This document shows, piece after piece, positions 1-64,000 of a stretch of 64,000 nucleotides of DNA (within the stretch, counting starts at the first letter, position 1; each line of letters opens with the position of its first letter). The notes beneath the pieces are model-generated. The model worked only from the letters and a program-made list of their open reading frames with translations, did no database searches and was not told the DNA's origin. The position numbers were made by a program, and so were the translations under genes. Origin of the DNA: an uncultured Gemmatimonadales bacterium (lineage in GTDB: Bacteria; Gemmatimonadota; Gemmatimonadetes; Gemmatimonadales; GWC2-71-9); contig CAWHFW010000005.1 of assembly GCA_963828735.1 (NCBI GenBank), forward strand, positions 1,024,001 to 1,088,000. The letters run 5' to 3'.

Positions 1-936
1 TATGGCCGGCTCGACGCCGCGCGCGACAACGCGATTCTCCTGCCCTCGCATTACATGGCGGATCACCATGGATACGATTGGCTGATCGGTCCGGGGCTGG
101 CGCTGGATACCACCCGCTACTTCCTCATCGCCACGGAGCTGTTCGGCAACGGACATTCGTCGTCCCCCAGCAACACTCCCGCGCCGTTCCACGGACCGAA
201 GTTCCCGATCGCCACGATTCGCGACAACGTGGAAGCGGTGCACCGGCTCCTGGTCGAGCACCTAGGCATCACCCACGTTCAGGCAATCATCGGCTTCTCG
301 ATGGGCGCGGAGCAGGCGTTTCAGTGGGCGGTGAGCTATCCCGACTTCAGCCCTCGGATCGTCGCGACGGCGGGGACCGCCCGATGCTGGCCGCACGGCG
401 TGGTGCGATTGGAAAGCCAGATCGGGGCGATTCAGCTCGATCCCGAGTTCAAGAATGGGAACTACACCGCCAACCCGAAGCGCGGGGTAGAGCTGTTCGG
501 ACTGGTTTGGGCTCCCTGGCTCTTCTCGCAGGAGTGGTGGCGACAGGAGTTGTGGCGTCGCGACATACCGAAGGCGAAAAGCCTGAACGAGTATCTCAAA
601 TTATTCCAGGAGGGATGGAGCCAGCTCGACGCCAACGACCTGATCCTCCAGGCCCGCACTTGGCAGCGACACGATGTTGGAACCACGAAGGGCTTCGGCG
701 GCAACACCGAGAAGGCACTCCGATCCATCACCGCGAGCGTGCTCTACATGCCCTCGGCGACCGACCTCTACTTCCCGGTGAGCGACGCCGAGCACGAGGC
801 GCGCTTCATTCCCCATGTAACGTTGACGCCGATCCCGTCCCTCTGGGGCCATCCCGCCGGTGCCGGCGCCGACTCGGCCGACGCGCGATTCCTGAATCAG
901 CACATCGCTGCATTTCTGGCTGCCGCTCCGAAGTGA
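1..936 (+). CDS. Homoserine O-acetyltransferase-like (MetX family) alpha/beta hydrolase, 5' end outside window
   Basis: Frame open from base 1 (YGRLDAARDNAILLPSHYM); GFSMG nucleophile elbow, DLYFP acid and SLWGH catalytic His typical of MetX-like hydrolases. Confidence 0.8.
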   Translation, partial: YGRLDAARDNAILLPSHYMADHHGYDWLIGPGLALDTTRYFLIATELFGNGHSSSPSNTPAPFHGPKFPIATIRDNVEAVHRLLVEHLGITHVQAIIGFSMGAEQAFQWAVSYPDFSPRIVATAGTARCWPHGVVRLESQIGAIQLDPEFKNGNYTANPKRGVELFGLVWAPWLFSQEWWRQELWRRDIPKAKSLNEYLKLFQEGWSQLDANDLILQARTWQRHDVGTTKGFGGNTEKALRSITASVLYMPSATDLYFPVSDAEHEARFIPHVTLTPIPSLWGHPAGAGADSADARFLNQHIAAFLAAAPK

Positions 937-1023
937 CTAACAGAGGCACAAATAGGAGCGGTGCCACCGCGTATCGAGTGGCAAGGTGGACGCCGAGCTC
1001 CTCGTCCTGCGCATTCGAGAGTT

Positions 1024-1089
1024 TCCAAACAAATGAAGGATGGTTGAAAGGGGTGAACCGCGCCGCTGGCCTCTGCTCTTAACCCCTCA
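1024..1089 (-). repeat. Outlier copy of the GGGGTTAAGAG...GTTCACC palindromic site family
   Basis: Reverse complement GAGGGGTTAAGAGCAGAGG...GGTTCACCCCTTTCAACCATCCTTCATT closely matches 50367-50420. Confidence 0.75.
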
Positions 1090-1239
1090 AAGGTCTGAGG
1101 TTACCGGGGTGACGGCACCTTCACAGGAATGTGGCAGACCAATACGAACATCACGAAGGGATAACCCACTCGATCCCTGAGACGGCGCCGTTGATCTAAC
1201 AGCGCCGACGGGTTCGGCAAGCCTTGGAGAACTTCCCGG

Positions 1240-1409
1240 TCTCCCACCACCAGGTGTTCGACGATCCCACCACGAACCAGTGGACATCAAAGGCTTCAAT
1301 GCCCACCGGGCAATCAAGCGGAGCGAGCGCGGTCGCAAAGGGCAAGCTGTTCGTGATCGGTGGATCAACTGGAAGCCTCGCCAGAAAGGTTCAAGTCTAT
1401 ACCCCATAG
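1240..1409 (+). pseudogene. C-terminal Kelch-repeat fragment
   Basis: DPTTNQWTSKASMPT...GKLFVIGG...VQVYTP is one Kelch repeat plus C-terminus; no N-terminal part or convincing start. Confidence 0.6.
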
Positions 1410-1694
1410 CCACCGCACAGGCCGGGTGTCGCGCTACTAAGGAGAAACCGCGTCGCTACCCGGCCTGAGCAAGGACTTGCTGGTACTACGACGAGGTCGG
1501 CTGGCCCACCGGGCGGAAGGATCTCTCCTTCCGCCCAGCAGCCTATCCCTTCTCCGCACCCGGGCCATCAACTCCACAAACTCGTCCGGATCAGGAAGTG
1601 CCACCTTCCGCACCTTCGCGGCCCGACGAATCCGGATCTTGATGGTTCGCACTTCCTCGTCGCTGTACTTGCCGGCGTCGAGAAACGGGTTCCG

Positions 1695-2216
1695 TCACCC
1701 TCGGCACTCTCCACGGTCGAAGTCGGTTGTAACGATGAACGACCCGTCGGGCAGGACGGTAATGTGGAAGATCAGGAGCGCGACAAAATTGGTCTCTCCG
1801 CCCTTGCTCACTACCTCAGCACCCTCCCGATGAGTGAACGAGACCTGTGTTGCCTCGGGGCTCGGCGAGGCGAACGTGTAGTGGTTAAGGTCGTTGAACA
1901 CATACTGGGTACCGCTTTGACCCACGGCCGTGCCTGAGATCTTGAAGAAGTCCGTGTAGTTTGTGAAGTTGCCCGACGCGGCACCTGGACCAACGCCATT
2001 GAAGACATGGAGTACCTCGCCAGTAAGCGTCAGCGTTTCCCCGATACAGGGAACTTCGATGACATCCGAGATCGCTTCACGGACGACTTCTCCCACGTGC
2101 GCCTTGATCAAATCGGGCTGGGACGCATTGAAGCCGACTGACCCGGGTTGAGTGGGCGAGTCGCACCCGGCTAGCAGGACAGCCAGGGCCAGGTACGTAG
2201 TAATGTGGTGCATCAT
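1695..2216 (-). CDS. Secreted beta-rich lipoprotein, hypothetical (paralog of 24375-24912)
   Basis: Signal peptide with lipobox LLAGC; PCxGE..TG motif and C-terminal Cys (CRG) shared with the 24.4-24.9 kb protein. Confidence 0.7.
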   Translation of the reverse strand: MMHHITTYLALAVLLAGCDSPTQPGSVGFNASQPDLIKAHVGEVVREAISDVIEVPCIGETLTLTGEVLHVFNGVGPGAASGNFTNYTDFFKISGTAVGQSGTQYVFNDLNHYTFASPSPEATQVSFTHREGAEVVSKGGETNFVALLIFHITVLPDGSFIVTTDFDRGECRG

Positions 2217-2397
2217 GTGCCTCGGGGTTGAAGGAAAGATTGAGTTGGCGAGCGGCGTCAAGCGCAAGGCTGCCCCTCTATGACCACGGGTCGGGGAACT
2301 AGCAGGGTCACACGTCATCTCGCTGCGGGCGCAACCGTAGAGCCGTGCCGGCGAGGAGGGCCCTGCCAGGACAGCCGCTCCGGTCAGGCCCAGGGAC

Positions 2398-2430
2398 TCG
2401 CATTGTCAGCGCCAGAGATCGCATTGTCAG
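2398..2430. promoter_or_regulatory. 12-bp direct repeat TCGCATTGTCAG x2, possible regulator binding site
   Basis: Identical 12-mers at 2398-2409 and 2419-2430 (21-bp period) in a divergent intergenic region. Confidence 0.4.
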
Positions 2431-2610
2431 GGCCTCGTCGTGCACCTGCTCGTACCTGCACTCGCGTCCTTTCTGGCCAAATAGCGACATTCGCCCGCCG
2501 ACTTGCCCGGACGAAGCTTTGCAGAGTTGCCGCCCGGGTCCCTGGCCTGCATCTTGAAGTCAGGCATGGGGCTCCCCAGCAAACTCCGCAACTCGTCAGG
2601 ATCCCTTCCC

Positions 2611-3192
2611 ATGGGTCAGCCCGCGCCGCCCGTAAGCGGCGACACCCGGCAGATCACCGACCTCCTCCTCCAACTGCGTGACGGCGGCACCGAGACCACG
2701 GATCGGCTCTTCTCGCTGGTGTACGAGGAGCTCCGTCGGATCGCACACCGCCAGCTCCAGTTGGAGCGGCCTGGACACACCCTCGGCACGACCGGCCTGG
2801 TTCACGAGACCTACGTGCGAATGGTGGATCAGACGCGGGTCGAGTGGCGCGACCGGGCTCAGTTCTTCGGGGCCGCCGCGTGGGCGATGCGGCGCATATT
2901 GGTGGACTACGCCCGTCGGAACCGCGCCGCACGACGCGGCGGCGGGGCGCCCCGTCTCACGTTTGACGACGACGTGCCGGCCGCCGAGCGGAGCGAACTG
3001 GTGCTCGCCCTGGATGAAGCACTGGAGCGGCTCGCGGGATTCGACTGGCGGCTGAGCCAAGTGGTGGAATGTCGCTACTTCGGCGGACTCACCGAGGAGG
3101 AGACCGCCGATGTGCTGGGGGTGACCCGCCGGACGGTCCAGCGGGATTGGCTCAAGGCGCGGGCCTGGCTCCTCTTGGAAATGAACGGCTGA
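2611..3192 (+). CDS. ECF RNA polymerase sigma factor, kinase-associated TIGR02999-like family
   Basis: VYEELRRIAH, GHTLGTTGLVHETY, FFGAAAWAMRRILVDYAR, RYFGGLTEEETA..VQRDWLKARAWL; directly upstream of a Ser/Thr kinase. Confidence 0.9.
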   Translation: MGQPAPPVSGDTRQITDLLLQLRDGGTETTDRLFSLVYEELRRIAHRQLQLERPGHTLGTTGLVHETYVRMVDQTRVEWRDRAQFFGAAAWAMRRILVDYARRNRAARRGGGAPRLTFDDDVPAAERSELVLALDEALERLAGFDWRLSQVVECRYFGGLTEEETADVLGVTRRTVQRDWLKARAWLLLEMNG

Positions 3193-3220
3193 GGCCCGTA
3201 GTGCCGATCGGTGGCCGCCG

Positions 3221-6108
3221 ATGAATGCCGACATGATGGCGCGATGGGATGAGGTCGTACGGGTCGTGGACCAGGTGCTCGACAGTGACCCTTCCGAGCG
3301 TCCGGCGGTCGTCGAGCGGCTGTGCTCCGGCGATCCCGTCTTGCGCGGTGAGGTCGAGCGACTGCTCGATGCGTCGGCTCGCGCCGCCGAGTTCCTCTCC
3401 CAGCCCGCCGCGGCCGACGCCGCGCCGCTGGTCTCGTGGGTCGCCCGTCAGGAGGCTCAGGGATTGGCGGCGGGGACACGCTTCGGCGCGTACGAGGTGA
3501 TGGGCCTGCTGGGTCGGGGCGGGATGGCCACGGTCTACCTGGCCCAGGACCACAAGCACCACCGCCGCGTCGCGGTCAAGGTCCTTCACGCCGAAGTCGC
3601 CGCCGCGGTCCGTCGGGAGTGGTTTCTCCGCGAGATCGACACCGCCGCTGGGCTGCACCATCCGCACATCCTTACGCTGCACGACTCGGGCGACGTCGAT
3701 GGACAGCTCTACTACGTGATGCCGCACGTCGAGGGCGAGTCCTTGCGCCAGCGGCTGTCCCGCGAAGGCCGGATCCCGCTGGCGAGCGCGCGGCGCATCG
3801 CCCAAGAGGTGGCCGGAGCGTTGGACTACGCCCATCGCCAGGGCGTGGTGCATCGCGACATCAAACCGGAGAACATCCTGCTGCAGGACGGTCAGGCGGT
3901 CGTCGCCGACTTCGGCATCGCCCGAGCCATCGCCACGGGCGCCGCCAACGCCGGCACGGCAGGCACCCATCCCTGCCATGGGCACGCCGGCCTACATGAG
4001 CCCGGAGCAGGCTTCCTCCTTAGACACCGTGATCGACGGACGGACGGACATCTACGCCCTGGGATGCGTCTTGTATGAGATGCTGACTGGGCAGCCGCCC
4101 TTCACCGGCAAGTCAACGCAGGAGATTCTGGCGCGCCACGCCCGCGAGCCCGTGCTATCACTCCCTACGACGGGAGGAGCCGTAGCTCCCGCGGTTGAGA
4201 GAGCCGTCGTTCGGGCTCTAGCCAAGCTGCCCACAGATCGGTTCTCGAGTGCAGCCGAGTTTGGAAGTGCCCTCACCAGACACCGAAGAATCTGCGGGGG
4301 AAGGCTCGAGGTGGAGGCGCGCGCGCCGCTGGATTTTCGGCGCTGGAGTGCTCTCAGCGGCCCTTGCCGGACTTATCGCCCTCGGAGCTCACCGACAGGT
4401 CGAGGTTCGCCTGGGACACCGTAGTCCTCTGACCCTCTACCCCGGACTCGAAATCGACGCCGCGATCTCGCCAGACGGCCGCTTCCTCGCGTATGCGGCT
4501 GGATCCATGCCGCAACTCGTCATCTACGTGCGGCCGAATGCTGGCGGGACACCGGTGCCTCTGGCTCCCGCGCTCCCGCATCCCCAACGCTTCCCCACCT
4601 GGTCCCCCGATGGCCGGCGGATCCTGTTTCGCTCTCCTCGTGGTATCGAGGTGATCTCGGCGCTAGGCGGAGACGCGACGCTCTTGATTCGCGATCCGAG
4701 TGTGTCACAGCCTAAACGGCGCAAGCTCTGGGAGCGCAGCGCCGCGCTGATGCCGGGCGCGTGGTCACCGGACGGCCGACGATTCATCTATGTGCGTTCG
4801 GATTCTCTCTACATCGTAGGCATTGACGGCGGACCGTCACGGCTGGTCGCGCAAGGTGGCGAGCCTCATTTGCCTGTGTGGTCTCCGGACGGCCACTGGA
4901 TCGCCTTTGTCAGGGGGAACCGGCAGTCGCTGGAGCCGGGCTTCTATCTTGGCAACGTGGGGAAGAGCGCCGTCTGGCTGGTGCGAACCTCTGGGGGAGA
5001 GCCGATCCCCGTCACGGACGATCGATCGTCGAGTACCAGCCCCGCGTGGCTGCCCGACGGCCGAGCCCTTCTCTTCGTCTCAGATCGTGATGGTGGCCGC
5101 GACATCCATCTCACTAGGCTGAGTAGGAGCGGAAGGCCTGCTTCCACCTCTACCCGGCTCACGACGGGTCTCAATCCATGGGCTATCAGCCTCTCCGCCG
5201 ATGGCCGGCACCTGGTGTATTCGCTTTTCAGCGAGAGCTCGAACATCTGGACGTTGCCCATCCCGTCCCGGTCACCGGTCTCCGTATCGGAGGCACAGCC
5301 CGTGACAGCGGGCAACCAAGTGATCGAAGGCTTTGACGTGTCTCCCGATGGGCGGTGGCTTGCATTCGATACGGATCGGAGCGGGAATCCCGACATCTAC
5401 CGGGTCCCGGTTGAGGGCGGAGACCCGGAGCAGCTCACTACCGATCCGGGTGACGACTTCGGACCCTTGTGGTCCCCGGACGGCCGGGAGATTGCCTTTC
5501 ATGCGGTTCGTCTGGGACTGCGTCATGTCTTCGTGATGTCAGCTTCCGGGGAACAGCGGGTCCAAGTGACCCGGGGTAGTGAGGATGAGCGCAGCCCGGT
5601 TTGGCTCCACGGTGGGCACGGAATCCTCTTCATTCGTAATTTCGGCCGCGCCGACAAGGAGTTGCGAGTCGTGTTCAGGGATGCCGACGGTCGGTGGGGC
5701 ATCCCTCGAACGATTCTGCGTGGGGATATCCTCCAGGTGGCGGTGTCACCCGAGGGCGGCCAATTGGCGTTCTCGTCCAACCGCGGACTGAACCTCGGCA
5801 CCGCTACCGGAGACTCGCCTCGGATCTTGGTACCCGTCAACGACGCTGCCACCCAACTGCGACCCAGCTACCTGGGTTGGTCCGCGGATAGTCGCGAGAT
5901 CTACTACCTGGCCTTAGACCCAGCCGACCACGCCACAATCTGGTCGGTGCCCCGGGGGGGCGGCATCCCTCGTTTGCTCGTTCGGTTCGATGACCCATCG
6001 AAGACCTGGCATCGATACGGGTTCCGCGTGAGGGGCGGACGATTCTACCTCACTCTTGGGGACCGACAGAGCGACATCTGGGAGATGGAGGTGATACCTG
6101 GGCGCTAA
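3221..6108 (+). CDS. Ser/Thr protein kinase with TM helix and TolB-like (PD40) beta-propeller; two frameshifts (~3965, ~4275)
   Basis: GRGGMATV, VAVK, HRDIKPEN and DFG in ORF 3221; GTPAYMSPEQ/DIYALG in ORF 3978; TM and repeated WSPDG motifs in ORF 4249. Confidence 0.85.
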
Positions 6109-6624
6109 CCTGTCTTGGAGAAGAGCGCGAGACCCTCGCGGCTGACGGCGTGCACCGTGTGAACCGACGTGCAGGGCGACGCGCACGGCATCTCACTAGG
6201 GAGGTGTGTGGTGCACTGATCGGGGGAATGGAACAGCTCCCGTCTACCCTCCATCTCCGCGTAGGCTCCGGCGTGGCGGACGGCAGCAAGGACGACAACC
6301 TGATCCTGGACACGGACGGGCACTTGGAAGGGTTCGAGTCGCCGGCCAACGTCGCTGAGAATGGCGCGTCATTCGCCTGAGCCACGCCGGCGAGCGATAG
6401 AACGGGACGCGGAGCAGCCGCTCGAGCAGGTCCAGCGCCTTCTCCGCTCAAGTCTTGTTCGACATGTCGCTGCTGGCGCGAGCTCCCTAACGCGCTCCGA
6501 ACCCGCTCGCCCTGCGTCAGGTCCGGGCGCGGCTGGCGTGACATCACGAAGGCAAGCGAGAGATCTTGCCGGACAAGATCCCTCGCTGCGCCCCAGAATC
6601 ACTGGGCGATGATGCCGCGCGAGC

Positions 6625-7257
6625 TCATTTCGGTCCGGCGCCTCCCATCGGGTTTGCGTCCGGCCGCAGGGCACGCAGTTGGCGATTCAGCGAGTCGAGC
6701 GACGCGCGCACATTGCCCTGTACCTCGTCCCAGTTGGCGGCGGTAGCGCTGGGCAGCCGGTCGACGTCGCGCCCCACAGCCTTCCGAGTCTTCTCGGCCG
6801 CCGCGACCGCGTTGGTATACGTCTTCGCGGCATCTTCGTTGACCCCCTGCCGCAGCTGGGCGAGCTCCTTATCCATCGCGGCGAGCTGCTTGTCCACGTC
6901 CTCGCGGAACGCGTCGCGGCGCTCGTACGAGTAAGAGGAGATCCCAAGCTCGTCGGCAGCTTTCTCGACGGTGCCGGCGGCATCGTCGACGGCAGTGTCG
7001 GCCTTGTCACCCGCATCCTTCGCGGCATCGCCGACCTTGTCGGCCGCGTCCTTCGTGGCATCGCCGACCTTGTGGGCCGCGTCCTCCGCGGTGTCCTCGG
7101 TCTTGACGGCCCCCTCGCGAACCGCTCCACTCGTCTGATCGCCTGTGGCCTCGACGCGGTCGGCTGAGTCCCTGTCGGTATCCCGGCGGCCTCTGTCCGC
7201 GCAAGCTGTTGTGAAGGCGACCGCGAGCGCGGCCGCTACCCAGGCAATTGTCCTCAT
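6625..7257 (-). CDS. Lipoprotein with LEA-like 11-mer helical repeats
   Basis: Signal peptide ending TAC; AAHKVGDATKD/AADKVGDAAKD repeats; GGAGG RBS upstream. Confidence 0.7.
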   Translation of the reverse strand: MRTIAWVAAALAVAFTTACADRGRRDTDRDSADRVEATGDQTSGAVREGAVKTEDTAEDAAHKVGDATKDAADKVGDAAKDAGDKADTAVDDAAGTVEKAADELGISSYSYERRDAFREDVDKQLAAMDKELAQLRQGVNEDAAKTYTNAVAAAEKTRKAVGRDVDRLPSATAANWDEVQGNVRASLDSLNRQLRALRPDANPMGGAGPK

Positions 7258-7698
7258 ATGAAAGGCCTCCCTCGCTCGGTGAGTGGTTGGTTGCTTGTGC
7301 GCCCACTATAAGTGAATCGGGCTCGCAAGGGGGTGACGGTGCTCACGGGCGACCGCTAGCGGTCTGATGCGGGTGGGACGGTCACTGCTCATCTTCTCGG
7401 AACTCAAGCACGTGGGCGGCGACCGCCGGCACCTTCGCTCACCACGAGCTGCACGGGGGGCCGGTGACCGGAGGCCTCGCCTCACCGTCCGCATCGCCTG
7501 TCCGAAGGTGCACTATCAGCCGGCCGCGCCAGTTCCTAGCGTGCTCCCTGGCTCGCCTGTGAATCCTCACCAGTCGGGCAGGCGGGGGGCCGGCCAACGC
7601 GGGACGTATCCCAGGACGCTGAATGAAATCATCCGGCGCCGACCTGTGCCAGGCGCGCGCGGAGAGAGCGAGTGCCCTAACCCGAACGAGGATCGACG

Positions 7699-9678
7699 AT
7701 GAGGATCAACCACCGACTCACTTCTCCCGTTCCCCTCGCCACGCCGGCCTCCCGCATCATCGTCGCCGCAACGACGCTGATCCTCGCCGCGATCGGGGCA
7801 ACGATCCCTGCAGCCTACGCCCAAGATACCGGCAACCTCGACTCGGCCTCGGCGGCGAAAGCCTTCCCGGCGAAGCCTCCGTACTCGCCCTACGTGGGCC
7901 GCAACTACCCCACGCGGCCCCTATTCGGAGACACGCATCTCCACACCTCGTTCTCGATGGACGCCGGTGCGTTCGGTGCCCGGCTCGCTCCGCGTGACGC
8001 CTACCGATTCGCGCGCGGTGAAGAGGTTATGGCGTCCAGTGGCCAGCCGGCGAAACTCTCGCGACCGCTGGACTTTCTGGTCGTGGCGGACCACTCGGAC
8101 GGCATGGGGTTCTTTCCGCTGCTCCTCGCGGGAGGTCCCGAGATACAGGCCGATTCGCAGGGTCGCAAATGGAACGAGCAGATTCACGCTGGCAAGGGGG
8201 AGGAGGCGGCGCTCGATATCATCGTCAGCTTCGGCAGGGGTGCGATCTCGAAGGCCATCCTTCCTGTGCCCGGGACGGCCGCCTACCGCGACGCGTGGCA
8301 GGAAACCATCGCCGCCGCCGAAGCTTACAACGACCCGGGTCGGTTCACGGCGTTTATCGGTTTCGAGTGGACCTCCAACACCGGCGGAAACAATCTTCAC
8401 CGCAACGTCATCTTCCGCGACAACGCCGCCAAGGCCAGCCAAATCGAACCGTTTACCACCCAAAAACCGCTCGGCAGCGACAACCCCGTGGACCTCTGGA
8501 AGTGGATGGACGCGTACGAACAGAAGACCGGTGGCAGCGTGCTCGCCCTCGCACACAACGGCAATCTGAGCAACGGCCAGATGTTTCCGGTGGTCGAGGC
8601 GTTCGGGAAAGCCATCGACCGCGGGTATGCAGAGACCCGCGCAAAATGGGAGCGCCTCTATGAGGTCACGCAGACCAAGGGCGATGGCGAGACGCATCCG
8701 TTCCTCTCACCCACGGATGAGTTTGCCGACTTCGAGCGATGGGACAAGGGCAATCTCGACGGCACCGTGGCCAAGACAAAGGACATGCTCCAGTTCGAGT
8801 ACGCCCGCTCCGGTCTGCAGCTGGGCCTCAAGCTGGGCCAGAAGCTGGGCGTGAATCCCTACAAGTTCGGCATGGTCGGCAGCAGCGATGCCCACACCGG
8901 TCTGGCCGCCATGGAGGAGGAGAACTTCTTCGGCAAGACCACGCCACAGGAACCCAGTCCGGAACGGCTGACCGCCACCTTCATGAACAATCCGAAGACC
9001 GGCATAAAGATCATGGACTGGGAGGTCAGCGCCTCCGGGTACGCTGCGGTCTGGGCGAACGAGAACACGCGTGCGTCCATCTTTGACGCCATGGAGCGCA
9101 AGGAAACTTACGCCACCACCGGCTCGCGCATGATCGTTCGATTCTTTGGCGGCTGGGACTTCGAAAAGGCGGACGCCGAGACGCGCAGCCCCGCGGCAGT
9201 CGGCTATGCCAAGGGGGTGCCGATGGGCGGCGACCTTCGTGCCGCGCCGGCGGGCAAGACGCCGACCTTCCTTGTCGCCGCGCTCCGCGATCCCATCGGA
9301 GCGAACCTCGACCGGATTCAAATCGTGAAGGGGTGGATCGACGCGAAGGGCGTGATGAGCGAGAAGGTCTATGACGTCGTCTGGGGAGGGAGCCGGAAGC
9401 CCGATGCCAAGGGCAAGCTCCCGAGCGTGGGGAGCACGGTAGACGTCGCGAACGCGACCTGGAAGAACACTATTGGCGCGCCCGAATTGATCACTGTCTG
9501 GAAAGACCCGGACTTCGACGGGAAACAATCGGCCTTCTACTACGCGCGCGTGATCGAGATTCCCACGCCCCGGTGGACCGCCTACGACGCGAGGCGTTTC
9601 GGGGTGAAGCCGCTGCCTGGCACGAAGATGACCATCACCGAGCGCGCCTATACCTCGCCGATCTGGTACACCCCATGA
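7699..9678 (+). CDS. DUF3604 family secreted protein (PHP-like metallohydrolase fold)
   Basis: FGDTHLHT.FS.DA, DFLVVADH, EWTS, NLHRNVIF, HNGNLSNG, D.HTG and ERAYTSPIWY motifs; signal peptide. Confidence 0.85.
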   Translation: MRINHRLTSPVPLATPASRIIVAATTLILAAIGATIPAAYAQDTGNLDSASAAKAFPAKPPYSPYVGRNYPTRPLFGDTHLHTSFSMDAGAFGARLAPRDAYRFARGEEVMASSGQPAKLSRPLDFLVVADHSDGMGFFPLLLAGGPEIQADSQGRKWNEQIHAGKGEEAALDIIVSFGRGAISKAILPVPGTAAYRDAWQETIAAAEAYNDPGRFTAFIGFEWTSNTGGNNLHRNVIFRDNAAKASQIEPFTTQKPLGSDNPVDLWKWMDAYEQKTGGSVLALAHNGNLSNGQMFPVVEAFGKAIDRGYAETRAKWERLYEVTQTKGDGETHPFLSPTDEFADFERWDKGNLDGTVAKTKDMLQFEYARSGLQLGLKLGQKLGVNPYKFGMVGSSDAHTGLAAMEEENFFGKTTPQEPSPERLTATFMNNPKTGIKIMDWEVSASGYAAVWANENTRASIFDAMERKETYATTGSRMIVRFFGGWDFEKADAETRSPAAVGYAKGVPMGGDLRAAPAGKTPTFLVAALRDPIGANLDRIQIVKGWIDAKGVMSEKVYDVVWGGSRKPDAKGKLPSVGSTVDVANATWKNTIGAPELITVWKDPDFDGKQSAFYYARVIEIPTPRWTAYDARRFGVKPLPGTKMTITERAYTSPIWYTP

Positions 9679-10523
9679 AAATGCTGCGAGAACCGCTGCT
9701 CCATTTCCTGCTGCTCGGCGCGGCGATCTTCGGCGCATACCGCCTGCTGTCCGATGCGCGCGCGACGCAGCCCGGGAACATTGTCATCACGCAGGGCCGG
9801 ATCGAGGCGCTCGTCGCGGCGTTCACGCGTTCCTGGCAGCGGCCGCCCACCGCGAGCGAACGCGAGGGACTGATCCGAGACTACATTCGCGAGGAGGTCT
9901 ACGTCCGCGAGGCGATCGCCCTCGGCTTGGATCAGGACGATATGGTCATCCGCCGCCGCCTTCGGCAGAAGCTGGAGTTCGTCTCCGAGGACCTGACAGC
10001 AGCGGCCGAGCCGACGGATGGCCAGCTGAGCGTGTACCTGACGGCGCATCCGGACGCATTCCGCGTTGAGCCTCGCTACACCTTCCGCCAGGTCTTTCTC
10101 GACCCGCGCCGCCGAGGTGACCAGCTCTCCCACGACGCCGCCCAGCTGCTCGGGCGGTTGCGACAGGGCGGCACCGACCCCGACACCTTGGGCGATACTT
10201 CGCTGTTGGATCGCAGGTTCGAGGCGCTCCCTGCCAGCCTGGCGGCGGAGCAGTTCGGCGATCAGTTCGCGGCGGCGCTCGGCGAGCTGCCGATCGGCCA
10301 ATGGCGTGGCCCCGTGGCCTCCCCCTATGGCGCGCATCTGGTCCTGGTCGACGACCGCACGGATGGCCGCGTGCCGGCCCTGGAGGAGGTGCGTGATGTC
10401 GTCCGCCGGGACTGGACCAATGCCCAGCGGACGGAGGCGAGCGAGAAGTACTATCACGCGCTGCTCCGGCGGTACACGATAACCGTCGAGCGCCCGCAGC
10501 CCGTGGTGGCGACGGCCCCATGA
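9675..10523 (+). CDS. Peptidyl-prolyl cis-trans isomerase-like (parvulin/rotamase_2) protein
   Basis: REPLLHFLLLG, REA.ALGLD.DD..IRRRL.QK, W.GPV.S.YG.HLV; ATGA overlap with the DUF3604 gene. Confidence 0.8.
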   Translation: MKMLREPLLHFLLLGAAIFGAYRLLSDARATQPGNIVITQGRIEALVAAFTRSWQRPPTASEREGLIRDYIREEVYVREAIALGLDQDDMVIRRRLRQKLEFVSEDLTAAAEPTDGQLSVYLTAHPDAFRVEPRYTFRQVFLDPRRRGDQLSHDAAQLLGRLRQGGTDPDTLGDTSLLDRRFEALPASLAAEQFGDQFAAALGELPIGQWRGPVASPYGAHLVLVDDRTDGRVPALEEVRDVVRRDWTNAQRTEASEKYYHALLRRYTITVERPQPVVATAP

Positions 10524-11532
10524 GACCTTGGCTCTTCGTTGTCGCGATGCTGCTCTGCCCCCTTGTCGCCTCGGCGCACGAAGTGCGCCCGGCTTACCTG
10601 CAGATACGTCAGACCGGACCAGACACCTACGATGTGCTCTGGAAGGTGCCGGGTCGCGGCGATGGCATGCGGCTGAGTCTCTACGTGGAGCTGCCGAAAG
10701 ACTGCGTCCAGCTGGGCGCGCCGCGGTCGACATTCGTGAACAACGCGTACACCGAACGCTGGAGCCTGAACCGTGCCGGTGGCTTGACGGGTGCTCCTAT
10801 CCGCATCGCCGGTCTCGCCGCCACGATGACGGACGTGCTCGTGCGCCTCGAGCGACTCGACGGCACGACGCAGGTGACGCGGCTCACGCCCTCGAGGCCT
10901 TCATTCGTCGTGGAGGCCGCGCCGACGAGGATCGAGGTCGCCGGCACGTACACGCGACTTGGGGTCGAGCACATTCTCACCGGCGTGGATCATCTGTCGT
11001 ACGTCCTCGCGATGCTGTTGCTCGTCAGCGGGTGGAAGCGCGTCGTGGCGACCATGACTGCCTTCACGGCGACCCATAGTCTGACGCTGACGGCAGCCAC
11101 GCTCGGTTGGGTGCATGTGCCGCAACCACCGGTCGAGGCGTGCATTGCCCTCAGCATCGTCTTCGTCGCCCGGGAGATCGCGCGGTCCCGGGAGGGCGCG
11201 TCGGGCCTGACCGAGCGGTGGCCGTGGGTGATCTCATTCACGTTCGGATTGCTGCACGGATTCGGGTTCGCCGGCGCGTTGAGCGAAGTCGGCCTCCCGC
11301 AGGCGGCGATTCCGGTCGCGCTGCTCTTCTTCAACGTCGGTGTCGAGATCGGTCAGCTGCTCTTCGTCGCCGCCGTGGTTGCCTCGCTCGTGTTCGGCCG
11401 CAGGGCATTGCGCCGACTTCGCCCCCCACCTTCGCCTACCTACCCTCCTCGACATTAGCGCGACTCGTCCCCCCGTACGCGATCGGCGGCGTAGCGATGT
11501 TCTGGGTCATCCAGCGGATCGCCGGGTTCTAA
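10520..11532 (+). CDS. HupE/UreJ family membrane protein (frameshift near 11430)
   Basis: AHE, GVEHILTGVDHL, FT.THSLTL, FGLLHGFGFA, FNVGVEIGQ; C-terminal PPYAIGGVAMFW in another frame ending 11532. Confidence 0.85.
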
Positions 11533-12018
11533 GCGAGCTCGCGCCTCGCTCGGCTCCGTAGGTCGGTTACCGGGGCGTGCGGCCTGCTCGCGATTGGGCT
11601 CCAGCGGGAATGAGCTCTTCGAGAACGGTGTCGTCTTTGATTCGCGCGTGCTGTGATACGACAGACTCACGGATACAAGCGCCGCACTAGGCCCGGGGAT
11701 GTGCGATGATGAGCACCCCGGGGAGTGAAGCGGTTTTCGGGGGTCCCTATGTACCCCTCAAAGGTTCTAGGGGATAGGAAATAAGGAAGGCGATTTGTCA
11801 GTGGGCGCCCCAACGATCACCTGTTGCACTCGTCCATCACCGGCTGCACTCATCTGCAGCTCGCGCCCCGCCGCGGGAGCCAACCGAGTTGCGTGGTCGC
11901 CCCGCTTGCCATAGCATGAAACAGCGGCACTATCCGCTCCGCATCACCCCGCCGGCCGCGTGCGCGACGGTCGCTCGCTGTGGCTCCCGGCGCCGAGTCT
12001 TTGCCCCTGGAGGCCGTG

Positions 12019-13473
12019 ATGAACTCCCGCTCCCTTACACTCGCAGCAGGCTGCCTCGTACTGCTCGCCGCCTGCAGCGATGAGACCACCGAACCCGCCG
12101 TTCCTTCCTCACCATCGTTCGCATCCGCCACATCCTCAGGCCAAGTCGGCATCAACGTCGTCCTCAAAGGCAAGGCGACGAGTGGCCAGCTCGCGCAGCT
12201 CAACGCGATCGGCCAGGTGAAGAAGCAGTTCCCGGAGATCAACGGCCTCACCATGGTGGCCAAGGCCGAGCAGCTCGCCGCGGTGAAGGCCCTGCCCTTC
12301 GTCAAGGGCGCGGCACTCGACGCCGAGATCGATTTCCCGCCCAACACCCCCCTGGTGCCCGTCTCGGATTTCACCGGTGGCTTGAGCACCTGGGATCAGG
12401 ACGCGATCAACGCGACCGTCTCGCCGCTGAGCGCGACGCGCGGCGTCGCGCAGACGGGCGCCGGCGTCTGGGTCGGCATCCTGGACACCGGATTGCTCAA
12501 CACCTGGCCGCAATACTTCCCCACCGACCGCATCGCCACCCAGTACGCCACCTCCTTCACCGGCGGCGGGGCGGCTGGCGCGGGCAACGTCACCCAGCAG
12601 GCCGGCGACGCCTGGCAGCACGACGTCTGTGCCCACGGCACGCACGTGACCAGCACGGTGCTGGGCTATCAGGTCGCAGGCACCGTGCGGTTTCAGGGCA
12701 CCGCGCCACAGGCGACGGTCATCCCGGTCAAGCTCAGCACCCATGGGAGCCCGACGTCCCAGAACCCTAGCCCTTGCAGCTTTTTCAGCTCGCTCGCGGC
12801 CGCGGGCCTGCTCTACTTCGCGGCGCTCAAGCAGGGACCGCTCGCGGGGCAGCCGCTGGTGGTGAACAACAGCTGGGGCAGCAGGGGGAACGACCCCCTG
12901 GTCGAGGCCGCCGTCAACTTCGCCCTCCAACAGGGCGTGCTGCTGGTCTTCTCCGCCGGCAACGGGGGCGAGGATGGCATGCATTACCCCGGCGCGCTGC
13001 CGCAGGTCATCTCCGCGGCCGCGAGTGGCTGGACCCACGAGTGGGTGCCGGATGGCAACTGGTGGTTCACGCAGGACGTGGCCGACCCGACCAGCGCCAG
13101 CGACTTCTACATCACCGACTTCTCGAGCCGGCAGCTCGACGGGCAGGATCTCGACATCGCCGCCCCGGGCTCCTGGGTCGTTGGGCCGTATCAGGTCCAG
13201 CGCGGCCAGACCGACTTCTTCTTCCTCGGCGGCACCTCGCAGGCGGCGCCACACGTCACTGGCACCATCGCGCTGATGCTGCAGAAGAACCCCACCCTGA
13301 CCGAGGCGCAGGCCGAGTCGATCATCGAGAGCTCGGCGGTGCCGCTGGGCGCGGGGTGTCGGCAGGTCATTCTGGTGCCGCTCACTCCGCCGCCGGAAGA
13401 GATCTGCTGGGGCGCCGACGCAACGGGCGCGGGACTGCTCGACGCGGCCGCGGCGGTCGCGGCTACGCCGTAA
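12019..13473 (+). CDS. S8 subtilisin-like serine peptidase, lipoprotein
   Basis: Lipobox LAAC; triad ILDTG, HGTHV, GTSQAAPHV; oxyanion SAGN. Confidence 0.9.
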   Translation: MNSRSLTLAAGCLVLLAACSDETTEPAVPSSPSFASATSSGQVGINVVLKGKATSGQLAQLNAIGQVKKQFPEINGLTMVAKAEQLAAVKALPFVKGAALDAEIDFPPNTPLVPVSDFTGGLSTWDQDAINATVSPLSATRGVAQTGAGVWVGILDTGLLNTWPQYFPTDRIATQYATSFTGGGAAGAGNVTQQAGDAWQHDVCAHGTHVTSTVLGYQVAGTVRFQGTAPQATVIPVKLSTHGSPTSQNPSPCSFFSSLAAAGLLYFAALKQGPLAGQPLVVNNSWGSRGNDPLVEAAVNFALQQGVLLVFSAGNGGEDGMHYPGALPQVISAAASGWTHEWVPDGNWWFTQDVADPTSASDFYITDFSSRQLDGQDLDIAAPGSWVVGPYQVQRGQTDFFFLGGTSQAAPHVTGTIALMLQKNPTLTEAQAESIIESSAVPLGAGCRQVILVPLTPPPEEICWGADATGAGLLDAAAAVAATP

Positions 13474-13520
13474 GAGCGCGCCGACACCGAGACGCGGGCA
13501 AGGCCAAGTCCTGGGCCTCT

Positions 13521-14843
13521 CTACCTGTTATAAGGAAACTCGTTGATCCAGTGAAATCCCCGATTCATGAGCGGGAAATCGGACAGCGGGATCTTCCGCA
13601 TGTGCACCTGGATCGAGTCGGACCTGAGGGTGCCGCGAAGGACGAGGTGGGCCGGGTCGACCCAATAGTAGGAAAGGGGATATCGGACGTCGCCGGTATC
13701 GGGCCAGATCGTGAGGAGCCTGCTCACCGAATCCCGCTCGAGCTGGAACCGTAGCATGGAATCGTCCATCATGCGCACCACGAGCCGCCCGTACGTGGAG
13801 ATTCCGACCTTCCGCCACCGATGCGAGTTGGTCGTGACCGGCGGCAGCTCCACGTGGTTGGCTGTGAATTGCTCGACCTCGTAGGCGCCGTCCAGTGGAT
13901 CTCGCGGGGCTCCATCGCCGTAGGTCTTCCAGGTGGTGTAGCCCTCGCGAATCGAGGAGTAGACGAGGAATCCGATGAAGGCCAGCTTCGCCGCGACTCG
14001 CATTCTCGCGGCGGGCGCCCGACCCGTGGGCGCGAGCACGAGGGCCTCTGTGGGGCGATTGAGAATGAAGACGTCCGCGAGTCGCCGCGCGTCCGGAAGG
14101 AGGACGAATGCGGCCATCAGCCAGAGGTGCACCGAGTAGAGTTTGACAGGGACGTCGTAGCTGAAGTTGAGCATCACGACGTTCGCCATCACCGCGAGGA
14201 CGACAAGCGCCCCCAGCGCCAGGGTACGGCGAGAGAAGAGAAGGACACCCCCGATCGACTCGGCCAGCCCCGCGAACACTGTATACGGAGTCGAGAAGCC
14301 CATAAAGGTCCAGAGGAGCGCCATGGGCGAGGAGTCGCCATAGGGCTCGAGCAGCCTGAAGGCCGAGGGGATCGGGAATTGAGACTTAAACACCTTCGCC
14401 ATACCGTAACCAAGCATGGCGGTCGCGAGCACGTAGCGGACATAGACGCGGAGCCAGTGGTCCAGGGTCCGGTATTCTGTTCGTCGGGCGAAGAGGCTCC
14501 AGAGGATGGTGCCCAACAAGGCGAGAAGGGCGAGGCACGCGAGCTGGACGTAGTTGAACGTGGTGTCGCCGCTTCCGGTCGTGTTCACGTGGATCTCGCG
14601 CGCGATCCCGAAGATGTGGTTGCCGGCCCACGGCACGACCCGGTTCCAGAGCGAGTCGTAGGCGCCCGAGATCCGGTCGGTCCAGGGAAGCACGCCGATC
14701 GGAAAGGGGAAGCTGAAGAGGCCGAAGTAAAGGAAGACGAAGCGAAACGCGATCCGCCGTGGAAGGCTCCACTCGATCCGATCGGCGCCCGCAGGCAGGT
14801 CCGTACGCTCGGTCCGACCGACACCGATCGATTCCTGACCCAT
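13521..14843 (-). CDS. DoxX-like multi-pass membrane protein
   Basis: Several TM helices; YGMAKVFKSQF, SPMALLWTFMG.S, NFSYDVPVKL and C-terminal RGFHWINE motifs of a conserved family. Confidence 0.65.
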   Translation of the reverse strand: MGQESIGVGRTERTDLPAGADRIEWSLPRRIAFRFVFLYFGLFSFPFPIGVLPWTDRISGAYDSLWNRVVPWAGNHIFGIAREIHVNTTGSGDTTFNYVQLACLALLALLGTILWSLFARRTEYRTLDHWLRVYVRYVLATAMLGYGMAKVFKSQFPIPSAFRLLEPYGDSSPMALLWTFMGFSTPYTVFAGLAESIGGVLLFSRRTLALGALVVLAVMANVVMLNFSYDVPVKLYSVHLWLMAAFVLLPDARRLADVFILNRPTEALVLAPTGRAPAARMRVAAKLAFIGFLVYSSIREGYTTWKTYGDGAPRDPLDGAYEVEQFTANHVELPPVTTNSHRWRKVGISTYGRLVVRMMDDSMLRFQLERDSVSRLLTIWPDTGDVRYPLSYYWVDPAHLVLRGTLRSDSIQVHMRKIPLSDFPLMNRGFHWINEFPYNR

Positions 14844-15072
14844 GGCTCACATCCTCCTGTCGCCGTGGACCCGCTGTGTTGCTGGTGGGCTTACTCCCCC
14901 TAACTCCACTGCAGCGACGATCGTCGCAACCCAGCGTCCATGAGCAGCAGCACGGCGGCAGTGCATGGCGCCTCCGAGCTGGTGACCGAGATCGGTGCGT
15001 CGGTCGCCCAGGGCGGTCGACGGCCCGCGCCTTCTGCAGCGAATTGTCAGGCGGTTCTTGTCAGTGAGGGTC

Positions 15073-15573
15073 TCATCCGACGTACGAGAGAACAGCGTGT
15101 TCAATTCCACCGAAAACAAAGCGAGCCACCTCGCGCATGCCCATCCTTGTGTGCGCGCGCAGCGATGCCGGATTGTCACGCCGGATGAAGAGAATGCCTT
15201 CACGCCCCAGCTCCAGGCGCCGTAACTCCGTGAACATGGCCTGAGCGAGCCCTTTGCCACGTTCCTCTTCCTTCACGCATATGGGGCCATACACATACGC
15301 GTCGGCCGTCCCCGGATACGCATCGAGCATCGCGCGAATGATGGGGACATCGTCGTTCATCTCCCGCGTACTCGTCAGGAGGAAGGCGACAACGCGGTCA
15401 CTCCGGCGCGCAACGATGAGTGGCCTCCCAACCATCATCTCCGCGACACGGGACCGTGACAGGTTTGCGGACAGCATGCCTCCGCGCTCGGGCTGGTTTG
15501 CCGCTTGCAGTTCCATGATGCCGTCCAGGTCTGCTTCAGTTGCCCTGCCAACGCTCACTCCAGAGATTGCCAC
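15073..15573 (-). CDS. GNAT family N-acetyltransferase
   Basis: YGPICV..EERGKGLA motif A; N.ASLRAH.RMG motif B. Confidence 0.8.
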   Translation of the reverse strand: MAISGVSVGRATEADLDGIMELQAANQPERGGMLSANLSRSRVAEMMVGRPLIVARRSDRVVAFLLTSTREMNDDVPIIRAMLDAYPGTADAYVYGPICVKEEERGKGLAQAMFTELRRLELGREGILFIRRDNPASLRAHTRMGMREVARFVFGGIEHAVLSYVG

Positions 15574-15693
15574 GACCCTTACCTCCGGCGCCCAACGACT
15601 CGAGCATCGGCTGCGGACCATCGTGCCTGCGCCCGCACGAAGCCACGCGTCCTAGAGCGTTCGCGGAAAACGTCTGACAGATAGAGACTCAAA

Positions 15694-16305
15694 ATGAGAA
15701 AGATCAAGATCATCGAACAGATCTCGCTGGACGGCGTGATCCAGGCGCCCGGCGGACGGAACGAAGACGGCGACTACGCGCATGGCGGATGGGCGATGCT
15801 GTTTTTCGATACGGCCATATTGGAGGCCATCGTCGCGGCGCAGGGCAAGAGCTTCGACCTGCTGCTTGGCCGCCGCACCTACGATATCTGGGCCGGCTAC
15901 TGGCCCAAGGCCGAGAAGGGCCCGATCGCGGACGGCCTGAACGCCGCGACGAAATACGTCGCGACCCACAGGCCGGACAGCCTCAGCTGGGGCCCGGCCG
16001 AGGGCCTGGGCGCGGACATCGTGCAGGGTGTCCGCGGCGTCAAGTCAAAGGACGGCCCTGACCTGATCGTCTGGGGAAGCTCGACGCTAACGTCCGTGCT
16101 GCTCGAGCAGGGACTGGTCGAGGAGGTTCTGCTGCTCGTCTGCCCGGTCTTGCTGGGCCGGGGCAAACGCTTCTTTTCGGACAGTGCTGACCCGCGCGAA
16201 CTCGCTCTCGTCAGCACGAAGGCCGCGTCCTCGGGCGTGCTCATGAACACGTATCGACACGTTGGATCGCTGCGGACCGAAGCGGCCGCCGACGCGAGCG
16301 GCTGA
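15694..16305 (+). CDS. Dihydrofolate reductase-like (RibD C-terminal domain) protein
   Basis: ISLDGVIQAPG, LLGRRTY, WGSSTL, PVLLGRGKRFF. Confidence 0.85.
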   Translation: MRKIKIIEQISLDGVIQAPGGRNEDGDYAHGGWAMLFFDTAILEAIVAAQGKSFDLLLGRRTYDIWAGYWPKAEKGPIADGLNAATKYVATHRPDSLSWGPAEGLGADIVQGVRGVKSKDGPDLIVWGSSTLTSVLLEQGLVEEVLLLVCPVLLGRGKRFFSDSADPRELALVSTKAASSGVLMNTYRHVGSLRTEAAADASG

Positions 16306-16346
16306 GCGGGCGACCGAAGTACGACCCGGGCCAACGAGCTCAATGG

Positions 16347-16895
<549 letters not shown>

Positions 16896-16962
16896 TGCTC
16901 AATCAGTACCGCCGATGGGGTAGACGAGCAAGGTTAGTCCGCTTCCTGGCCAGGGCACCGCC

Positions 16963-17035
16963 TACTTCGGCACGGCTTCCACGATTGCGATCCCCCCGGC
17001 CGTGTCGAGCAGCCGCTCGAGCCGAAAGCCGGAGG
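16963..17035 (-). repeat. 73-bp orphan copy of the 3' end of the O-methyltransferase gene (direct repeat with 17994-18066)
   Basis: Three internal mismatches to 17994-18066, all at third codon positions; stop TAG versus TAA. Confidence 0.85.
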
Positions 17036-17046
17036 GATCGACGACT

Positions 17047-17562
17047 TCATGACCGTCCCACGCTCGCGCCCAGGGTGACGAGAAGCTCGTCCAGTTGCTC
17101 GAACGTCTCTCCCATCGCATCCGCCGCCCCGGTGCCGGCGGCGTCGAGAGCTTCCTTCGAGGGATAAAGCTCGTGCATGACCAGCAACGTCTTGCCGCCT
17201 TTTTCCGCGAAGGTCACCGTCGTGACGGAACCCTCGTCACTTTCCTCATTGGTCCAGACGAGGCGCGAGTGCGGTGTTACTTCCTTGTACGTGCCGAAGA
17301 ACGCCGCCTGTGAGTCCCCGTGTGCAAACTCCAAACGGTACCTGCCCCCGACACGAACATCCATTTCGCAGGAAAGCAGGGACATTCCCATCGACTTCGG
17401 CACCCACCACTGCCTGAACAGATCGGGCTTGGTCCACGCCTCGAACACGAGGCGCGCCGGGCCGTTGAAAGTTCGCGTGACGACGAGCTCACGCTCGGAC
17501 TTCCGCTCCACGGTCGTACGGTTCTTCATGGGGGCAACCTCACTCTCTCGTCTTGCGTTCAT
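17047..17562 (-). CDS. SRPBCC (AHSA1-like) domain protein
   Basis: ELVVTRTFNGPARLVFEAWT.P..F.QWW, D.RVGG.YR; overlaps the ArsR gene stop. Confidence 0.85.
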   Translation of the reverse strand: MNARRESEVAPMKNRTTVERKSERELVVTRTFNGPARLVFEAWTKPDLFRQWWVPKSMGMSLLSCEMDVRVGGRYRLEFAHGDSQAAFFGTYKEVTPHSRLVWTNEESDEGSVTTVTFAEKGGKTLLVMHELYPSKEALDAAGTGAADAMGETFEQLDELLVTLGASVGRS

Positions 17563-17905
17563 CGACCTTCTCCTTTCGTTTCAATTCCTCGACAACTTCG
17601 TCCAGCTCGTCGAAGCGTGCGTCCCAGAGCTGGCGGTATCTCTCGATCCATGCAGCTTCCTCCTCCAGTCGGCGCGGGCCGAGCTTGCAGGTCCGCACGC
17701 GCCCGACCTTCTCCGTCGTGACTAGCCCCGCCTGCTCCAAGACGCCGACATGCTTCTTCATGCCCGTGAGGGTCATGGGGAATTTCTCGGCGAGGTCCGT
17801 GATCGAAGCGTCTGCACGCCCGAGCTGCTCCAGAACGCCACGTCGGGTGGCGTCGGAGAGCGCGGCGAACGAGGCATCGAAGCGGGTCTGGGTATAGTGA
17901 ACCAT
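17540..17905 (-). CDS. ArsR/SmtB family transcriptional regulator
   Basis: FAALSDATRRGVL...KHVGVLEQAGLV..EKVGRVR winged HTH. Confidence 0.85.
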   Translation of the reverse strand: MVHYTQTRFDASFAALSDATRRGVLEQLGRADASITDLAEKFPMTLTGMKKHVGVLEQAGLVTTEKVGRVRTCKLGPRRLEEEAAWIERYRQLWDARFDELDEVVEELKRKEKVDERKTRE

Positions 17906-17913
17906 ATGGTTCA
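17898..17913. promoter_or_regulatory. Perfect 16-bp palindrome TGAACCATATGGTTCA over the ArsR start codon; likely autoregulatory operator
   Basis: Exact palindrome spanning the ATG; TATACT -10-like hexamer 7 nt upstream of the ATG on the minus strand suggests a leaderless mRNA. Confidence 0.65.
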
Positions 17914-17992
17914 GTATATAGCACGGAGAGGCGGCACGCAAGGGGAGGCCGAGCTCGCGCTGCCTTGAACAGCTCACAGGAGATCGCGCGGC

Positions 17993-18982
17993 TTACTTCG
18001 GCACGGCTTCCACGATGGCGATCCCGCCGGCCGTGTCGAGCAGCCGGTCGAGCCGAAAGCCGGAGGTGGCGAGCAGCGCCTCGTACTCCTGCCCCGTCCG
18101 CTGGAGCCCGCCGGCGACGGCCAGCATCAACACGTCCAGCGTCTTGGCCCAGTGCGGGCCCGGCTCGTCAGGCACGAGTTGCTCGATCACGAGCAGCTTG
18201 GCGTGGGCCGGTGCCGCGGCGCGCACCGCCTTGAGGATGGCGGTCGCCTCCTCGTCGCCCCAGTCGTGGATGACTTCCATGAGCAGGTAGGCGTCGCAGG
18301 CCGGCAGCGGATCGCTGAAAAAGTCCCCGGGCTGTAGCACGAGCCGCTCCGACGCCAGGTCAGCGACCTCGCGGAGCACATTCGGCAGGTCGAAGAGCAC
18401 GCCCCTGGCCGCGGGTGCGCGCTCCAGCACGGCCCGCAGCAGGTGGCCGTGCCCGCCGCCGATGTCGCCGATGACGTGGAAGCCGGAGAAGTCGTAGGCG
18501 CCGAGGATGCTGGCCACGTGGCCGTGGGCCTTGGCCGTCATGGCCTCGCCGAAGATGCGGGCCTCCTCCGGGCGGTCGGCGAGGTATTTGAACACCCCGT
18601 CGGGCGCCACCTTCTCGACCGCCGGTCGGCCGGTGCGCAGCGAGTGCTCGAGGAACCCATAGGCCCCTCGGTTGAACGGCAGGCCGAACATCCGTACGAG
18701 CGGACGCAACGACCGGGGATGATCGGCGCGTAACAGCTGCGAGCCCGGCGTGTGCGAGACCATGCCGTCGCGGGTCGCGAACACGCCGTGGGCCGAGAGC
18801 AGGCGGAGCGTGCGCTCGAGTGCCTGCGGGTGCGCTCCGGTTTCCTGCGCCAAGGCGGCGGCTGTCTGGGGCGTCTCGCCGAGCACGTCGGCCACCCCGA
18901 GGTCGGCCACCACGTGCAGGCTACGGGAGAGGAGCCAGGCCGCGCTCATCTGCATTACCACGTCATGCGGCGTCGGTGTCAT
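17993..18982 (-). CDS. SAM-dependent O-methyltransferase (Methyltransf_2 with dimerisation domain)
   Basis: DIGGGHG motif I, FDLP, GDFF, EVIHDW. Confidence 0.9.
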   Translation of the reverse strand: MTPTPHDVVMQMSAAWLLSRSLHVVADLGVADVLGETPQTAAALAQETGAHPQALERTLRLLSAHGVFATRDGMVSHTPGSQLLRADHPRSLRPLVRMFGLPFNRGAYGFLEHSLRTGRPAVEKVAPDGVFKYLADRPEEARIFGEAMTAKAHGHVASILGAYDFSGFHVIGDIGGGHGHLLRAVLERAPAARGVLFDLPNVLREVADLASERLVLQPGDFFSDPLPACDAYLLMEVIHDWGDEEATAILKAVRAAAPAHAKLLVIEQLVPDEPGPHWAKTLDVLMLAVAGGLQRTGQEYEALLATSGFRLDRLLDTAGGIAIVEAVPK

Positions 18983-19075
18983 GCTACTTCCCCTCGGCTT
19001 CAGGTGAGTTCGGTACCATCTCGAACGAGCGCAGCCCACAGTCCGGGCCGTACCCATGGGCAAAGCTACGCGGGC

Positions 19076-22000
19076 TCATGGCGCACTCATCGCCCCGATC
19101 CCGACGATCGAGGGAATCTCCGGCGGAGGGCCCCCCGCGCCGGCACTCGCCTGTTCCAGCTGCTGCGCCTGGAACCGCGCGAGGGAGAACTGCTCCTCGA
19201 GCTGCCAGACGCGCTTGATGGCGTCGATCTTCCGCCGGAGGAGCGCCGCGAACTCGCTCGTCTGCGGCGGCACCCCTTCTCCCCGCTTCACGGCCGCCGC
19301 CTCGTCCTCGAGCATCTTGTTGGTCGCGGCGTCCATCTCCTTCATGAGCGCGTCGCGCTCGACCCGGGCGGCCTCGAGGGCGCGCTCGGCCTCGGCCACC
19401 TGGCGCTGGGCGTCGAGCGCGGGACTCGGCGGCGGCGACCCCGGCGGCGGTGACGCCTGCGACGGCGTGAGTGGAGGTGGCGAGCCCGGAGGCGGCGAAC
19501 CGGGCGGCGGACTGGCGCCGCTACACTGCGGGCTCCCGCCTCCGCCGCCCGGCGGAACCGGCCGCTCCGGCATCGGGAGCGTGCCACCGCCGGACTGACC
19601 GGGTGAGGGAGGACGGGGCGCCACCTTGCCCAGCTCCCGGACCGCGGCGGCATACTCCTTCAGCGCCTGCTGGTACTGGTTGTACAGCGCTTTCCATCGC
19701 GCGTAGTCCCGGCCCTGGAAGTCGGCCTTCCCGCTGCGGACGAGCTCCTCGAATCGCTCGCTGGCCTCGCGCACCTCCGTGCGAGCCTGGATCAGCTCTG
19801 CATTCAAGGCCTCGAGGCGGCGATACTGCTCCACCAGCGCGCGAATCCGGGCGAGCGCGGCCTCGGCACGGGCCACGGCCTGCCGGGCCCGCTCGGCCAT
19901 GGTGATGTCCATCTTCGCGTCGAGGAGCCGCTGTCGGGCGTCCCAGTCGGTCTCGCCGGGCGGGTTGGCCTCCGCCGCCGCGATCTCCTTCTTGGCCTCC
20001 TCGGCCTTCTGCGCGGCAGCGCGCGCGGCCGCCTCCTCCTCCCCGAGGAACCGCTCCGCGTCCGGTGCCCGCCCGGCCCACCCCTCCGACTGTTTGGCGT
20101 ACGTGCCGGGCGCGGCGGGAGCCAGGTCGCCCCACGCCTCGTCGAAGGGGACCCGCTCGCTCGGGGGGGCCGGCTCGGAAGACTTGTTCGGTGCCAGGGG
20201 GTCGGCCGGACGCTCGCCCGGATTCTCGGCGGGCTGCGTGCGCCCGAGCGGGTCGGCCGGAGCCTCGCCGTTCTCCGCCGCCTGCGTCTTCCCGAGCGGG
20301 TCGGCCGGCGCCTCGCCGTTCTCCGCTGCCTGCGTGCGCCCGAGCGGATCGATGCCCGGTTCCTCACCTGCGCCCGGCTGCGCGGCCGGCGGACCCTCTC
20401 CCGCGGCCCCGCCCGGTGCGCCGCCGCCGGGCGGGCACTCGGGAGGTGCCTTCGGGGCCGGCGCTCCGCCCGGCGCTCCGCCCGGCGACCCGCCGCCCCC
20501 GGACGACCCTGAGGGGATCACCGGCTCGGGCGGAGGAAGCGCGCGGAGCATTCGCCACAGCTTGATCTGCTTCGCCAGGATGCCCCACACCACCGACGCC
20601 TTGTAGAACATCCCCGCGAGCAGGGCGCTCCTCCATGCCTCCCACACGCACGCGCTCTTGGTCTTCTCCGGCTCGTCCGCCCACGCCGGCGTGACCAGCC
20701 AGTCGAGCGGCGACTTGGCGCTCGCCACCTGGCCGCCAGACCCTCCTTCAATGGCCCTGCCGCACCAGAGAAACTCGAACATCCAGGCCTCGACCACCGC
20801 GGAGCCGAGCAGCACGGTGTACTTGAACGCCCGCTCCGCCAGCGTCTGCCCCCAGCCGGTGCCGGAGACGCCGAGCGTCTGCCCGGTCCGCGGATCGGTC
20901 CGCCACCAACCGGCCAGCTCGGCCGGCGTCGCGCCGGTGAGCGATGCCGGCGCGACGAGCACGTACCCCGCCGCCAGATCGTCCACCATCCGCTGACGGA
21001 TGTCCGCCGAGAGGCCCTTCAGCAGCGGGTCGTCGGCCGACGTGATCGCGTGCCAGCGCGCGGCGCGCGCGAACCCGTCGGCCACGGACCCCACGACGGG
21101 CTGCCCCGCGTACAGGAGCGCCTCGGCGTTCGTATCGCGGACGCCCTGCCGGCGGCGCACTGAGGCGGGATCGGACGCGCCCGGCGCGGGGGCCACGTCG
21201 TTCGCCACGATGTCGGTGCCTTCGAGCCGGACGATGCGCCCCCGCCGCAGCCCCAGGAACGCGTGCCGGGAGAAGACGTTCGGCCGGTCGAGGAAGACGT
21301 CGGCATCGGGGTCGGCCGACATCCGGACGGCTGCCAGGGTGTAGAGCTGCGAGGGACCGGGGACGACGCTCGTGGCGAACGTGTCCATGGCCTCCGACAG
21401 CGTGCGGACAGGCGGGGGCCCCGACGACCGGAGGAAGTTCCGGTTCGCCAGTGCCGCCTTTGCCGTCAGATGGAGCAGGTACTCCGGCGCGATGCCGCTG
21501 CCGAGCGGCAGGATCTCGGTCGTGCGGGTGAGGGCGAGGCTGCGCTCGAGGCGCTGCCGCTCGTCCGGCGCGAGCCGGACGGGACGCCCGGCCGCCCTGG
21601 CGGCGGGACCGACCAGGTCGAACAGCTGCCGGCGGACGACCTGATGCGGCCGACCGGGGACGACGATCTCGTATTCGAGCCAGGCCGCGCTCAGCTCGTC
21701 CGCGCCGTCGTCCACCGCCCTGCCGATGCCTTGGCCGAGGCCGCCGAAGGGGTTGCCGGAATTGGCGGCGACGGCGCCGGCGTCGAGCGAGATCTCGGCC
21801 TCCGCCGTCTGGCCTCCGGCCGCCAGCGTGACATGCCACTCCCGTTCCTCGAGCGCCGCCGTCCGGAAGGCGGCCGCGGGATCGGCAGCCAGCGCGATGA
21901 GGTCCGGCTGCCAGCCGGCCGGCATGATCTCGAGCACGACCGGCTGCCCGGTCACGTCGGCGGGCCGGATCTCGCGCTGCAGGAGCGGCCGCGCCCTGAG

Positions 22001-22939
22001 CAGCCCGCCCGAGACGTGCTCCGTGACCAGTCGCACGACGACGCGTTGATAGAGCGCCGAATCCAGCGCCGCGGGAGCCACGGTGGCCTCGGCCGTCAGG
22101 CCCTTCGCCGCGCCCAGCACGTCGAGATCGATCCAGCGCCCGTTCTCCAGCCGCTGCACCCACCAGTGGTCCTGCAGCGCGGCGACGAGGCTGTCCTCCC
22201 CGGCCGCCGGGTCGCCCCGGCGGTCCGATTTCGGGAGCAGCTCGCGCAGTCGAGCGGTCTGCGCGTCGGTGCGGGCGTCGAGCGTATCCAGCATCCGGGT
22301 GGCGCTGTCCAGCCGCGCCTCGATCACCCGCACGAGGCGGACGGAATCCTGGAGATAGGCTTGGGCGGCCAGGCGCAGGTCGGCGTTCCACTCGGGCGTC
22401 GTCCGGGGATTTGGGACCCGCGCCAGGGTGACGCGGGCCCGCCGGAGCGAGGGCAGCAGGGCGCGGGCGCGCGCCGCATCCAGCCGAGCGTGCGCCAGCC
22501 GCACCTCGTGCCCCGCCCGCTCCAGGAGGGCGGCGAGCAGGAGCGCGCGGTCGAGGCTGTTGCCCTGGCGGTCGAGCAGCACGCCGGTGGGCCCGCGCAG
22601 CACCCCGTGATACGGCACCCATGCCGTCCAGGTCCGCACCCAGTCCAGGGAAGCGGCGGGATCCCGACCGAGCAGCTCGGCCAGGTAGGCGGGGTCCCAG
22701 CGATCCCGCGCCGCCGCGCCGTCGCCGTCGGTGATGGCGCTCAGGCTGGCCTCGATGGTCGCCTCGCGCGTCGCGGCGCCAGCCGGAGACGCCCCGGCTG
22801 CCGCGCTCGGGCCCGGGTGCCCGGCGGATACGGCGGCGTCGGTTTTCGCGGCGTGGCGCGCACGCCAGGCGGCGACGCCTCCGGCCCCGCCCAGGAGGAG
22901 CGCCAGCAGGCTGATCCCGAGCAGTCGTCCGCGGCGCAT
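19076..22939 (-). CDS. Large exported protein: transglutaminase-like N-terminal region, Pro/Gly linker, tandem repeats, coiled-coil C-terminus
   Basis: N-terminal hydrophobic segment; GNSLDRALLLAALL...HWWVQ...WIDLD resembles a transglutaminase-like core; DPLG(R/K)TQ repeat x3; 1287-aa uninterrupted ORF. Confidence 0.6.
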   Translation of the reverse strand: MRRGRLLGISLLALLLGGAGGVAAWRARHAAKTDAAVSAGHPGPSAAAGASPAGAATREATIEASLSAITDGDGAAARDRWDPAYLAELLGRDPAASLDWVRTWTAWVPYHGVLRGPTGVLLDRQGNSLDRALLLAALLERAGHEVRLAHARLDAARARALLPSLRRARVTLARVPNPRTTPEWNADLRLAAQAYLQDSVRLVRVIEARLDSATRMLDTLDARTDAQTARLRELLPKSDRRGDPAAGEDSLVAALQDHWWVQRLENGRWIDLDVLGAAKGLTAEATVAPAALDSALYQRVVVRLVTEHVSGGLLRARPLLQREIRPADVTGQPVVLEIMPAGWQPDLIALAADPAAAFRTAALEEREWHVTLAAGGQTAEAEISLDAGAVAANSGNPFGGLGQGIGRAVDDGADELSAAWLEYEIVVPGRPHQVVRRQLFDLVGPAARAAGRPVRLAPDERQRLERSLALTRTTEILPLGSGIAPEYLLHLTAKAALANRNFLRSSGPPPVRTLSEAMDTFATSVVPGPSQLYTLAAVRMSADPDADVFLDRPNVFSRHAFLGLRRGRIVRLEGTDIVANDVAPAPGASDPASVRRRQGVRDTNAEALLYAGQPVVGSVADGFARAARWHAITSADDPLLKGLSADIRQRMVDDLAAGYVLVAPASLTGATPAELAGWWRTDPRTGQTLGVSGTGWGQTLAERAFKYTVLLGSAVVEAWMFEFLWCGRAIEGGSGGQVASAKSPLDWLVTPAWADEPEKTKSACVWEAWRSALLAGMFYKASVVWGILAKQIKLWRMLRALPPPEPVIPSGSSGGGGSPGGAPGGAPAPKAPPECPPGGGAPGGAAGEGPPAAQPGAGEEPGIDPLGRTQAAENGEAPADPLGKTQAAENGEAPADPLGRTQPAENPGERPADPLAPNKSSEPAPPSERVPFDEAWGDLAPAAPGTYAKQSEGWAGRAPDAERFLGEEEAAARAAAQKAEEAKKEIAAAEANPPGETDWDARQRLLDAKMDITMAERARQAVARAEAALARIRALVEQYRRLEALNAELIQARTEVREASERFEELVRSGKADFQGRDYARWKALYNQYQQALKEYAAAVRELGKVAPRPPSPGQSGGGTLPMPERPVPPGGGGGSPQCSGASPPPGSPPPGSPPPLTPSQASPPPGSPPPSPALDAQRQVAEAERALEAARVERDALMKEMDAATNKMLEDEAAAVKRGEGVPPQTSEFAALLRRKIDAIKRVWQLEEQFSLARFQAQQLEQASAGAGGPPPEIPSIVGIGAMSAP
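20199..20350 (-). repeat. 48-bp in-frame tandem repeat (about 3 copies) encoding DPLG(R/K)TQAAENGEAPA
   Basis: Repeated CCCGAGCGGGTCGGCCGG...GCCTCGCCGTTCTCCGC units. Confidence 0.8.
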
Positions 22940-23740
22940 GGTCCTCCCTTCACAGGGCGTTGGATGCCAAAAACGGCGTGGATCTGGAGCGGCTCTCAGG
23001 AACGCCCGGGAAGCGGGGAAACTCCCTCGGATTCAAGGGGGCGGTTCGCGCTCGGCCTCAGGCATCTCGAGGTGGGCTTCGGTGCCGCAGGGCCGGAATC
23101 GCATGCCGACAATGGCCCAGTTCAGAAAACGTCGGCCGCCCCCTCGGAGCTAGCGGGACTCCGGGGAAGGCGCGGCGCCGTGCGGAACGCCGAAGCAGGG
23201 AAGTGCGCGGTCCCTGGTCCCCGTGGTTGTCCCCCAACAGGAACCATGAGGTTTCTTCGCTCGGGGTTGATACTGCAGGCGGGGACACCCTACTCAATAT
23301 CCGTCACATCCGTCACACGTACCTGTTTGCGGTAGTTAGGGAATGTCTTGGCGCGTGACGGTTCGTGTGACGGCTCGGTTTTGGAACCCCAGGTGTGCCC
23401 GAATGGGAACTTGCAGCAAAGGACGCATTCGCCAGGTTGAACGCTGGGGAACAAGGCCTCCCGAACAAAGTGGTGGACCGCATATTTGGGGTCAGAGCGC
23501 CGGAAGGATCGCTTCTCAAGGTCATGGGTGCGTGGATCGCGCCCGACGGGTCAGTTCATACGGTGCCCTCAAGGCTTCGGCGAGGCAACGACATCAAAAA
23601 CTTTGGCATTTCGTAGCACGCGGTGACGTGCTCAGACCTCGTAGCGATCCAGATCACAGCGTGTCCTCCGCCGTCCCTCTAGCATCCTATACACAGTCCC
23701 GAACTGCTGGGTCCGGCCGTGCAATCAAGCAGGAGGGCTT

Positions 23741-23896
23741 ATGACGCGAGCCAAGAAGTCGTTTCACCTCGAGCTGACCAAGGAGCAACAGGCGCTTATC
23801 CTGCAGAAGACCGGGATGGAAGCCAAGGAGTTGGAGTTGACGGATGCTGAGTTGAGAGTCCAGACGGAGCCTAAGCCGGTAGGCAATCAGCGTTGA
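23741..23896 (+). CDS. 51-aa small protein (MTRAKKSFHLELTKEQQALILQKTGMEAKELELTDAELRVQTEPKPVGNQR), copy 1
   Basis: AGGAGG RBS; ORF kept in copy 2 with mostly synonymous or conservative changes; below the ORF-track cutoff. Confidence 0.65.
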   Translation: MTRAKKSFHLELTKEQQALILQKTGMEAKELELTDAELRVQTEPKPVGNQR

Positions 23897-24165
23897 GAGC
23901 CCGGACCCTTCCGTCGCTCAAGGGGAGGGTTCTCCGCTTGGCGGGGTTGGGATTGAGCTAGTCTCTGCGGCTGGCCAGCTTTCCTCAACCGTCCACCCCA
24001 CCTCGGCCGGTGGGCAGCGGAAGGTGCGAATGTCGAGGACCGGCACCGGGCCGCGTACACCGAGATGGACGGCCGGCGAGACCTCTTTCATCGTCCATGA
24101 ATCGAGGTACATAGAACCAGTGCTACGCTAGCGCACCAACCGTGGTTCTGACGGGCCAACCTGTC

Positions 24166-24194
24166 TTGACGCCTGACGTACCGATCCCTACCGT
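24166..24194 (+). promoter_or_regulatory. Sigma70-type promoter of riboswitch module 1
   Basis: TTGACG-N17-TACCGT; same spacing in all five modules. Confidence 0.7.
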
Positions 24195-24198
24195 AGCA

Positions 24199-24336
24199 CC
24201 ACACCTCGACAAGGCACACCCGGCCAAAGCCGGGGCCGGAAAGCCACGGGTCCTCGCCTCCTCCGCGACGACAGGGGATCAGCCAGACTGACACTGCGCA
24301 GGTCCCACGACGGCCGGCTGGCGTTTACAGGTGTGG
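24199..24336 (+). promoter_or_regulatory. c-di-GMP-I (GEMM) riboswitch, degenerate copy 1
   Basis: GGCACACCCGGC-CAAA-GCCGGGGCCGGAAAGCCACGGGTCC; CACACCT/AGGTGTG closing stem; tetraloop and C46-equivalent are mutated. Confidence 0.6.
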
Positions 24337-24374
24337 ATACCTGCGCGCTAATCCCCGAAGTGGAGAACCTGACC

Positions 24375-24912
24375 ATGCGATCCCTGAGACTGACCGGAGT
24401 GGCCATGCTGGCGGCCGCGTTTCTGACCGGGTGCGACGCCGACTCGAGCCCCACCGCTCAAACGACCCCCGGCCTCACGGCGGACGTGACCGATCACAAC
24501 GTGGCGGACCACTTCAAGACCGTGGACCACCGTGACGTTCTCGGATGGAGTGAACCCGTGTAACGGCGAGCAAATCACCTTTACGGGAACCGCCGAAAGT
24601 CAGCTGACCGTTATTGGTTCTCGGGAGATGCTGGATGCGGGGAGCTTCCTGCACAGGGAGTACCAGCAGCACGTTCAGGCCACCGGCACCGGGTCGGAAA
24701 CCGGAGCCACCTACACAATCAATGACATCTTCCATGAGAGCTTCGATACGCCGAACGGTTCGCACGGCGCCCTCGGGGACCACGCGACGACGCACGTCAC
24801 CAGCGACCTGCCTGGCCTCAGCTTCATAGCCCACTTCGTTTTCCACCTTGTGGTCCCGTCGGGCAAGGACTTCAAGGTGACCACGGACCTGGACTGGGTG
24901 AAGTGCGGCTAA
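24375..24912 (+). CDS. Secreted beta-rich lipoprotein, hypothetical (single +1 frameshift near 24524)
   Basis: GGAG RBS, lipobox FLTGC; removing one base joins the signal part to NPCNGEQITFTG...VKCG; paralog of 1695-2216. Confidence 0.7.
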
Positions 24913-25078
24913 GGCCCTGCGGCAACGATTGCCATTCCATCGGCGTTCACATGCTGTTTCCGGCGCGTTCATATGACTCGACTTTCGCCACCGCGTTCGT
25001 GAATCGAGGTACGAGGTACATGGAACCAGTGCTGTGTACGCTAGCGCACCAACCTTCGCTGTAACGGGCCAATCTGTC

Positions 25079-25107
25079 TTGACGGCTCGCGTACCACTCC
25101 ATATCGT
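25079..25107 (+). promoter_or_regulatory. Sigma70-type promoter of riboswitch module 2
   Basis: TTGACG-N17-TATCGT. Confidence 0.7.
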
Positions 25108-25111
25108 AGCG

Positions 25112-25233
25112 CCACACCTCGACAAAGGCACACCCGGCGAAAGCCGGGGCCGCAACGCCACGGGTCCTCGCCTCCTCCGCGACGCCTCCTCCCGACGCCA
25201 CGCAGGACCCACGATCGCCGAGCTGCCGAAGGG
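25112..25233 (+). promoter_or_regulatory. c-di-GMP-I (GEMM) riboswitch copy 2
   Basis: CGACAAAGGCACAC-CCGGC-GAAA-GCCGG-GGCCGCAACGCCACGGGTCC...GATCGCCGAGCTGCCGAAGG: P2 with GNRA loop, P3 and 3' GCCGA. Confidence 0.8.
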
Positions 25234-25278
25234 TTTAGTGTCCGAACCGTTGGACGACTATCCACCCGGAGCCAGCCT

Positions 25279-25908
25279 ATGCGATCACTTCACGGCGCTG
25301 CACCCATCATTGCGGTCGTCCTGGTCCTTTCGTGCACCGAACGGACTGCTCCATCTGATGCTGCAGCACCTGCTGCACCAGTTGCGTTCGACTTCCTCAA
25401 CGGCCCTGACTCACCAGGGAACTCTGGCATCTTCAGATTTCAAGGCGCGATTCTCGAAATAACGTTCGACTTCAACGCGGGACTCATCAGCGTCCACGGG
25501 CTTACCAACTCGATTGCCGATCTGTGCAATGACCTGGGCGAATTTGATCTCATGGACATTCAGTTAAAGCCGCATTCCAGGGATGAGGTAAACAGTTTGA
25601 TCGTTGACCGCGAATCACCGGTGCAGATCCTGGCCTTCCCGCCCGAGGGGCTTGGGGAGGACTTTTGCTCAGACTTCAGCGGTGCTCCGGTTCTCTACAG
25701 TGGCACGGTCGCCTTTCGTGAAACCGATAACAACGAAACTCCCACAGGTACTGAAGGAGGTCGTGCGAACTCTTTCGGATGGAGGGCGCAAGGAGTGCTT
25801 GACGATCTTGTAAACGGTGGGCAGGTCCACTACAACGAGGAGGTCCGGCTTATTATCAGCCCACGCGATGAGTTCAAAGAGGCGGTGTCGAAGATAACGA
25901 TACACTAG
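25279..25908 (+). CDS. Secreted lipoprotein, hypothetical (paralog of 27700-28326)
   Basis: Signal with VLSC lipobox; two internal Cys; GTV..., DN, N.F...G...D...G and SP motifs shared with the 27700 gene. Confidence 0.7.
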   Translation: MRSLHGAAPIIAVVLVLSCTERTAPSDAAAPAAPVAFDFLNGPDSPGNSGIFRFQGAILEITFDFNAGLISVHGLTNSIADLCNDLGEFDLMDIQLKPHSRDEVNSLIVDRESPVQILAFPPEGLGEDFCSDFSGAPVLYSGTVAFRETDNNETPTGTEGGRANSFGWRAQGVLDDLVNGGQVHYNEEVRLIISPRDEFKEAVSKITIH

Positions 25909-25940
25909 CAGGTTTCGCTGCGTCATCGGTTCCTCGAGGG

Positions 25941-26140
25941 TCAGGCTGCTAGGCCGCGGCGCCGAAAGACGGGCTGGACAGGGTTAGAGGGCCAGATGGC
26001 TCGCAGGACGGGCTCGCCGTGGAGCTTGACCGCGAGCGCCAGCGCGCAGACACAGTCATCATGCATTCCGGCCGGGGCCGCGTACCGAACCCCGGCCGCT
26101 GTGTACTCGTACTGGAACGCCTCGAGCTCGTGAACCATCG
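25941..26140 (-). pseudogene. Phage terminase large subunit C-terminal fragment
   Basis: ELEAFQYEY....VRYAAPAGMHDDCVCALALA matches the HDDxVxALALA end of terminase nuclease domains; no ATPase part. Confidence 0.65.
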
Positions 26141-26249
26141 GACCATCGGGGCATCGGACCATCGGGGCAGGTGATGTCCCGACGGTGGATGGCACCAGCC
26201 AGCCCCTCCACCTCATCGGCGCGCGGAAAAGCAATCGGGCCAATTTGGC

Positions 26250-26278
26250 TTGACCGCTCGCGTACCAGCCTGTACCGT
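26250..26278 (+). promoter_or_regulatory. Sigma70-type promoter of riboswitch module 3
   Basis: TTGACC-N17-TACCGT. Confidence 0.65.
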
Positions 26279-26282
26279 AGCA

Positions 26283-26407
26283 CCACACCTCGACAAAGGC
26301 ACACCCGGTGAAAGCCGGGGTCGCAACGCCACGGGTCTTCACCTCCTCCGCGACGCCGGGCTCAAGGACGCCACGAAGGACCCTAAGACCGCCGGGCCGC
26401 TAAGAGG
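26283..26407 (+). promoter_or_regulatory. c-di-GMP-I (GEMM) riboswitch copy 3
   Basis: AAAGGCACACCCGGT-GAAA-GCCGGGGTCGCAACGCCACGGGTC...GAAGGACCCTAAGACCGCCGGGCCGC. Confidence 0.7.
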
Positions 26408-26434
26408 CCGCTCCCCTCACTCCGTGGAGGCTAT

Positions 26435-26875
26435 ATGTGGCGCGCTGTTCTTCTCTGTGCCTTGGGGTTGCTTGCTGCAGCCCCGGCTTACTCCCAGACC
26501 CCAAACGCAAACGAGCAAGCGGTGCTTAAGGCCTATCGCGCTCTCGACACGGCACAGTTCAAGAAGGACCGACCCACCATGGAGCGGTTGATGGCCGACG
26601 ACTATTCGTACACCCACTCCAATGGCACGGTGAACGACAGGGCCGCGGACATCAAGGAGACGATGTCCGACGACATCAAGTGGACCGGCACAAAGAGTGA
26701 TGATCTAAAAGTGCGGATGTATGGCGACGTCGCCGTAGTCACCGGGCAGTTGACGTTGACGGGTTCGGCTAAGAACTACGTCCCCGGGCCGCGCCGGTTT
26801 ACTGAGATCTGGGTTAAACGCGACGGGCATTGGCAGAATATCGGGGGCCAAACGACGCTTGTACCATCGAAATAG
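26435..26875 (+). CDS. Secreted NTF2-like (DUF4440) protein
   Basis: GGAGG RBS, Sec signal ending AYS; ADDYSYTHSNG, VRMYGDVAVVTG, RFTEIWVKRDG.WQ. Confidence 0.85.
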   Translation: MWRAVLLCALGLLAAAPAYSQTPNANEQAVLKAYRALDTAQFKKDRPTMERLMADDYSYTHSNGTVNDRAADIKETMSDDIKWTGTKSDDLKVRMYGDVAVVTGQLTLTGSAKNYVPGPRRFTEIWVKRDGHWQNIGGQTTLVPSK

Positions 26876-27077
26876 GAGAAATCACCTTCGCCTCGACACA
26901 GCTCAAGAAAGGCACACCGGTCCCTGGTGCCTGTCCCAATGGCGCTGCGCCGCCTGTCTACCCCTCTGCGCTCGTGGACGAGTGGACGGCGCGCGAACGG
27001 GATGGAACTGATGCACTCATACACGAGCGTCTGATCGAACTGCTGGGGCTCGGCCGTGCAATTAGGCAGGAGGGCTT

Positions 27078-27233
27078 ATGACCCGAGCTAAGAAGTCGTT
27101 TCACCTCGAGCTGACCAAGGAGCAACAGGCGCTTGTCCTGGAGAAAACAGGGATGGAAGCCAAAGAGTTGGAGCTGACGGATGCTGCCTTGAGAGTCCAG
27201 ACGGAGCCTAAGCCGGTAGGGAATCAGCGTTGA
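27078..27233 (+). CDS. 51-aa small protein, copy 2 (MTRAKKSFHLELTKEQQALVLEKTGMEAKELELTDAALRVQTEPKPVGNQR)
   Basis: AGGAGG RBS; three amino-acid differences from copy 1. Confidence 0.65.
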   Translation: MTRAKKSFHLELTKEQQALVLEKTGMEAKELELTDAALRVQTEPKPVGNQR

Positions 27234-27503
27234 GAGCCCGAACCCTTCCCTCGCTCAAGGGGAGGGTTCTCCGCTTGGCGGGGTTGGGATTGAGCTAGTC
27301 TCTGCGGCTGGCGAGCTTTCCTCAACGTCCACCCCGCCTCGCCCGGTGGGCGGCGGAAGGTGCGAATGTCGAGGACCGGCACCAGGCCGCGTACACCGAG
27401 ATGGACGGCCGGCGAGACCTCTTTCGTCCGTGAATCGAGCCGTGCCCGACCGGTTCTGCGTACGCTAGCGCACCAAGCTTGGTTCTGAACGGGCCAATCT
27501 GTC

Positions 27504-27532
27504 TTGACGTCTGGTGTACTGATCCCTAGCGT
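27504..27532 (+). promoter_or_regulatory. Sigma70-type promoter of riboswitch module 4
   Basis: TTGACG-N17-TAGCGT. Confidence 0.7.
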
Positions 27533-27536
27533 AGCA

Positions 27537-27670
27537 CCACACCTCGACAAAGGCACACCCGGCCAGAGCCGGGGCCGCAAAGCCACGGGTCCTCGCTGCC
27601 CTCCGCGACGCCGCACGGTATCCCGGCCTGACGCCACGAAGGACCCCACGACCGCCGAGCTGCCGAAGGG
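27537..27670 (+). promoter_or_regulatory. c-di-GMP-I (GEMM) riboswitch copy 4
   Basis: AAAGGCACACCCGGC-CAGA-GCCGGGGCCGCAAAGCCACGGGTCC...GGACCCCACGACCGCCGAGCTGCCGAAGG; loop is not GNRA. Confidence 0.75.
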
Positions 27671-27699
27671 AAGGCTGACTACTCCCACCGGAGGCTTCC

Positions 27700-28326
27700 A
27701 TGCGTCATTCCCTTCTGCTCCCCACAGCGGTGCTGGCTGGCGCTCTCGGGATCGGCTGCAGCGACCAGTCCGGCGTCACCAATCCCGATCCCGGCGGCAT
27801 GAGCTCCTATGACGGCACTCTATCTAATGCGACTGAGATCCAACGATTCGAAGACTTCTTGATAATTTCCCAGGCCCAAGCTGACCCGCCTCTCGTGGCC
27901 CTCGTCGGCGTGGGTCTTGAGGAGTTCCCCGATTTCTGCGCTGGGGCTGCGCCCCAAGAGCTGTCCGACTGGCTCGTTATCACCCACCCGACCCGAGAGG
28001 GGGTATCCAGGCACTACCTCATCAAAGACAAAGAGCTAAGCGCGCTCGTCTGGCAGGTAGATGTTGGGACCGGGGCCGATATCTGCCAGTTAGAGCCCCT
28101 CGCGGTCGGCACGGTCAACGTCACGCTCAACGACAACGAGGGTGACTTCTTCGAGACCGCTCCGGGCGCGAACGCCTTTTTCTACCAGTTCGTGGGCAAG
28201 GTGATTGACCAAGAGACCGGGCAAGAGTACCACCTCCAGGGGCGGTTTCAGATCCTCGTCTCACCCGATGGCACGTTCAAGTTCCTTCCGGTGCCCTTCC
28301 TCAGCCTGAGACCGATCGGCGGCTGA
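27700..28326 (+). CDS. Secreted lipoprotein, hypothetical
   Basis: GGAGG RBS, signal with GIGC lipobox; paralog of 25279-25908. Confidence 0.7.
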   Translation: MRHSLLLPTAVLAGALGIGCSDQSGVTNPDPGGMSSYDGTLSNATEIQRFEDFLIISQAQADPPLVALVGVGLEEFPDFCAGAAPQELSDWLVITHPTREGVSRHYLIKDKELSALVWQVDVGTGADICQLEPLAVGTVNVTLNDNEGDFFETAPGANAFFYQFVGKVIDQETGQEYHLQGRFQILVSPDGTFKFLPVPFLSLRPIGG

Positions 28327-28344
28327 GGTCAGTTAGCGTCGTAC

Positions 28345-28374
28345 AAGGCGGGGGTGGCGCTCCCACCCTCGCCT
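28345..28374 (+). terminator. GC-rich hairpin after the lipoprotein gene
   Basis: AGGCGGGGGTGG-CGCTC-CCACCCTCGCCT stem-loop; no clear U-tract. Confidence 0.35.
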
Positions 28375-28617
28375 GGCACTGCTCGATTGCTCCCGGCATC
28401 AGCCTAAACTCGATAGCGCTCCAAGCGATGGCCGTCGAGTCACGCGGCTGCGGCGCCCGGGGCACCTCGGGAAGGTTTGAAACGGGGACCTACACCCAGA
28501 TGGAGGGACGCAGAGACCTGTTCCACCGAACCCTAGCTAGGTACGACCGTCCCTCTGTCGCACCCGCGCTCGGACAGTAGATTCAGTTGTCCCCTCACTC
28601 AAAAAGAGCGTAGCCCG

Positions 28618-28945
28618 ATGGCTGGCCCGTCCCTGCCGTCTCGTCCGCTGGTCGTCGTGGTCGACGACACGCTGCCGGTGCGCCTGCTGGTCTCCCGCGC
28701 TCTTTCTGAGGCAGGGTTCGACGTGCTCAGCGCGCCTGATGGCGCGGCTGCCGCCACGCTCATCCTCGGTCTCAAGTCGCCGCCCGACTTGGTCATCACC
28801 GATATGCGGATGCCGGCCATGGATGGTGAAGAGCTCGGACGCTGGGTCGGGCTGCGCTATCGGCAGGTGCCGCTGATTTTCATCTCCGGCTTCATGCCCG
28901 GGGACACCGGGGAGCTGCCGGGCACCTTTCTTTCCAAGCCCTTCG
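28618..28945 (+). pseudogene. Single-domain response regulator (REC), truncated after the KPF motif
   Basis: VVVVDD, PDLVITDMRMP.MDG, ISG, FLSKPF; the final helix is replaced by sequence running into an inverted riboswitch remnant. Confidence 0.6.
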
Positions 28946-28974
28946 GGTCACACACGCGGACAAAACCCCCTCAC

Positions 28975-29062
28975 AGGCGAGCCGGTCGGAGAGTCCTGCG
29001 AGGCGTCAGTAGCTGGCTTGGGAGCCGGCGGCGCGGAGGAGGCGAGGATCCGTCGCTTTGCG
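28975..29062 (-). promoter_or_regulatory. Degenerate 3' remnant of the riboswitch module
   Basis: Minus strand CGCAAAGCGACGGATCCTCGCCTCCTCCGCG...GACGCCTCGCAGGAC resembles P3 of the other copies. Confidence 0.55.
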
Positions 29063-29791
29063 AAACTTTCCCTCGCACGAAGCGTCATAGTACGCCGTAC
29101 TGCGCCGGGAAAACGTCGGGTTGATGTTGCCACCCATGTTGCCCAGGAGGTACGCTTACAGGCGTCGCGATCTCCTGAGGCGTAGTATCCCGGCGAACAG
29201 TAGGGCCGCAGCGGCGACGAAGGATAGTGGCTGGCGCGGATCGCTCAGGAGTGCGCCGGCAAGGAACGCGAGAGCTGCAATCACCAGCAGAAAGCCTGCC
29301 TTCCGATTCCGGTCCATACCTCCACCGTACATGTCCGGCCCCGCGATGGGAAGCGCCTGAGACCCACGAGCGCCCGAACTGCGCTAGTGCAGCTCGGCCA
29401 ATGCGGACTGGATACGCGTCTCGACTGCTGCCCACGTCGGCCGATCCTTGAGCATTGCGTCCAGGGCGATGCCGTCCAGGGACACCACGGCCGACCGCTC
29501 GCCAATGAACACCCGTACGCCGACCGGGCGCGGCGAATCGTGCTCCCCCGTCACCTGCGTCCGGACCGCCTCGTTCCCCGCGATCGCCGTGGCAGCGCTG
29601 AGCGCCATCCCGCGCACGACGTTGACTGCCTCACAAGGGTCTACCATGACAGCCTCCCGCTCAATGCTCCTGAATTGCCCGGGCGGTGCCCAGCCCGCTT
29701 GGGCCGAAACGCTGGCCCACCCGCCAACATACGCGCCGGGACCGTACCCGGTCAGTCCAAACGTGATGCTCAGCTCATGCAGGCGATCGGT

Positions 29792-30175
29792 CTAGGATGG
29801 GAGAGCCACCACCGCCGCGACAAGGGCCTCCGGGGTGAAGGGCTTCGGGAGGACCGGTCCTCGGTATTCGCCCAGTTGAAAGCCCTGGCCCGTCGTGAGC
29901 AGGATCGGCACGGTGGGCCACCGCTTGGCCATGATCCGCGCCAGTTCGTCGCCCCTCAGGTGCGGCATCACCACGTCGCTGACCACCGCCCGCACCGCGT
30001 TCGCTCCCAGGCGATCCAGCAGACTCACCGCCTTCTCGCCGTCCGGCGCCTCCAACGCAGGAAGACCCGCATCCCTCAGGATGCGGGCCGTCATCCGGCA
30101 CACCGCCGGTTCGTCATCGACCACCAGCACAGCCCGCTCATCGAGCGGTCGGGCAGCGGCAATCATCGGTCGCAC
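29792..30175 (-). CDS. Single-domain response regulator (CheY-like)
   Basis: VLVVDDE, VVSDVVMP, LTTG, PKPFTPEAL. Confidence 0.8.
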   Translation of the reverse strand: MRPMIAAARPLDERAVLVVDDEPAVCRMTARILRDAGLPALEAPDGEKAVSLLDRLGANAVRAVVSDVVMPHLRGDELARIMAKRWPTVPILLTTGQGFQLGEYRGPVLPKPFTPEALVAAVVALPS

Positions 30176-30285
30176 CTGGAGGGGGCTTGTGCCCCAATCT
30201 TACCGCCCGTTTGCCCTACCCGCTAGACGCCGATCCGACGACGGTGATGTGGCTTCGCATTTGGTGCAGGAATCTTCCCCCCGTC

Positions 30286-30362
30286 GCCGCGCTGCTGTTG
30301 TCTCGTCAGTACGCCAGTGTCCCATCTAAGGTGAACTCACCCTGGCCAGCACCCGTAATCGG
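30286..30362 (-). repeat. 77-bp direct repeat with 31963-32039 (3' end of the 31983-32543 gene), flanking the subtilase gene
   Basis: One mismatch (GGG/GGA, synonymous). Confidence 0.9.
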
Positions 30363-30420
30363 GTAGGCTCGATGATCGGCCGGCGGGCCCTCTCCTCGTC
30401 AATCGGTGGGACGAGAGCCG

Positions 30421-31881
30421 CTACTTTGACACCACGGCGAGCGCGTTCACTTGGCCATGGCCGTAGAAGCCGTTGTACCCCGCGCCGCCCTGGCAGGTCG
30501 CAGGGAAAAATCCACCGGGATTGAACGGATTGGGCGGGCAGGCCACCGGATCTGCCGTGCGGGTAATCAGGGCCTGCACCGCACCCGGGGACAACTTGCC
30601 GTGCGCGGAGATCGCCAAGGCCGCAACACCGGCGACGTGCGGCGACGCCATCGACGTTCCCTCGCTGAATGCCCAGCCGCCCGGGACGGTCGACAGGACC
30701 AATCCCTCAACGAAATCCTGGGTTTGGAATGGGAAGTCCCCGCCTGGCGCGACCACCTGGACGACTCCGACCCCGTAGTTCGAGTAGAAGGACTTCTGCA
30801 TCGCGTGGCCGTTGGCCGACACGCCGATCACGCCTGGGATCTCCACCGGGATGACGACGCATGCGTTCGTCACCTCACGTGTCTGCGGCGTGCCGTTGTC
30901 CGGACTAATCTCGTCGATGTTCCGCTTCGAGAGATCCTGGTTCTCGTTAGTCAGTGCCGCGACGACGGTCACGCCCTGCTGCATCGCGTAGCGGATCGCC
31001 CGCTGCTCGGCCTTCCAGATCGCCCGCTGACCCGGGTCATTACGGCAGTTGAAGAGCCAAGGGTCGGCGAAGTAGCTGTTGTTCGTCACGTCCAGGTGGT
31101 GCGAGCCCGCCCACATGAACGCGCAGATCACCGCCTCGGGGAAGATGAATCCGGCGGCGGTGGCGGCCTTGATTGCCGCGATTTTCACGTTGGGCGCGAC
31201 GCCGACGATCCCGATGCCGTTCTTGGCCGCGGCGATAGTGCCAGCCGTATGGGTGCCGTGACCGTTGTCGTCGGCCCAGGCGGCCGGGCTAGGATTCGCG
31301 ACGCCGCCGACGCAGGAGGCGCTGTTCGCGAAGTCCACGTTCGCCGCCAGGTCGGGGTGCGTAAAGTCGAGTCCGCTGTCGATGTCGCCGACGACGACGG
31401 ACGGGCTCCCACCGTTGATCGCGCGGGCCTCGGGGTCATGGATCTGCACCATGTCCCACTGAAGCGGGGACAAGGGGTCGTCCCCGGGAGCTGGTGTGCT
31501 GCCGGGCAACGGCCCGGCGGGGCGCATTTTCTCGGTGAGCCGCGTCGCGAAGCCGGCCGTGGCCGTTGAACCCTCGACCCTCTTGTCCTTCACGATCTTG
31601 TCGGCGAACGACGAGCTCGCTGACCGCGCGATCGCAACACCAATCGCGTCATAGCGCTCGACGAGCGTTCCACCGGCGCCGGCAATTGTCTTGGCGGCAT
31701 CGCGCGGGACTGCCGTTCCGTTGTAGAGGATGACATAGGTGCTCGCCGCGCCAGCGCTCGCGCGGGATGAGGCTACGACGTTTGGCGGGGTTCCAGGATC
31801 GGTGGGGGTGGGATTCTCGCTGCACGCGAGAGCGACGATCCCGAGCGCGACGGCCGGGAGCAGTGGGGAGATGCGTTTCAT
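30421..31881 (-). CDS. S8 subtilisin-like serine peptidase, lipoprotein
   Basis: Lipobox ALAC; DIDSG, HGTHTAGTI, GTSMASPHVAG. Confidence 0.9.
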   Translation of the reverse strand: MKRISPLLPAVALGIVALACSENPTPTDPGTPPNVVASSRASAGAASTYVILYNGTAVPRDAAKTIAGAGGTLVERYDAIGVAIARSASSSFADKIVKDKRVEGSTATAGFATRLTEKMRPAGPLPGSTPAPGDDPLSPLQWDMVQIHDPEARAINGGSPSVVVGDIDSGLDFTHPDLAANVDFANSASCVGGVANPSPAAWADDNGHGTHTAGTIAAAKNGIGIVGVAPNVKIAAIKAATAAGFIFPEAVICAFMWAGSHHLDVTNNSYFADPWLFNCRNDPGQRAIWKAEQRAIRYAMQQGVTVVAALTNENQDLSKRNIDEISPDNGTPQTREVTNACVVIPVEIPGVIGVSANGHAMQKSFYSNYGVGVVQVVAPGGDFPFQTQDFVEGLVLSTVPGGWAFSEGTSMASPHVAGVAALAISAHGKLSPGAVQALITRTADPVACPPNPFNPGGFFPATCQGGAGYNGFYGHGQVNALAVVSK

Positions 31882-31925
31882 AGGGACCCTCTCTTGAGCA
31901 GGGACGCCGTCCTGTTGACCGCCCA

Positions 31926-31965
31926 TAGGAGGCGAGGACCCGTGGCTTTGCGGCCCCGGGGTGCC
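31926..31965 (-). promoter_or_regulatory. Internally deleted riboswitch fragment upstream of the subtilase
   Basis: Minus strand GGCACCCCGGGGCCGCAAAGCCACGGGTCCTCGCCTCCT; P2 collapsed. Confidence 0.6.
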
Positions 31966-31982
31966 GCGCTGCTGTTGTCTCG

Positions 31983-32543
31983 TCAGTACGCCAGTGTTCC
32001 ATCTAAGGTGAACTCACCCTGGCCAGCACCCGTAATCGGATTGATCTGCGCCGTGCCCGCCAAGTCTGCCGTGCCGCTCGCCTGCGTGAAGCGGCCGCTG
32101 CCGCCTGAGAAGGCCTGCGTGCCCGCGAACGTGACCGTCGCGGTCGTCGGGCTGGTGAACGTGATCTGGGCGGTGCCGGTGAACGTCGAATGCAGCTCAT
32201 CGCCGTTCGCCGCCACGTAGACGCCGCTATTGGTGAGCGCCCCGGTGGTCACGTCGACCGTTTGCGTGACCACCGCATGAGTCAGCCCGAGATGGGAGAC
32301 CCGGCAGGTGTACTCGATCCGCTGGACCTCGATCGGGGGCGGCGGGCTCAGTCGGGTCACCACCGTGGTGCAGCGGCCGGACAGGGGGCGAGTTACGAGG
32401 GAGGGCTCAGCGCGTGCCGCCGCCGACAGCGTGGTCCGATCGGTAGCGTTCGACGACGTCGGGGCGGTGGCGTAATCGGGCGCGTCGCAAGCACCCACGG
32501 CCATCGCGAGGGCTGCAGCAGGATGCAAGCGTATGAGACGCAT
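31983..32543 (-). CDS. Secreted beta-rich lipoprotein, hypothetical
   Basis: GGAGG RBS, signal with VGAC lipobox; SHLG, ANGDEL and GGSGRF..ASG beta-rich motifs. Confidence 0.7.
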   Translation of the reverse strand: MRLIRLHPAAALAMAVGACDAPDYATAPTSSNATDRTTLSAAARAEPSLVTRPLSGRCTTVVTRLSPPPPIEVQRIEYTCRVSHLGLTHAVVTQTVDVTTGALTNSGVYVAANGDELHSTFTGTAQITFTSPTTATVTFAGTQAFSGGSGRFTQASGTADLAGTAQINPITGAGQGEFTLDGTLAY

Positions 32544-32588
32544 ACAGACCTCCGAGGCGAGACGTGGGCGTGCAAACAGCGCGCAGCG

Positions 32589-32707
32589 CTCGGCAGCTCG
32601 GCGGTCGTGGGGTCCTTCGTGGCGTCGACGGAGGGCGTCGCGGAGGAGGGAGAGGACCCGTGGCTTTGCGGCCCCGGCTTTCGCCGGGTGTGCTCTTGTC
32701 GAGGTGT
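32589..32707 (-). promoter_or_regulatory. c-di-GMP-I family riboswitch copy 5 with A at the G20-equivalent position (cGAMP-type variant)
   Basis: Minus strand CTCGACAAGAGCACACCCGGC-GAAA-GCCGGGGCCGCAAAGCCACGGGTCC...GACCGCCGAGCTGCCGAG; the best-conserved aptamer core. Confidence 0.8.
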
Positions 32708-32712
32708 TCGCT

Positions 32713-32741
32713 ACGGTACGAAGCGGTACATCAGGCGTCAA
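32713..32741 (-). promoter_or_regulatory. Sigma70-type promoter of riboswitch module 5
   Basis: TTGACG-N17-TACCGT on the minus strand. Confidence 0.7.
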
Positions 32742-32959
32742 GACCGATTGGCCTGTCTTGGCGACATGGGAGCTACGATTGGTGCGCTAGCGTACACAGG
32801 CCTGGTCGTGCGTGCCCCGATTCACGGACGATGAAAGAGGTCTCACCGCTTCTGACTGGAACTGAGCTGAAGAGCAAGATCTCTGATCTCTACGTGGCGC
32901 TCGCGTGCGATATGGAAAACCGGTTGCGGCGCTAAACCGGCTCTAGAGGGTCTCCCTCA

Positions 32960-33391
32960 CTACCAGGTGACCGCGTCGACCAGCCAGTGCGAACCCAGTT
33001 GGCCGGTGCGGTCGGGATCGAACGTGATCTGCACCAGATGGACGAGGCCAGCGCCCCTATACCAAAGCGACTGGGAACGACCGCTCGCCGTGGCGATCCT
33101 GTCTGTCTGGCTCGGGAGTCCTAGTGCGAGGAGCACTTCGCAGGCATCGTCCCCGACCGTAGGCACCGCGACCCCATGCCCACTCGTGAAGTTCTCGCTG
33201 GCCCGGCCAACGGCTTCCGCGGTCACCGGTGGCCGACAGTCGTACTCCATGAGTCGCGGGGCAGCCTCCTCCGCCATGCCGCCGCGATGGGTCGCACCGG
33301 CACAGGCGAGCATCACCAGGACCGGCGGTAGGGACGCAATAACGCGGAGCAGTGGTATCACCTGGGCCTCAAGCGCAACACCATCCCCCAT
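32960..33391 (-). CDS. Hypothetical lipoprotein (start uncertain)
   Basis: VLVMLAC lipobox-like segment; no recognised domain. Confidence 0.4.
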   Translation of the reverse strand: MGDGVALEAQVIPLLRVIASLPPVLVMLACAGATHRGGMAEEAAPRLMEYDCRPPVTAEAVGRASENFTSGHGVAVPTVGDDACEVLLALGLPSQTDRIATASGRSQSLWYRGAGLVHLVQITFDPDRTGQLGSHWLVDAVTW

Positions 33392-33519
33392 GGTATGAAG
33401 TCCTGCGAACTTCGGTGTACATCACCAGGAATGCCGGCCTTCGGGTCTGCGTCAGGACGTGGCCGGATTCGTCGTGGCATCGGTCCTTACTCCCCAGACT
33501 TGGCGGCTGCATTTGCGGG

Positions 33520-34050
33520 TTAGACTGCGGTGGCGTCGGGAACCCGATACCGCAAGCTGAGTAACCCGCTTGCGTACCTCTCCACCTGCTCGAGCGCGAG
33601 CCGGGTCAGCTGTGCTCCCGTCTCCAAGAGAGGGATGCCGCCCCCGAGCAGAACCGGCACGACCAGTACCTCCACGACGTCCACCTGCTTGGCCCCAAGC
33701 AGACTCCGAAAGAGACTCCCACCGCCGAAGAGCCAAATATCCCGCCCGGGCGCAGCGCGGAGTGCAGCGACGCGGGGACCCGCGTCGACCCTCACGACCG
33801 TGACGCTTGGGTCTTCGTCCGGTGGCAGTGTTCGTGAGAAGACATAGACCTGCCAACCCTGCGGCCAGGGGGGCGCGCCCGGTTGCCGAGTGAGTTGATA
33901 AGTGCGCCGTCCCAGGAGCACTGTGTCGACGGCCTCGTAAACCTTCGCGAAGTCCACCGCGGGGTCGTGCACGATCCAATCCACTTCACCGCGAGGCCCG
34001 GCGATGTACCCGTCTAAGCTCGTCGCAACGCGGTAGAAAACTCGACGCAT
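33520..34050 (-). CDS. Dihydrofolate reductase-like (RibD C-terminal domain) protein
   Basis: VATSLDGYIA, LLGRRTY, IWLFGGGSL, PVLLGGGIPL. Confidence 0.85.
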   Translation of the reverse strand: MRRVFYRVATSLDGYIAGPRGEVDWIVHDPAVDFAKVYEAVDTVLLGRRTYQLTRQPGAPPWPQGWQVYVFSRTLPPDEDPSVTVVRVDAGPRVAALRAAPGRDIWLFGGGSLFRSLLGAKQVDVVEVLVVPVLLGGGIPLLETGAQLTRLALEQVERYASGLLSLRYRVPDATAV

Positions 34051-34127
34051 CTTATTCCAGTCCCGGATCTAGCCGCTGTCTAACCCATATTCGACTTCAT
34101 TCCCTTGGCACCTGAAACCACCGCGGA

Positions 34128-37009
34128 TCAGGGGGCGATCGCCTGAAGCCCCTCGCGAGCCTCGACGACGTATGGTTGAAGCTCCGGATCGGCGCTGCGC
34201 CAGCCGTCCACGACCCAGCGGTACCCACGAATGGCTCGCGCGCGCTGACCCACCCGCGCGGCCGCCCGGGCCTGTACGAGGTTGGCCAGGACCTCGCTCG
34301 CGAGCGGGAGGTCGGTCCGGCGCCACATGGTCTCGGCCGCTTTCCCATTTTCCCCGTGCGCCGACCGCAGCAGAAGCAGGGCGAGCGGTTCGAGATAGCA
34401 TTCCGAGCACAGCGAATCGGGCAGGGCAGCGAAGCGGGTGAGTGCCGCCGCCGTATCTCGCCTGGCTAGGGCCAGGTACGCCTTGGCCGCCGCAGCGGTG
34501 TACGTGCCGAGCTCTCGACGCATCGGGTTGGGACTCGATCGGCCCAGCGAGTCACCTAGGGAACCCAACCGGACGATCGAGCCGGTGTCGCCCCGCGCCG
34601 CCCAGGTGGGCAGGCCACTCATCGCCGCCTCGAGATTGCCGGAAGTGAGCCATGCGCGGAAATGGACCTGCGCCTCGGCCGGAGGGACCCGGTTGAAGAG
34701 GGACAGCTCGGCCAGGAAGCGCGAGTTATAGATCATGCCAGGTCGTACGGCCGCCGCGGCCTCATGCAGATGCCCGCGGTGCAGGAGCGAGAAGACGAGC
34801 ATGCCGCTGCGAAACCCCGCGCTGAGCCACGGAGCGGAGGTATCCGGAGACGCGGCCAAGGCCCTGGCCACCCTGACGGCGACTTCGCTCGAGTCGACCG
34901 CCCCGTAGAATGGGAGCCAGGCGTGGAACAGGACGTTGGCCGGGACCCGGGCCAACCTGTCGATCTCCGTTGGATCATGTCCAGGGGTGGTGCGTGACAG
35001 GTCCAGCGCCAGCTGGATACCCGCTGCCGTCACGTCCCCCGGGGCTCGTCGGATGTACTCGCGCGCGTGGTCCCGCGCAGCCTGGAATCCCCGCACCCTC
35101 GCGGCCAGCTCGATGGCGTGGATGTAGGCGGGGGCGTAGGCCGAGTCGAGTGCGATGGCGCGCTCAAAATCGGCGAGCGTTTCTTCCATGGTGACGCCAC
35201 GGTAGATGCCCAGATGAACTCGCACTTCTCCGCGCGTGAGCCACACATCGCTGTCGTCGGGATAACGACGCACGGCCTCGTTGGCGAGCTTCGACAGACG
35301 CTGGTATTCCGCCCAGGTCGAGGGCACGTCGCTTTCCCGCAACGAATCGATGGCCACCAGGAGACTGTCCCGGGGCGCCAGGCCGCGGTTGAGCGCGCCC
35401 GCCCGGAGGGACAGAGCGACGGCCAGGGAGTCGCCCCCCGCGCGCTTCCAGGCCAGCACCCGTCCGAGTCGCCACAGCGCAAGGGTAAAACTGCTGTCGA
35501 GCGCGACGGCCCTCTCATACGACGCCAGCGCCGAGTCCCAGGCAGTCCGCCGGAACCACTGCTCACCCTCCAGGAACGCCTTCATCGCGGGCATCGAGCT
35601 GGACCCAAGGGATGCGACGCGCGTGAGCTCTACCCGCCGGATCCGCCCGAGCTCGGCCAGCAGCCGCACGGTCAGCGAATCGCTCAGGCGATCGAGTCGG
35701 GCGCTGGCACCCCGCAGCTCCAGATCGGCCAGCGGCTTCACCGTCGCGGCCTCGAACAGCCTGGCCTGGAGGCGAACCGAATCGCCGCCCGACGGCACGA
35801 GGCTTCCCACGAGCGTGAGCCCCGCGCCCGTCCGTCGCCCGAGCTCGGCCGCCGAGGGTTGGTCTGCCCGGCCGGTCCAGCGCCGGATGACGTTGGTCGG
35901 GGCGACGGTTCGCAGCCTGCCCGCGCCGTCGAGGTTGCGCGCCAGCAAATCCACGAGGCCCTCGCGCCAGAGCTGAAGCTTCGGGTCCAGCACGTCGAAG
36001 GGCGCGACTGCAAGCAGGTCGGCATCGAGTCTCGAGGCAGGGCCGCGAGTGCGCAGGAACAGCAGGGACGCGCCCGATGCCAGGACCAGGACGGCGGCCA
36101 CGGCCACGCGGCGCAGACGACGGCTTCGCCCGAGGGGGGCGGCACCGCGGTGACGGCCACCGTCGCCTCGGGCGGAGCGGGCCGGTCCTCGGCGACCGCT
36201 CGTGCAAACTCACCGGCGGTGCCGAACCTCGCCTCCGGCTCCAAGGCCAGGGCCTGGTCGAGCGCCGCGCCGAGAGCGGCGGGGACATCCGGGCGCATCG
36301 TGTTGATCGAGGGCGGGGGTCCGACGAATCGCTTGGTGATGACCGCCTGCGGGGTCGGGCCGGTGAAGGGGGGCTCGCCCGCCAGCATCTCGTACAGGAC
36401 GCAGCCGAGTCCGTAGATGTCCGAGCGGGCGTCCACGGGGGACCCACTGGCCTGTTCCGGACTCATGTAGGCGGGCGTTCCCAGTGCCAGCCCGGTTGCC
36501 GTGAGCGTTTCGCCGCCTGCTGCCACGAGCGCATGTGCGATGCCGAAGTCGGCGACCCGCGCGTGTCCGTCGGCCAGCAGAATGTTCTCGGGCTTGATGT
36601 CGCGGTGGACCACATGGTGGCGGTGGGCGTAGTCCAACGCGTCGGCGATCTCCCCGGTGATCCTCACGGCATCCTGCACCGCGAGTCGCCTCTCTCGCTT
36701 GAGCCTGTCCCGAAGACTCTCTCCCTGTACGTATGGCATGGTGTACCACAACGCGCCGGAGGCGTGCCCCGAGTCGAGCACGGCCAGAATGTGCGGGTGG
36801 TCCAGGCGAGCCGTTACGCGGATCTCACGCAGAAAGCGCTCGATCCCTATCCCGACGGCGAGGTCGGGATGGAGCATTTTGAGCGCGACGGATCGATCGT
36901 GCTTGATGTCGTGGGCAAGGTAGACCGTGGCCATGCCTCCACGCCCGAGCTCGTGCCCGATGCGGTAGGACTCGGCCAGATCTGCCTCGAGTCGTCGCGG
37001 TCCTTCCAC
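34128..37009 (-). CDS. Ser/Thr protein kinase with TM, TolB_N-like and TPR region (frameshift near 36110)
   Basis: GRGGMATV, HRDIKPEN, DFG, GTPAYMSPEQ; continues in ORF 34128-36107 (LAVAPFDV, TPR-like helices). Confidence 0.85.
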
Positions 37010-37429
37010 GGGTGATCCGATGCTGAAGGGGATGGTCTCCAACGCTACAGGCTGGCGCAGCCGGAGACCAGACCTGCATGGGAGCGGCGGGAGATGACAA
37101 CCGGGCCCCGTAGCCGCGATCCGGAGGGGCATGGTCGCCGACGCACGCCTGATCCCGTCCGACCCGGCGTGCACATTCGCCACTCCCAACAACTCGCGGT
37201 GGCCGACAAACGCTGGGAGAATTGGCGGAAGGGAATTCCGGGGAACACCAGAAGGTGACGGATGAGCGCGCGCGCTCTCGCGCCCGGGTGGACGACGGGA
37301 ACGGCGGCTTCGGCGTCATCGAGATCACCGCCTCCCGTTCGACCTGCTCGAGCAGCTCGCGGCGATCTCGGGAGTGGCGGTGATCCGGCAGGAAGCGCGG
37401 CCGCCGCGCGAACGGCGGCGATCCAGGCT

Positions 37430-38377
37430 TCACGAGCCGTCGAACGCCAGCTCCTTCCGCGCCCGCCGCTCGAGCGGCACGAGACTGCGATACAGGAAAT
37501 CGTGCGCGGGCGTCTCGATCCCCTTCTCCCGTCCGAGCCGCACCACCGCTCCACTCTGCGCCTCGAGCTCGGACATCCGGCCGGCGACGATGTCCCGCTG
37601 CATCGAGGTCGTGCCCTCCGCCGGCAGCGAGTCGGTGAACGCGAGCGTCTCGGCGACGACGGTGGCGGGGAGTGCGACGCCGTGGGCCGCGGCTACCCGG
37701 CGCACCTCGTCCATGGCGCGGGCGAGCAGCTCGCGGGTCTCGGGCAGGGTGCGGAGCACGCCGATGGGCGCCCGGGTCACGGCGCCGAGCCCGCTCAGGG
37801 ACGAGATGAAGAGGAACTTGCGCCACATCTCGGCGCGGACGTCGGTGAGGGCTTCGGCGGTGAGGCCGCGCGCGCCGCCGAACGCGGCCTGGAGGCGGCG
37901 GACCCGGTCGCTCATGCCGCCGGCCAGCTCGCCGAAGCCGATGTAGGGCTCGGCGCCCTCGTGCCGGATCTCGCCGGGGGCGGACACCCAGGCGATGATG
38001 CGGCAGAGGCCGCCGATCACGCGGTCGGGACCGAGCGCGGCGCCAAGCTGGGCCGGCGCCTCGACCCCGTTCTGCAGCGGGACGACGAAGGTATCGGCAC
38101 CGAGGAGCGGGCCCATGGCGCGGGCGGCGTCGGGGACCTGCCAGGCTTTGACGCCGAGGAGAATGACGTCGGCGGGGCCGAGATCGGCGGGGGTGTCGGA
38201 GACGCGGGCGGGGTGGATGGCGAAGTCGCCTTCGGGGCTCGTGACGCGGAGGCCGCGCTCGCGGATCGCGCGGAGGGTGTCGCCGCGGGCCAGAAAGGAG
38301 ACATGCTCGCCGGCCTCGGCGAGGCGGCCCCCGAAGTAGGCGCCGACGGCGCCGGTGCCGAACACCAGGAAGCGCAT
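37430..38377 (-). CDS. panE: 2-dehydropantoate 2-reductase (ketopantoate reductase)
   Basis: GTGAVG Rossmann motif, GVKAWQ, LQNGV, MWRKF, SMQRD, SELE. Confidence 0.85.
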   Translation of the reverse strand: MRFLVFGTGAVGAYFGGRLAEAGEHVSFLARGDTLRAIRERGLRVTSPEGDFAIHPARVSDTPADLGPADVILLGVKAWQVPDAARAMGPLLGADTFVVPLQNGVEAPAQLGAALGPDRVIGGLCRIIAWVSAPGEIRHEGAEPYIGFGELAGGMSDRVRRLQAAFGGARGLTAEALTDVRAEMWRKFLFISSLSGLGAVTRAPIGVLRTLPETRELLARAMDEVRRVAAAHGVALPATVVAETLAFTDSLPAEGTTSMQRDIVAGRMSELEAQSGAVVRLGREKGIETPAHDFLYRSLVPLERRARKELAFDGS

Positions 38378-38479
38378 GTCACTCAATGAGTGCTACCATT
38401 GGTCCATTCGTTGGCCCCACGGCTCATGAAGGTGTTCAAGAGGCTTCAACCATCCCTCAGAATAATGGGGGGTTAAGAG
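38371..38479 (+). repeat. About 110-bp direct repeat with 50271-50379 (panE start, upstream region and site core)
   Basis: GCATGTCACTCAATGAGTGCTA...TCCATTCGTTGGCCC...GCTCATGAAGG...CCATCCCTCAGAATAATGGGGG(G)TTAAGAG in both. Confidence 0.85.
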
Positions 38480-38503
38480 AGAGATAGAGCTCAGCTGTTC
38501 ACC
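38444..38503 (+). repeat. Palindromic site family, site A
   Basis: CTTCAACCATCCC-TCAGAATAAT-GGGGGGTTAAGAGAGAGATAGAG...GTTCACC. Confidence 0.85.
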
Positions 38504-38774
38504 TTCCCTTGGTTCAGAGCTGACCATGGAACCGACGACAGGCCGTGGCAGGAGTCGACCGCTGCGGTATATAGGTGCATCTTGAGCAACGCCCACCTGC
38601 TTCATTCGCAGCGTCATTACGGCAGCTATCAATCGGGTTTGAGCGCAGAAGTGCCCTCGGCACGTAGGGTTAGAGCGCACGGGACAGGATGATTGATCTG
38701 ACACTGCGTGATTTACACTGCGGACACCGCAGTCTAATTCTAGTTAGGCCTCACTCGACCCTCCGGAGGGCGGC

Positions 38775-39539
38775 ATGGCGGATCTTCAGGCCTTTAGCCT
38801 CGAGGGCCAGGTTGCCGTTGTCACCGGCGGCAATGGCGGTATCGGCCGTGCTATCGCGCTCGGATTGGCGGGCGCGGGGGCAAGAGTTGCCATTTGGGGG
38901 CGAAATAGCGAGAAGAACGCGGAGGCCCTCGCAGCGTTGCGGACAGTGGGTCCTCCGACGCTGGCCTTGGCAGTCGACGTGGCGGACCGGAGCCAGCTGC
39001 AACCAGCGCTGGCCGCCGTCGAGAGGGACCTCGGGCCAGTGTCCATTCTCGTCAACAACGCGGCGGTCGCAGCCTTCGGTGGGGTCTTAGACCTTTCGCC
39101 GGAGGACTGGGATCGGGTCATCGAGACCGACTTGACGGCGTGCTTCCTCCTTGCCAAGTACGCCGCGCAATCGATGGTCAGGCGGCAAGCGGGCAAGATC
39201 ATCAACCTGGCAAGCACCTACTCGCTCTTTGGCTCCGCCTTCGCGCCGTCCTACAGCGCGGCCAAAGGAGCGATCATGCAACTGACAAAGTCCCTCGCGA
39301 TTGAGCTTGCACCCCACAACATTCAGGTGAACGCCATTCTCCCGGGCTGGATCGATACCGATCTTACGGGGCCGATAAAGGACATGCCGCTGTACCAGGA
39401 GATCCTGACGCGAACGCCGGCGGGCCGTTTTGGGACGCCCGCTGAATGCGCTGGGGCCGCGGTGTTTCTCGCGTCACCGGCGGCCCGGTTCGTCACAGGC
39501 ACGGCGCTCGTGGTGGATGGGGGGTACGCGATTCGATGA
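38775..39539 (+). CDS. Short-chain dehydrogenase/reductase (KduD/gluconate 5-dehydrogenase-like)
   Basis: TGGNGGIG, NNAA, YSAAK, PGWIDT. Confidence 0.9.
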   Translation: MADLQAFSLEGQVAVVTGGNGGIGRAIALGLAGAGARVAIWGRNSEKNAEALAALRTVGPPTLALAVDVADRSQLQPALAAVERDLGPVSILVNNAAVAAFGGVLDLSPEDWDRVIETDLTACFLLAKYAAQSMVRRQAGKIINLASTYSLFGSAFAPSYSAAKGAIMQLTKSLAIELAPHNIQVNAILPGWIDTDLTGPIKDMPLYQEILTRTPAGRFGTPAECAGAAVFLASPAARFVTGTALVVDGGYAIR

Positions 39540-39706
39540 CGCCGGCGCCGTTCAGTTGCAGGAGGCACACTCCGCTGGCTGTTCAGGGGAACGTTAGTTA
39601 GCGCATGAGCGAGCGGGTCGGTTGCAGCTGATGCGCAGGTCGTTAGGCAACCCCGATCCCCGCTGCCCCTTGGAACTGACCGCAGATCGCTGTGAGCACC
39701 GAGCGC

Positions 39707-42688
39707 TCATCGCGTTCGGCGCGACAGCCGGGCAAGGCCCGCCTGGGCTTCCGCCGCATATTTCGCCAGTTCCGGGTCGGCGTGGCGCCAGGAGTCGGCG
39801 ACGTGCCGATAGGCGCGCCGTGCGGTGGGCAGGTCGCCAAGCCGCTCGGCGACCTTCGCCCGAATGAGCAGCCCGTAGACGGCCAGACCACCATTCATCT
39901 GCGGAACCCATTGGTCGAGAATCGCCGCGGCTGCTCGATCCTCGCCGCGCGCGGCCAGCAAGACCGCCGCCGTGACTTTCTCCCACTGGCAGTTCACGAG
40001 CGCACAATAGACGCTGTCCGGAAGGGCCGCGAAGCGACGCATGGCATTCGCGGTGTCGGCACGGGCCAGGGCGAGATACCCCCCGGCGGCACCATAGAAA
40101 TACTGTGCCGGCCGCACGTTCGCGGCAGGGCCGCCGCGCCCGGCCGCTTCCCGCATCCGACGCTGGAAGAGCGCCAGTGAGGTAGTGTCACGACGCCCCG
40201 CCCACCACGGCAGCCCGCCCCACCGCCGCTCATAGGCATCGGTGACGATGACGCCCGGCTCGAGGCTCGGGGCGTAGGCGCGCGCCGCGTCACCTGCCGG
40301 GATGGCGCCGAGGAACACAAGAGTGGGAAGCGGGTCCATCCAGGCACGCCACCAAACGCTCGGCCGCTCCGCGGCCAGGTCGGCATGATCGAGGCTCAGC
40401 GCCTCGCGCAGGTGGCCCCGACGAATCAGCGCGCCCGCGACGTAGCGGGTGCGCATGGGCGGGTCGACCACCCACTCCACTGCCTCGCCCGGGCGGACCT
40501 GGCGCCGGGCGAGCCGGCGGAGCAGCTGGACCGCGGTCTCATGCGCGTCGGGCACCCACAGGAACATCATGCCCGCATCGAAGAGCACTTCCGCCGGCAC
40601 CGAATCCAGCTCCGCGGCAAGCGCCTCGGGCCGCCGGGCCTCGGGGAGCAGCAGCAGCCGGCCCTCCAGCCGCACCGAGGCGCTATACGCCGCCACGGTG
40701 CGGAGCTCCGCCGCCGCCCGCGCATGGTACGCCGCACGGTCTTCCCTGCCGGTCCGCAGGGCGACCTCGAGGACGTGTTCGTAGGCCGGGCCGAAGCCGG
40801 GATCGAGCTCGATCGCGCGCTCGAACGCGTCGAGCGCCTCGGGCAGACTCTGGCCCAGGCCGATCGGTGCGTGATATCGCGATTCTCCGAGGGCCATCCA
40901 GGCCTCGGGGTCGGCAGGGAACCGACGCGCGGCCTCCTGCCGCCGCGCGAGTGCCGAAACCCAGTTCTCCGGGTGCCCGTGGTCCGCGGTCCAGGCCAGA
41001 GATTCCGCCGAGATCAGCAGGCTGTCCCTGGCGGACAGCCCGTGGTTGTGATCGAAGGCCTGTCGCGCGTAGTAGTCGACCGGCTGATACGACGCAGAGG
41101 TGGGGGGATGCCAGCCGAGGATCTGCGCCATACGATACTGAGCGAGCGTGAAGCTGCTGTCTCCGGTGAGCGCCTCCTGGTAGGCGACCAGCGCCGAATC
41201 GTAGCTGCCTCGGCGGTAGGCCTGTTCGCCGGCGAGAAATGCCTTGAGCGCGCCGAGGGGCGCCGAGCCGATCGCCGCCTGTCGCACCGCCGCGACCGGC
41301 CGGGTCCGCGAGAGGGTCCGCAGGATTCCGAGGCCGAGCGAATCGGCCAGTACGCCCAGCGCCGAGGCGGAGCCTTCGACTTCGACCTCGCCAAGCAGCT
41401 CGTCGTCCCGCACGTCGAGCAGCGTGGCCCGAAGCCGGACTCGCCCGCCCTCCAGCTGGCTCACGCCGCCGGTGGCAACGATGCCGGCACCGGTCTGCCG
41501 GCCGAGGGTGAGCGCCGACGCGCGGTCCGAGCGTCCGGCCCATCCATGGAGCACCACGGAGGGCGACACGGTCCGGAGGCTGCCCGCGCCGTCGAGCGTC
41601 CGCGCGAGCAGGTCCACCACGCCTTCGCGCCACACCTCGAGGCCCGGCCCGGTCACGTCGAACGGAGCCACGGCGAGAAGGCTGGGGTCGAGCCCGGGCG
41701 CCCCGCGGTCGCGGAATCGGACGAGCCAGATGCCCGCCGCCAGGAGCACGACCGCCAGCGCTCCCGCCGGCGCGAAGCGCCAGGGTGAACGGCGACGCGG
41801 CAGCGCAGGGGGCGGCGTGCTGACCACCTGCCCGCCGAGCGCCGCCGCGAACTCCCGCCCGGTGGCGAAGCGGTCGACCGGCGCCTTTGCCAACACCCGC
41901 GCGAGCGCGGCCTCGACCGCGGCCGGCACCGTCTCGCGAAGCATGCGTACCGGCGGAATCGGCTGGGTCAGCCGCTTCGCGGCGATGGCCTGCGGGGAGG
42001 CGCCCATATGCGGGGGCTCGCCGGCCAGCATCTCGTACAGCACGCAGCCGAGGGCGAAGAGGTCGCTCCGGCCATCGATCGCCCCGTCACTCAGGAACTG
42101 CTCGGGACTCATGTAGAGCGGCGTCCCCAGGGCCAGGCCGGTCCCCGTCAGGCGCTCGCCGGCCGCGGCGCCCACAGCCAACGCAATCCCGAAGTCGGCC
42201 ACCACCGCCTCGCCATCGTGCAGCAGGATGTTCTCGGGCTTGATGTCGCGGTGGATGATGCCATGGCGGTGCGCGTGATCGAGCGCGCCTGCCACCTGGC
42301 TCGCTACGTCCAGCGCTTCGTCGACCGGCAGCTGCCGCTCCCGGGTCAAGCGGGCGCGCAGCGTCTCACCCGCGACGTAGGGCATGACGTAATAGGGAAG
42401 GTCGATCGCCGGGTCGCCGTTGGCGGCGGGAAGCCGGGCGAGGCCGGAGTCGAACAGAGCAAGGATGCGGGGATGCTGCAGGCCGGCCATCGTCCTGACC
42501 TCGGCCAGGAAGCGATCCACGCCGAGCATCGCGGCCAGCTCGGGGCGCAGGAGCTTGAGCGCAACCCGGCGGCCGTGCTTCAGGTCCTCCGCGAGGTATA
42601 CCCGCGCCATCCCTCCCTGCCCAAGTTCGCGCTCGAGGCGGTACTCGCCGGCCAAGGCGGCGGAAAGCCTCTCGAAGGCGTCGACCAT
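39707..42688 (-). CDS. Ser/Thr protein kinase with TM, TolB_N-like and TPR region (paralog of 34128-37009)
   Basis: GQGGMARV, HRDIKPEN, DFG, GTPLYMSPEQ; LAVAPFDV and WREGVVDLLARTLDGAG shared with the paralog. Confidence 0.9.
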   Translation of the reverse strand: MVDAFERLSAALAGEYRLERELGQGGMARVYLAEDLKHGRRVALKLLRPELAAMLGVDRFLAEVRTMAGLQHPRILALFDSGLARLPAANGDPAIDLPYYVMPYVAGETLRARLTRERQLPVDEALDVASQVAGALDHAHRHGIIHRDIKPENILLHDGEAVVADFGIALAVGAAAGERLTGTGLALGTPLYMSPEQFLSDGAIDGRSDLFALGCVLYEMLAGEPPHMGASPQAIAAKRLTQPIPPVRMLRETVPAAVEAALARVLAKAPVDRFATGREFAAALGGQVVSTPPPALPRRRSPWRFAPAGALAVVLLAAGIWLVRFRDRGAPGLDPSLLAVAPFDVTGPGLEVWREGVVDLLARTLDGAGSLRTVSPSVVLHGWAGRSDRASALTLGRQTGAGIVATGGVSQLEGGRVRLRATLLDVRDDELLGEVEVEGSASALGVLADSLGLGILRTLSRTRPVAAVRQAAIGSAPLGALKAFLAGEQAYRRGSYDSALVAYQEALTGDSSFTLAQYRMAQILGWHPPTSASYQPVDYYARQAFDHNHGLSARDSLLISAESLAWTADHGHPENWVSALARRQEAARRFPADPEAWMALGESRYHAPIGLGQSLPEALDAFERAIELDPGFGPAYEHVLEVALRTGREDRAAYHARAAAELRTVAAYSASVRLEGRLLLLPEARRPEALAAELDSVPAEVLFDAGMMFLWVPDAHETAVQLLRRLARRQVRPGEAVEWVVDPPMRTRYVAGALIRRGHLREALSLDHADLAAERPSVWWRAWMDPLPTLVFLGAIPAGDAARAYAPSLEPGVIVTDAYERRWGGLPWWAGRRDTTSLALFQRRMREAAGRGGPAANVRPAQYFYGAAGGYLALARADTANAMRRFAALPDSVYCALVNCQWEKVTAAVLLAARGEDRAAAAILDQWVPQMNGGLAVYGLLIRAKVAERLGDLPTARRAYRHVADSWRHADPELAKYAAEAQAGLARLSRRTR

Positions 42689-42864
42689 CGCGGCTCGATG
42701 CATGGGGGAGTCGAACGGGACTGCTTCAACCCCATTGTACACGCGATGCAACCCGTCAGCCAGACACGGTAGTGTCCGGTTTTCAATCAGACACTACCGC
42801 CAGCCGCCCACGGGCGAGCAAACGCTGCGGCCTGGTTACCCGTCCGCGTAACTCCCGTGCCCCT

Positions 42865-43452
42865 GGGAGCTCTCAGTGGGCATCGAGCGGCTGATGAAGC
42901 TGGTCATAATTCTCGACTACATGGCTGACGTGCTCGAGGTCCGGCACGGGGGACTCAAGAGATACGTCCACGATCTGCTGTCGCGTTAGTGACTTCGGCA
43001 AGGGGACTCGTTATTACAACTTGGATGCGTTGTCCAAAGGTCAGAATCTTCCTGACCCGCTAGAGGCGTGGAGTGAGCTACTCGAAAGAATAGTCAGAGA
43101 AGATCTCGATCCTGGCCGGCTCGCAGCTCTTGTTGACCAAGCTGCTGACCTAGCAGCGCGCTTAGAGTCTCATACTTATGTAGTTGCTCATGATTTGCGC
43201 AAACGCCCGCTCTCGCTGCATGACGCCTTGACTATTCCACGGCTACATGAATTTGCAGCACCACGAGCTTGTTGGGTCCTATACGAGATCTTGGTACCAC
43301 TCCGTGAGCTCGTGTTTACTGCATGGGAGCGAGCCTATTCGACGAATAGCCGGGTCTCACCAGGCGTCGCAGGAATACCGTACATGCCCGAGTTCCTTAC
43401 CTTCTTGAACTATGATCGGCGCGCCGTCCTCAAGAAGCGTCGCTGGCCTTAG
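42865..43452 (+). pseudogene. Decayed HEPN-like hypothetical gene
   Basis: LSVGIERLMKLVIILD...LKRYVHDL, then DFGKGTRYYNLD...KKRRWP in a broken reading frame; lower GC. Confidence 0.4.
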
Positions 43453-43874
43453 CAGCTTCAGTTCAAGCGCGGTACTCGCCGAGACCGAGCATTTACGCTC
43501 CCAGGAGCCCCTTGAGAGTGTGACGCTACCAGGATTCAGAGCATCGAGCGGGCATTCCGGTGTACGCCGGGACTGTTCCCGAGCGTGGGCTGACACTAAT
43601 AACATCATCCTGGGTCACGGTGCCCGGCGTGCAATAGTGCACTCCGGGGCAACGGTTCATGCCACGAGTGACCCGTGGCCATCTCACCGAAAAGTGGCGA
43701 AAGAAGTTCGACGAAATTGTGGCCAAGGCTCCCGTGCTCAAACAGAGACCAGATCGCCTGTAGGATCGCGAAGAGATTTCAACCCATAGCGGCTTTACTC
43801 GTCCCCGCTCGAAGTAGCACCGCTCTGCCACGTCTCGCCACAGGAGTGGCAACTAACCATCGGCACGCTACTCC

Positions 43875-44651
43875 CTACGATGCAGGGTTGGGTTCAGGTG
43901 CTGGGCTGCCTCTGCACGTGCCACAATACCGTCGGTCGACGGAGCCTCTGTAGCGGTCTTTGTTGTACCAGTATGTTTCACCCGACGCAATTACCCGCTG
44001 ACATAACGCACAGCTCCAACTCTTGCGAGCACGCGCGGAGTTGATAGCACTGCGGGCTCTGGCGAGGTCAAGCTCTCTCTGTATTGCTAGGTTAGCTGCC
44101 CGTGTCGCCATCCTCTGGGGCTCAGTAACCCTCATGTAAGTAGCCCCTACGAGCACGGGGAAGCCTAAAGCCCACAAGAGAAAGATTGCCTTCTCAGGCT
44201 CATTGTACTTGCTGTACCATCCATGAATGCAGTTCCCGTGTGTACACCCATCTGCAACCGCTTGATTCAGGACAGAGCAGCCAGCAAAGTAGATGAGTGC
44301 CACAAGCGCTGCGCCTACACGGAGGATACCCACCTTGTGCCGGCGCCAAAGGACAACAACCAGGCAGTAAAGCACAAGGAGCGCACAGAGAGCGAGGGTG
44401 ATCAAAAGCAGCATGTCTAAGGCGCGTTGTGGTAGGTGTGGGACGAACTGCAGCTTAGGGTAAGGAAGAGGCAGCAAGTGTTCGCCGTAATCATCCGTGG
44501 CAGTGTTCAAATAATAGATAAGCAGGGCCCCGAGAAGTATTCGGGTTGTCCACAGAGTTGGCGGCTGCCACCGATCCTTGACGATGACTCGGCTACCTTT
44601 CCGAGGCGCCTCAGCAGGCCCCAGTTGCAGATGAAACATCTTGCATTTCAC
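43875..44651 (-). CDS. Hypothetical membrane protein with C-terminal CxxC...CxxC zinc-ribbon-like motif
   Basis: About four hydrophobic segments; CALC...CGTC; lower GC than flanks; start uncertain. Confidence 0.45.
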   Translation of the reverse strand: MKCKMFHLQLGPAEAPRKGSRVIVKDRWQPPTLWTTRILLGALLIYYLNTATDDYGEHLLPLPYPKLQFVPHLPQRALDMLLLITLALCALLVLYCLVVVLWRRHKVGILRVGAALVALIYFAGCSVLNQAVADGCTHGNCIHGWYSKYNEPEKAIFLLWALGFPVLVGATYMRVTEPQRMATRAANLAIQRELDLARARSAINSARARKSWSCALCQRVIASGETYWYNKDRYRGSVDRRYCGTCRGSPAPEPNPAS

Positions 44652-44978
44652 AACCCATCATCTCAGCAGTGTTCAGCTTCTACCGCTGAATCTAGATGTC
44701 CGCAACTGACCCGCTTGCAGAGCTGTGAGCGAGAAAGGGGTCTGAGCAACCGTGGTCCCACCAAGGATGCCCTCACCCACAGTCAGAAGAATGCGAATAA
44801 CCTTTATCTTGGCAGCACTGATCGTGGCGCCCGAATCGCGTCGATGAGACATCCCTAGACCGAGAGCTGTATATGCGACAAGGCCTTAGCGGCGGCGCGG
44901 GTTTGTGCCAGGCCGTCATGTAGTTGCCCTGACCTGTGCTGCACTACTTCAGCGTAGTACAACACCAGCAGCTGGCTG

Positions 44979-45060
44979 GGTGAACTGAGCGCTATCTCTA
45001 TCTCTTAACCCCTCAGAATAATGGGGGGTGAAGAGATAGACGGGCCCGCTCGGTTCACCC
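44979..45060 (+). repeat. Palindromic site family, site B (both arms)
   Basis: GGTGAAC...CTCTATCTCTTAACCCC-TCAGAATAAT-GGGGGGTGAAGAGATAGA...GGTTCACC. Confidence 0.85.
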
Positions 45061-45208
45061 TCTCGGCCGTCCCTCCGATTGACCGGTGAGGAGCAGAGGG
45101 AGTCGGCCCAGTTCACCTCAATGGCTGACGTCGGCTCTCGGCACAAAGACTTGCTAGCAATCCGCCGCAGCCGGGGCCACATTCCAGGCGTCTCCACCCG
45201 GCAGTCCC

Positions 45209-47878
45209 GTGACCGCAGCCGACTCGCCGTTCGCCGAGGCCCTCAAGGACCGCTACATCATCGAGCGCGAGCTCGGGCGCGGCGGCATGGCGACCGTGTA
45301 CCTGGCGCGCGATCTCCGGCATCGCCGGCCCGTGGCACTCAAGGTTCTCCACCCTGAGCTCGCTCATGCGCTCGGGCCGGAGCGCTTCGAGCGCGAGATC
45401 GAGACCGCCGCCCGGCTCCAGCACCCCCACATCCTCACCGTACTCGACTCAGGCGAGGCCGCAGCGCGGCTCTGGTTCACGATGCCTTACGTCGAGGGCG
45501 AGAGCCTGCGCGACCGGCTTCGCCGGGAGAAGCAGCTCCCGGTGGACGAGGCCGTGCGGATCACGCGCGAGGCGGCCCAGGCGCTCGACTACGCCCACCG
45601 CCACGGCGTCATCCACCGCGACGTGAAGCCAGAGAACCTGCTGCTCACCGAGGACGGGAACACCCTGGTGGCCGACTTCGGGGTCGCCCGCGCGCTCGCG
45701 GGAGGGGAGGAGGCGCTCACCCAGACAGGGCTCGCCGTGGGCACCCCCGCCTACATGAGCCCCGAGCAGGCCAGCGGCGCCCGCGACCTCGATGCGCGGA
45801 CTGACGTGTACGCCCTGGCGACCGTCCTTTATGAGATGCTCGCCGGTGAGCCGCCGTTCGCCGGGCCCACCCCGCAGGCCGCCGTCGCCCGCCGCTTCAC
45901 CGAGGCCCCTCGGCCGCTACGCCAGGTGCGCGAGACGGTGCCCGAGGCGGTCGAGCATGCTGTCCTGAAGGCGCTGGCCAAGGCGCCGGCCGACCGGTTC
46001 CCAAGCGCGGCCGAGTTCGCCCGCGCCCTCAACACGCCCGCAGTGCCGGCGCCGTTAGGTGCGTCGGCGGCAGTCACGGCGCAGGCACCGGGTGCGGCCA
46101 CCCCTCGGCCTGCGCCACGCCGTCGCGTGCCCCCGGCGGCTGTGACGCTCGGACTCGGGATCCTGATCGGGCTCGGGGTGCTGTTCGGCTGGCTGCGCAG
46201 CCACGGTTCGGGGAACGTAGACAGGGGCGGCCCCGGCGTGAAGAGCCTCGCCGTCTTGCCCTTCGAGAACCTCGGCCCCGCGCAAGACGAGTATTTCGCC
46301 GACGGCGTCGCCGACGCGATCCGGGGCAAGCTGGCCGCGCTGCCGGCCCTCCAGATCACGGCCTCCAGCAGCTCGGGCGAGTACAAGGGGACGACGAAGC
46401 GCCCGGAGCAGATCGGGCGGGAACTCGGCGTCGACTACCTCCTCGTGGGCAAGGTGCGCTGGCAGAAGGGGAGCCAGGGCGGGCAGAACCGGGTCGAAGT
46501 GAGGCCCGAGCTGGTCCAGGTGCGCACCGCCTCGACCAAGTGGCAGGAGCCCTTCGACGCCGCGCTCACCGACGTCTTCCAGGTGCAGGCCGACGTGGCC
46601 GCGCGCGTCGCCCAGGCGCTTGGCGTGGCGCTCGGTGCGGGCGAGCGACGGCAGCTAGACGAGAAGCCGACGGCGAACCTGGCCGCCTACGACGCCTTTC
46701 TCCGGGGCGAGGAGGCCGCGGACCGGGTGGCCACGGGCAACCCCCTCCGGCTCCGCCGGGCGGTGGCGTTCTACGAGCAGGCGGTAGCCCTCGATTCGGC
46801 CTTCGCCCTGGCCTGGGCCCAACTCTCGCGCGCGCAGTCGCTCCTCTACGCCAACAGCTCCCCCAGTCCCGCCACCGGTGCCGCGGCCCGTCTGGCGGCC
46901 GAGCGGGCGCTCGCGTTGGCGCCTGGCCGGCCGGAGAGCTATCACGCCCTCTGCGACTATTACGGCTCCGTGGTGCAGGACTTCACGCGGTCGCTTGCCG
47001 AGTGTGCGCGGGGGCAGCGCCTGGAACCCCGCAATGCAGAGCTGCTCAGCGGCTTGGCCGTGACGGAGTCCTCCCTCGGGAGATGGGACGACGCGCTCGG
47101 GCACCTGCGCGAGGCGGTCGCCCTGGATCCGCGTGGGAACAACCCCATGCGGCGGCTCGCCCGCACCTTGCTCTGGCTCCGCCGGTACCCCGAGGCGCTC
47201 GAAACCGCCCGCCGGTCTATCGCGCTCTCGCCGACCGACCCCGGACGGTATCAGACGGAAGCCATGGTGCACCTAGCCCGTGGCGACCTGCCAAGGGCCC
47301 GGGCCGTGCTCCGCGGCGTGCCCGAGGAGGTCGAGCCGACCAACTTGGTGGCCGGCCTGGCCGACTTCTGGGACCTCTACTGGGTGCTCGACGAGGGGCA
47401 GCAACAGTTGCTTCTACGCCTCACGCCGACCGCTTTCGACGACAACCGGGGCGCCTGGGGCTTGGCGCTTGCCGAGACCTACGCGCTGCGGGGTGACTCC
47501 GCCCGGGCCCACGTCTACGCGGACTCGGCCCGGCTCGCCTATGCAGAACAGTTGCGTGCCACCCCCCAGGACGCCCAGCTCCACGCGCTCCATGGCGTCG
47601 CGCTCGCTTACCTGGGCCGCACGGCCGAGGCGATCCAAGAGGGTGAGCGTGGCCTAGCGCTCCTGCCGATCACGAAGGACGCGTACAGCGGTGCCTACAA
47701 CCAGCACCTGCTCGCCCGCATTTACCTGCTCGTGGGCGAGCCCGAGCAGGCACTCGACCGACTCGAGCCGCTCCTGAAGATCCCCTACTACTTGTCGCCC
47801 GGCTGGCTCCGGATTGATCCCACCTTCGCCCCGCTCCAACGCAACCCGCGCTTCGAGCGGCTAGCAGCGGGGAAGTAG
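45209..47878 (+). CDS. Ser/Thr protein kinase with TM, TolB_N-like and TPR region
   Basis: GRGGMATV, HRDVKPEN, DFG, SPEQ; SLAVLPFENLG; C-terminal SPGWLRIDP.FAPL. Confidence 0.9.
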   Translation: MTAADSPFAEALKDRYIIERELGRGGMATVYLARDLRHRRPVALKVLHPELAHALGPERFEREIETAARLQHPHILTVLDSGEAAARLWFTMPYVEGESLRDRLRREKQLPVDEAVRITREAAQALDYAHRHGVIHRDVKPENLLLTEDGNTLVADFGVARALAGGEEALTQTGLAVGTPAYMSPEQASGARDLDARTDVYALATVLYEMLAGEPPFAGPTPQAAVARRFTEAPRPLRQVRETVPEAVEHAVLKALAKAPADRFPSAAEFARALNTPAVPAPLGASAAVTAQAPGAATPRPAPRRRVPPAAVTLGLGILIGLGVLFGWLRSHGSGNVDRGGPGVKSLAVLPFENLGPAQDEYFADGVADAIRGKLAALPALQITASSSSGEYKGTTKRPEQIGRELGVDYLLVGKVRWQKGSQGGQNRVEVRPELVQVRTASTKWQEPFDAALTDVFQVQADVAARVAQALGVALGAGERRQLDEKPTANLAAYDAFLRGEEAADRVATGNPLRLRRAVAFYEQAVALDSAFALAWAQLSRAQSLLYANSSPSPATGAAARLAAERALALAPGRPESYHALCDYYGSVVQDFTRSLAECARGQRLEPRNAELLSGLAVTESSLGRWDDALGHLREAVALDPRGNNPMRRLARTLLWLRRYPEALETARRSIALSPTDPGRYQTEAMVHLARGDLPRARAVLRGVPEEVEPTNLVAGLADFWDLYWVLDEGQQQLLLRLTPTAFDDNRGAWGLALAETYALRGDSARAHVYADSARLAYAEQLRATPQDAQLHALHGVALAYLGRTAEAIQEGERGLALLPITKDAYSGAYNQHLLARIYLLVGEPEQALDRLEPLLKIPYYLSPGWLRIDPTFAPLQRNPRFERLAAGK

Positions 47879-48031
47879 CGGGGCCGCCGTGCGATGCGTA
47901 AAGCGTCGTGAGTCCGTCTGGCGTCCTCGGCGAGTCCCAGACCCCGCTCGGCAGCCTTCTCACCCGCCGGATCCATCCCACTGTTCACATGGCAGTCAAC
48001 CACTCTGAAGGCAGATCTAAGCCCGAGGAAA

Positions 48032-48090
48032 GGTGAACAGCCCGGCTCTATCTCTCTCTTAACCCCTCAGAATAATGGGGGGTTAAGAGC
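48032..48090 (+). repeat. Palindromic site family, site C
   Basis: GGTGAACAG...CTCTATCTCTCTCTTAACCCC-TCAGAATAAT-GGGGGGTTAAGAG; the left arm is the near-exact inverted complement of the right arm of site A. Confidence 0.85.
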
Positions 48091-48159
48091 AAGGGCGAGG
48101 CTTCGGATAGGCGACCTGCGGCCGCTTTCTTCGATGCCCTTGCAGCTCAACTCTATCCG

Positions 48160-49020
48160 TTAGGCAGCGCCGCCGGCCGCAACGTACGACGCGCCACTCC
48201 TCGCAACCTCTTCACGGAATGCACCGAGGCGCTGGTTGAACTGTGCGGCATCGTCCCAGAACGCGGCATGACCTGCGTCGGGCATGACGTCAACCTGCGC
48301 GTGCGGCAGCCCCGCGCGGTGTTGCGCGACGACCTCCTGTCTGACGACCGCGTCGAGCGCGCCATGCGTGATCAATACGGGCTTCATGATGGTCGGCAGG
48401 AGGTCGTCGTTGTCGACGACGCGCGTCAGCAGCGCCTGACGGACGAACGGCGGCACGGACACGTTGAAGCCCAGCATCGTGTACAGATCCGACGCCTCCG
48501 GCTCGCGGGCGAAGCACAGGTGCAGCAGCGCCTCGAGGCCGCGCACGCTCTCGCCCACCTCACCCGAGAAGAGCCCGGGCAGGAGGGCAAGGAACTCCGC
48601 CGAGAGCACCGCCGCGGCCGCTTCGCTGCCGAGCTTCGTGACCGCGCCCACCAGGTGAATCCCGCCGATCCGCTCCTCGCCGTAGTGCCGGATGTAGTCG
48701 AGGATGACGAGCGGCCCGTACGACCAGCCGCAGAGAATCGGTCGGTCGAGCTCCAGCTCCCTGATGGCGGTGTCGACGTCGGCCGCCCAAAGCCTCGAGT
48801 CATCGTAGCCGTCGTGCGGCCGCTCCGACGAGCCGTGGCCACGCAGGTCCATGGCGACAAGGCGGTACCGGTGCGCGAGCTCGGAGCGCATTTGCCGGTC
48901 CCAGGTGAGCCAGCTCTGTGAGCAGCCGTGGAGAAACAGGATCGATGGACCGCGTGGCTCTCCCGCTTCGACGAGGTGGAGCCGAGTGCCTCCTCCGCCG
49001 ATGCACGTGTGGTGCTTCAT
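48160..49020 (-). CDS. Alpha/beta hydrolase (non-heme haloperoxidase-like)
   Basis: FLHG, DLRGHG.S, GWSYG, HG.LD, AGHA; GGAG RBS. Confidence 0.85.
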   Translation of the reverse strand: MKHHTCIGGGGTRLHLVEAGEPRGPSILFLHGCSQSWLTWDRQMRSELAHRYRLVAMDLRGHGSSERPHDGYDDSRLWAADVDTAIRELELDRPILCGWSYGPLVILDYIRHYGEERIGGIHLVGAVTKLGSEAAAAVLSAEFLALLPGLFSGEVGESVRGLEALLHLCFAREPEASDLYTMLGFNVSVPPFVRQALLTRVVDNDDLLPTIMKPVLITHGALDAVVRQEVVAQHRAGLPHAQVDVMPDAGHAAFWDDAAQFNQRLGAFREEVARSGASYVAAGGAA

Positions 49021-49169
49021 CAGTCTCCTCCGCTTCGGATTGCCGTTCTGATCACCGCACTGGGTTACCGCGACCGATGCCCGCGGCGTGGCGCATCGGC
49101 ATTGAGATAATGACCGGCCCGCGATACGTTGGGATCGGACGAACCGTCCTATACGCGGAGGGCCCCGCC

Positions 49170-49976
49170 ATGGGCCTGGCGATGCGACAAGTGGATCTCG
49201 AGCGGCTCGATCGTGCGCTGACCACCATCCTGTCGCCGCTCGCGCACCAGCACTGCGACGACTGGTGTCTCGCCGTCGAGTCGTCAGTCGCGGAGCTGCT
49301 CGACGGCGATCACGTCGTGTTCGGGTTGCCCCGCGCCGGCGTGCCGATGCACGTCCATTCCATGAACGTGGCGGCGAAGCCGCAGCGCGCGATCCAGACG
49401 CTCTTCGGCAGGCTGCCGGACCTGCCGCCGGATCCTTGGCTTCAGAGTGCTGAGCGCGAGCGGCTGCGCTCTGGCGCTGAGGTGTGGAGTCGGGTCCGTG
49501 CATTCCGGCGGGCGGCCGCTGGGCAGCCGGCGGCACTACGGCGCTCGGCCTTCCTCGGCGAGGTCCTCACGCCCGGCCGGATATACGACAGCGAGAACAT
49601 CGACTGGCCTGTCGCCGACGGACACACCGCGCTGTGCATCTCGTACAGCAACGTCGAGACGTCTGTTCGTTCGCGCCGGGCGAGCCCAAGACATGCAGCG
49701 GGAGCGCTGCTCCGACTACTGCTCCCCACGCTCAAGGTGGGAGTCACCATGCGTCTCGCGCGTGACCGCGAGGTCGCGTCGGAGCTGACACTCGGACGGT
49801 TCGGGCTGACCAGGCGTGAGGCGCAGATCGCGCGTCTGCTCGCGCGCCGAGCGACGAACAGGGAGATCGCCGATCAGCTCGACGTGAGCCCGCACACCGT
49901 GCGGCATCATGTCGAGAATATTTTCGCGAAGCTCGGCATCCATTCGCGCCGCTCCATCGCCTCGCAGTTCGCGTGA
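49170..49976 (+). CDS. LuxR-type HTH transcriptional regulator
   Basis: LTRREAQIARLL...TNREIADQL.VS.HTV..H..NIF.KLG; divergent from the hydrolase. Confidence 0.8.
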   Translation: MGLAMRQVDLERLDRALTTILSPLAHQHCDDWCLAVESSVAELLDGDHVVFGLPRAGVPMHVHSMNVAAKPQRAIQTLFGRLPDLPPDPWLQSAERERLRSGAEVWSRVRAFRRAAAGQPAALRRSAFLGEVLTPGRIYDSENIDWPVADGHTALCISYSNVETSVRSRRASPRHAAGALLRLLLPTLKVGVTMRLARDREVASELTLGRFGLTRREAQIARLLARRATNREIADQLDVSPHTVRHHVENIFAKLGIHSRRSIASQFA

Positions 49977-50344
49977 CCGAGCGACGCGAGCTCCCGACAT
50001 GCTCCGGCTGCAGGGCTTGTCTGTAGTGGACGGATACCTGATGGTATCCGCGAAATATTTGGGGGTGACATACGGCGATGTGGACGCGAGCCTGCGAGCT
50101 CGGATGGCACGGGTACGTGGTCCTTCTATACGTCACCTAGGCTAGTCCGCAGTTGGAACTCAAGTTAGCAAAGCTGCTTCAGGCTAATCACACCATCTAC
50201 TCGGCCAGTCATGCGGAGCAGCTACTTGCAAGCCGCACGCCCCCACCTAGCGTACCCATGCTAGAGGCGGAAACGCATGTCACTCAATGAGTGCTATCAC
50301 CGTCCATTCGTTGGCCCAACGGGCTCATGAAGGCGTACAAGAGC

Positions 50345-50430
50345 CTTCGACCATCCCTCAGAATAATGGGGGTTAAGAGCAGAGGGCACCGGCGATTCGC
50401 CCCTTCAACCATCCTTCATTCCTTTGGAGG
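50345..50430 (+). repeat. Palindromic site family, site D (two sites in tandem, cores TCAGAATAAT and TCATTCCTTT)
   Basis: CTTCGACCATCCC-TCAGAATAAT-GGGGGTTAAGAGCAGAGG...CTTCAACCATCCT-TCATTCCTTT-GGAGG. Confidence 0.8.
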
Positions 50431-50698
50431 CTCCGGCATTCTCTGGATTCTTGTCTGGGTTCGGACTCGGGTTCTGCCCCGGATTCTGGTGCGGATTCTC
50501 CGCCGCGGATTTCTTTGCCGGAGCAACCCCCTCGATCCCGGTCGCCCGTGGAAAGCTTCGCTGATGGAGCGCTAATTCGCCTGCCACTTCGTCCGCTGAA
50601 TCACTGGGCGCGTCGGTCGGCTTCCAGCCGGGTTCTAGGCAGGACATCTCGTGTAATCCTGCCATCCAGCTGTAGAATCCGGCGAAGTTAGGAGCTCG

Positions 50699-51535
50699 TT
50701 AGCTGCCTTCGAGGGCACCGATCCGCTCCGCAATGGCCTGGTTCCACTCCTTCCCATCAGCGCCATGATGGACCCGCCGATGGCAGGTGGGACAGAGCGC
50801 AGCCACCCATCGTGGATGGTCCGGTCCTCCGTCCGCGAGGCGGCGGATATGGTGTGGCTCCAGGTAGGGTTGCTTGGCGGGGTCAAGAAAGGAGCTGCTT
50901 CACCGCAGCCCTCGCACATGCCGCTGGCGCGCTTCCGAACATAGATCCGCACGGCCTCACTGCGCCGTCGCACAATGGTCCGTCGTTCTTTCGCTGTGGC
51001 ACTTCCTGAGGCTCCAGCGAGGGCGGCCACCCGGAGCTCGGCTAAGATCGCGGCCGCGGAGGTCCGGGCTTGGCCGCTCCGCATCCACTCGAAGATCGGG
51101 AACGACCGCTTCCGGCTCGCGATCGTTTAGCGCCAGCTCAAAGACTAGGGCACGACGAAGCGTTCCATTGCGATCCGGCGCCGTGGCGTCGTGAACGCCC
51201 AGGTAGGCCGCCTCACCGAGGTAGCGGACCCAGCCAGTGCGTATGGACTCAAAGAGATGAAGTGTTTTGCCCTCGGCTTCGTGGTCCCGAATCGCCCGGT
51301 TGCCTCGGACCATCTCCATATCGCCGACCTGACCCTCACCCGTATACCAGAACGTCCCGTCCTCCTGGAATCCATCGCTGTACCCGTACTGTTCGCCGGA
51401 TTCACCGGTGAAGAGCAGGAGGATCGGAAAGCGTTGGGGCGTGCTGATACCGCCCTGGCGCTGGCCCCCGTACTTGGCGTGGAGGTCGCGCCGACGATAC
51501 TCCGCCCCGATCGTGAACTGACGCGCGTCAGGCAT
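50699..51535 (-). CDS. SRA-HNH modification-dependent (type IV) restriction endonuclease; two frameshifts (~51045, ~50880)
   Basis: YGG..QGGISTP...YGY.DG...YTGEGQ.GDM...GN.AI SRA-like domain; CEGC, then LEPHHIRRLADGGPD...ALCPTCHRRVH HNH motif across frames. Confidence 0.75.
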
Positions 51536-51926
51536 GCCGATTCAGCAGGTGCATGGCGAAGGCTCGATCAGTTGGGGCCAGTTCGTACTCTAGCAATTCG
51601 GAGCGCGGAACCCAGGCTACCGCGTCGTGCTCGAGCGCCTGCGGCTCGCCCACGGCGGCTACCTCCGCGAACTGGATCAGGAACTCGGATCCGGGGTCCT
51701 GCCGCTCGAAGAGGATCGCTCCTATGCTCTCCACTTGAAGCCCGAGCTCCTCTGCAAGTTCACGCTTGGCGGCTGCTAAATGATCCTCGTCATAGGCTAA
51801 CTTACCGCCTGGAAATTCCCAGAGTCCACCGTGGCGTTTACTTCTGGGCCGTTTCGCGAGCAGCACACAACTGTCTCGCGCGACGACGGCAGCAAGAACT
51901 CGGACAACAGGCGATTGCTGTCTCAC
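51528..51926 (-). CDS. Nudix hydrolase (MutT/NudG-like)
   Basis: WEFPGGK...E....AAKRELAEELG Nudix box; stop overlaps the SRA-HNH start. Confidence 0.85.
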   Translation of the reverse strand: MRQQSPVVRVLAAVVARDSCVLLAKRPRSKRHGGLWEFPGGKLAYDEDHLAAAKRELAEELGLQVESIGAILFERQDPGSEFLIQFAEVAAVGEPQALEHDAVAWVPRSELLEYELAPTDRAFAMHLLNRHA

Positions 51927-52165
51927 GGAGCGTGCTTCCTTCAATATGGAATGCCAACTCGTGGCTACGACTGGGGGCATGAACTTGGCGCAGGTCAACG
52001 TCGGGGAAGCCCCCCAGAATCTATCCGATCCCAAGCCAGATGAGCTCAGGTTGGCTCTGTGGACAGGGAAGTGGGCAGCGGCCGAAATCACGAGCTTGGC
52101 GTTCGAGCCATCCTACCCTCCCGCTTCTACCGCTCGAATGTTTCGGCCAAGATTGGCTACGCCAC

Positions 52166-54808
52166 TCACGATCCGTTCGCTAGCCGTTCGAACTTGGGAT
52201 CGCCGCGCAGGGGTGCGAAGCTAGGGTCAAGCCTCAGCCAGCCGGGCGAGAAGAAGGATGGGACACTCAGCATCGCCTCAAGCGTATCGAGCGCCTTCTC
52301 CCGCTCCCCGACAAGCAGGTAGATGCGCACTAGCTGGCGCTCGTTGTAGGGTTTGCCGATGGAACCCTTGATAAGCGCGACACCGCGCTCGCCCTCGCGA
52401 ATGGCCTCGAGCCGCCGGCCCAAGTATGCGAGTGCCACCCCCAGCGCGCTGTGAGCGCCGGCGTCATCCGGCGCTTTCCGCAAGACATTCTCTAGGCCTA
52501 TGCGTGCCGAGTCGGCGTAGAAACGCACCCGAGCTTGATCACCTCGGAGGGCATAGATCTCGGCAAGCGCGAGCCCCCAATTGCCGCGATTACCATCAAA
52601 GTCATCCGGCACTAAGTGGAGGAGCCGCACTTGCTGAGCACTATCGAGCAGCCAGTACACCGGCGTATAGAGATCGGAAACGTATGGCAATAGGGTCGTG
52701 GCTTTCACAGCTCGGGCCGCCGCCCGCAAGGCGTTCTGGGCACCTGCCAGGTCGCCTTCTCCGACGTAAGTCTCAACCCTCATCTCCAGCACCTCTACCT
52801 TGTCGGGAACCAGGGCAAGCACATGGTCCGCCTCTTGGCGCGCCTCACGCCAGCGTCGAAGCGAGTTGAGGAGAGTAGTCAACCTGGATGACGGCAGGAT
52901 CGAGCGCGGGTCGAGAGCCTGCGCCTGCTTGAGATGTCCAATAGCAGCCTCCCACCGACCCAAGAAGTACTCCGCTGTCCCGGCCTGTGTAAGCAGCTCC
53001 ACGTTGGTCGGAGTGACCTGGAGCCCAGTCTTGTAGGCTTCAAGCGCCCCCGCGAAATCCTCGCGAACGAGAAACAGGTACGCCCCCCAGGCAAACTGCG
53101 ACTCGGGCCGGCCAGGCCCGAGCGCCCGAGCGCGCTCCGCGGCCACGCGCGCAGCTTCAGCGGTGGATGGGCTTGATATACCTACCGCGTATAGGTGCGC
53201 ATGCGCGCGGGCAAGCTGGGCCCAGGCCGCCACGAAGTTCGAGTCCAGCGTCACCGCCCGTTCATAGAAGCCAATGGCCCGGTGCAGGGTGGGGATGTCC
53301 CACGCATCACCTGATGAGACAGCCTCGCCCTTGAGGAAAGCATCGTACGCCGCGGCGTTGGCCGTCGGCGGCTGGGCGAGGAGCCGGCGCTGGTCCTCGC
53401 CCAGGACAACGTCCAAAGCCTCAACCACACGGCTTGCGATGTCTGCTTGCACCTGGAAGACACTGGTGAGAGAGGCATCGAACGGCTGCTGCCACTTCAT
53501 CGCCCCGGTACTGGCATCCACCAGCTCGGCGCTGACGCGCACACGCCTCTCGCTCGAGGCGTGCTTCTCCCACTGCACTCGTCCGAGGAGCAGATACCGA
53601 ACGGCTAGCTCGTGCGCGATCTTTCGAGGGGACTCGGTGGTATTTCGATACTGATTCGAGCTAGTGGAGGCAATCACCGTGAGGGCTGGCAGGTTGGCCA
53701 GCTTGCCCCGAATCTCACTTGCGATACCCTCCGCAAGATATGCCTCACTGGTGTCGCCCAGATTGTCAAACGGGAGAACGGCCAACCGCGTAGGCTGTGC
53801 AGTTCCAGCGGCCGCTGGAACTGCCTCCCGGTGACGTCCGCGTGAGGCGAGTACGGCAGTGCCGACCACCGCGATCACCACGAGCAGCACGCCTGCCTTC
53901 GTTCGTACGGACCTCCAAGGATCCAGTACCTGCGGCGACGCTCTGACCCATGAATTAGAGGCCGACGACATCGCCGCAGGATTCGCGAGCGCTGCAGCGA
54001 ACTGGCCGGCGGATCTAAATCGGTCGGCCGGGACTCTTGCCAGCGCCTTGAATACGACGGCTTCAATGCCTGTCGAGACGGTGTCTCGAACGGTGCGCAG
54101 CGGACGCGGGTTCTCGGTCAAGCGGCGCGTGATGATGGCCTGGGTCGTGGGGCCGGTGAACGGCGGCTCGCCAGCGAGCATTTCGTAGAGTACCGCGCCC
54201 AGCGAGTAGAGGTCGGTGCGCAGGTCTACTTCCCTGTCCCCGCTCGCTTGTTCGGGGCTCATGTAGACGGGCGTTCCCACGGCCAAACCGGTATTGGTCA
54301 GATGCTCCTGGTCGGCTCCCACCGCTCGGGCCACGCCGAAGTCCGCCACAAGAGCGTCCCCGCTAGCCGTCAGCAGAATGTTTTCGGGTTTGATGTCACG
54401 GTGAATTACGCCTTGGGCGTGAGCGCATTCCAGGGCACGCGCAACCTCGCCGGCAATGCGGATGGCGTCATCTGTCGGTAATTGACGTTCGCGCCGCAAG
54501 CGGTCGCGCAACGATTCTCCGTCGACAAATGGCATCGTGTACCACAGATGCCCGGCTATTTCCCCGGAATCGTGCACCGGGAGAATATGGGGATGCTGCA
54601 GCCCAGCGGCGAGTCGGATCTCTCGCTGGAACCGTTCCGGCCCGAGGCTCGCCGCCAACTCGGGGCGGAGCACCTTGAGCGCGACCTTCCGGTCATGCTT
54701 TAGGTCGTTCGCGAGGTAGACCGTAGCCATGCCGCCCCGGCCGAGCTCGCGCTCGATGAGGTAGCGGTCGCGGAGAGCGTCCCCAAGTTGGATGGTGATG
54801 TCGGCCAC
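52166..54808 (-). CDS. Ser/Thr protein kinase with TM, TolB_N-like and TPR region (paralog of 45209-47878)
   Basis: GRGGMATV, HRDIKPEN, DFG, SPEQ; RLAVLPFDNLG; SPGWLRLDP.FAPL. Confidence 0.9.
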   Translation of the reverse strand: MADITIQLGDALRDRYLIERELGRGGMATVYLANDLKHDRKVALKVLRPELAASLGPERFQREIRLAAGLQHPHILPVHDSGEIAGHLWYTMPFVDGESLRDRLRRERQLPTDDAIRIAGEVARALECAHAQGVIHRDIKPENILLTASGDALVADFGVARAVGADQEHLTNTGLAVGTPVYMSPEQASGDREVDLRTDLYSLGAVLYEMLAGEPPFTGPTTQAIITRRLTENPRPLRTVRDTVSTGIEAVVFKALARVPADRFRSAGQFAAALANPAAMSSASNSWVRASPQVLDPWRSVRTKAGVLLVVIAVVGTAVLASRGRHREAVPAAAGTAQPTRLAVLPFDNLGDTSEAYLAEGIASEIRGKLANLPALTVIASTSSNQYRNTTESPRKIAHELAVRYLLLGRVQWEKHASSERRVRVSAELVDASTGAMKWQQPFDASLTSVFQVQADIASRVVEALDVVLGEDQRRLLAQPPTANAAAYDAFLKGEAVSSGDAWDIPTLHRAIGFYERAVTLDSNFVAAWAQLARAHAHLYAVGISSPSTAEAARVAAERARALGPGRPESQFAWGAYLFLVREDFAGALEAYKTGLQVTPTNVELLTQAGTAEYFLGRWEAAIGHLKQAQALDPRSILPSSRLTTLLNSLRRWREARQEADHVLALVPDKVEVLEMRVETYVGEGDLAGAQNALRAAARAVKATTLLPYVSDLYTPVYWLLDSAQQVRLLHLVPDDFDGNRGNWGLALAEIYALRGDQARVRFYADSARIGLENVLRKAPDDAGAHSALGVALAYLGRRLEAIREGERGVALIKGSIGKPYNERQLVRIYLLVGEREKALDTLEAMLSVPSFFSPGWLRLDPSFAPLRGDPKFERLANGS

Positions 54809-54974
54809 GGCTGGCCTAGAGTGGAGGATCTTGGAATCTGTACTGTCTCACTGCGACTTGCTAGCACGAGGGACGTCTGCTAGCGCCTCGCATCCCTGCT
54901 TGTACTCGGTACAGCGGCAAATTCTTCGAAGAATCGAGGGAGCGTGGAACGTTACTGACATTTTTGAGAGTTGT

Positions 54975-55033
54975 CTTTATACCCTTCATTCCTTTGGAGG
55001 GTTAAGAGATAGGTTGGGGTGATCAGTTCACCC
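54975..55033 (+). repeat. Palindromic site family, site E
   Basis: CCTTCATTCCTTTGGAGG (identical to 50413-50430) followed by GTTAAGAGATAGG...CAGTTCACCC. Confidence 0.8.
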
Positions 55034-55133
55034 GACTACATTCTTACTGGCAGAATCAGCAGGTGCACGCCAGACGTCCAAATCGGTTGATTAGCCCCCT
55101 GACCTGGCTCGGTTCAGGAACTGAGAGCTACCC

Positions 55134-56858
55134 GTGCTCCCGAGGCAGACCTTGAAGCTCGTCTCCTTCGCGATCCGCAACTTCCGCAGCATCAGCAATA
55201 CTTCCAAGCTCCCCATTCGTGATTCAGTCACTGCTCTCATTGGACCAAACAATGAGGGCAAATCGAACCTGCTACGAGCCCTGGTGACTGCGATGGAAGT
55301 AGTAAGCAAGCTCGAGGCCTACACCCTTACTCGGCACGGCCGGATCAGGGGCTACTTAATGATGGACAGGGCCTACAATTGGCCGCAGGATTACCCGATT
55401 CATCTGCAGGACAAGAACCCAGAAGGGGAGTCGCAGTTTGACCTGGAGTTCGAGCTAACTGATGCGGAAGTGTTGGCCTTCAAGCAAGAGGTGGGCAGCT
55501 CACTCAATGGGACGCTTCCCATTCGCATAACGATCGGCAAGAATGAGCCGAAGTTCAGCGTACGCAAACAAGGCCCTGGTGCGAAGACGCTTTCTGCGAA
55601 GGCAGACAAGATCGCAGCCTTCATCGGGAAACGGCTCGACTTTCAGTACGTACCGGCTGTCCGGCCCGCGAGTGCCGCGACCAACGTAGTAGAAGAGATT
55701 GTCGCTCGCGAGTTGCAGACGTTGGCGCAAGACGAAGAGTATCGTGCGGCGGTCCAGAGAATTGAGGAACTCCAGGAGCCCATCCTGCACACTATCTCAG
55801 AGAATATTCGAGACACCTTGCAGGCATTTCTCCCAAACGTTAAGGGTGTCAGAGTTGCGGTGCCCCAGGATGCCCGCTATCGAGCTCTCTCACGTTCCTG
55901 CGAAGTGATAGTAGATGATGGCACGCCCACAAACTTGTCGCGCAAAGGCGATGGAGTGCAAAGCCTTGCCGCACTAAGTCTGATGAGGCACGCCTCTCAA
56001 AGAACTGCGAAAGGTCGCCAGTTGATTTTGGCAATTGAGGAACCAGAGTCGCACTTGCACCCGAAGGCGATTCACCAACTTCGCACGGTCTTGACTGAGA
56101 TCGCGGGTCAACATCAAGTCATTATCACTACTCATTGTCCGGTGTTTGTCGACCGCGCCGATCCCAGTGCTCACATTCTTGTCACTGAGAGCGAAGCGGC
56201 GCCTGCAGAGTCTGTCCAGGAGATCCGTGACATCCTCGGAGTAAAGGTATCCGACAATCTGACCACTGCCGAGGTGGTTCTCCTTGTGGAGGGAGAACAC
56301 GACAGGACAGCTATTAGGGAGTTGCTAGTACACTCCTCGCCAGTTCTGGCTAAGGGGCTTTCGCAAGGTGCGCTTGCGATTGACAGCCTCTTGGGAGGAG
56401 GGAATCTGGCATACAAAGCCTCGCAGGTGCGTGATGCTATGTGTGTCGTTCACGCGTTAATTGACCACGATCAGAGCGGGAAAACCTCCGTTCAGCGGGC
56501 GGTAACGGAAGGCCTGTTGACGATAGCCGATGTGACTTATACCAGTTGTTTGGGAATGACAGAGTCCGAGATCGAGGATTGGTATAATCCGGCGCTCTAT
56601 GTACCCGTGTTAGCAGCGGACTATTCCCTGAACGCGACTAGTCCACACTTTACCTCAACAAAGAAGAAGTGGACCATACGCATGAAGGAGCTCTTCATGT
56701 CGAGCGGCAAGGGCTGGGATGAGAAGGTCGAGGGAACAATCAAGCGGCGGGTTGCCGATACTGTTGCTGCGAATGCAGCGGGAGCCATTCACCCTGCGCG
56801 TTCCGACGGCATGGCCTCGCTCGTTGGCGCCCTTGAAGCAAAACTTGGCAAAGTGTAA
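55134..56858 (+). CDS. OLD-family ATP-dependent endonuclease (ABC ATPase + TOPRIM)
   Basis: Walker A GPNNEGKS, KGDGVQS signature, Walker B IEEPESHLHP, TTH; TOPRIM LVEGEHD...DHD; lower GC. Confidence 0.85.
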   Translation: MLPRQTLKLVSFAIRNFRSISNTSKLPIRDSVTALIGPNNEGKSNLLRALVTAMEVVSKLEAYTLTRHGRIRGYLMMDRAYNWPQDYPIHLQDKNPEGESQFDLEFELTDAEVLAFKQEVGSSLNGTLPIRITIGKNEPKFSVRKQGPGAKTLSAKADKIAAFIGKRLDFQYVPAVRPASAATNVVEEIVARELQTLAQDEEYRAAVQRIEELQEPILHTISENIRDTLQAFLPNVKGVRVAVPQDARYRALSRSCEVIVDDGTPTNLSRKGDGVQSLAALSLMRHASQRTAKGRQLILAIEEPESHLHPKAIHQLRTVLTEIAGQHQVIITTHCPVFVDRADPSAHILVTESEAAPAESVQEIRDILGVKVSDNLTTAEVVLLVEGEHDRTAIRELLVHSSPVLAKGLSQGALAIDSLLGGGNLAYKASQVRDAMCVVHALIDHDQSGKTSVQRAVTEGLLTIADVTYTSCLGMTESEIEDWYNPALYVPVLAADYSLNATSPHFTSTKKKWTIRMKELFMSSGKGWDEKVEGTIKRRVADTVAANAAGAIHPARSDGMASLVGALEAKLGKV

Positions 56859-56960
56859 TGCGGCTGACCTAGGGCCGATCTGTAAGGTCAGACCGACGAG
56901 CGGCTCGCAATATTCTGTTGCCCGGAACAAGTACCTGCAGAACCTCGCCCTTCCGGCGGA

Positions 56961-58355
56961 CTAGGCACCTCGAATCTTCCACAGGCTTTGGCCTGGCCAG
57001 CTGACCCGCCGTGACCTTGAAACTCGATCCTGCTCAAACGCCTCGGGGTTTGCTCCTGCAATCAACCGCCGAACAGCGACAGAGCTTATCGTGACATCAA
57101 CCAATTCTGGATCAAATTGAGTTCCCTTGCACTTTTGAAGTTCAGCCACGACTATGTCCAAGCTGAGGCGCTTTCGGTAGGGCCTGTCGGTCGTCATCGC
57201 ATCGATGGTATCCGAGATCAGGATGATACGTGCTGCCAGGGGAATGCTCTTGCCCGACAAGCCCATGGGGTACCCTTGACCATCCCAACGCTCGTGGTGG
57301 TGCCGTACCGAATCCTGAATGAAGCCACGGAACGTGGAGATGATCCCGACGAGTTCTGCGCTCCTCATCGAGTGGGTCTGCATCAACGCGGTCTCTTCTT
57401 CCGTTAGCCGCCCTTCCTTCCGAAGAAGTGGGGCAAATTCCTCGTGAATCTTTCCAACATCGTGTAGCAGCGCCGCCGTTTCGACTTGTTCAATCTCCTT
57501 TGCAGGAAGCCCCATTTCGACTGCAATCGCCCGCGACAGTTGGCTCACCCGGACGGAGTGACCTGAGGTATAAGGATCTCGGGCTTCTATGGCTTTCACC
57601 ATCAACTGGAGCAACTCCTGTCCACTGTCCTGGAGTTGGTGGTACAAGCCGTACACATGCCGAACAGCCACGATCGGAAGTATTACGCCGACAAGTCCGA
57701 TGGGCCCGAAGCCGAGCCACCGCTGCACTGACGTGTAGAGCCACGCTACGAGCAGCGAGATCAAGCTTGCGCCAATGTCGTAGCCTAGCACGCCCCGTGT
57801 ATTGAGACTCCATACCTCACGGAATGAACGCTCAGAGCTTATGGCAACTACGAGGCTTACTAATACGGAGTTGACTAGAAAGTAGGTCGCGGCAAACAGG
57901 AAGAAGAGGCCGAGGTCTCTCTGGAACAAGTCCGAGGAAAGAGTAGCTCCAGGGTTGAGATAGGACGGTGGAAGCTGACCCCCAAGACTTGAATAGACGA
58001 GCGCTGCAGCTACAACGGATACGATTCGCTGAGAGACATTGAACACAATCTTGATCGGCTGGCTTCCTCGCGCGAGATCCCCGAAGCAGGTCGACACACC
58101 TGCGACGAGGCCACTCCAGAAGCCTCCAAAAAGCAGTCCAGCTGCGATATGCATGATGAAGGACGTAGAGCCCTTCGCTTGCACGCGCAGCTGAGTATTG
58201 AGGGTCTCAAGCACGAACGCGATAACAACGAAGCTTCCGAACGCCCACCAACCGGGGAATGGAAGAGCCGTGGCTTTCGCCAAGACTGCCAGCCCGAAGG
58301 CCGTAGCCGTGACTGTCGCGACTACGAGGTGTGTGCGCTGTTCGCGTGACATCAT
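56961..58355 (-). CDS. Membrane-bound HD-GYP cyclic-dinucleotide phosphodiesterase
   Basis: Multiple TM segments; EARDPYTSGHS.RV, LHDVGK, HHERWDGQGYP, DAMTTDRPYR. Confidence 0.9.
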   Translation of the reverse strand: MMSREQRTHLVVATVTATAFGLAVLAKATALPFPGWWAFGSFVVIAFVLETLNTQLRVQAKGSTSFIMHIAAGLLFGGFWSGLVAGVSTCFGDLARGSQPIKIVFNVSQRIVSVVAAALVYSSLGGQLPPSYLNPGATLSSDLFQRDLGLFFLFAATYFLVNSVLVSLVVAISSERSFREVWSLNTRGVLGYDIGASLISLLVAWLYTSVQRWLGFGPIGLVGVILPIVAVRHVYGLYHQLQDSGQELLQLMVKAIEARDPYTSGHSVRVSQLSRAIAVEMGLPAKEIEQVETAALLHDVGKIHEEFAPLLRKEGRLTEEETALMQTHSMRSAELVGIISTFRGFIQDSVRHHHERWDGQGYPMGLSGKSIPLAARIILISDTIDAMTTDRPYRKRLSLDIVVAELQKCKGTQFDPELVDVTISSVAVRRLIAGANPEAFEQDRVSRSRRVSWPGQSLWKIRGA

Positions 58356-58395
58356 TAGGTAGACAAAGGACGGGGATCCAGGTCCTAACAAGTTC

Positions 58396-58479
58396 TTACG
58401 ACCAAACCTGGCCTTCACTCTTGCCGAACATACCAGCAAGGAAGTAGGCAACCGATGCGAGCAGGTTCACTTTCAACAT
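58396..58479 (-). CDS. 27-aa small peptide MLKVNLLASVAYFLAGMFGKSEGQVWS
   Basis: Strong RBS (GAAGGGGGTGA) before the ATG; hydrophobic N-terminal half; ends 40 bp before the HD-GYP start. Confidence 0.6.
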   Translation of the reverse strand: MLKVNLLASVAYFLAGMFGKSEGQVWS

Positions 58480-58827
58480 GAGCGTCACCCCCTTCGAGGG
58501 AAAAAACGTACTGCGTGAAGGAAGTGGTAAGCCTCGCTATGGCATACCAGACGCTCCGCTCCATCAATTGTCCGCTAGTCTCCGCTGCACTGCACTCACT
58601 AACGAAGACCGGGATCCCCTTTACCCCTGTGTTCCTTTCCCGAGTAGGGTTGGCCTGCACCGTCGTACAGCCCGTGCCCCTGCCCTGACATTCCTCCTGA
58701 TGCAACGGGCGCACCTCTGGGGTGCGCCCACCAGCATTCGCGTCTATTCCCGGCACACGGGGCAACGGCCACGAACCGGCCCCGTACGAACGATTCCCTG
58801 TGATGCCCTACCTTCCCTGCCCGACCC

Positions 58828-59613
58828 TCAGTTCGGCCGGCGCGCTTCCGTCCAGCGGTTCGTCGCATCCAGCACGGCGAACACCGCCGCCCGCTCCGCG
58901 CTCTCCTTGATCTCGCTGGTGCCGGTCATCAGAGTCGTCTCCCGGCCCCCCAGTCCCTGCACCGCCACGAACGCGAACTCGCGATCGAAGCCCTCCACGA
59001 TCTTGGCGCCCTCGAGCGCGATGCTGCTGTCCGTGAGCAGCCGGTCCAGCACCGACACCGCCGCCTTGGCGGCCCCCTCCACCCGGCTCCGCGGCGTGTC
59101 GCTCGCCTCCTCCTCCGCCGTCTCGGTCTGCGACCGGTAGGAGAGCGTCACCGTGATGGCGATGCGGTGCGGCCGCTTGCCCGGCGCGACGGTCATGTTC
59201 TCGAACAGGACCGTCCGCTGCAGGACCCGCTCGCGCACCGAGTCGCGCTCGAGCGCCTCGATCGGCTTCACGTCCGCCGTCTGCGCGATGCTGATCTTGC
59301 GGTGGTCCACCTTGAGGCCGAGCTGCGCCAGGAGCGCGCTCTCGATGTTCCGCACCAGCTGCTTCGCCTGCAAACCCGACTGCGCGAGGATGTGGATCTC
59401 GCTCACTTCCCCCAGGGGCGTCGTCACCACCCGCGCGCTCAAGATGCCTTCGAGGCTCGTCAATAAGTTCTCCGCCCGGCGCACGCCCCACGGATCCGGC
59501 GCGGCGTCGGTCGCAGTAGCGCGGCCCGGCGTCGCCGTAGACGGCGGCTGCTGGCGGGGACTGAATCCGGTCACGTTCGTATTTCCTTGTTGTCCTGCGA
59601 TGTGTGGCTTCAC
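58828..59613 (-). CDS. Conserved hypothetical protein
   Basis: RNIESALLAQLGLKVDHRKISIAQ and AVLDATNR motifs; high-GC codon usage; follows the GGDEF gene. Confidence 0.7.
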   Translation of the reverse strand: MKPHIAGQQGNTNVTGFSPRQQPPSTATPGRATATDAAPDPWGVRRAENLLTSLEGILSARVVTTPLGEVSEIHILAQSGLQAKQLVRNIESALLAQLGLKVDHRKISIAQTADVKPIEALERDSVRERVLQRTVLFENMTVAPGKRPHRIAITVTLSYRSQTETAEEEASDTPRSRVEGAAKAAVSVLDRLLTDSSIALEGAKIVEGFDREFAFVAVQGLGGRETTLMTGTSEIKESAERAAVFAVLDATNRWTEARRPN

Positions 59614-59616
59614 GCG

Positions 59617-61338
59617 CTACGCAACGGCGTTTCTGCCCGCGGCCTTGGCCCGGTAGAGCGCGCGGTCCGCGCTCACCAGCAGGTCGCCCTCCGACGGCAC
59701 CCGCGGATCGAACTCGGCGAGGCCGACGCTCACGGTGATGAGCCCCGGCGGATAGCCCAGCCGACGCCCGATCCCCTCGATACCCGCCCGGAGCGCTTCC
59801 GCCACCCGGGCCCCGCCCTGAAGATCGGTGCGGGTCAAGATCACCACGAATTCGTCACCGCCGTAGCGCGCGGCCACGTCCGACGCGCGTACCGCGTTCC
59901 GGATCTCACCCGCCACGGCGCGGAGGACCTCGTTCCCCGCCTCGTGGCCGTACTGGTCGTTCACGTCCTTGAACTTGTCGAGGTCGAGAAACAGGACCGC
60001 GAACCCTTCGTTGCTGCGCTTGCTGCGCTCCACCTCGAACGCCAGCCGGTCGCGCAGCAGCCGGTAGGTCGTGAGCCCCGTCAGCGTGTCCACCGCCGCG
60101 GCCCGCTGCGCCTCCGCCACCCGGCGCTCCTGGTACGGCGTGCACTGCCGCATGCTGGCCCGGCCGAGCACCGCCGCCTCGGCGAACCGCCGGCAGGTGT
60201 CGAACCCGCAGGCCCGGCAGTCCCATGCCTTCCCGTTGGGACCCAGCCCGATCTGCTCCAGCACGCCGCGCACCGCCACGGGGTCCGGCGGGATCCGGCG
60301 CGGCTTGAACGCGAAGGTCGCGCCCACGCTGGCGACCACCCCCGCGTCCACCACCGGCTGCCGGCTCCGCGGAGCCTCCACGCTCGCCAGCAGCTCGCGG
60401 CGCCAGAACAGCCGCTCCTGCGGGCCGGACAGCGGGTGGTCCAGGATCCCCTCGGACGAGAGGATGTCCACGAAGCCCAGGTCCAGCCGGTCCACCGCCA
60501 CCGCCCGCGCCACCGCCGGGAGGGCGTCGAGCCCGCGGATCTTCCGGAACCGCCGGCTCGACTGCCGCGCCTCCTCGAGCAGCGCCAGGGGAAGTCCCCC
60601 GGCCGCGCTCAGGTGCCGTCGGCGCTCCTCCGGCACCCGGTGGAACCAGGTCGGCTGCGACAGCACGTCCACCCCGCGAATGCGGAAGAGCTGGTCGAGA
60701 TCGCCGAACGTGATGGCCGCATCGAGATCAGGGCTGCTGACCGGCGGGCACACCCCCGCGTACGCGATCCTGAGCCCATCCCCGTGCTGAGCCCGCAGAT
60801 ATCGGGCCTCGGCGACCGCCGGGACCGTCACCGGCGCCAGGTAGGGCAGAAGCTCCGGGTACTGCGCCCGCACCGTCTCGACCACGACCGGGTCGGTGGA
60901 CCGGATGAGGGTGCCCCAGGGCTCCTCTTCCCACAGCTTAAGGTATTCAGCCGCAACGAGTTCGTCGCCGATCACCCCTCGGGTGACCGTACGGAACCCC
61001 GCTTCATAGCAGGCGTTGATCAGCTGTTCTGGACTGGCTGGGTAGAAATACGCCACCGATTCGGGGCTCAGGATGAGCACCCCGTCGCCCTGCGAGGCGA
61101 TGGCAAGAGCCCGCCCGATCTCGCCGTTTACCTTGACCGCCCCGTGGGGGCAGGCCGGAAGGCAACGGCCACACCGGATACAGGCCTCGTCCACCACCTG
61201 CAACAGCAACGGATCGTCGCCCGCCACCGCGACCGCATCGGTGGGGCACACTCGCACACACGCGAGGCACGCGACACATAACTCGGCGTCGATGACGAAA
61301 TTCAAGAGACCCGACCGGTCGGGGGCAGGGGGAGCCAT
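59617..61338 (-). CDS. GGDEF cyclase fused to a 2x[4Fe-4S] ferredoxin, a degenerate [FeFe]-hydrogenase-like domain and an FeS domain
   Basis: CVACLACVRVCP, CIRCGRCLPACP, DCRACGFDTC...C; DLDKFKDVNDQYGH, RASD I-site, RYGGDEF. Confidence 0.85.
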   Translation of the reverse strand: MAPPAPDRSGLLNFVIDAELCVACLACVRVCPTDAVAVAGDDPLLLQVVDEACIRCGRCLPACPHGAVKVNGEIGRALAIASQGDGVLILSPESVAYFYPASPEQLINACYEAGFRTVTRGVIGDELVAAEYLKLWEEEPWGTLIRSTDPVVVETVRAQYPELLPYLAPVTVPAVAEARYLRAQHGDGLRIAYAGVCPPVSSPDLDAAITFGDLDQLFRIRGVDVLSQPTWFHRVPEERRRHLSAAGGLPLALLEEARQSSRRFRKIRGLDALPAVARAVAVDRLDLGFVDILSSEGILDHPLSGPQERLFWRRELLASVEAPRSRQPVVDAGVVASVGATFAFKPRRIPPDPVAVRGVLEQIGLGPNGKAWDCRACGFDTCRRFAEAAVLGRASMRQCTPYQERRVAEAQRAAAVDTLTGLTTYRLLRDRLAFEVERSKRSNEGFAVLFLDLDKFKDVNDQYGHEAGNEVLRAVAGEIRNAVRASDVAARYGGDEFVVILTRTDLQGGARVAEALRAGIEGIGRRLGYPPGLITVSVGLAEFDPRVPSEGDLLVSADRALYRAKAAGRNAVA

Positions 61339-61444
61339 CTAGAATGTGACGGGGCACTTGGGACCTGTCAAGAGGCATGCTGGTGTAAAACATTGATACA
61401 GTGCGACTTAGCCGCCGTGACAATTTCGGCGGCCATGAGCTAAA

Positions 61445-62960
<1,516 letters not shown>

Positions 62961-63072
62961 GGGCAGCAAATTAATGCCGTCGCGGGGCCACCGGCTTGAA
63001 ATCGCCTTGACGCCGGGGCGCTAGACATGGGCGCACGTCCCCGACGTCTCCCCCAGCGCGAGGCAGGCTCCC

Positions 63073-64000
63073 ATGGCCAACGGCAGACGCTCGATCACCT
63101 TCATACTCCTCTTCCTGCTCCTCGCGGGGCTGGCCGGGGCCGGCTGCCGCGAGGACGCCGAAGCCCCGACCGCACCGGATGGAGCGCCCGCGCCGGCCCT
63201 CGCCAACGCCTCCACCCTGCTCACCTTCCGCCAGGTGAGCGCGGGCCTGGACCACGTCTGCGGCGTCACCACCGACGACCGGGCCTTCTGTTGGGGCTCG
63301 AACCAGTGGGGCCAGCTCGGCATCGGCACCACCGAGAGCCCGGACGAGTGCAACACCCACCCCTGCAGCGCCCGGCCGGTGGCTGTGGTGGGCGGGCTCC
63401 ACTTCCGCGCCGTGAGCGTGGGGTGGCAGTTCGCCTGCGGCCGCACGACCGACGACCGCCTCTTCTGCTGGGGACGGGACGAGGTCGGCCAACTCGGCGA
63501 CGGCGGGCCGAGCGCCAACAGCACAGTGCCCGTCGAGGTGGCCGGAGGGCGCCACTGGCTGCAGGTGGCCGCGGGCGGCGGGACCGCGTGCGGGATCACC
63601 CTATCGCGCGGCGCATTCTGCTGGGGTGCCAACGACCGGGGCCAGTTCGGCAACGGCACGACCGCGCCGAGCATGGTGCCGACGGCGGTGGCGCGGGGGC
63701 TCGAGTGGGCCCAGCTCACCGGCGGCTTCGCGCACAACTGCGGCATCACGACCGCGCAGCAGGCGTGGTGCTGGGGCCGGAACGACGACGGGCGGCTCGG
63801 CGACGGCACCAAGACGCAGCGGCTCAAGCCCGCTCGGGTGACCGGCGGGCTGCTCTTCGCGCAGATCGAGGCCGGCGTCTCCCACACGTGCGCGGTCACG
63901 ACCGGAAGCCGGGTCTACTGCTGGGGCGCGGGCGCGATCGGCGACGGCACCACCGTGACCACCCACCTCGTGCCCACTGCGGTGCGCAGCACGCGGAGCT
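63073..64000 (+). CDS. RCC1-repeat lipoprotein, runs off the window end
   Basis: MANGRR...LAGAGC signal/lipobox; repeated VSAG..H.CG.T......CWG.N..GQLG units. Confidence 0.85.
   Translation, partial: MANGRRSITFILLFLLLAGLAGAGCREDAEAPTAPDGAPAPALANASTLLTFRQVSAGLDHVCGVTTDDRAFCWGSNQWGQLGIGTTESPDECNTHPCSARPVAVVGGLHFRAVSVGWQFACGRTTDDRLFCWGRDEVGQLGDGGPSANSTVPVEVAGGRHWLQVAAGGGTACGITLSRGAFCWGANDRGQFGNGTTAPSMVPTAVARGLEWAQLTGGFAHNCGITTAQQAWCWGRNDDGRLGDGTKTQRLKPARVTGGLLFAQIEAGVSHTCAVTTGSRVYCWGAGAIGDGTTVTTHLVPTAVRSTRS

Follow-up and report, generated by a model that had tools for sequence, protein, structure and literature searches.

Does a run of promoter and riboswitch elements, each ahead of a different gene for a small exported protein, constitute a portable cassette with exchangeable cargo, and is that cargo controlled by a second messenger? 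The question arose from an earlier note on a 64,000-nt stretch of an uncultured Gemmatimonadales genome (G000; the whole stretch is called the window here), which described five full modules and two fragments and assigned them to the c-di-GMP-I (GEMM-I) class.

Promoter-aptamer modules and their cargo

All five modules were present where they had been placed, four intact and one (copy 1) damaged, and both fragments (28975 and 31926) were real. Window positions are as follows.

24166..24194 (+), copy 1 promoter-like boxes TTGACG-17-TACCGT
24201..24326 (+), copy 1 aptamer, damaged, below the Rfam cut-off, C46 and C92 changed to G
25079..25107 (+), copy 2 promoter-like boxes TTGACG-17-TATCGT
25117..25230 (+), copy 2 long-P3 GEMM-I aptamer, G20/A47/C92, RF01051 40.8 bits
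26250..26278 (+), copy 3 promoter-like boxes TTGACC-17-TACCGT
26288..26404 (+), copy 3 long-P3 GEMM-I aptamer, G20/A47/C92, RF01051 48.0 bits
27504..27532 (+), copy 4 promoter-like boxes TTGACG-17-TAGCGT
27542..27667 (+), copy 4 long-P3 GEMM-I aptamer, G20/A47/C92, CAGA loop, RF01051 39.4 bits
32713..32741 (-), copy 5 promoter-like boxes TTGACG-17-TACCGT
32589..32704 (-), copy 5 long-P3 GEMM-I aptamer, A20/A47/C92 (cGAMP-type signature), RF01051 44.2 bits
28975..29063 (-), decayed remains of an aptamer (P3 plus extra arm), with no cargo behind them
31927..31959 (-), promoterless aptamer fragment of 33 nt, preceding a subtilase gene
24124..24135 (unstranded), palindrome of 12 bp ahead of the -35 box, repeated at 25037, 27461 and 32783

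The RF01051 search proposed in the note placed copies 2–5 above the 35-bit cut-off and copy 1 below it, supporting the GEMM-I identity. Copy 1 did not keep the pairing of P1, P2 and P3 with G21-C46 and C22-G45 that marks RF01051, and scored 71.6 bits with a covariance model of the subfamily described below. The promoter boxes given as TTGACS-N17-TAHCGT were recovered as TTGACG or TTGACC, a 17-nt spacer and TACCGT or TATCGT, except that copy 4 had TAGCGT, with G where H was expected. The GGCACAC hallmark read AGCACAC (A at position 20) in copy 5, and GCTGCCGA was exact in copies 2, 4 and 5 but inexact elsewhere, while the P2 loops were GAAA in copies 2, 3 and 5 as claimed, CAAA in copy 1 and CAGA in copy 4. 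The palindrome occurred five times in the genome, every time ahead of a module promoter. Public contigs from four studies covered 28–30 of 30 bins of the region piecewise, none spanning it, and A20 of copy 5 was unchanged in contigs of two studies (X1 and X6).

The genes associated with the modules were the following.

24378..24912 (+), cargo 1, predicted lipoprotein outside the known families, frameshifted by one base near 24524
25279..25908 (+), cargo 2, 209-aa predicted lipoprotein
26435..26875 (+), cargo 3, DUF4440 (NTF2-like), N-terminus resembling a signal peptide, E 1.4e-21
27700..28326 (+), cargo 4, 208-aa predicted lipoprotein
31983..32543 (-), cargo 5, 186-aa predicted lipoprotein, no Pfam family
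30421..31881 (-), subtilase (S8, PF00082) with a lipobox-like N-terminus, E 4.9e-41
28618..28950 (+), receiver-domain gene, PF00072 over residues 12–91

Exported or surface cargo lay behind the modules as proposed, with 30–51 nt between aptamer end and ATG rather than the 25–45 nt given before; lipobox and start calls were crude regular expressions. Contigs of three runs from two studies lacked one base at 24524, so the split in cargo 1 probably reflects either misassembly or variation between strains. Cargo 3 had no lipobox cysteine, cargo 4 was predicted to adopt an 11-strand beta fold with no clear structural match, and cargo 5 belonged to a family of at least 115 proteins. Cargoes 2 and 4 showed remote homology (25% over 122 aa, E 4e-5), consistent with the three lipoprotein families counted in the note. 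The PF00082 match downstream of 31927–31959 confirmed that this fragment precedes a subtilase gene, which is likely the second gene of the copy-5 transcript (102 nt from cargo 5). The 3' end of the receiver-domain gene extended into the fragment at 28975.

A long-P3 subfamily and its predicted switch

The unit is not peculiar to this array, which is one of the sites of a genus-wide long-P3 GEMM-I subfamily; 136 distinct elements of this subfamily, which has its centre in a single Gemmatimonadales genus, were collected. The invariance of their 5' half and of C92 is partly built in, because the search patterns preset both. A sigma70-like promoter (TTGA(C/A)N-17-TA) lay upstream of 98 of the 136 elements, and in controls it was present in 14 of 1768 regions upstream of genes and in 20 of 20000 random windows, which bears out the claim of a conserved promoter. 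In 112 aligned members, 100% of cells were paired in P1, 98.5% in P2 and 89% in P3, with all measures above slid controls, and just 66% in the distal arm. Columns 18 and 37 (the unpaired A24 and A43 positions) covaried, with C accompanied by C or U (79/80) and A by A or G (22/23). In RF01051 aptamers a GNRA loop on P2 docks into a receptor in P3; here the P2 loop was GAAA in 82 members and another NAAA or CAGA in 30, CCUCG stood where the Rfam consensus has the receptor strand CUAAG, and position 20 was G in 73, A in 28, C in 9 and U in 2. Cargo fell into 66 clusters among 93 genes, 47 of them lipoprotein-like, relative to a background of 127/1768 (7%).

As in Vc2, the Vibrio cholerae prototype of RF01051, array elements exceeded the model cut-off (copies 2–5), kept the G20 and C92 contacts (copies 2–4) and the P1-P2-P3 layout, and preceded surface or secreted genes. 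Compared to Vc2, the subfamily has the short receptor hairpin of P3 replaced by a conserved extra arm of about 40–55 nt, has an NAAA loop on P2 and mostly C at A24, carries a fixed promoter about 20–25 nt upstream, and is unusually uniform in sequence over dozens of unrelated cargoes. Scores with c-di-GMP-I-GGC (RF03167) reached 49–53 bits, above the RF01051 scores, but membership was rejected, since the range of 34–53 bits fell below the 59-bit cut-off and position 47, a pocket base in RF01051 elements, was A here and G in that model's consensus. New points are the two registers predicted for the extra arm and the variation at base 20. A comparable multi-copy c-di-GMP regulon is that of Clostridioides difficile, in which, according to an excerpt of PMC11477304, genes for small, surface and secreted proteins, a protease among them, follow a dozen riboswitches of class I; the elements here differ in having their own conserved promoter and a neighbourhood that changes from genome to genome.

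We consider it fairly probable that the array is a cluster of this Gemmatimonadales subfamily whose promoter-to-stop cassettes likely move by recombination in the core and likely act as c-di-GMP ON switches. The aptamer match, promoter spacing, cargo bias, cassette boundaries in two other genomes and island debris are observed. RNA polymerase would start a few bases 5' of the aptamer; in the absence of ligand, the extra P3 arm would slip to a second register (GGGUCCU-CG with CG-A-AGGACCC) and free the 3' strand of the aptamer. In most relatives this strand would form a terminator with a downstream arm, and in copies 2–5, which lack that arm, pairing with the ribosome-binding site would fall to the freed strand or to the CCUCC bulge that becomes exposed. 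Ligand would lock the aptamer register and permit expression, and copy 5 (A20) would respond to both c-di-GMP and 3',3'-cGAMP. The promoter-aptamer core would serve as a homology anchor at which cargo genes are exchanged and copies deleted.

Folding predictions gave the extra arm two registers, the slipped one being predicted as the more stable for 53 of 70 members, by a median of 2.2 kcal/mol. Covariation in this register (8/14 vs 9/78, Fisher p 0.0004) vanished on independent pairs (p about 1). A terminator-like arm (duplex <= -14 kcal/mol) followed 59 of 93 members compared to 18 of 81 control windows; in these relatives of the array its layout resembles that described in an excerpt on the Geobacter pilM ON switch (PMC9262584), with terminator excluding aptamer. 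The values for copies 2–5 (-7.1, -10.9, -9.5 and -9.1) were no better than controls (median -11.1). Neither the CCUCC bulge (compared to other genes' sites) nor the freed strand (p 0.37) paired better with its own ribosome-binding sites than controls did, and such pairing was predicted for copy 5 alone among copies 2–5.

The missing terminator arm, together with the broken pocket of copy 1 and the decayed copies, speaks against second-messenger gating of all cargoes. It is possible, if rather unlikely, that a strong promoter is mainly what spreads and that the aptamer is a passenger here, with cargo expressed independently of any second messenger. G000 contained two degenerate copies (copy 1 and C5:560485) and five fragments (28975, 31927, C5:584550, C5:562828 and C4:263273), the last of which retained promoter and P2 and then ran directly into a lipoprotein gene; relaxed P2 loops (30/112) and a position 20 that changed at least 27 times on the tree of 112 (shuffled 35.3, sd 1.8) also fit a passenger. 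Conversely, every pocket base was kept in four of five copies despite a core difference of 16–26%, and copy 5, when folded without ligand, is predicted to have its ribosome-binding site sequestered by the freed strand. Moreover, GGAGGTC, which can pair with that strand, followed 12 of 47 family sites compared to 27 of 329 (p 0.001, kin not being independent).

Base 20 and cyclic-dinucleotide enzymes

Excerpts of PMC6140456 give A20 as the mark of cGAMP riboswitches and G20 and C92 as pocket bases, and those of PMC6456294 describe 17 GEMM-I riboswitches in G. sulfurreducens and the pairing of Ser at the specificity position with GGDEF in Hypr enzymes. Extending the earlier listing of riboswitches and cargo, we found two features missed there, A20 in copy 5 and a gene for a putative membrane-bound enzyme (G000:C5:2312863-2314716) with a Hypr sequence signature (Ser/Thr at 347/348, here Ser, with a GGDEF motif); both were kept by 73 of 74 full-length homologues. 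The homologues with named sources came from Sulfuricaulis, Paraburkholderia and Acidobacteria. PF00990 was found in 25/25 genus genomes searched, with 7–14 GGDEF domains each and 10 in G000, where four of six parsed domains had the canonical Asp; judged by this content, the host presumably makes c-di-GMP.

A regulon with two messengers, c-di-GMP for the G20 copies and, for copy 5, 3',3'-cGAMP from the Hypr-type enzyme, would account for the A20, confirmed in two studies, and for the retained Ser and GGDEF, but we hold it to be distinctly unlikely. Ser/Thr-type GGDEF proteins occurred in 0 of 24 sister genomes (58–99% complete), so that A20, genus-wide in 28/112 members, did not co-occur with the synthase signature across the lineage; five further candidate matches there were rejected, as their frames are not GGDEF. 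Among eight genomes of another family, four had GacA-like enzymes but only one had RF01051. In addition, A20 riboswitches bind c-di-GMP too (G20A Vc2, 53 nM vs 120 nM for cGAMP, from an excerpt of PMC6140456), and the copy-2 orthologue in another genome (L057) has A20 before the same cargo that follows G20 in the window. Features that recall the Geobacter GEMM-Ib riboswitches and Hypr GGDEF enzyme GacA are the multiplicity of copies within a genome, the A20 of copy 5 and the Ser/GGDEF enzyme. The differences are that copies with G20 and with A20 stand side by side in one array and replace each other before the same cargo, that the enzyme is membrane-bound and not found in the 24 sister genomes, and that the phylum differs.

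A broader proposal, to which we give little credence, is a mobile plug-in in which the core would recruit surface genes, slide its arm with or without a terminator and be retuned between c-di-GMP and 3',3'-cGAMP through single changes at base 20, with a membrane-bound Hypr-type family supplying cGAMP outside Deltaproteobacteria.

Probable mobility of the units, and the local island

Recurrence of units in other genomes with diverse cargo supported the claim of portability with cargo exchange. The copy-2 unit (25078–25919) matched L057 at 92.6% between unrelated flanks, with ends 1 nt upstream of the -35 box and 11 nt beyond the stop codon, the upstream flank of copy 2 being instead common to copies 1, 4 and 5. 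A copy-4 stretch (27542–28327) matched L132 at 91%. In L169 a full module was immediately followed by a subtilase homologue, and in L090 and L127 homologues of cargo 5 had no module directly upstream. L097, L100 and L111, which aligned over the whole 1.6 kb and were thus inherited with their flanks, count against a cassette. On these alignments, the long-P3 riboswitch likely travels between genomes together with its gene.

The surroundings of the array contained further repeats and phage debris.

23709..24092 (+), duplicated block, second copy at 27046–27428 (94–95%)
30277..30362 (-), repeat of the 3'-terminal 18 codons of cargo 5 plus flank, 94% to 31954–32039
25962..26150 (-), phage terminase large subunit (TerL) C-terminus remnant, five phage TerL records, E 2e-5 to 9e-5

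The block includes a 51-aa ORF (23741–23896) and the 3' end of a reading frame found upstream of copies 1, 4 and 5. That duplication, the 86-nt repeat from the end of cargo 5, the 60–90 nt shared by copies 1, 2, 4 and 5 upstream of the -35 box and the distant homology of cargoes 2 and 4 could be read as recent in-place tandem duplication of one unit with later divergence of cargo. We judge this very improbable: cores of the window copies resembled one another (74–84%) no more than they resembled copies elsewhere (77–85% in other genomes), cargoes 1, 3 and 5 were unrelated to 2 and 4, and each cargo with its leader had much closer matches in other genomes. For the cargoes, tandem duplication is largely refuted, and local duplication accounts for the upstream blocks only. 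The suggestion of a repeatedly duplicated cassette needs revision, since simple repeated duplication does not describe the array; by sequence comparison, the window copies are old paralogues, with local rearrangements in addition, and the rearranged island that gathers them also contains a terminase remnant and is no fresh tandem array.

Phage morons are self-contained promoter-gene units inserted in prophage DNA, and the units here resemble them in having their own promoter, a single gene and unrelated flanks, with the TerL remnant lying between copies 2 and 3. They differ in carrying a riboswitch, and no intact prophage was found around the array, the single weak match of 40 frames searched against PHROG falling on the TerL remnant. 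Integron gene cassettes (a promoterless gene with attC) were rejected because each unit has its own promoter-like boxes, and a repeat search of the region reported no attC-type inverted repeat at unit ends. That the extra arm is an opposite-strand DNA hairpin used for recombination in the manner of attC is extremely improbable, for although four recurring C-A mismatches (about 69–78 of 112 each) become G-T pairs on the other strand, some members (L044, L137) have G-U pairs on the sense strand, the cassette ends at promoter and stop codon, away from the arm, and the units bring their own promoter.

Riboswitch regulons are usually seen finished, and here one is seen being built and dismantled, with one promoter-aptamer core before at least 66 kinds of cargo and with intact, decayed and promoter-only copies in a single genome. 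If binding were ordinary and the extra arm inert, this would be a lineage-specific expansion of a well-known class. The natural near-isogenic pairs at base 20 (copy 2 and L057; L063 and L064) offer a direct test of the trade between c-di-GMP and cGAMP specificity, and a few dozen lipoprotein families, as yet unstudied and belonging to a lineage abundant in soil, are likely outputs of cyclic-dinucleotide signalling.

Five related modules in the window

An earlier note had described five full modules, each with promoter-like boxes and a GEMM-I aptamer with a long P3, and two fragments within 24080–32850. All seven were present and mutually related:

24166 (+), copy 1, followed by cargo 1
25079 (+), copy 2, followed by cargo 2
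26250 (+), copy 3, followed by cargo 3 (a DUF4440 protein)
27504 (+), copy 4, followed by cargo 4
28975, partial aptamer
31927, partial aptamer, followed by a gene encoding a subtilase
32741 (-), copy 5, followed by cargo 5

Copies 2–5 exceeded the cut-off of the c-di-GMP-I covariance model (Rfam RF01051), but copy 1 fell under it because C46 and C92 are both replaced by G. Copies 2–4 carried the testable features of RF01051 membership other than the receptor, which they may or may not have. Position 20, the ligand specificity base, is A in copy 5, which the earlier note had passed over; PMC6140456 gives this base as a mark of cGAMP riboswitches. The c-di-GMP-I-GGC model (RF03167) scored above RF01051, yet under its own cut-off, and the G47 of that model is absent from the window elements, so membership was rejected.

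Public contigs from four studies covered 28–30 of 30 bins of the region, piecewise, and the A20 of copy 5 was the same in contigs of two of them. No RNA run was listed for the region, a result that bears on expression neither way. One base at 24524 was missing in three public runs, so that the halves of cargo 1 would share one frame; single-base indels relative to public contigs at this position and at 24315, 24210 and 32708 suggest residual assembly errors in the window. Contig joints that might point to strain-level loss of whole modules sit inside repeats and were not counted as evidence. A guanidine-II match of 28.9 bits (cut-off 32) at 31474–31520 (-), within the subtilase gene, is probably due to chance.

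Beyond the window, RF01051 gave 11 matches in the same genome (G000) and a model of the long form gave 12, fragments being extra; 31 of 41 related genomes had an RF01051 match, long ones being common within one Gemmatimonadales genus. A pattern scan of species genomes returned at least 120 stretches, with Gemmatimonadota, mostly Gemmatimonadales, accounting for 74 of 80 titles among the matches listed. Together with about 40 of roughly 50 long Rfam matches, these stretches made up 136 distinct elements; the 3' end could be recognised in 127, filtering to below 95% identity kept 113, and 112 were aligned, one having run off its contig. When 101 genomes sampled across the order were scored, only the genus and three other genomes gave more than 75 bits, in a tally that scored few candidates per genome and includes one unpublished genome (G177), on which no conclusion depends by itself. 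Literature searches on GEMM-I variants, Gemmatimonad riboswitches and Hypr GGDEF enzymes, mostly at the level of titles and abstracts, turned up no paper on the subfamily; published tables could nonetheless include riboswitches of Gemmatimonadota or candidate Hypr enzymes.

Three further kinds of element were observed:

G000:C5:459394-459500, with L049, L050, L110, L161, L164 and L199: a subgroup with C20 and a different arm, with related lipoproteins behind every member; its ligand is not predictable by known rules
G000:C5:1204068-1204155 (-), with L036, L038, L039 and L040: a short GEMM whose P2 loop has six bases and whose position 20 is A; several genomes of the genus keep it together with its gene, whose small product resembles, by eye, an anti-sigma factor antagonist
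G000:C4:263273 region (L204): promoter and P2 alone with a lipoprotein gene directly behind, the remainder of the aptamer having been deleted

The pattern TTGA(C/A)N-17 nt-TA occurred within 90 nt 5' of 98 of the 136 elements, compared with 14 of 1768 regions upstream of genes and 20 of 20000 windows drawn at random, and the -10 box mostly ended 20–25 nt before the aptamer core. From their consensus, these conserved boxes are predicted to form a sigma70-type promoter. A generic promoter scan detected copy 2 alone, and at chance level, because the -10 box differs strongly from TATAAT; the family-based test was used in its place.

The extra P3 arm and possible routes of regulation

In the aptamer register, the extra arm forms a helix of 14 pairs in which four C-A mismatches recur; 66% of its cells are paired and 13 of 14 pairs show changes on both sides; pairing across the whole structure exceeds that of shuffled and slid controls. 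In a slipped register, the 3' strand would slide onto GGGUCCUCG, a pairing possible in 80–97% of 92 typical members per position and predicted to be the more stable in 53 of 70 members (median 2.2 kcal/mol). This register would exclude the aptamer P3 and free the 3' strand of the aptamer. Counted raw, a single compensatory change favouring it is significant, but covariation on independent pairs is not, so we treat slipping of the arm between registers as hypothetical.

On the 3' side of the aptamer, 59 of 93 members have a hairpin arm that can pair with the freed strand, as against 18 of 81 controls, and 32 of 111 have at least five T among the ten bases that follow. The pilM ON switch has this layout (PMC9262584). 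The complementary terminator arm is absent from copies 2–5. For copy 5, the ligand-free fold is predicted to pair the freed strand with the ribosome-binding site (z -1.7); family-wide, neither this strand nor the CCUCC bulge favours own ribosome-binding sites over others. An anti-Shine-Dalgarno role of the CCUCCUCC bulge is unsupported, as there was no extra own-site pairing, and its pairing did not differ between members with and without a terminator. Given the missing arm in copies 2–5 and the lack of family-wide own-site pairing, the proposal that the window copies would regulate their cargo, by whatever route, is the weakest step.

Cargo proteins and probable movement of modules

A reading frame downstream was assigned to 93 of 111 elements, and 47 of these cargoes were lipoprotein-like compared with 127 of 1768 background genes under the same crude rule. 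The 93 cargoes fell into 66 clusters, 51 of them singletons. Cargoes 1, 2, 4 and 5 matched no Pfam, NCBIfam or PHROG family, a PDB profile search with the cargo proteins of no known family gave no match, and the ESM Atlas returned unnamed clusters only. Structure prediction, run for cargo 4 (mean pLDDT 67, pTM 0.62), yielded a predicted 11-strand beta protein with an unstructured tether but no clear match to a solved fold (none by Foldseek at E 0.001; best Z 5.3), and this model-based search establishes neither a known nor a new fold.

The portable cassette with swapped cargo proposed in the earlier note is supported at individual loci. L057, from another genome of the genus, matched window 25078–25919 at 92.6% identity from one base before the -35 box to 11 bases past the stop codon, and was bordered by about 160 and 210 unrelated bases on its two sides. 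The DNA 5' of copy 2 is instead common to copies 1, 4 and 5, and contains a palindrome that occurs five times in the genome, each time ahead of a module promoter; thus, the promoter–aptamer core joins two histories. L132 matched copy 4 at 91% from the aptamer through the stop codon, L169 carries a subtilase homologue directly after a full module, and cargo-5 homologues in L090 and L127 have no module directly upstream. However, L097, L100 and L111 align over their whole length, which counts against cassette movement as a general rule.

The five window cores are 74–84% alike, no more than they are to copies elsewhere. Also present in the island are a duplication of 380 nt, an 86-nt repeat of the cargo 5 end, a receiver gene that has been clipped and the remnant of a terminase. 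Recombination of the repeated cores with one another could produce cassette movement. Repeated sequences in the window also include:

23741-23896 and 27078-27233 (+): duplicated 51-aa ORF of no known family, with about 80% DNA identity in 3 of 102 other genus genomes (L223-L225)
38435-38512, 44991-45062, 48023-48116 and 54983-55035: repeats of an imperfect palindrome with a CAGAATAAT core, which could be a recombination or target site; the genome has three exact cores, all in the window, between Ser/Thr kinase-like genes

Ligand specificity and candidate signals

Of the 112 aligned members, 73 have G at position 20, 28 have A, 9 have C and 2 have U. This position underwent at least 27 changes on a tree of short sequences (35.3 when shuffled, sd 1.8), and it differs even between units carrying the same cargo. 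Several GGDEF proteins were noted:

G000:C5:2312863-2314716 (+), also L201:3948-5720: membrane protein whose GGDEF domain has a GGDEF motif and, at the Hypr specificity position, Ser
59620-61338 (-) of the window, 27 kb from the array: a GGDEF protein whose specificity position is Asn, joined to 4Fe-4S and FeFe-hydrogenase-like domains; it could be a cyclase that senses redox state or gases
L207, L208, L209 and L210: GacA-like GGDEF proteins (GHLxGS ... GGDEF) from another family of the order, where 4 of 8 genomes encode them and only 1 of the 8 has an RF01051 match

Ser with GGDEF is the signature of Hypr enzymes (PMC6456294), and both were kept in 73 of 74 full-length homologues of the membrane protein, under names from Sulfuricaulis, Paraburkholderia, Thiodiazotropha and Acidobacteria. 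This family is a candidate for cGAMP synthases outside Deltaproteobacteria. Among 24 sister genomes searched, none had a Hypr-signature GGDEF enzyme and all 24 had ordinary GGDEF domains; co-distribution of A20 with the Hypr-type enzyme was not found. As A20 RNAs bind c-di-GMP as well (PMC6140456), c-di-GMP is the likelier common signal, with cGAMP possible for copy 5. The array would work like the surface-gene GEMM-I regulons of Geobacter and C. difficile (PMC6456294, PMC11477304, PMC7266159), and differs from them by its fixed promoter, conserved arm, mixed base 20 and cassette-like movement.

What the first reader, a model, noticed from the sequence alone, without database searches (positions are those of the whole stretch)
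38371..55033. Unrecognised palindromic site family separates gene modules: a candidate cassette-accretion system
Seen: five loci (38444, 44979, 48032, 50345, 54975) plus an outlier at 1024-1089 share the arm GGGGTTAAGAG, usually with a GTTCACC box further inside. Arms face each other around a short asymmetric core (TCAGAATAAT four times, TCATTCCTTT twice). All sites are intergenic and delimit modules: [SDR, kinase, two lower-GC genes], [kinase alone], [hydrolase + LuxR], [SRA-HNH, Nudix, kinase], [OLD nuclease]. The right arm of site A and the left arm of site C are near-perfect ~37-bp inverted repeats. Sites B and C have both arms, as circle junctions (attP-like) would. An 18-bp direct repeat (50413-50430 and 54983-55000) brackets the HNH/kinase module. 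Known: inverted arms around an asymmetric core, and TAA-N6/7-TTA, recall tyrosine-recombinase sites (dif/pdif modules, tandem integrative elements). The sequence matches no site I recognise and no recombinase is in the window. Inference: non-autonomous cassettes integrated in tandem by a trans-acting recombinase.
Basis: partly seen in the sequence, partly recalled or inferred. Interest (0 to 1): 0.85.

Follow-up and report, generated by a model that had tools for sequence, protein, structure and literature searches.

The report
Tandem stack of stripped-down casposons
The repeated palindromic sites are the ends and 14-base insertion scars of casposons (jumping DNA moved by a relative of the CRISPR enzyme Cas1), stacked at one target in a soil bacterium; these copies carry cargo genes but no enzyme of their own.

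Summary
[quoted passage not shown] All 32 such 14-mers across loci differ, yet they are identical around each module. In two same-family Gemmatimonadales genomes, related TIRs and a perfect 14-bp TSD enclose cas1 plus polB, i.e. casposons; one splits a host gene that is intact in this genome. The window holds two complete enzyme-less elements (38470-45011, 45026-48065) inserted in tandem behind a leader-like motif (CTTCAACC), plus three partial ones. No casposase or polB remnant was found in the genome. Whether they moved as mini-casposons (about 0.6) or are full casposons gutted in place (about 0.3) is unresolved. Unusual: 14 of 40 junctions have the target motif just inside another element's TIR, giving nested stacks and 61-62-bp periodic arrays. 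Tandem casposons, solo TIRs and engineered mini-casposons are published; my paper searches found no natural enzyme-less cargo stacks and no Gemmatimonadota casposons. This scan has noted stripped casposons in other taxa before.

The parts
38444..38455 (+). Target ('leader') motif CTTCAACCATCC of site A
   Evidence: Found left of the 14-mer in 19 of 36 arms collected with a pattern that did not contain it; host-coded in G468/G209, with an empty copy at G000 C2:650531
38456..38469 (+). TSD1 copy 1 (CTCAGAATAATGGG)
38470..45011 (.). Element M1, 6,542 bp, complete: TIR-cargo-TIR with perfect 14-bp TSD, no cas1/polB
38470..38503 (+). M1 left TIR (GGGTTAAGAG-N17-GTTCACC)
38775..39539 (+). SDR oxidoreductase cargo; a 94% identical copy in G195 sits between two attC-like repeats
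39623..39648 (+). 3' tip of an attC-like repeat after the SDR (label from recalled attC pattern)
39707..42751 (-). Ser/Thr kinase-TPR cargo
43021..44651 (.). Two lower-GC ORFs without family match (43021-43452 +, 43875-44651 -)
44979..45011 (-). M1 right TIR
45012..45025 (+). TSD1 copy 2, shared tandem junction (site B)
   Evidence: crossed by near-identical contigs in runs X1 and X5
45026..48065 (.). Element M2, 3,040 bp, complete: TIR, one kinase-TPR gene (45209-47878 +), TIR
45081..45119 (+). Degenerate second TIR-like copy inside M2's left end
48032..48065 (-). M2 right TIR, same subtype as M1 left TIR
48066..48079 (+). TSD1 copy 3 (site C)
48080..50268 (.). Module M3: 10-bp TIR tip, attC-like tip (48141-48165), hydrolase (-) and LuxR (+); no right TIR found
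50269..50369 (+). Diverged duplicate of site A's left flank (panE start codons, ~75 bp, leader motif, 13 of the 14 TSD1 bases)
50370..50428 (+). Degenerate TIR followed directly by an internal target: leader motif 50403-50414 and TSD2 copy 1 at 50415-50428 ('landing pad')
50429..54984 (.). Module M4: type IV restriction-like gene in two frames, Nudix, kinase-TPR; left TIR missing, right TIR of the second subtype (about 54950-54984)
   Evidence: right TIR scores 24 of 36 against both TIRs of the autonomous G169 casposon
54985..54998 (+). TSD2 copy 2 (site E)
54999..56858 (+). Left TIR (54999-55032) and OLD-type nuclease gene (55134-56858); far end not found
1024..1085 (-). Outlier: solo TIR (1085-1052) with an unoccupied landing pad (leader motif 1049-1038, 14-mer 1037-1024)

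Best explanation
The sites are casposon ends and insertion scars. A Cas1-type casposase recognises a leader-like motif (CTTCAACC at -12 to -5) plus the first bases of the target (consensus NTCAAA), makes a 14-bp staggered insertion of TIR-ended DNA, and leaves the leader and one 14-mer intact, so later elements land at the same place and stack in tandem. M1 and M2 are non-autonomous elements (ends plus cargo) inserted this way by a casposase supplied in trans by an autonomous casposon that is no longer in this genome. Some ends carry a second target just inside the TIR, so elements also nest (site D, outlier). Shown: TIR and TSD anatomy, the link of this end family to cas1+polB, the target consensus, absence of core genes here. 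Inferred: in-trans mobilisation, order of insertion, use of the pads.
For: G468:C1:140443-160288 splits a host gene with a perfect 14-bp repeat of that gene's own codons, has GGGATAAGAG..GTTCAC ends, and encodes Cas1 (frameshifted), PolB, an HNH-like ORF and HTH proteins. G169:C5:122307-132838 has a perfect 14-bp TSD, intact Cas1 and PolB, the same leader motif and a tandem neighbour TIR. Its Cas1's best solved relative is the M. mazei casposase 6OPM (E 9.7e-20), with E168/H252/E267 matching E162/H232/E247 and invariant in 16 homologues. The window's five GTTCACC-type TIRs score 21-26 of 36 against the G468 TIRs, the range they score among themselves apart from the A/C pair. A locus with the exact GGGTTAAGAG arm has a polB remnant 2.4 kb inside (G301), and L070's element holds a casposon HTH remnant. 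Of 7 complete TSD-TIR..TIR-TSD elements seen, 5 lack cas1. M1 and M2 keep perfect TSDs and both TIRs with no core-gene remnant at E<1e-3; M2 has under 190 bp between each TIR end and its single gene. Engineered mini-casposons move in trans and insert in tandem in M. mazei (PMC10359463, passages).
Against: No intact autonomous casposon with the exact GGGTTAAGAG TIR was found, and none in G000 or intact in 102 same-genus genomes (2 fragments). No window module was found at a second target: close copies of the cargo (M2 kinase 91%, M3 genes 97%) in other genomes have no TIRs. M3, M4 and the OLD module each lack one end. In G510:C33 two identical 14-mers are inverted, which simple tandem insertion does not give. 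Among the joints listed from four runs none lies at a TSD (table cut, contigs only).
Confidence: 0.6

Rival explanations
1. Same ends and scars, but M1 and M2 are relics: full casposons inserted in tandem and later lost cas1/polB in place, keeping or gaining cargo by deletion and recombination. Nothing moved without its own enzyme.
For: Core remnants persist inside two other enzyme-less elements (L070 HTH, G301 polB). Autonomous copies carry cargo on both sides of the core. Cargo homologues elsewhere lack TIRs. Inactivated tandem copies and solo TIRs are described in Methanosarcina (PMC4779613, passages).
Against: Two adjacent elements would each have lost a core of several kb without trace while three TSD copies and four TIRs stayed intact; G285:C4 shows the same clean state.
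Confidence: 0.3
2. One reading: att/dif-like sites of a tyrosine recombinase, with circular cassettes integrating by core homology.
For: The junction can be drawn as 13-8-13 like loxP; XerC and XerD are intact in the genome.
Against: Cores differ at all 32 junctions (mean 7.1 of 14 identical) and are host codons in G468; no tyrosine recombinase next to the arms in the 10 genomes searched except a tRNA-adjacent integrase 5.5 kb away in G301; the end family encloses cas1+polB; a canonical dif lies elsewhere.
Confidence: 0.03
3. Ends of a DDE-transposase element or a REP/terminator-like repeat that merely resemble casposon ends.
For: GGG-starting TIRs occur in several IS families (own knowledge); an IS3-like element lies inside one module (L168, my reading of the ORFs).
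Against: No shared transposase near about 40 loci (by clustering and by eye, not by a DDE profile search); one site only outside the window; 14-bp TSD, terminal CCC-3' and an upstream leader motif match casposases.
Confidence: 0.04

Closest known systems
Casposons, bacterial family 3, especially AceAut-C1 and NitAL212-C1 (Krupovic et al. 2014, PMC4046053; parts 1-3 of 6 and supplement passages read)
   Same: TIRs starting GGG(A/T)TA, 14-15-bp TSD, cas1+polB+HTH(+HNH) core in the autonomous relatives; AceAut-C1's listed direct repeat begins CGTCAATT, like the target consensus here.
   Different: The window's elements have no cas1 or polB; many unrelated target loci rather than one; family not tested by phylogeny.
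Methanosarcina family 2 casposons: tandem arrays, solo TIRs, casposase structure 6OPM (PMC4779613, PMC6977970; passages read)
   Same: Tandem elements separated by one shared 14-bp TSD; end sequence TATATCCC-3' versus (T/C)TTAACCC / TTATCCC / TATACCC here; solo TIRs.
   Different: Published tandem copies still carry core genes (one inactivated); no internal target pads or periodic TIR arrays in the passages I saw.
Aciduliprofundum boonei casposase target (Beguin et al. 2019, PMC6614799; passages read)
   Same: Two-part target: a 7-nt leader motif upstream plus bases at the leader-TSD border; 14-15-bp duplication.
   Different: Motif is CTTCAACC at -12 to -5 here versus TCAAATC at about -15 to -9; no tRNA gene in the window.
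Engineered mini-casposon of M. mazei (PMC10359463; passages read)
   Same: TSD-TIR-cargo-TIR-TSD unit moved by chromosomal Cas1 and inserted in tandem at the existing TSD.
   Different: Artificial; the window would be a natural counterpart.
Integron cassette arrays and pdif modules (own knowledge)
   Same: Stack of enzyme-less accessory modules; some cargo here appears to come from attC-bounded cassettes.
   Different: No fixed recombination core; host sequence is duplicated on insertion.

Membership tests
Casposon (autonomous) | Terminal inverted repeats | tested here: met
   M1 and M2 have ~34-bp imperfect TIRs at both ends
Casposon (autonomous) | Target-site duplication, typically 14-15 bp | tested here: met
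   Perfect 14-bp repeat three times; host-derived in G468
Casposon (autonomous) | Encodes cas1-solo (casposase) with intact active site | tested here: not met
   Not met for the window's elements or G000; met for relative G169. The window's elements are therefore derivatives, not autonomous members.
Casposon (autonomous) | Encodes family B DNA polymerase | tested here: not met
   No polB hit in G000; present in G169, G468, G548, G405
Casposon (autonomous) | Sequence-specific target with upstream leader motif, reused in tandem | tested here: met
   Consensus CTTCAACC-AN-CC / NTCAAANGTT over 32 junctions (partly selected by the pattern) and 19 of 36 arms found without that motif in the pattern
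Casposon family 3 versus family 2 | Cas1 clade in a phylogeny with reference casposases | not tested
   No reference family 2/3 sequences were held as usable records; bacterial host and C-terminal HTH hits on PolB fit families 2/3
Non-autonomous (mini) casposon | Moves as a unit with casposase supplied in trans | tested here: inconclusive
   No module at a second target; no joint at a TSD among those listed
Tyrosine-recombinase att / dif / pdif site | Conserved overlap core shared by recombining partners; XerC and XerD arms around 6 bp | tested here: not met
   32 of 32 cores distinct; canonical dif-like site elsewhere
REP / BIME or terminator | Many dispersed copies at gene 3' ends | tested here: not met
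   One site outside the window

The most novel reading that the evidence does not exclude
Gemmatimonadales run a natural Cas1-driven cassette-accretion system: enzyme-less mini-casposons, loaded with kinases, defence genes and integron-derived cassettes, are inserted in polarised order behind a leader motif, and some ends carry their own copy of the target, so stacks grow and collapse into 61-62-bp periodic arrays of TIR + leader + variable 14-mer that gain or lose whole units (L065 has two units, L079 three, before the same merR flank). This would be a living intermediate between casposon transposition and CRISPR-like array building.
Probability: 0.3. Interest if true: 0.85.

Novelty: new variant of a known kind. 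Interest (0 to 1): 0.6.

Why it matters
Casposases are the proposed ancestors of the CRISPR adaptation enzyme, but few bacterial casposons have defined targets. This gives an intact bacterial casposase (G169), a target consensus from about 30 natural insertions, natural enzyme-less substrates and an empty target, so in-trans mobilisation and leader-polarised accretion can be tested directly. The internal target pads and periodic TIR arrays bear on how repeat arrays could arise from casposon ends. It also offers a route by which Gemmatimonadales move kinase-TPR and defence genes. If the elements are only decayed relics, the value falls to a new host range and target motif.

Tried and rejected
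13-8-13 loxP-like reading: dropped once the 3 bases on each side of the 8-mer proved duplicated within loci and variable between them. XerC/D or other tyrosine recombinases: only XerC and XerD are intact in G000, other hits are fragments or frameshifted. Serine recombinase PF07508: none in G000. tRNA or Rfam explanation: no tRNA, only four c-di-GMP riboswitches. Idea that the arms drive the kinase expansion in this genome: 1 of 90 kinase upstream regions scored as a GTTCACC-type arm, though the matrix misses the second subtype at site E; about a dozen of roughly 40 outside loci do have a kinase next to an arm (by eye). panE as a fixed host att site: neighbours differ in relatives, and only G026 has a site upstream, of different sequence. 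Viral contigs: 4 pattern hits, none with the architecture; no casposase locus. About 24 of 56 metagenome hits and 10 of 22 GTDB hits looked like chance matches and were left out (judged by eye); 2 of 13 hits likewise (4 control hits there). Reads: contigs only, dominated by kinase paralogues; thin cover beyond 50000 is no evidence of absence; the best holders may be the window's own sample. PolB had no solved relative at E<=0.1. Third TSD copies for the neighbours of G169 and G548 were not found. No structure or complex prediction was run.
Full report
Observation. The arm GGGGTTAAGAG occurs 8 times in the window at up to one mismatch against 0.57 expected, at the coordinates given. The cores and the 18-bp repeat are as described. 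The window is G000:C5:1024001-1088000 of a 4.78-Mb, 97.5% complete genome; named relatives carrying the motif are Gemmatimonadales (11 of 22 GTDB hits). Genome-wide, a full-arm matrix finds one site outside the window and a junction pattern finds six junctions and none in a shuffled genome, so this is not a dispersed repeat.

Distribution. The exact arm (GGGTTAAGAG-N16/17-GTTCACC) is in 4 of 136 same-family genomes and 0 of 164 from two other families of the order. It gave 56 metagenome hits, about 32 with the same architecture by eye. A looser leader-14-arm pattern matched 12 of 351 family genomes, with 4 control hits.

Anatomy. Each junction is a left element, 14 variable bases, then GGG(T/A)TA(A/T)AG. 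Of 36 arms collected without any left-side constraint, 19 had CTTCAACC-NN-CC on the left, 11 an inverted arm and 6 neither (my count). The 14-mers differ at all 32 leader-14-arm junctions (mean 7.1 of 14 identical, maximum 12) but are identical on both sides of a module within a locus. That is the pattern of a target-site duplication, not of a recombination core.

The enzyme. In G468, a host gene whose orthologue is intact in G000 (C2:649815-651056) is split by a 19,846-bp element. The 14-bp repeat is that gene's own codons, the leader motif is its next codons, and the ends are GGGATAAGAG..GTTCAC. The element encodes Cas1 (PF01867, frameshifted), PolB, an HNH-like ORF (my reading; no Pfam hit) and HTH proteins. 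A family-wide Cas1 search hit 27 of 401 genomes; 8 of these carry Cas1 at 36% identity or more to the G169 protein, the rest look like CRISPR Cas1. G169:C5:122307-132838 is a complete 10,532-bp element with a perfect 14-bp TSD, the same leader motif, intact Cas1 (479 aa) and PolB (1,062 aa), and a neighbouring TIR across its far TSD. G548 shows another TIR-14-TIR junction at the end of a cas1+polB element. The G169 Cas1's best solved relative is 6OPM (E 9.7e-20), the M. mazei casposase bound to TATATCCC ends and a 14-bp target, with active site E162/H232/E247 (PMC6977970, passages); these align with E168/H252/E267, invariant in 16 homologues. It has 1,192 relatives at E<=1e-20 among 8,000 scored. 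The window's five GTTCACC-type TIRs score 21-26 of 36 against the G468 TIRs, and site E's left arm scores 24 of 36 against the G169 TIRs. Elements with the exact GGGTTAAGAG arm keep polB (G301) or HTH (L070) remnants. No intact autonomous element with that exact arm was found.

The window re-read. Behind the leader motif at 38444 lie TSD1, M1 (38470-45011), TSD1, M2 (45026-48065) and TSD1 again. Both are complete TIR-cargo-TIR units. The A/C arm similarity reflects one end subtype in opposite orientations (inference). M3 starts with a 10-bp TIR tip and ends in a diverged copy of site A's left flank, which I cannot explain by simple insertion. At D a degenerate TIR is followed at once by a second leader motif and TSD2; M4 runs from there to a second-subtype TIR and TSD2 at E, then another TIR precedes the OLD nuclease. 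M3, M4 and the OLD module each lack one end. The outlier at 1024-1085 is a TIR with an unoccupied pad. G000 has no Cas1 (the same profile did find a fragment in G077) and none of 16 casposon core proteins or fragments hits it at E<1e-3.

Mechanism. Shown: TIR/TSD anatomy, target consensus, link to cas1+polB, absence of core genes. From the literature: A. boonei casposase makes 14-15-bp duplications and needs a leader motif plus border bases (PMC6614799, passages); Methanosarcina has tandem casposons sharing one TSD and solo TIRs (PMC4779613, passages and section 10); an engineered mini-casposon moves in trans and inserts in tandem (PMC10359463, passages). Inferred: M1 and M2 were inserted as enzyme-less units by a visiting casposase (0.6), or are full casposons gutted in place (0.3). 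For the first: clean cores, perfect scars, 5 of 7 complete elements without cas1. For the second: remnants in two of those five, cargo homologues without TIRs in other genomes, no module seen at two targets, and no TSD joint among those listed from four runs. An inverted TSD pair in G510 needs a later rearrangement.

What goes beyond the published picture. In 14 of 40 junctions the leader motif lies directly inside another TIR (the set was gathered with arm patterns and includes related loci, so it is not a rate). This gives 61-62-bp periodic units with different 14-mers, two in L065 and three in L079 before the same merR flank, and four junctions in L062. Nested insertion into pads would explain them; this is inference. 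Targets are many: a secreted-protein gene, the flanks of leuS and tdk (my reading of the ORFs), and an attC-like repeat in G301, with similar flanks in L057 and L093. M1's SDR gene lies between attC-like repeats in G195 and keeps their tips here; the attC label is from the recalled pattern, not from an integron program.

Novelty. Searches: casposon (125 papers, 40 listed), casposon + non-autonomous (14), casposon + Gemmatimonad (0), casposon + solo-TIR (2), casposon + cargo + bacterial genomes + metagenome since 2021 (9), Gemmatimonad + site-specific recombination + cassette (4). Most were seen as listings only. I read parts 1-3 of 6 and supplement passages of PMC4046053 and passages of PMC9939771 and PMC13343696. 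None described natural enzyme-less cargo stacks, internal pads or Gemmatimonadota casposons; subscription papers and bioRxiv supplements were not searched. This scan's own notes report stripped casposons in Acidobacteria and casposon-like cassette rows in other taxa; I saw them after reaching this reading and did not check them. Family assignment (2 or 3) was not tested by phylogeny.

Verdict. Real feature; casposon-derived ends and scars with high confidence (about 0.9 across the first two explanations); new variant of a known kind; interest 0.6.

Noticed in passing
window 25117-25230, 26288-26404, 27542-27667 (+), 32589-32704 (-): Four c-di-GMP-I riboswitches within repeated upstream regions of 120-280 bp.
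   Followed up: no
G000 C5:2480609-2480720: Composite casposon end 1.4 Mb away: second-subtype TIR, leader motif, 13-mer, degenerate first-subtype TIR; the same composite occurs in L044, L057, L093.
   Followed up: partly
G000 C2:650531 (-): Only unoccupied match to the strict target consensus in the genome, in a gene that is casposon-split in G468 and carries an end at the same place in G209.
   Followed up: yes
G000 C2:697376-714124: Cluster of 8 attC-like repeats (128-143 bp where measured) with no PF00589 hit on that contig; possible integrase-less cassette array.
   Followed up: partly
G301 C14:90140-93873 (L114): 3.7-kb casposon derivative with a polB remnant inserted in an attC-like repeat of an array with 19 such repeats in 100 kb.
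   Followed up: partly
window 34128-37192 and 50635-51535: A kinase-TPR gene and the type IV restriction-like gene are each split over two frames; could be long-read assembly errors.
   Followed up: no
window 34096-34108: One-mismatch copy of the first 13 bases of TSD2 between two genes, without arms.
   Followed up: no
G000 genome-wide: 95 Ser/Thr kinase-domain hits at E<=1e-30; tandem kinase runs are common in the genus.
   Followed up: no
L065:1098-1737 and L079:1-1295: TIR arrays directly upstream of a merR-like gene and, in L079, mer-like transport genes (my reading).
   Followed up: partly
L043:620-680: Full leader-14-TIR junction on a 2.7-kb contig of a MAG titled Acidimicrobiales; misbinning or wider host range.
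   Followed up: no
G517 C20:16621-24592 (L216-L217): Casposase fragment and a TIR enclose a type I restriction-modification-like gene set (my reading).
   Followed up: no
G000 C1:122280 (-): Canonical dif-like site (pattern recalled).
   Followed up: no
window 30277-30362 and 31954-32039: 86-bp direct repeat (94%) flanking a subtilase gene.
   Followed up: no
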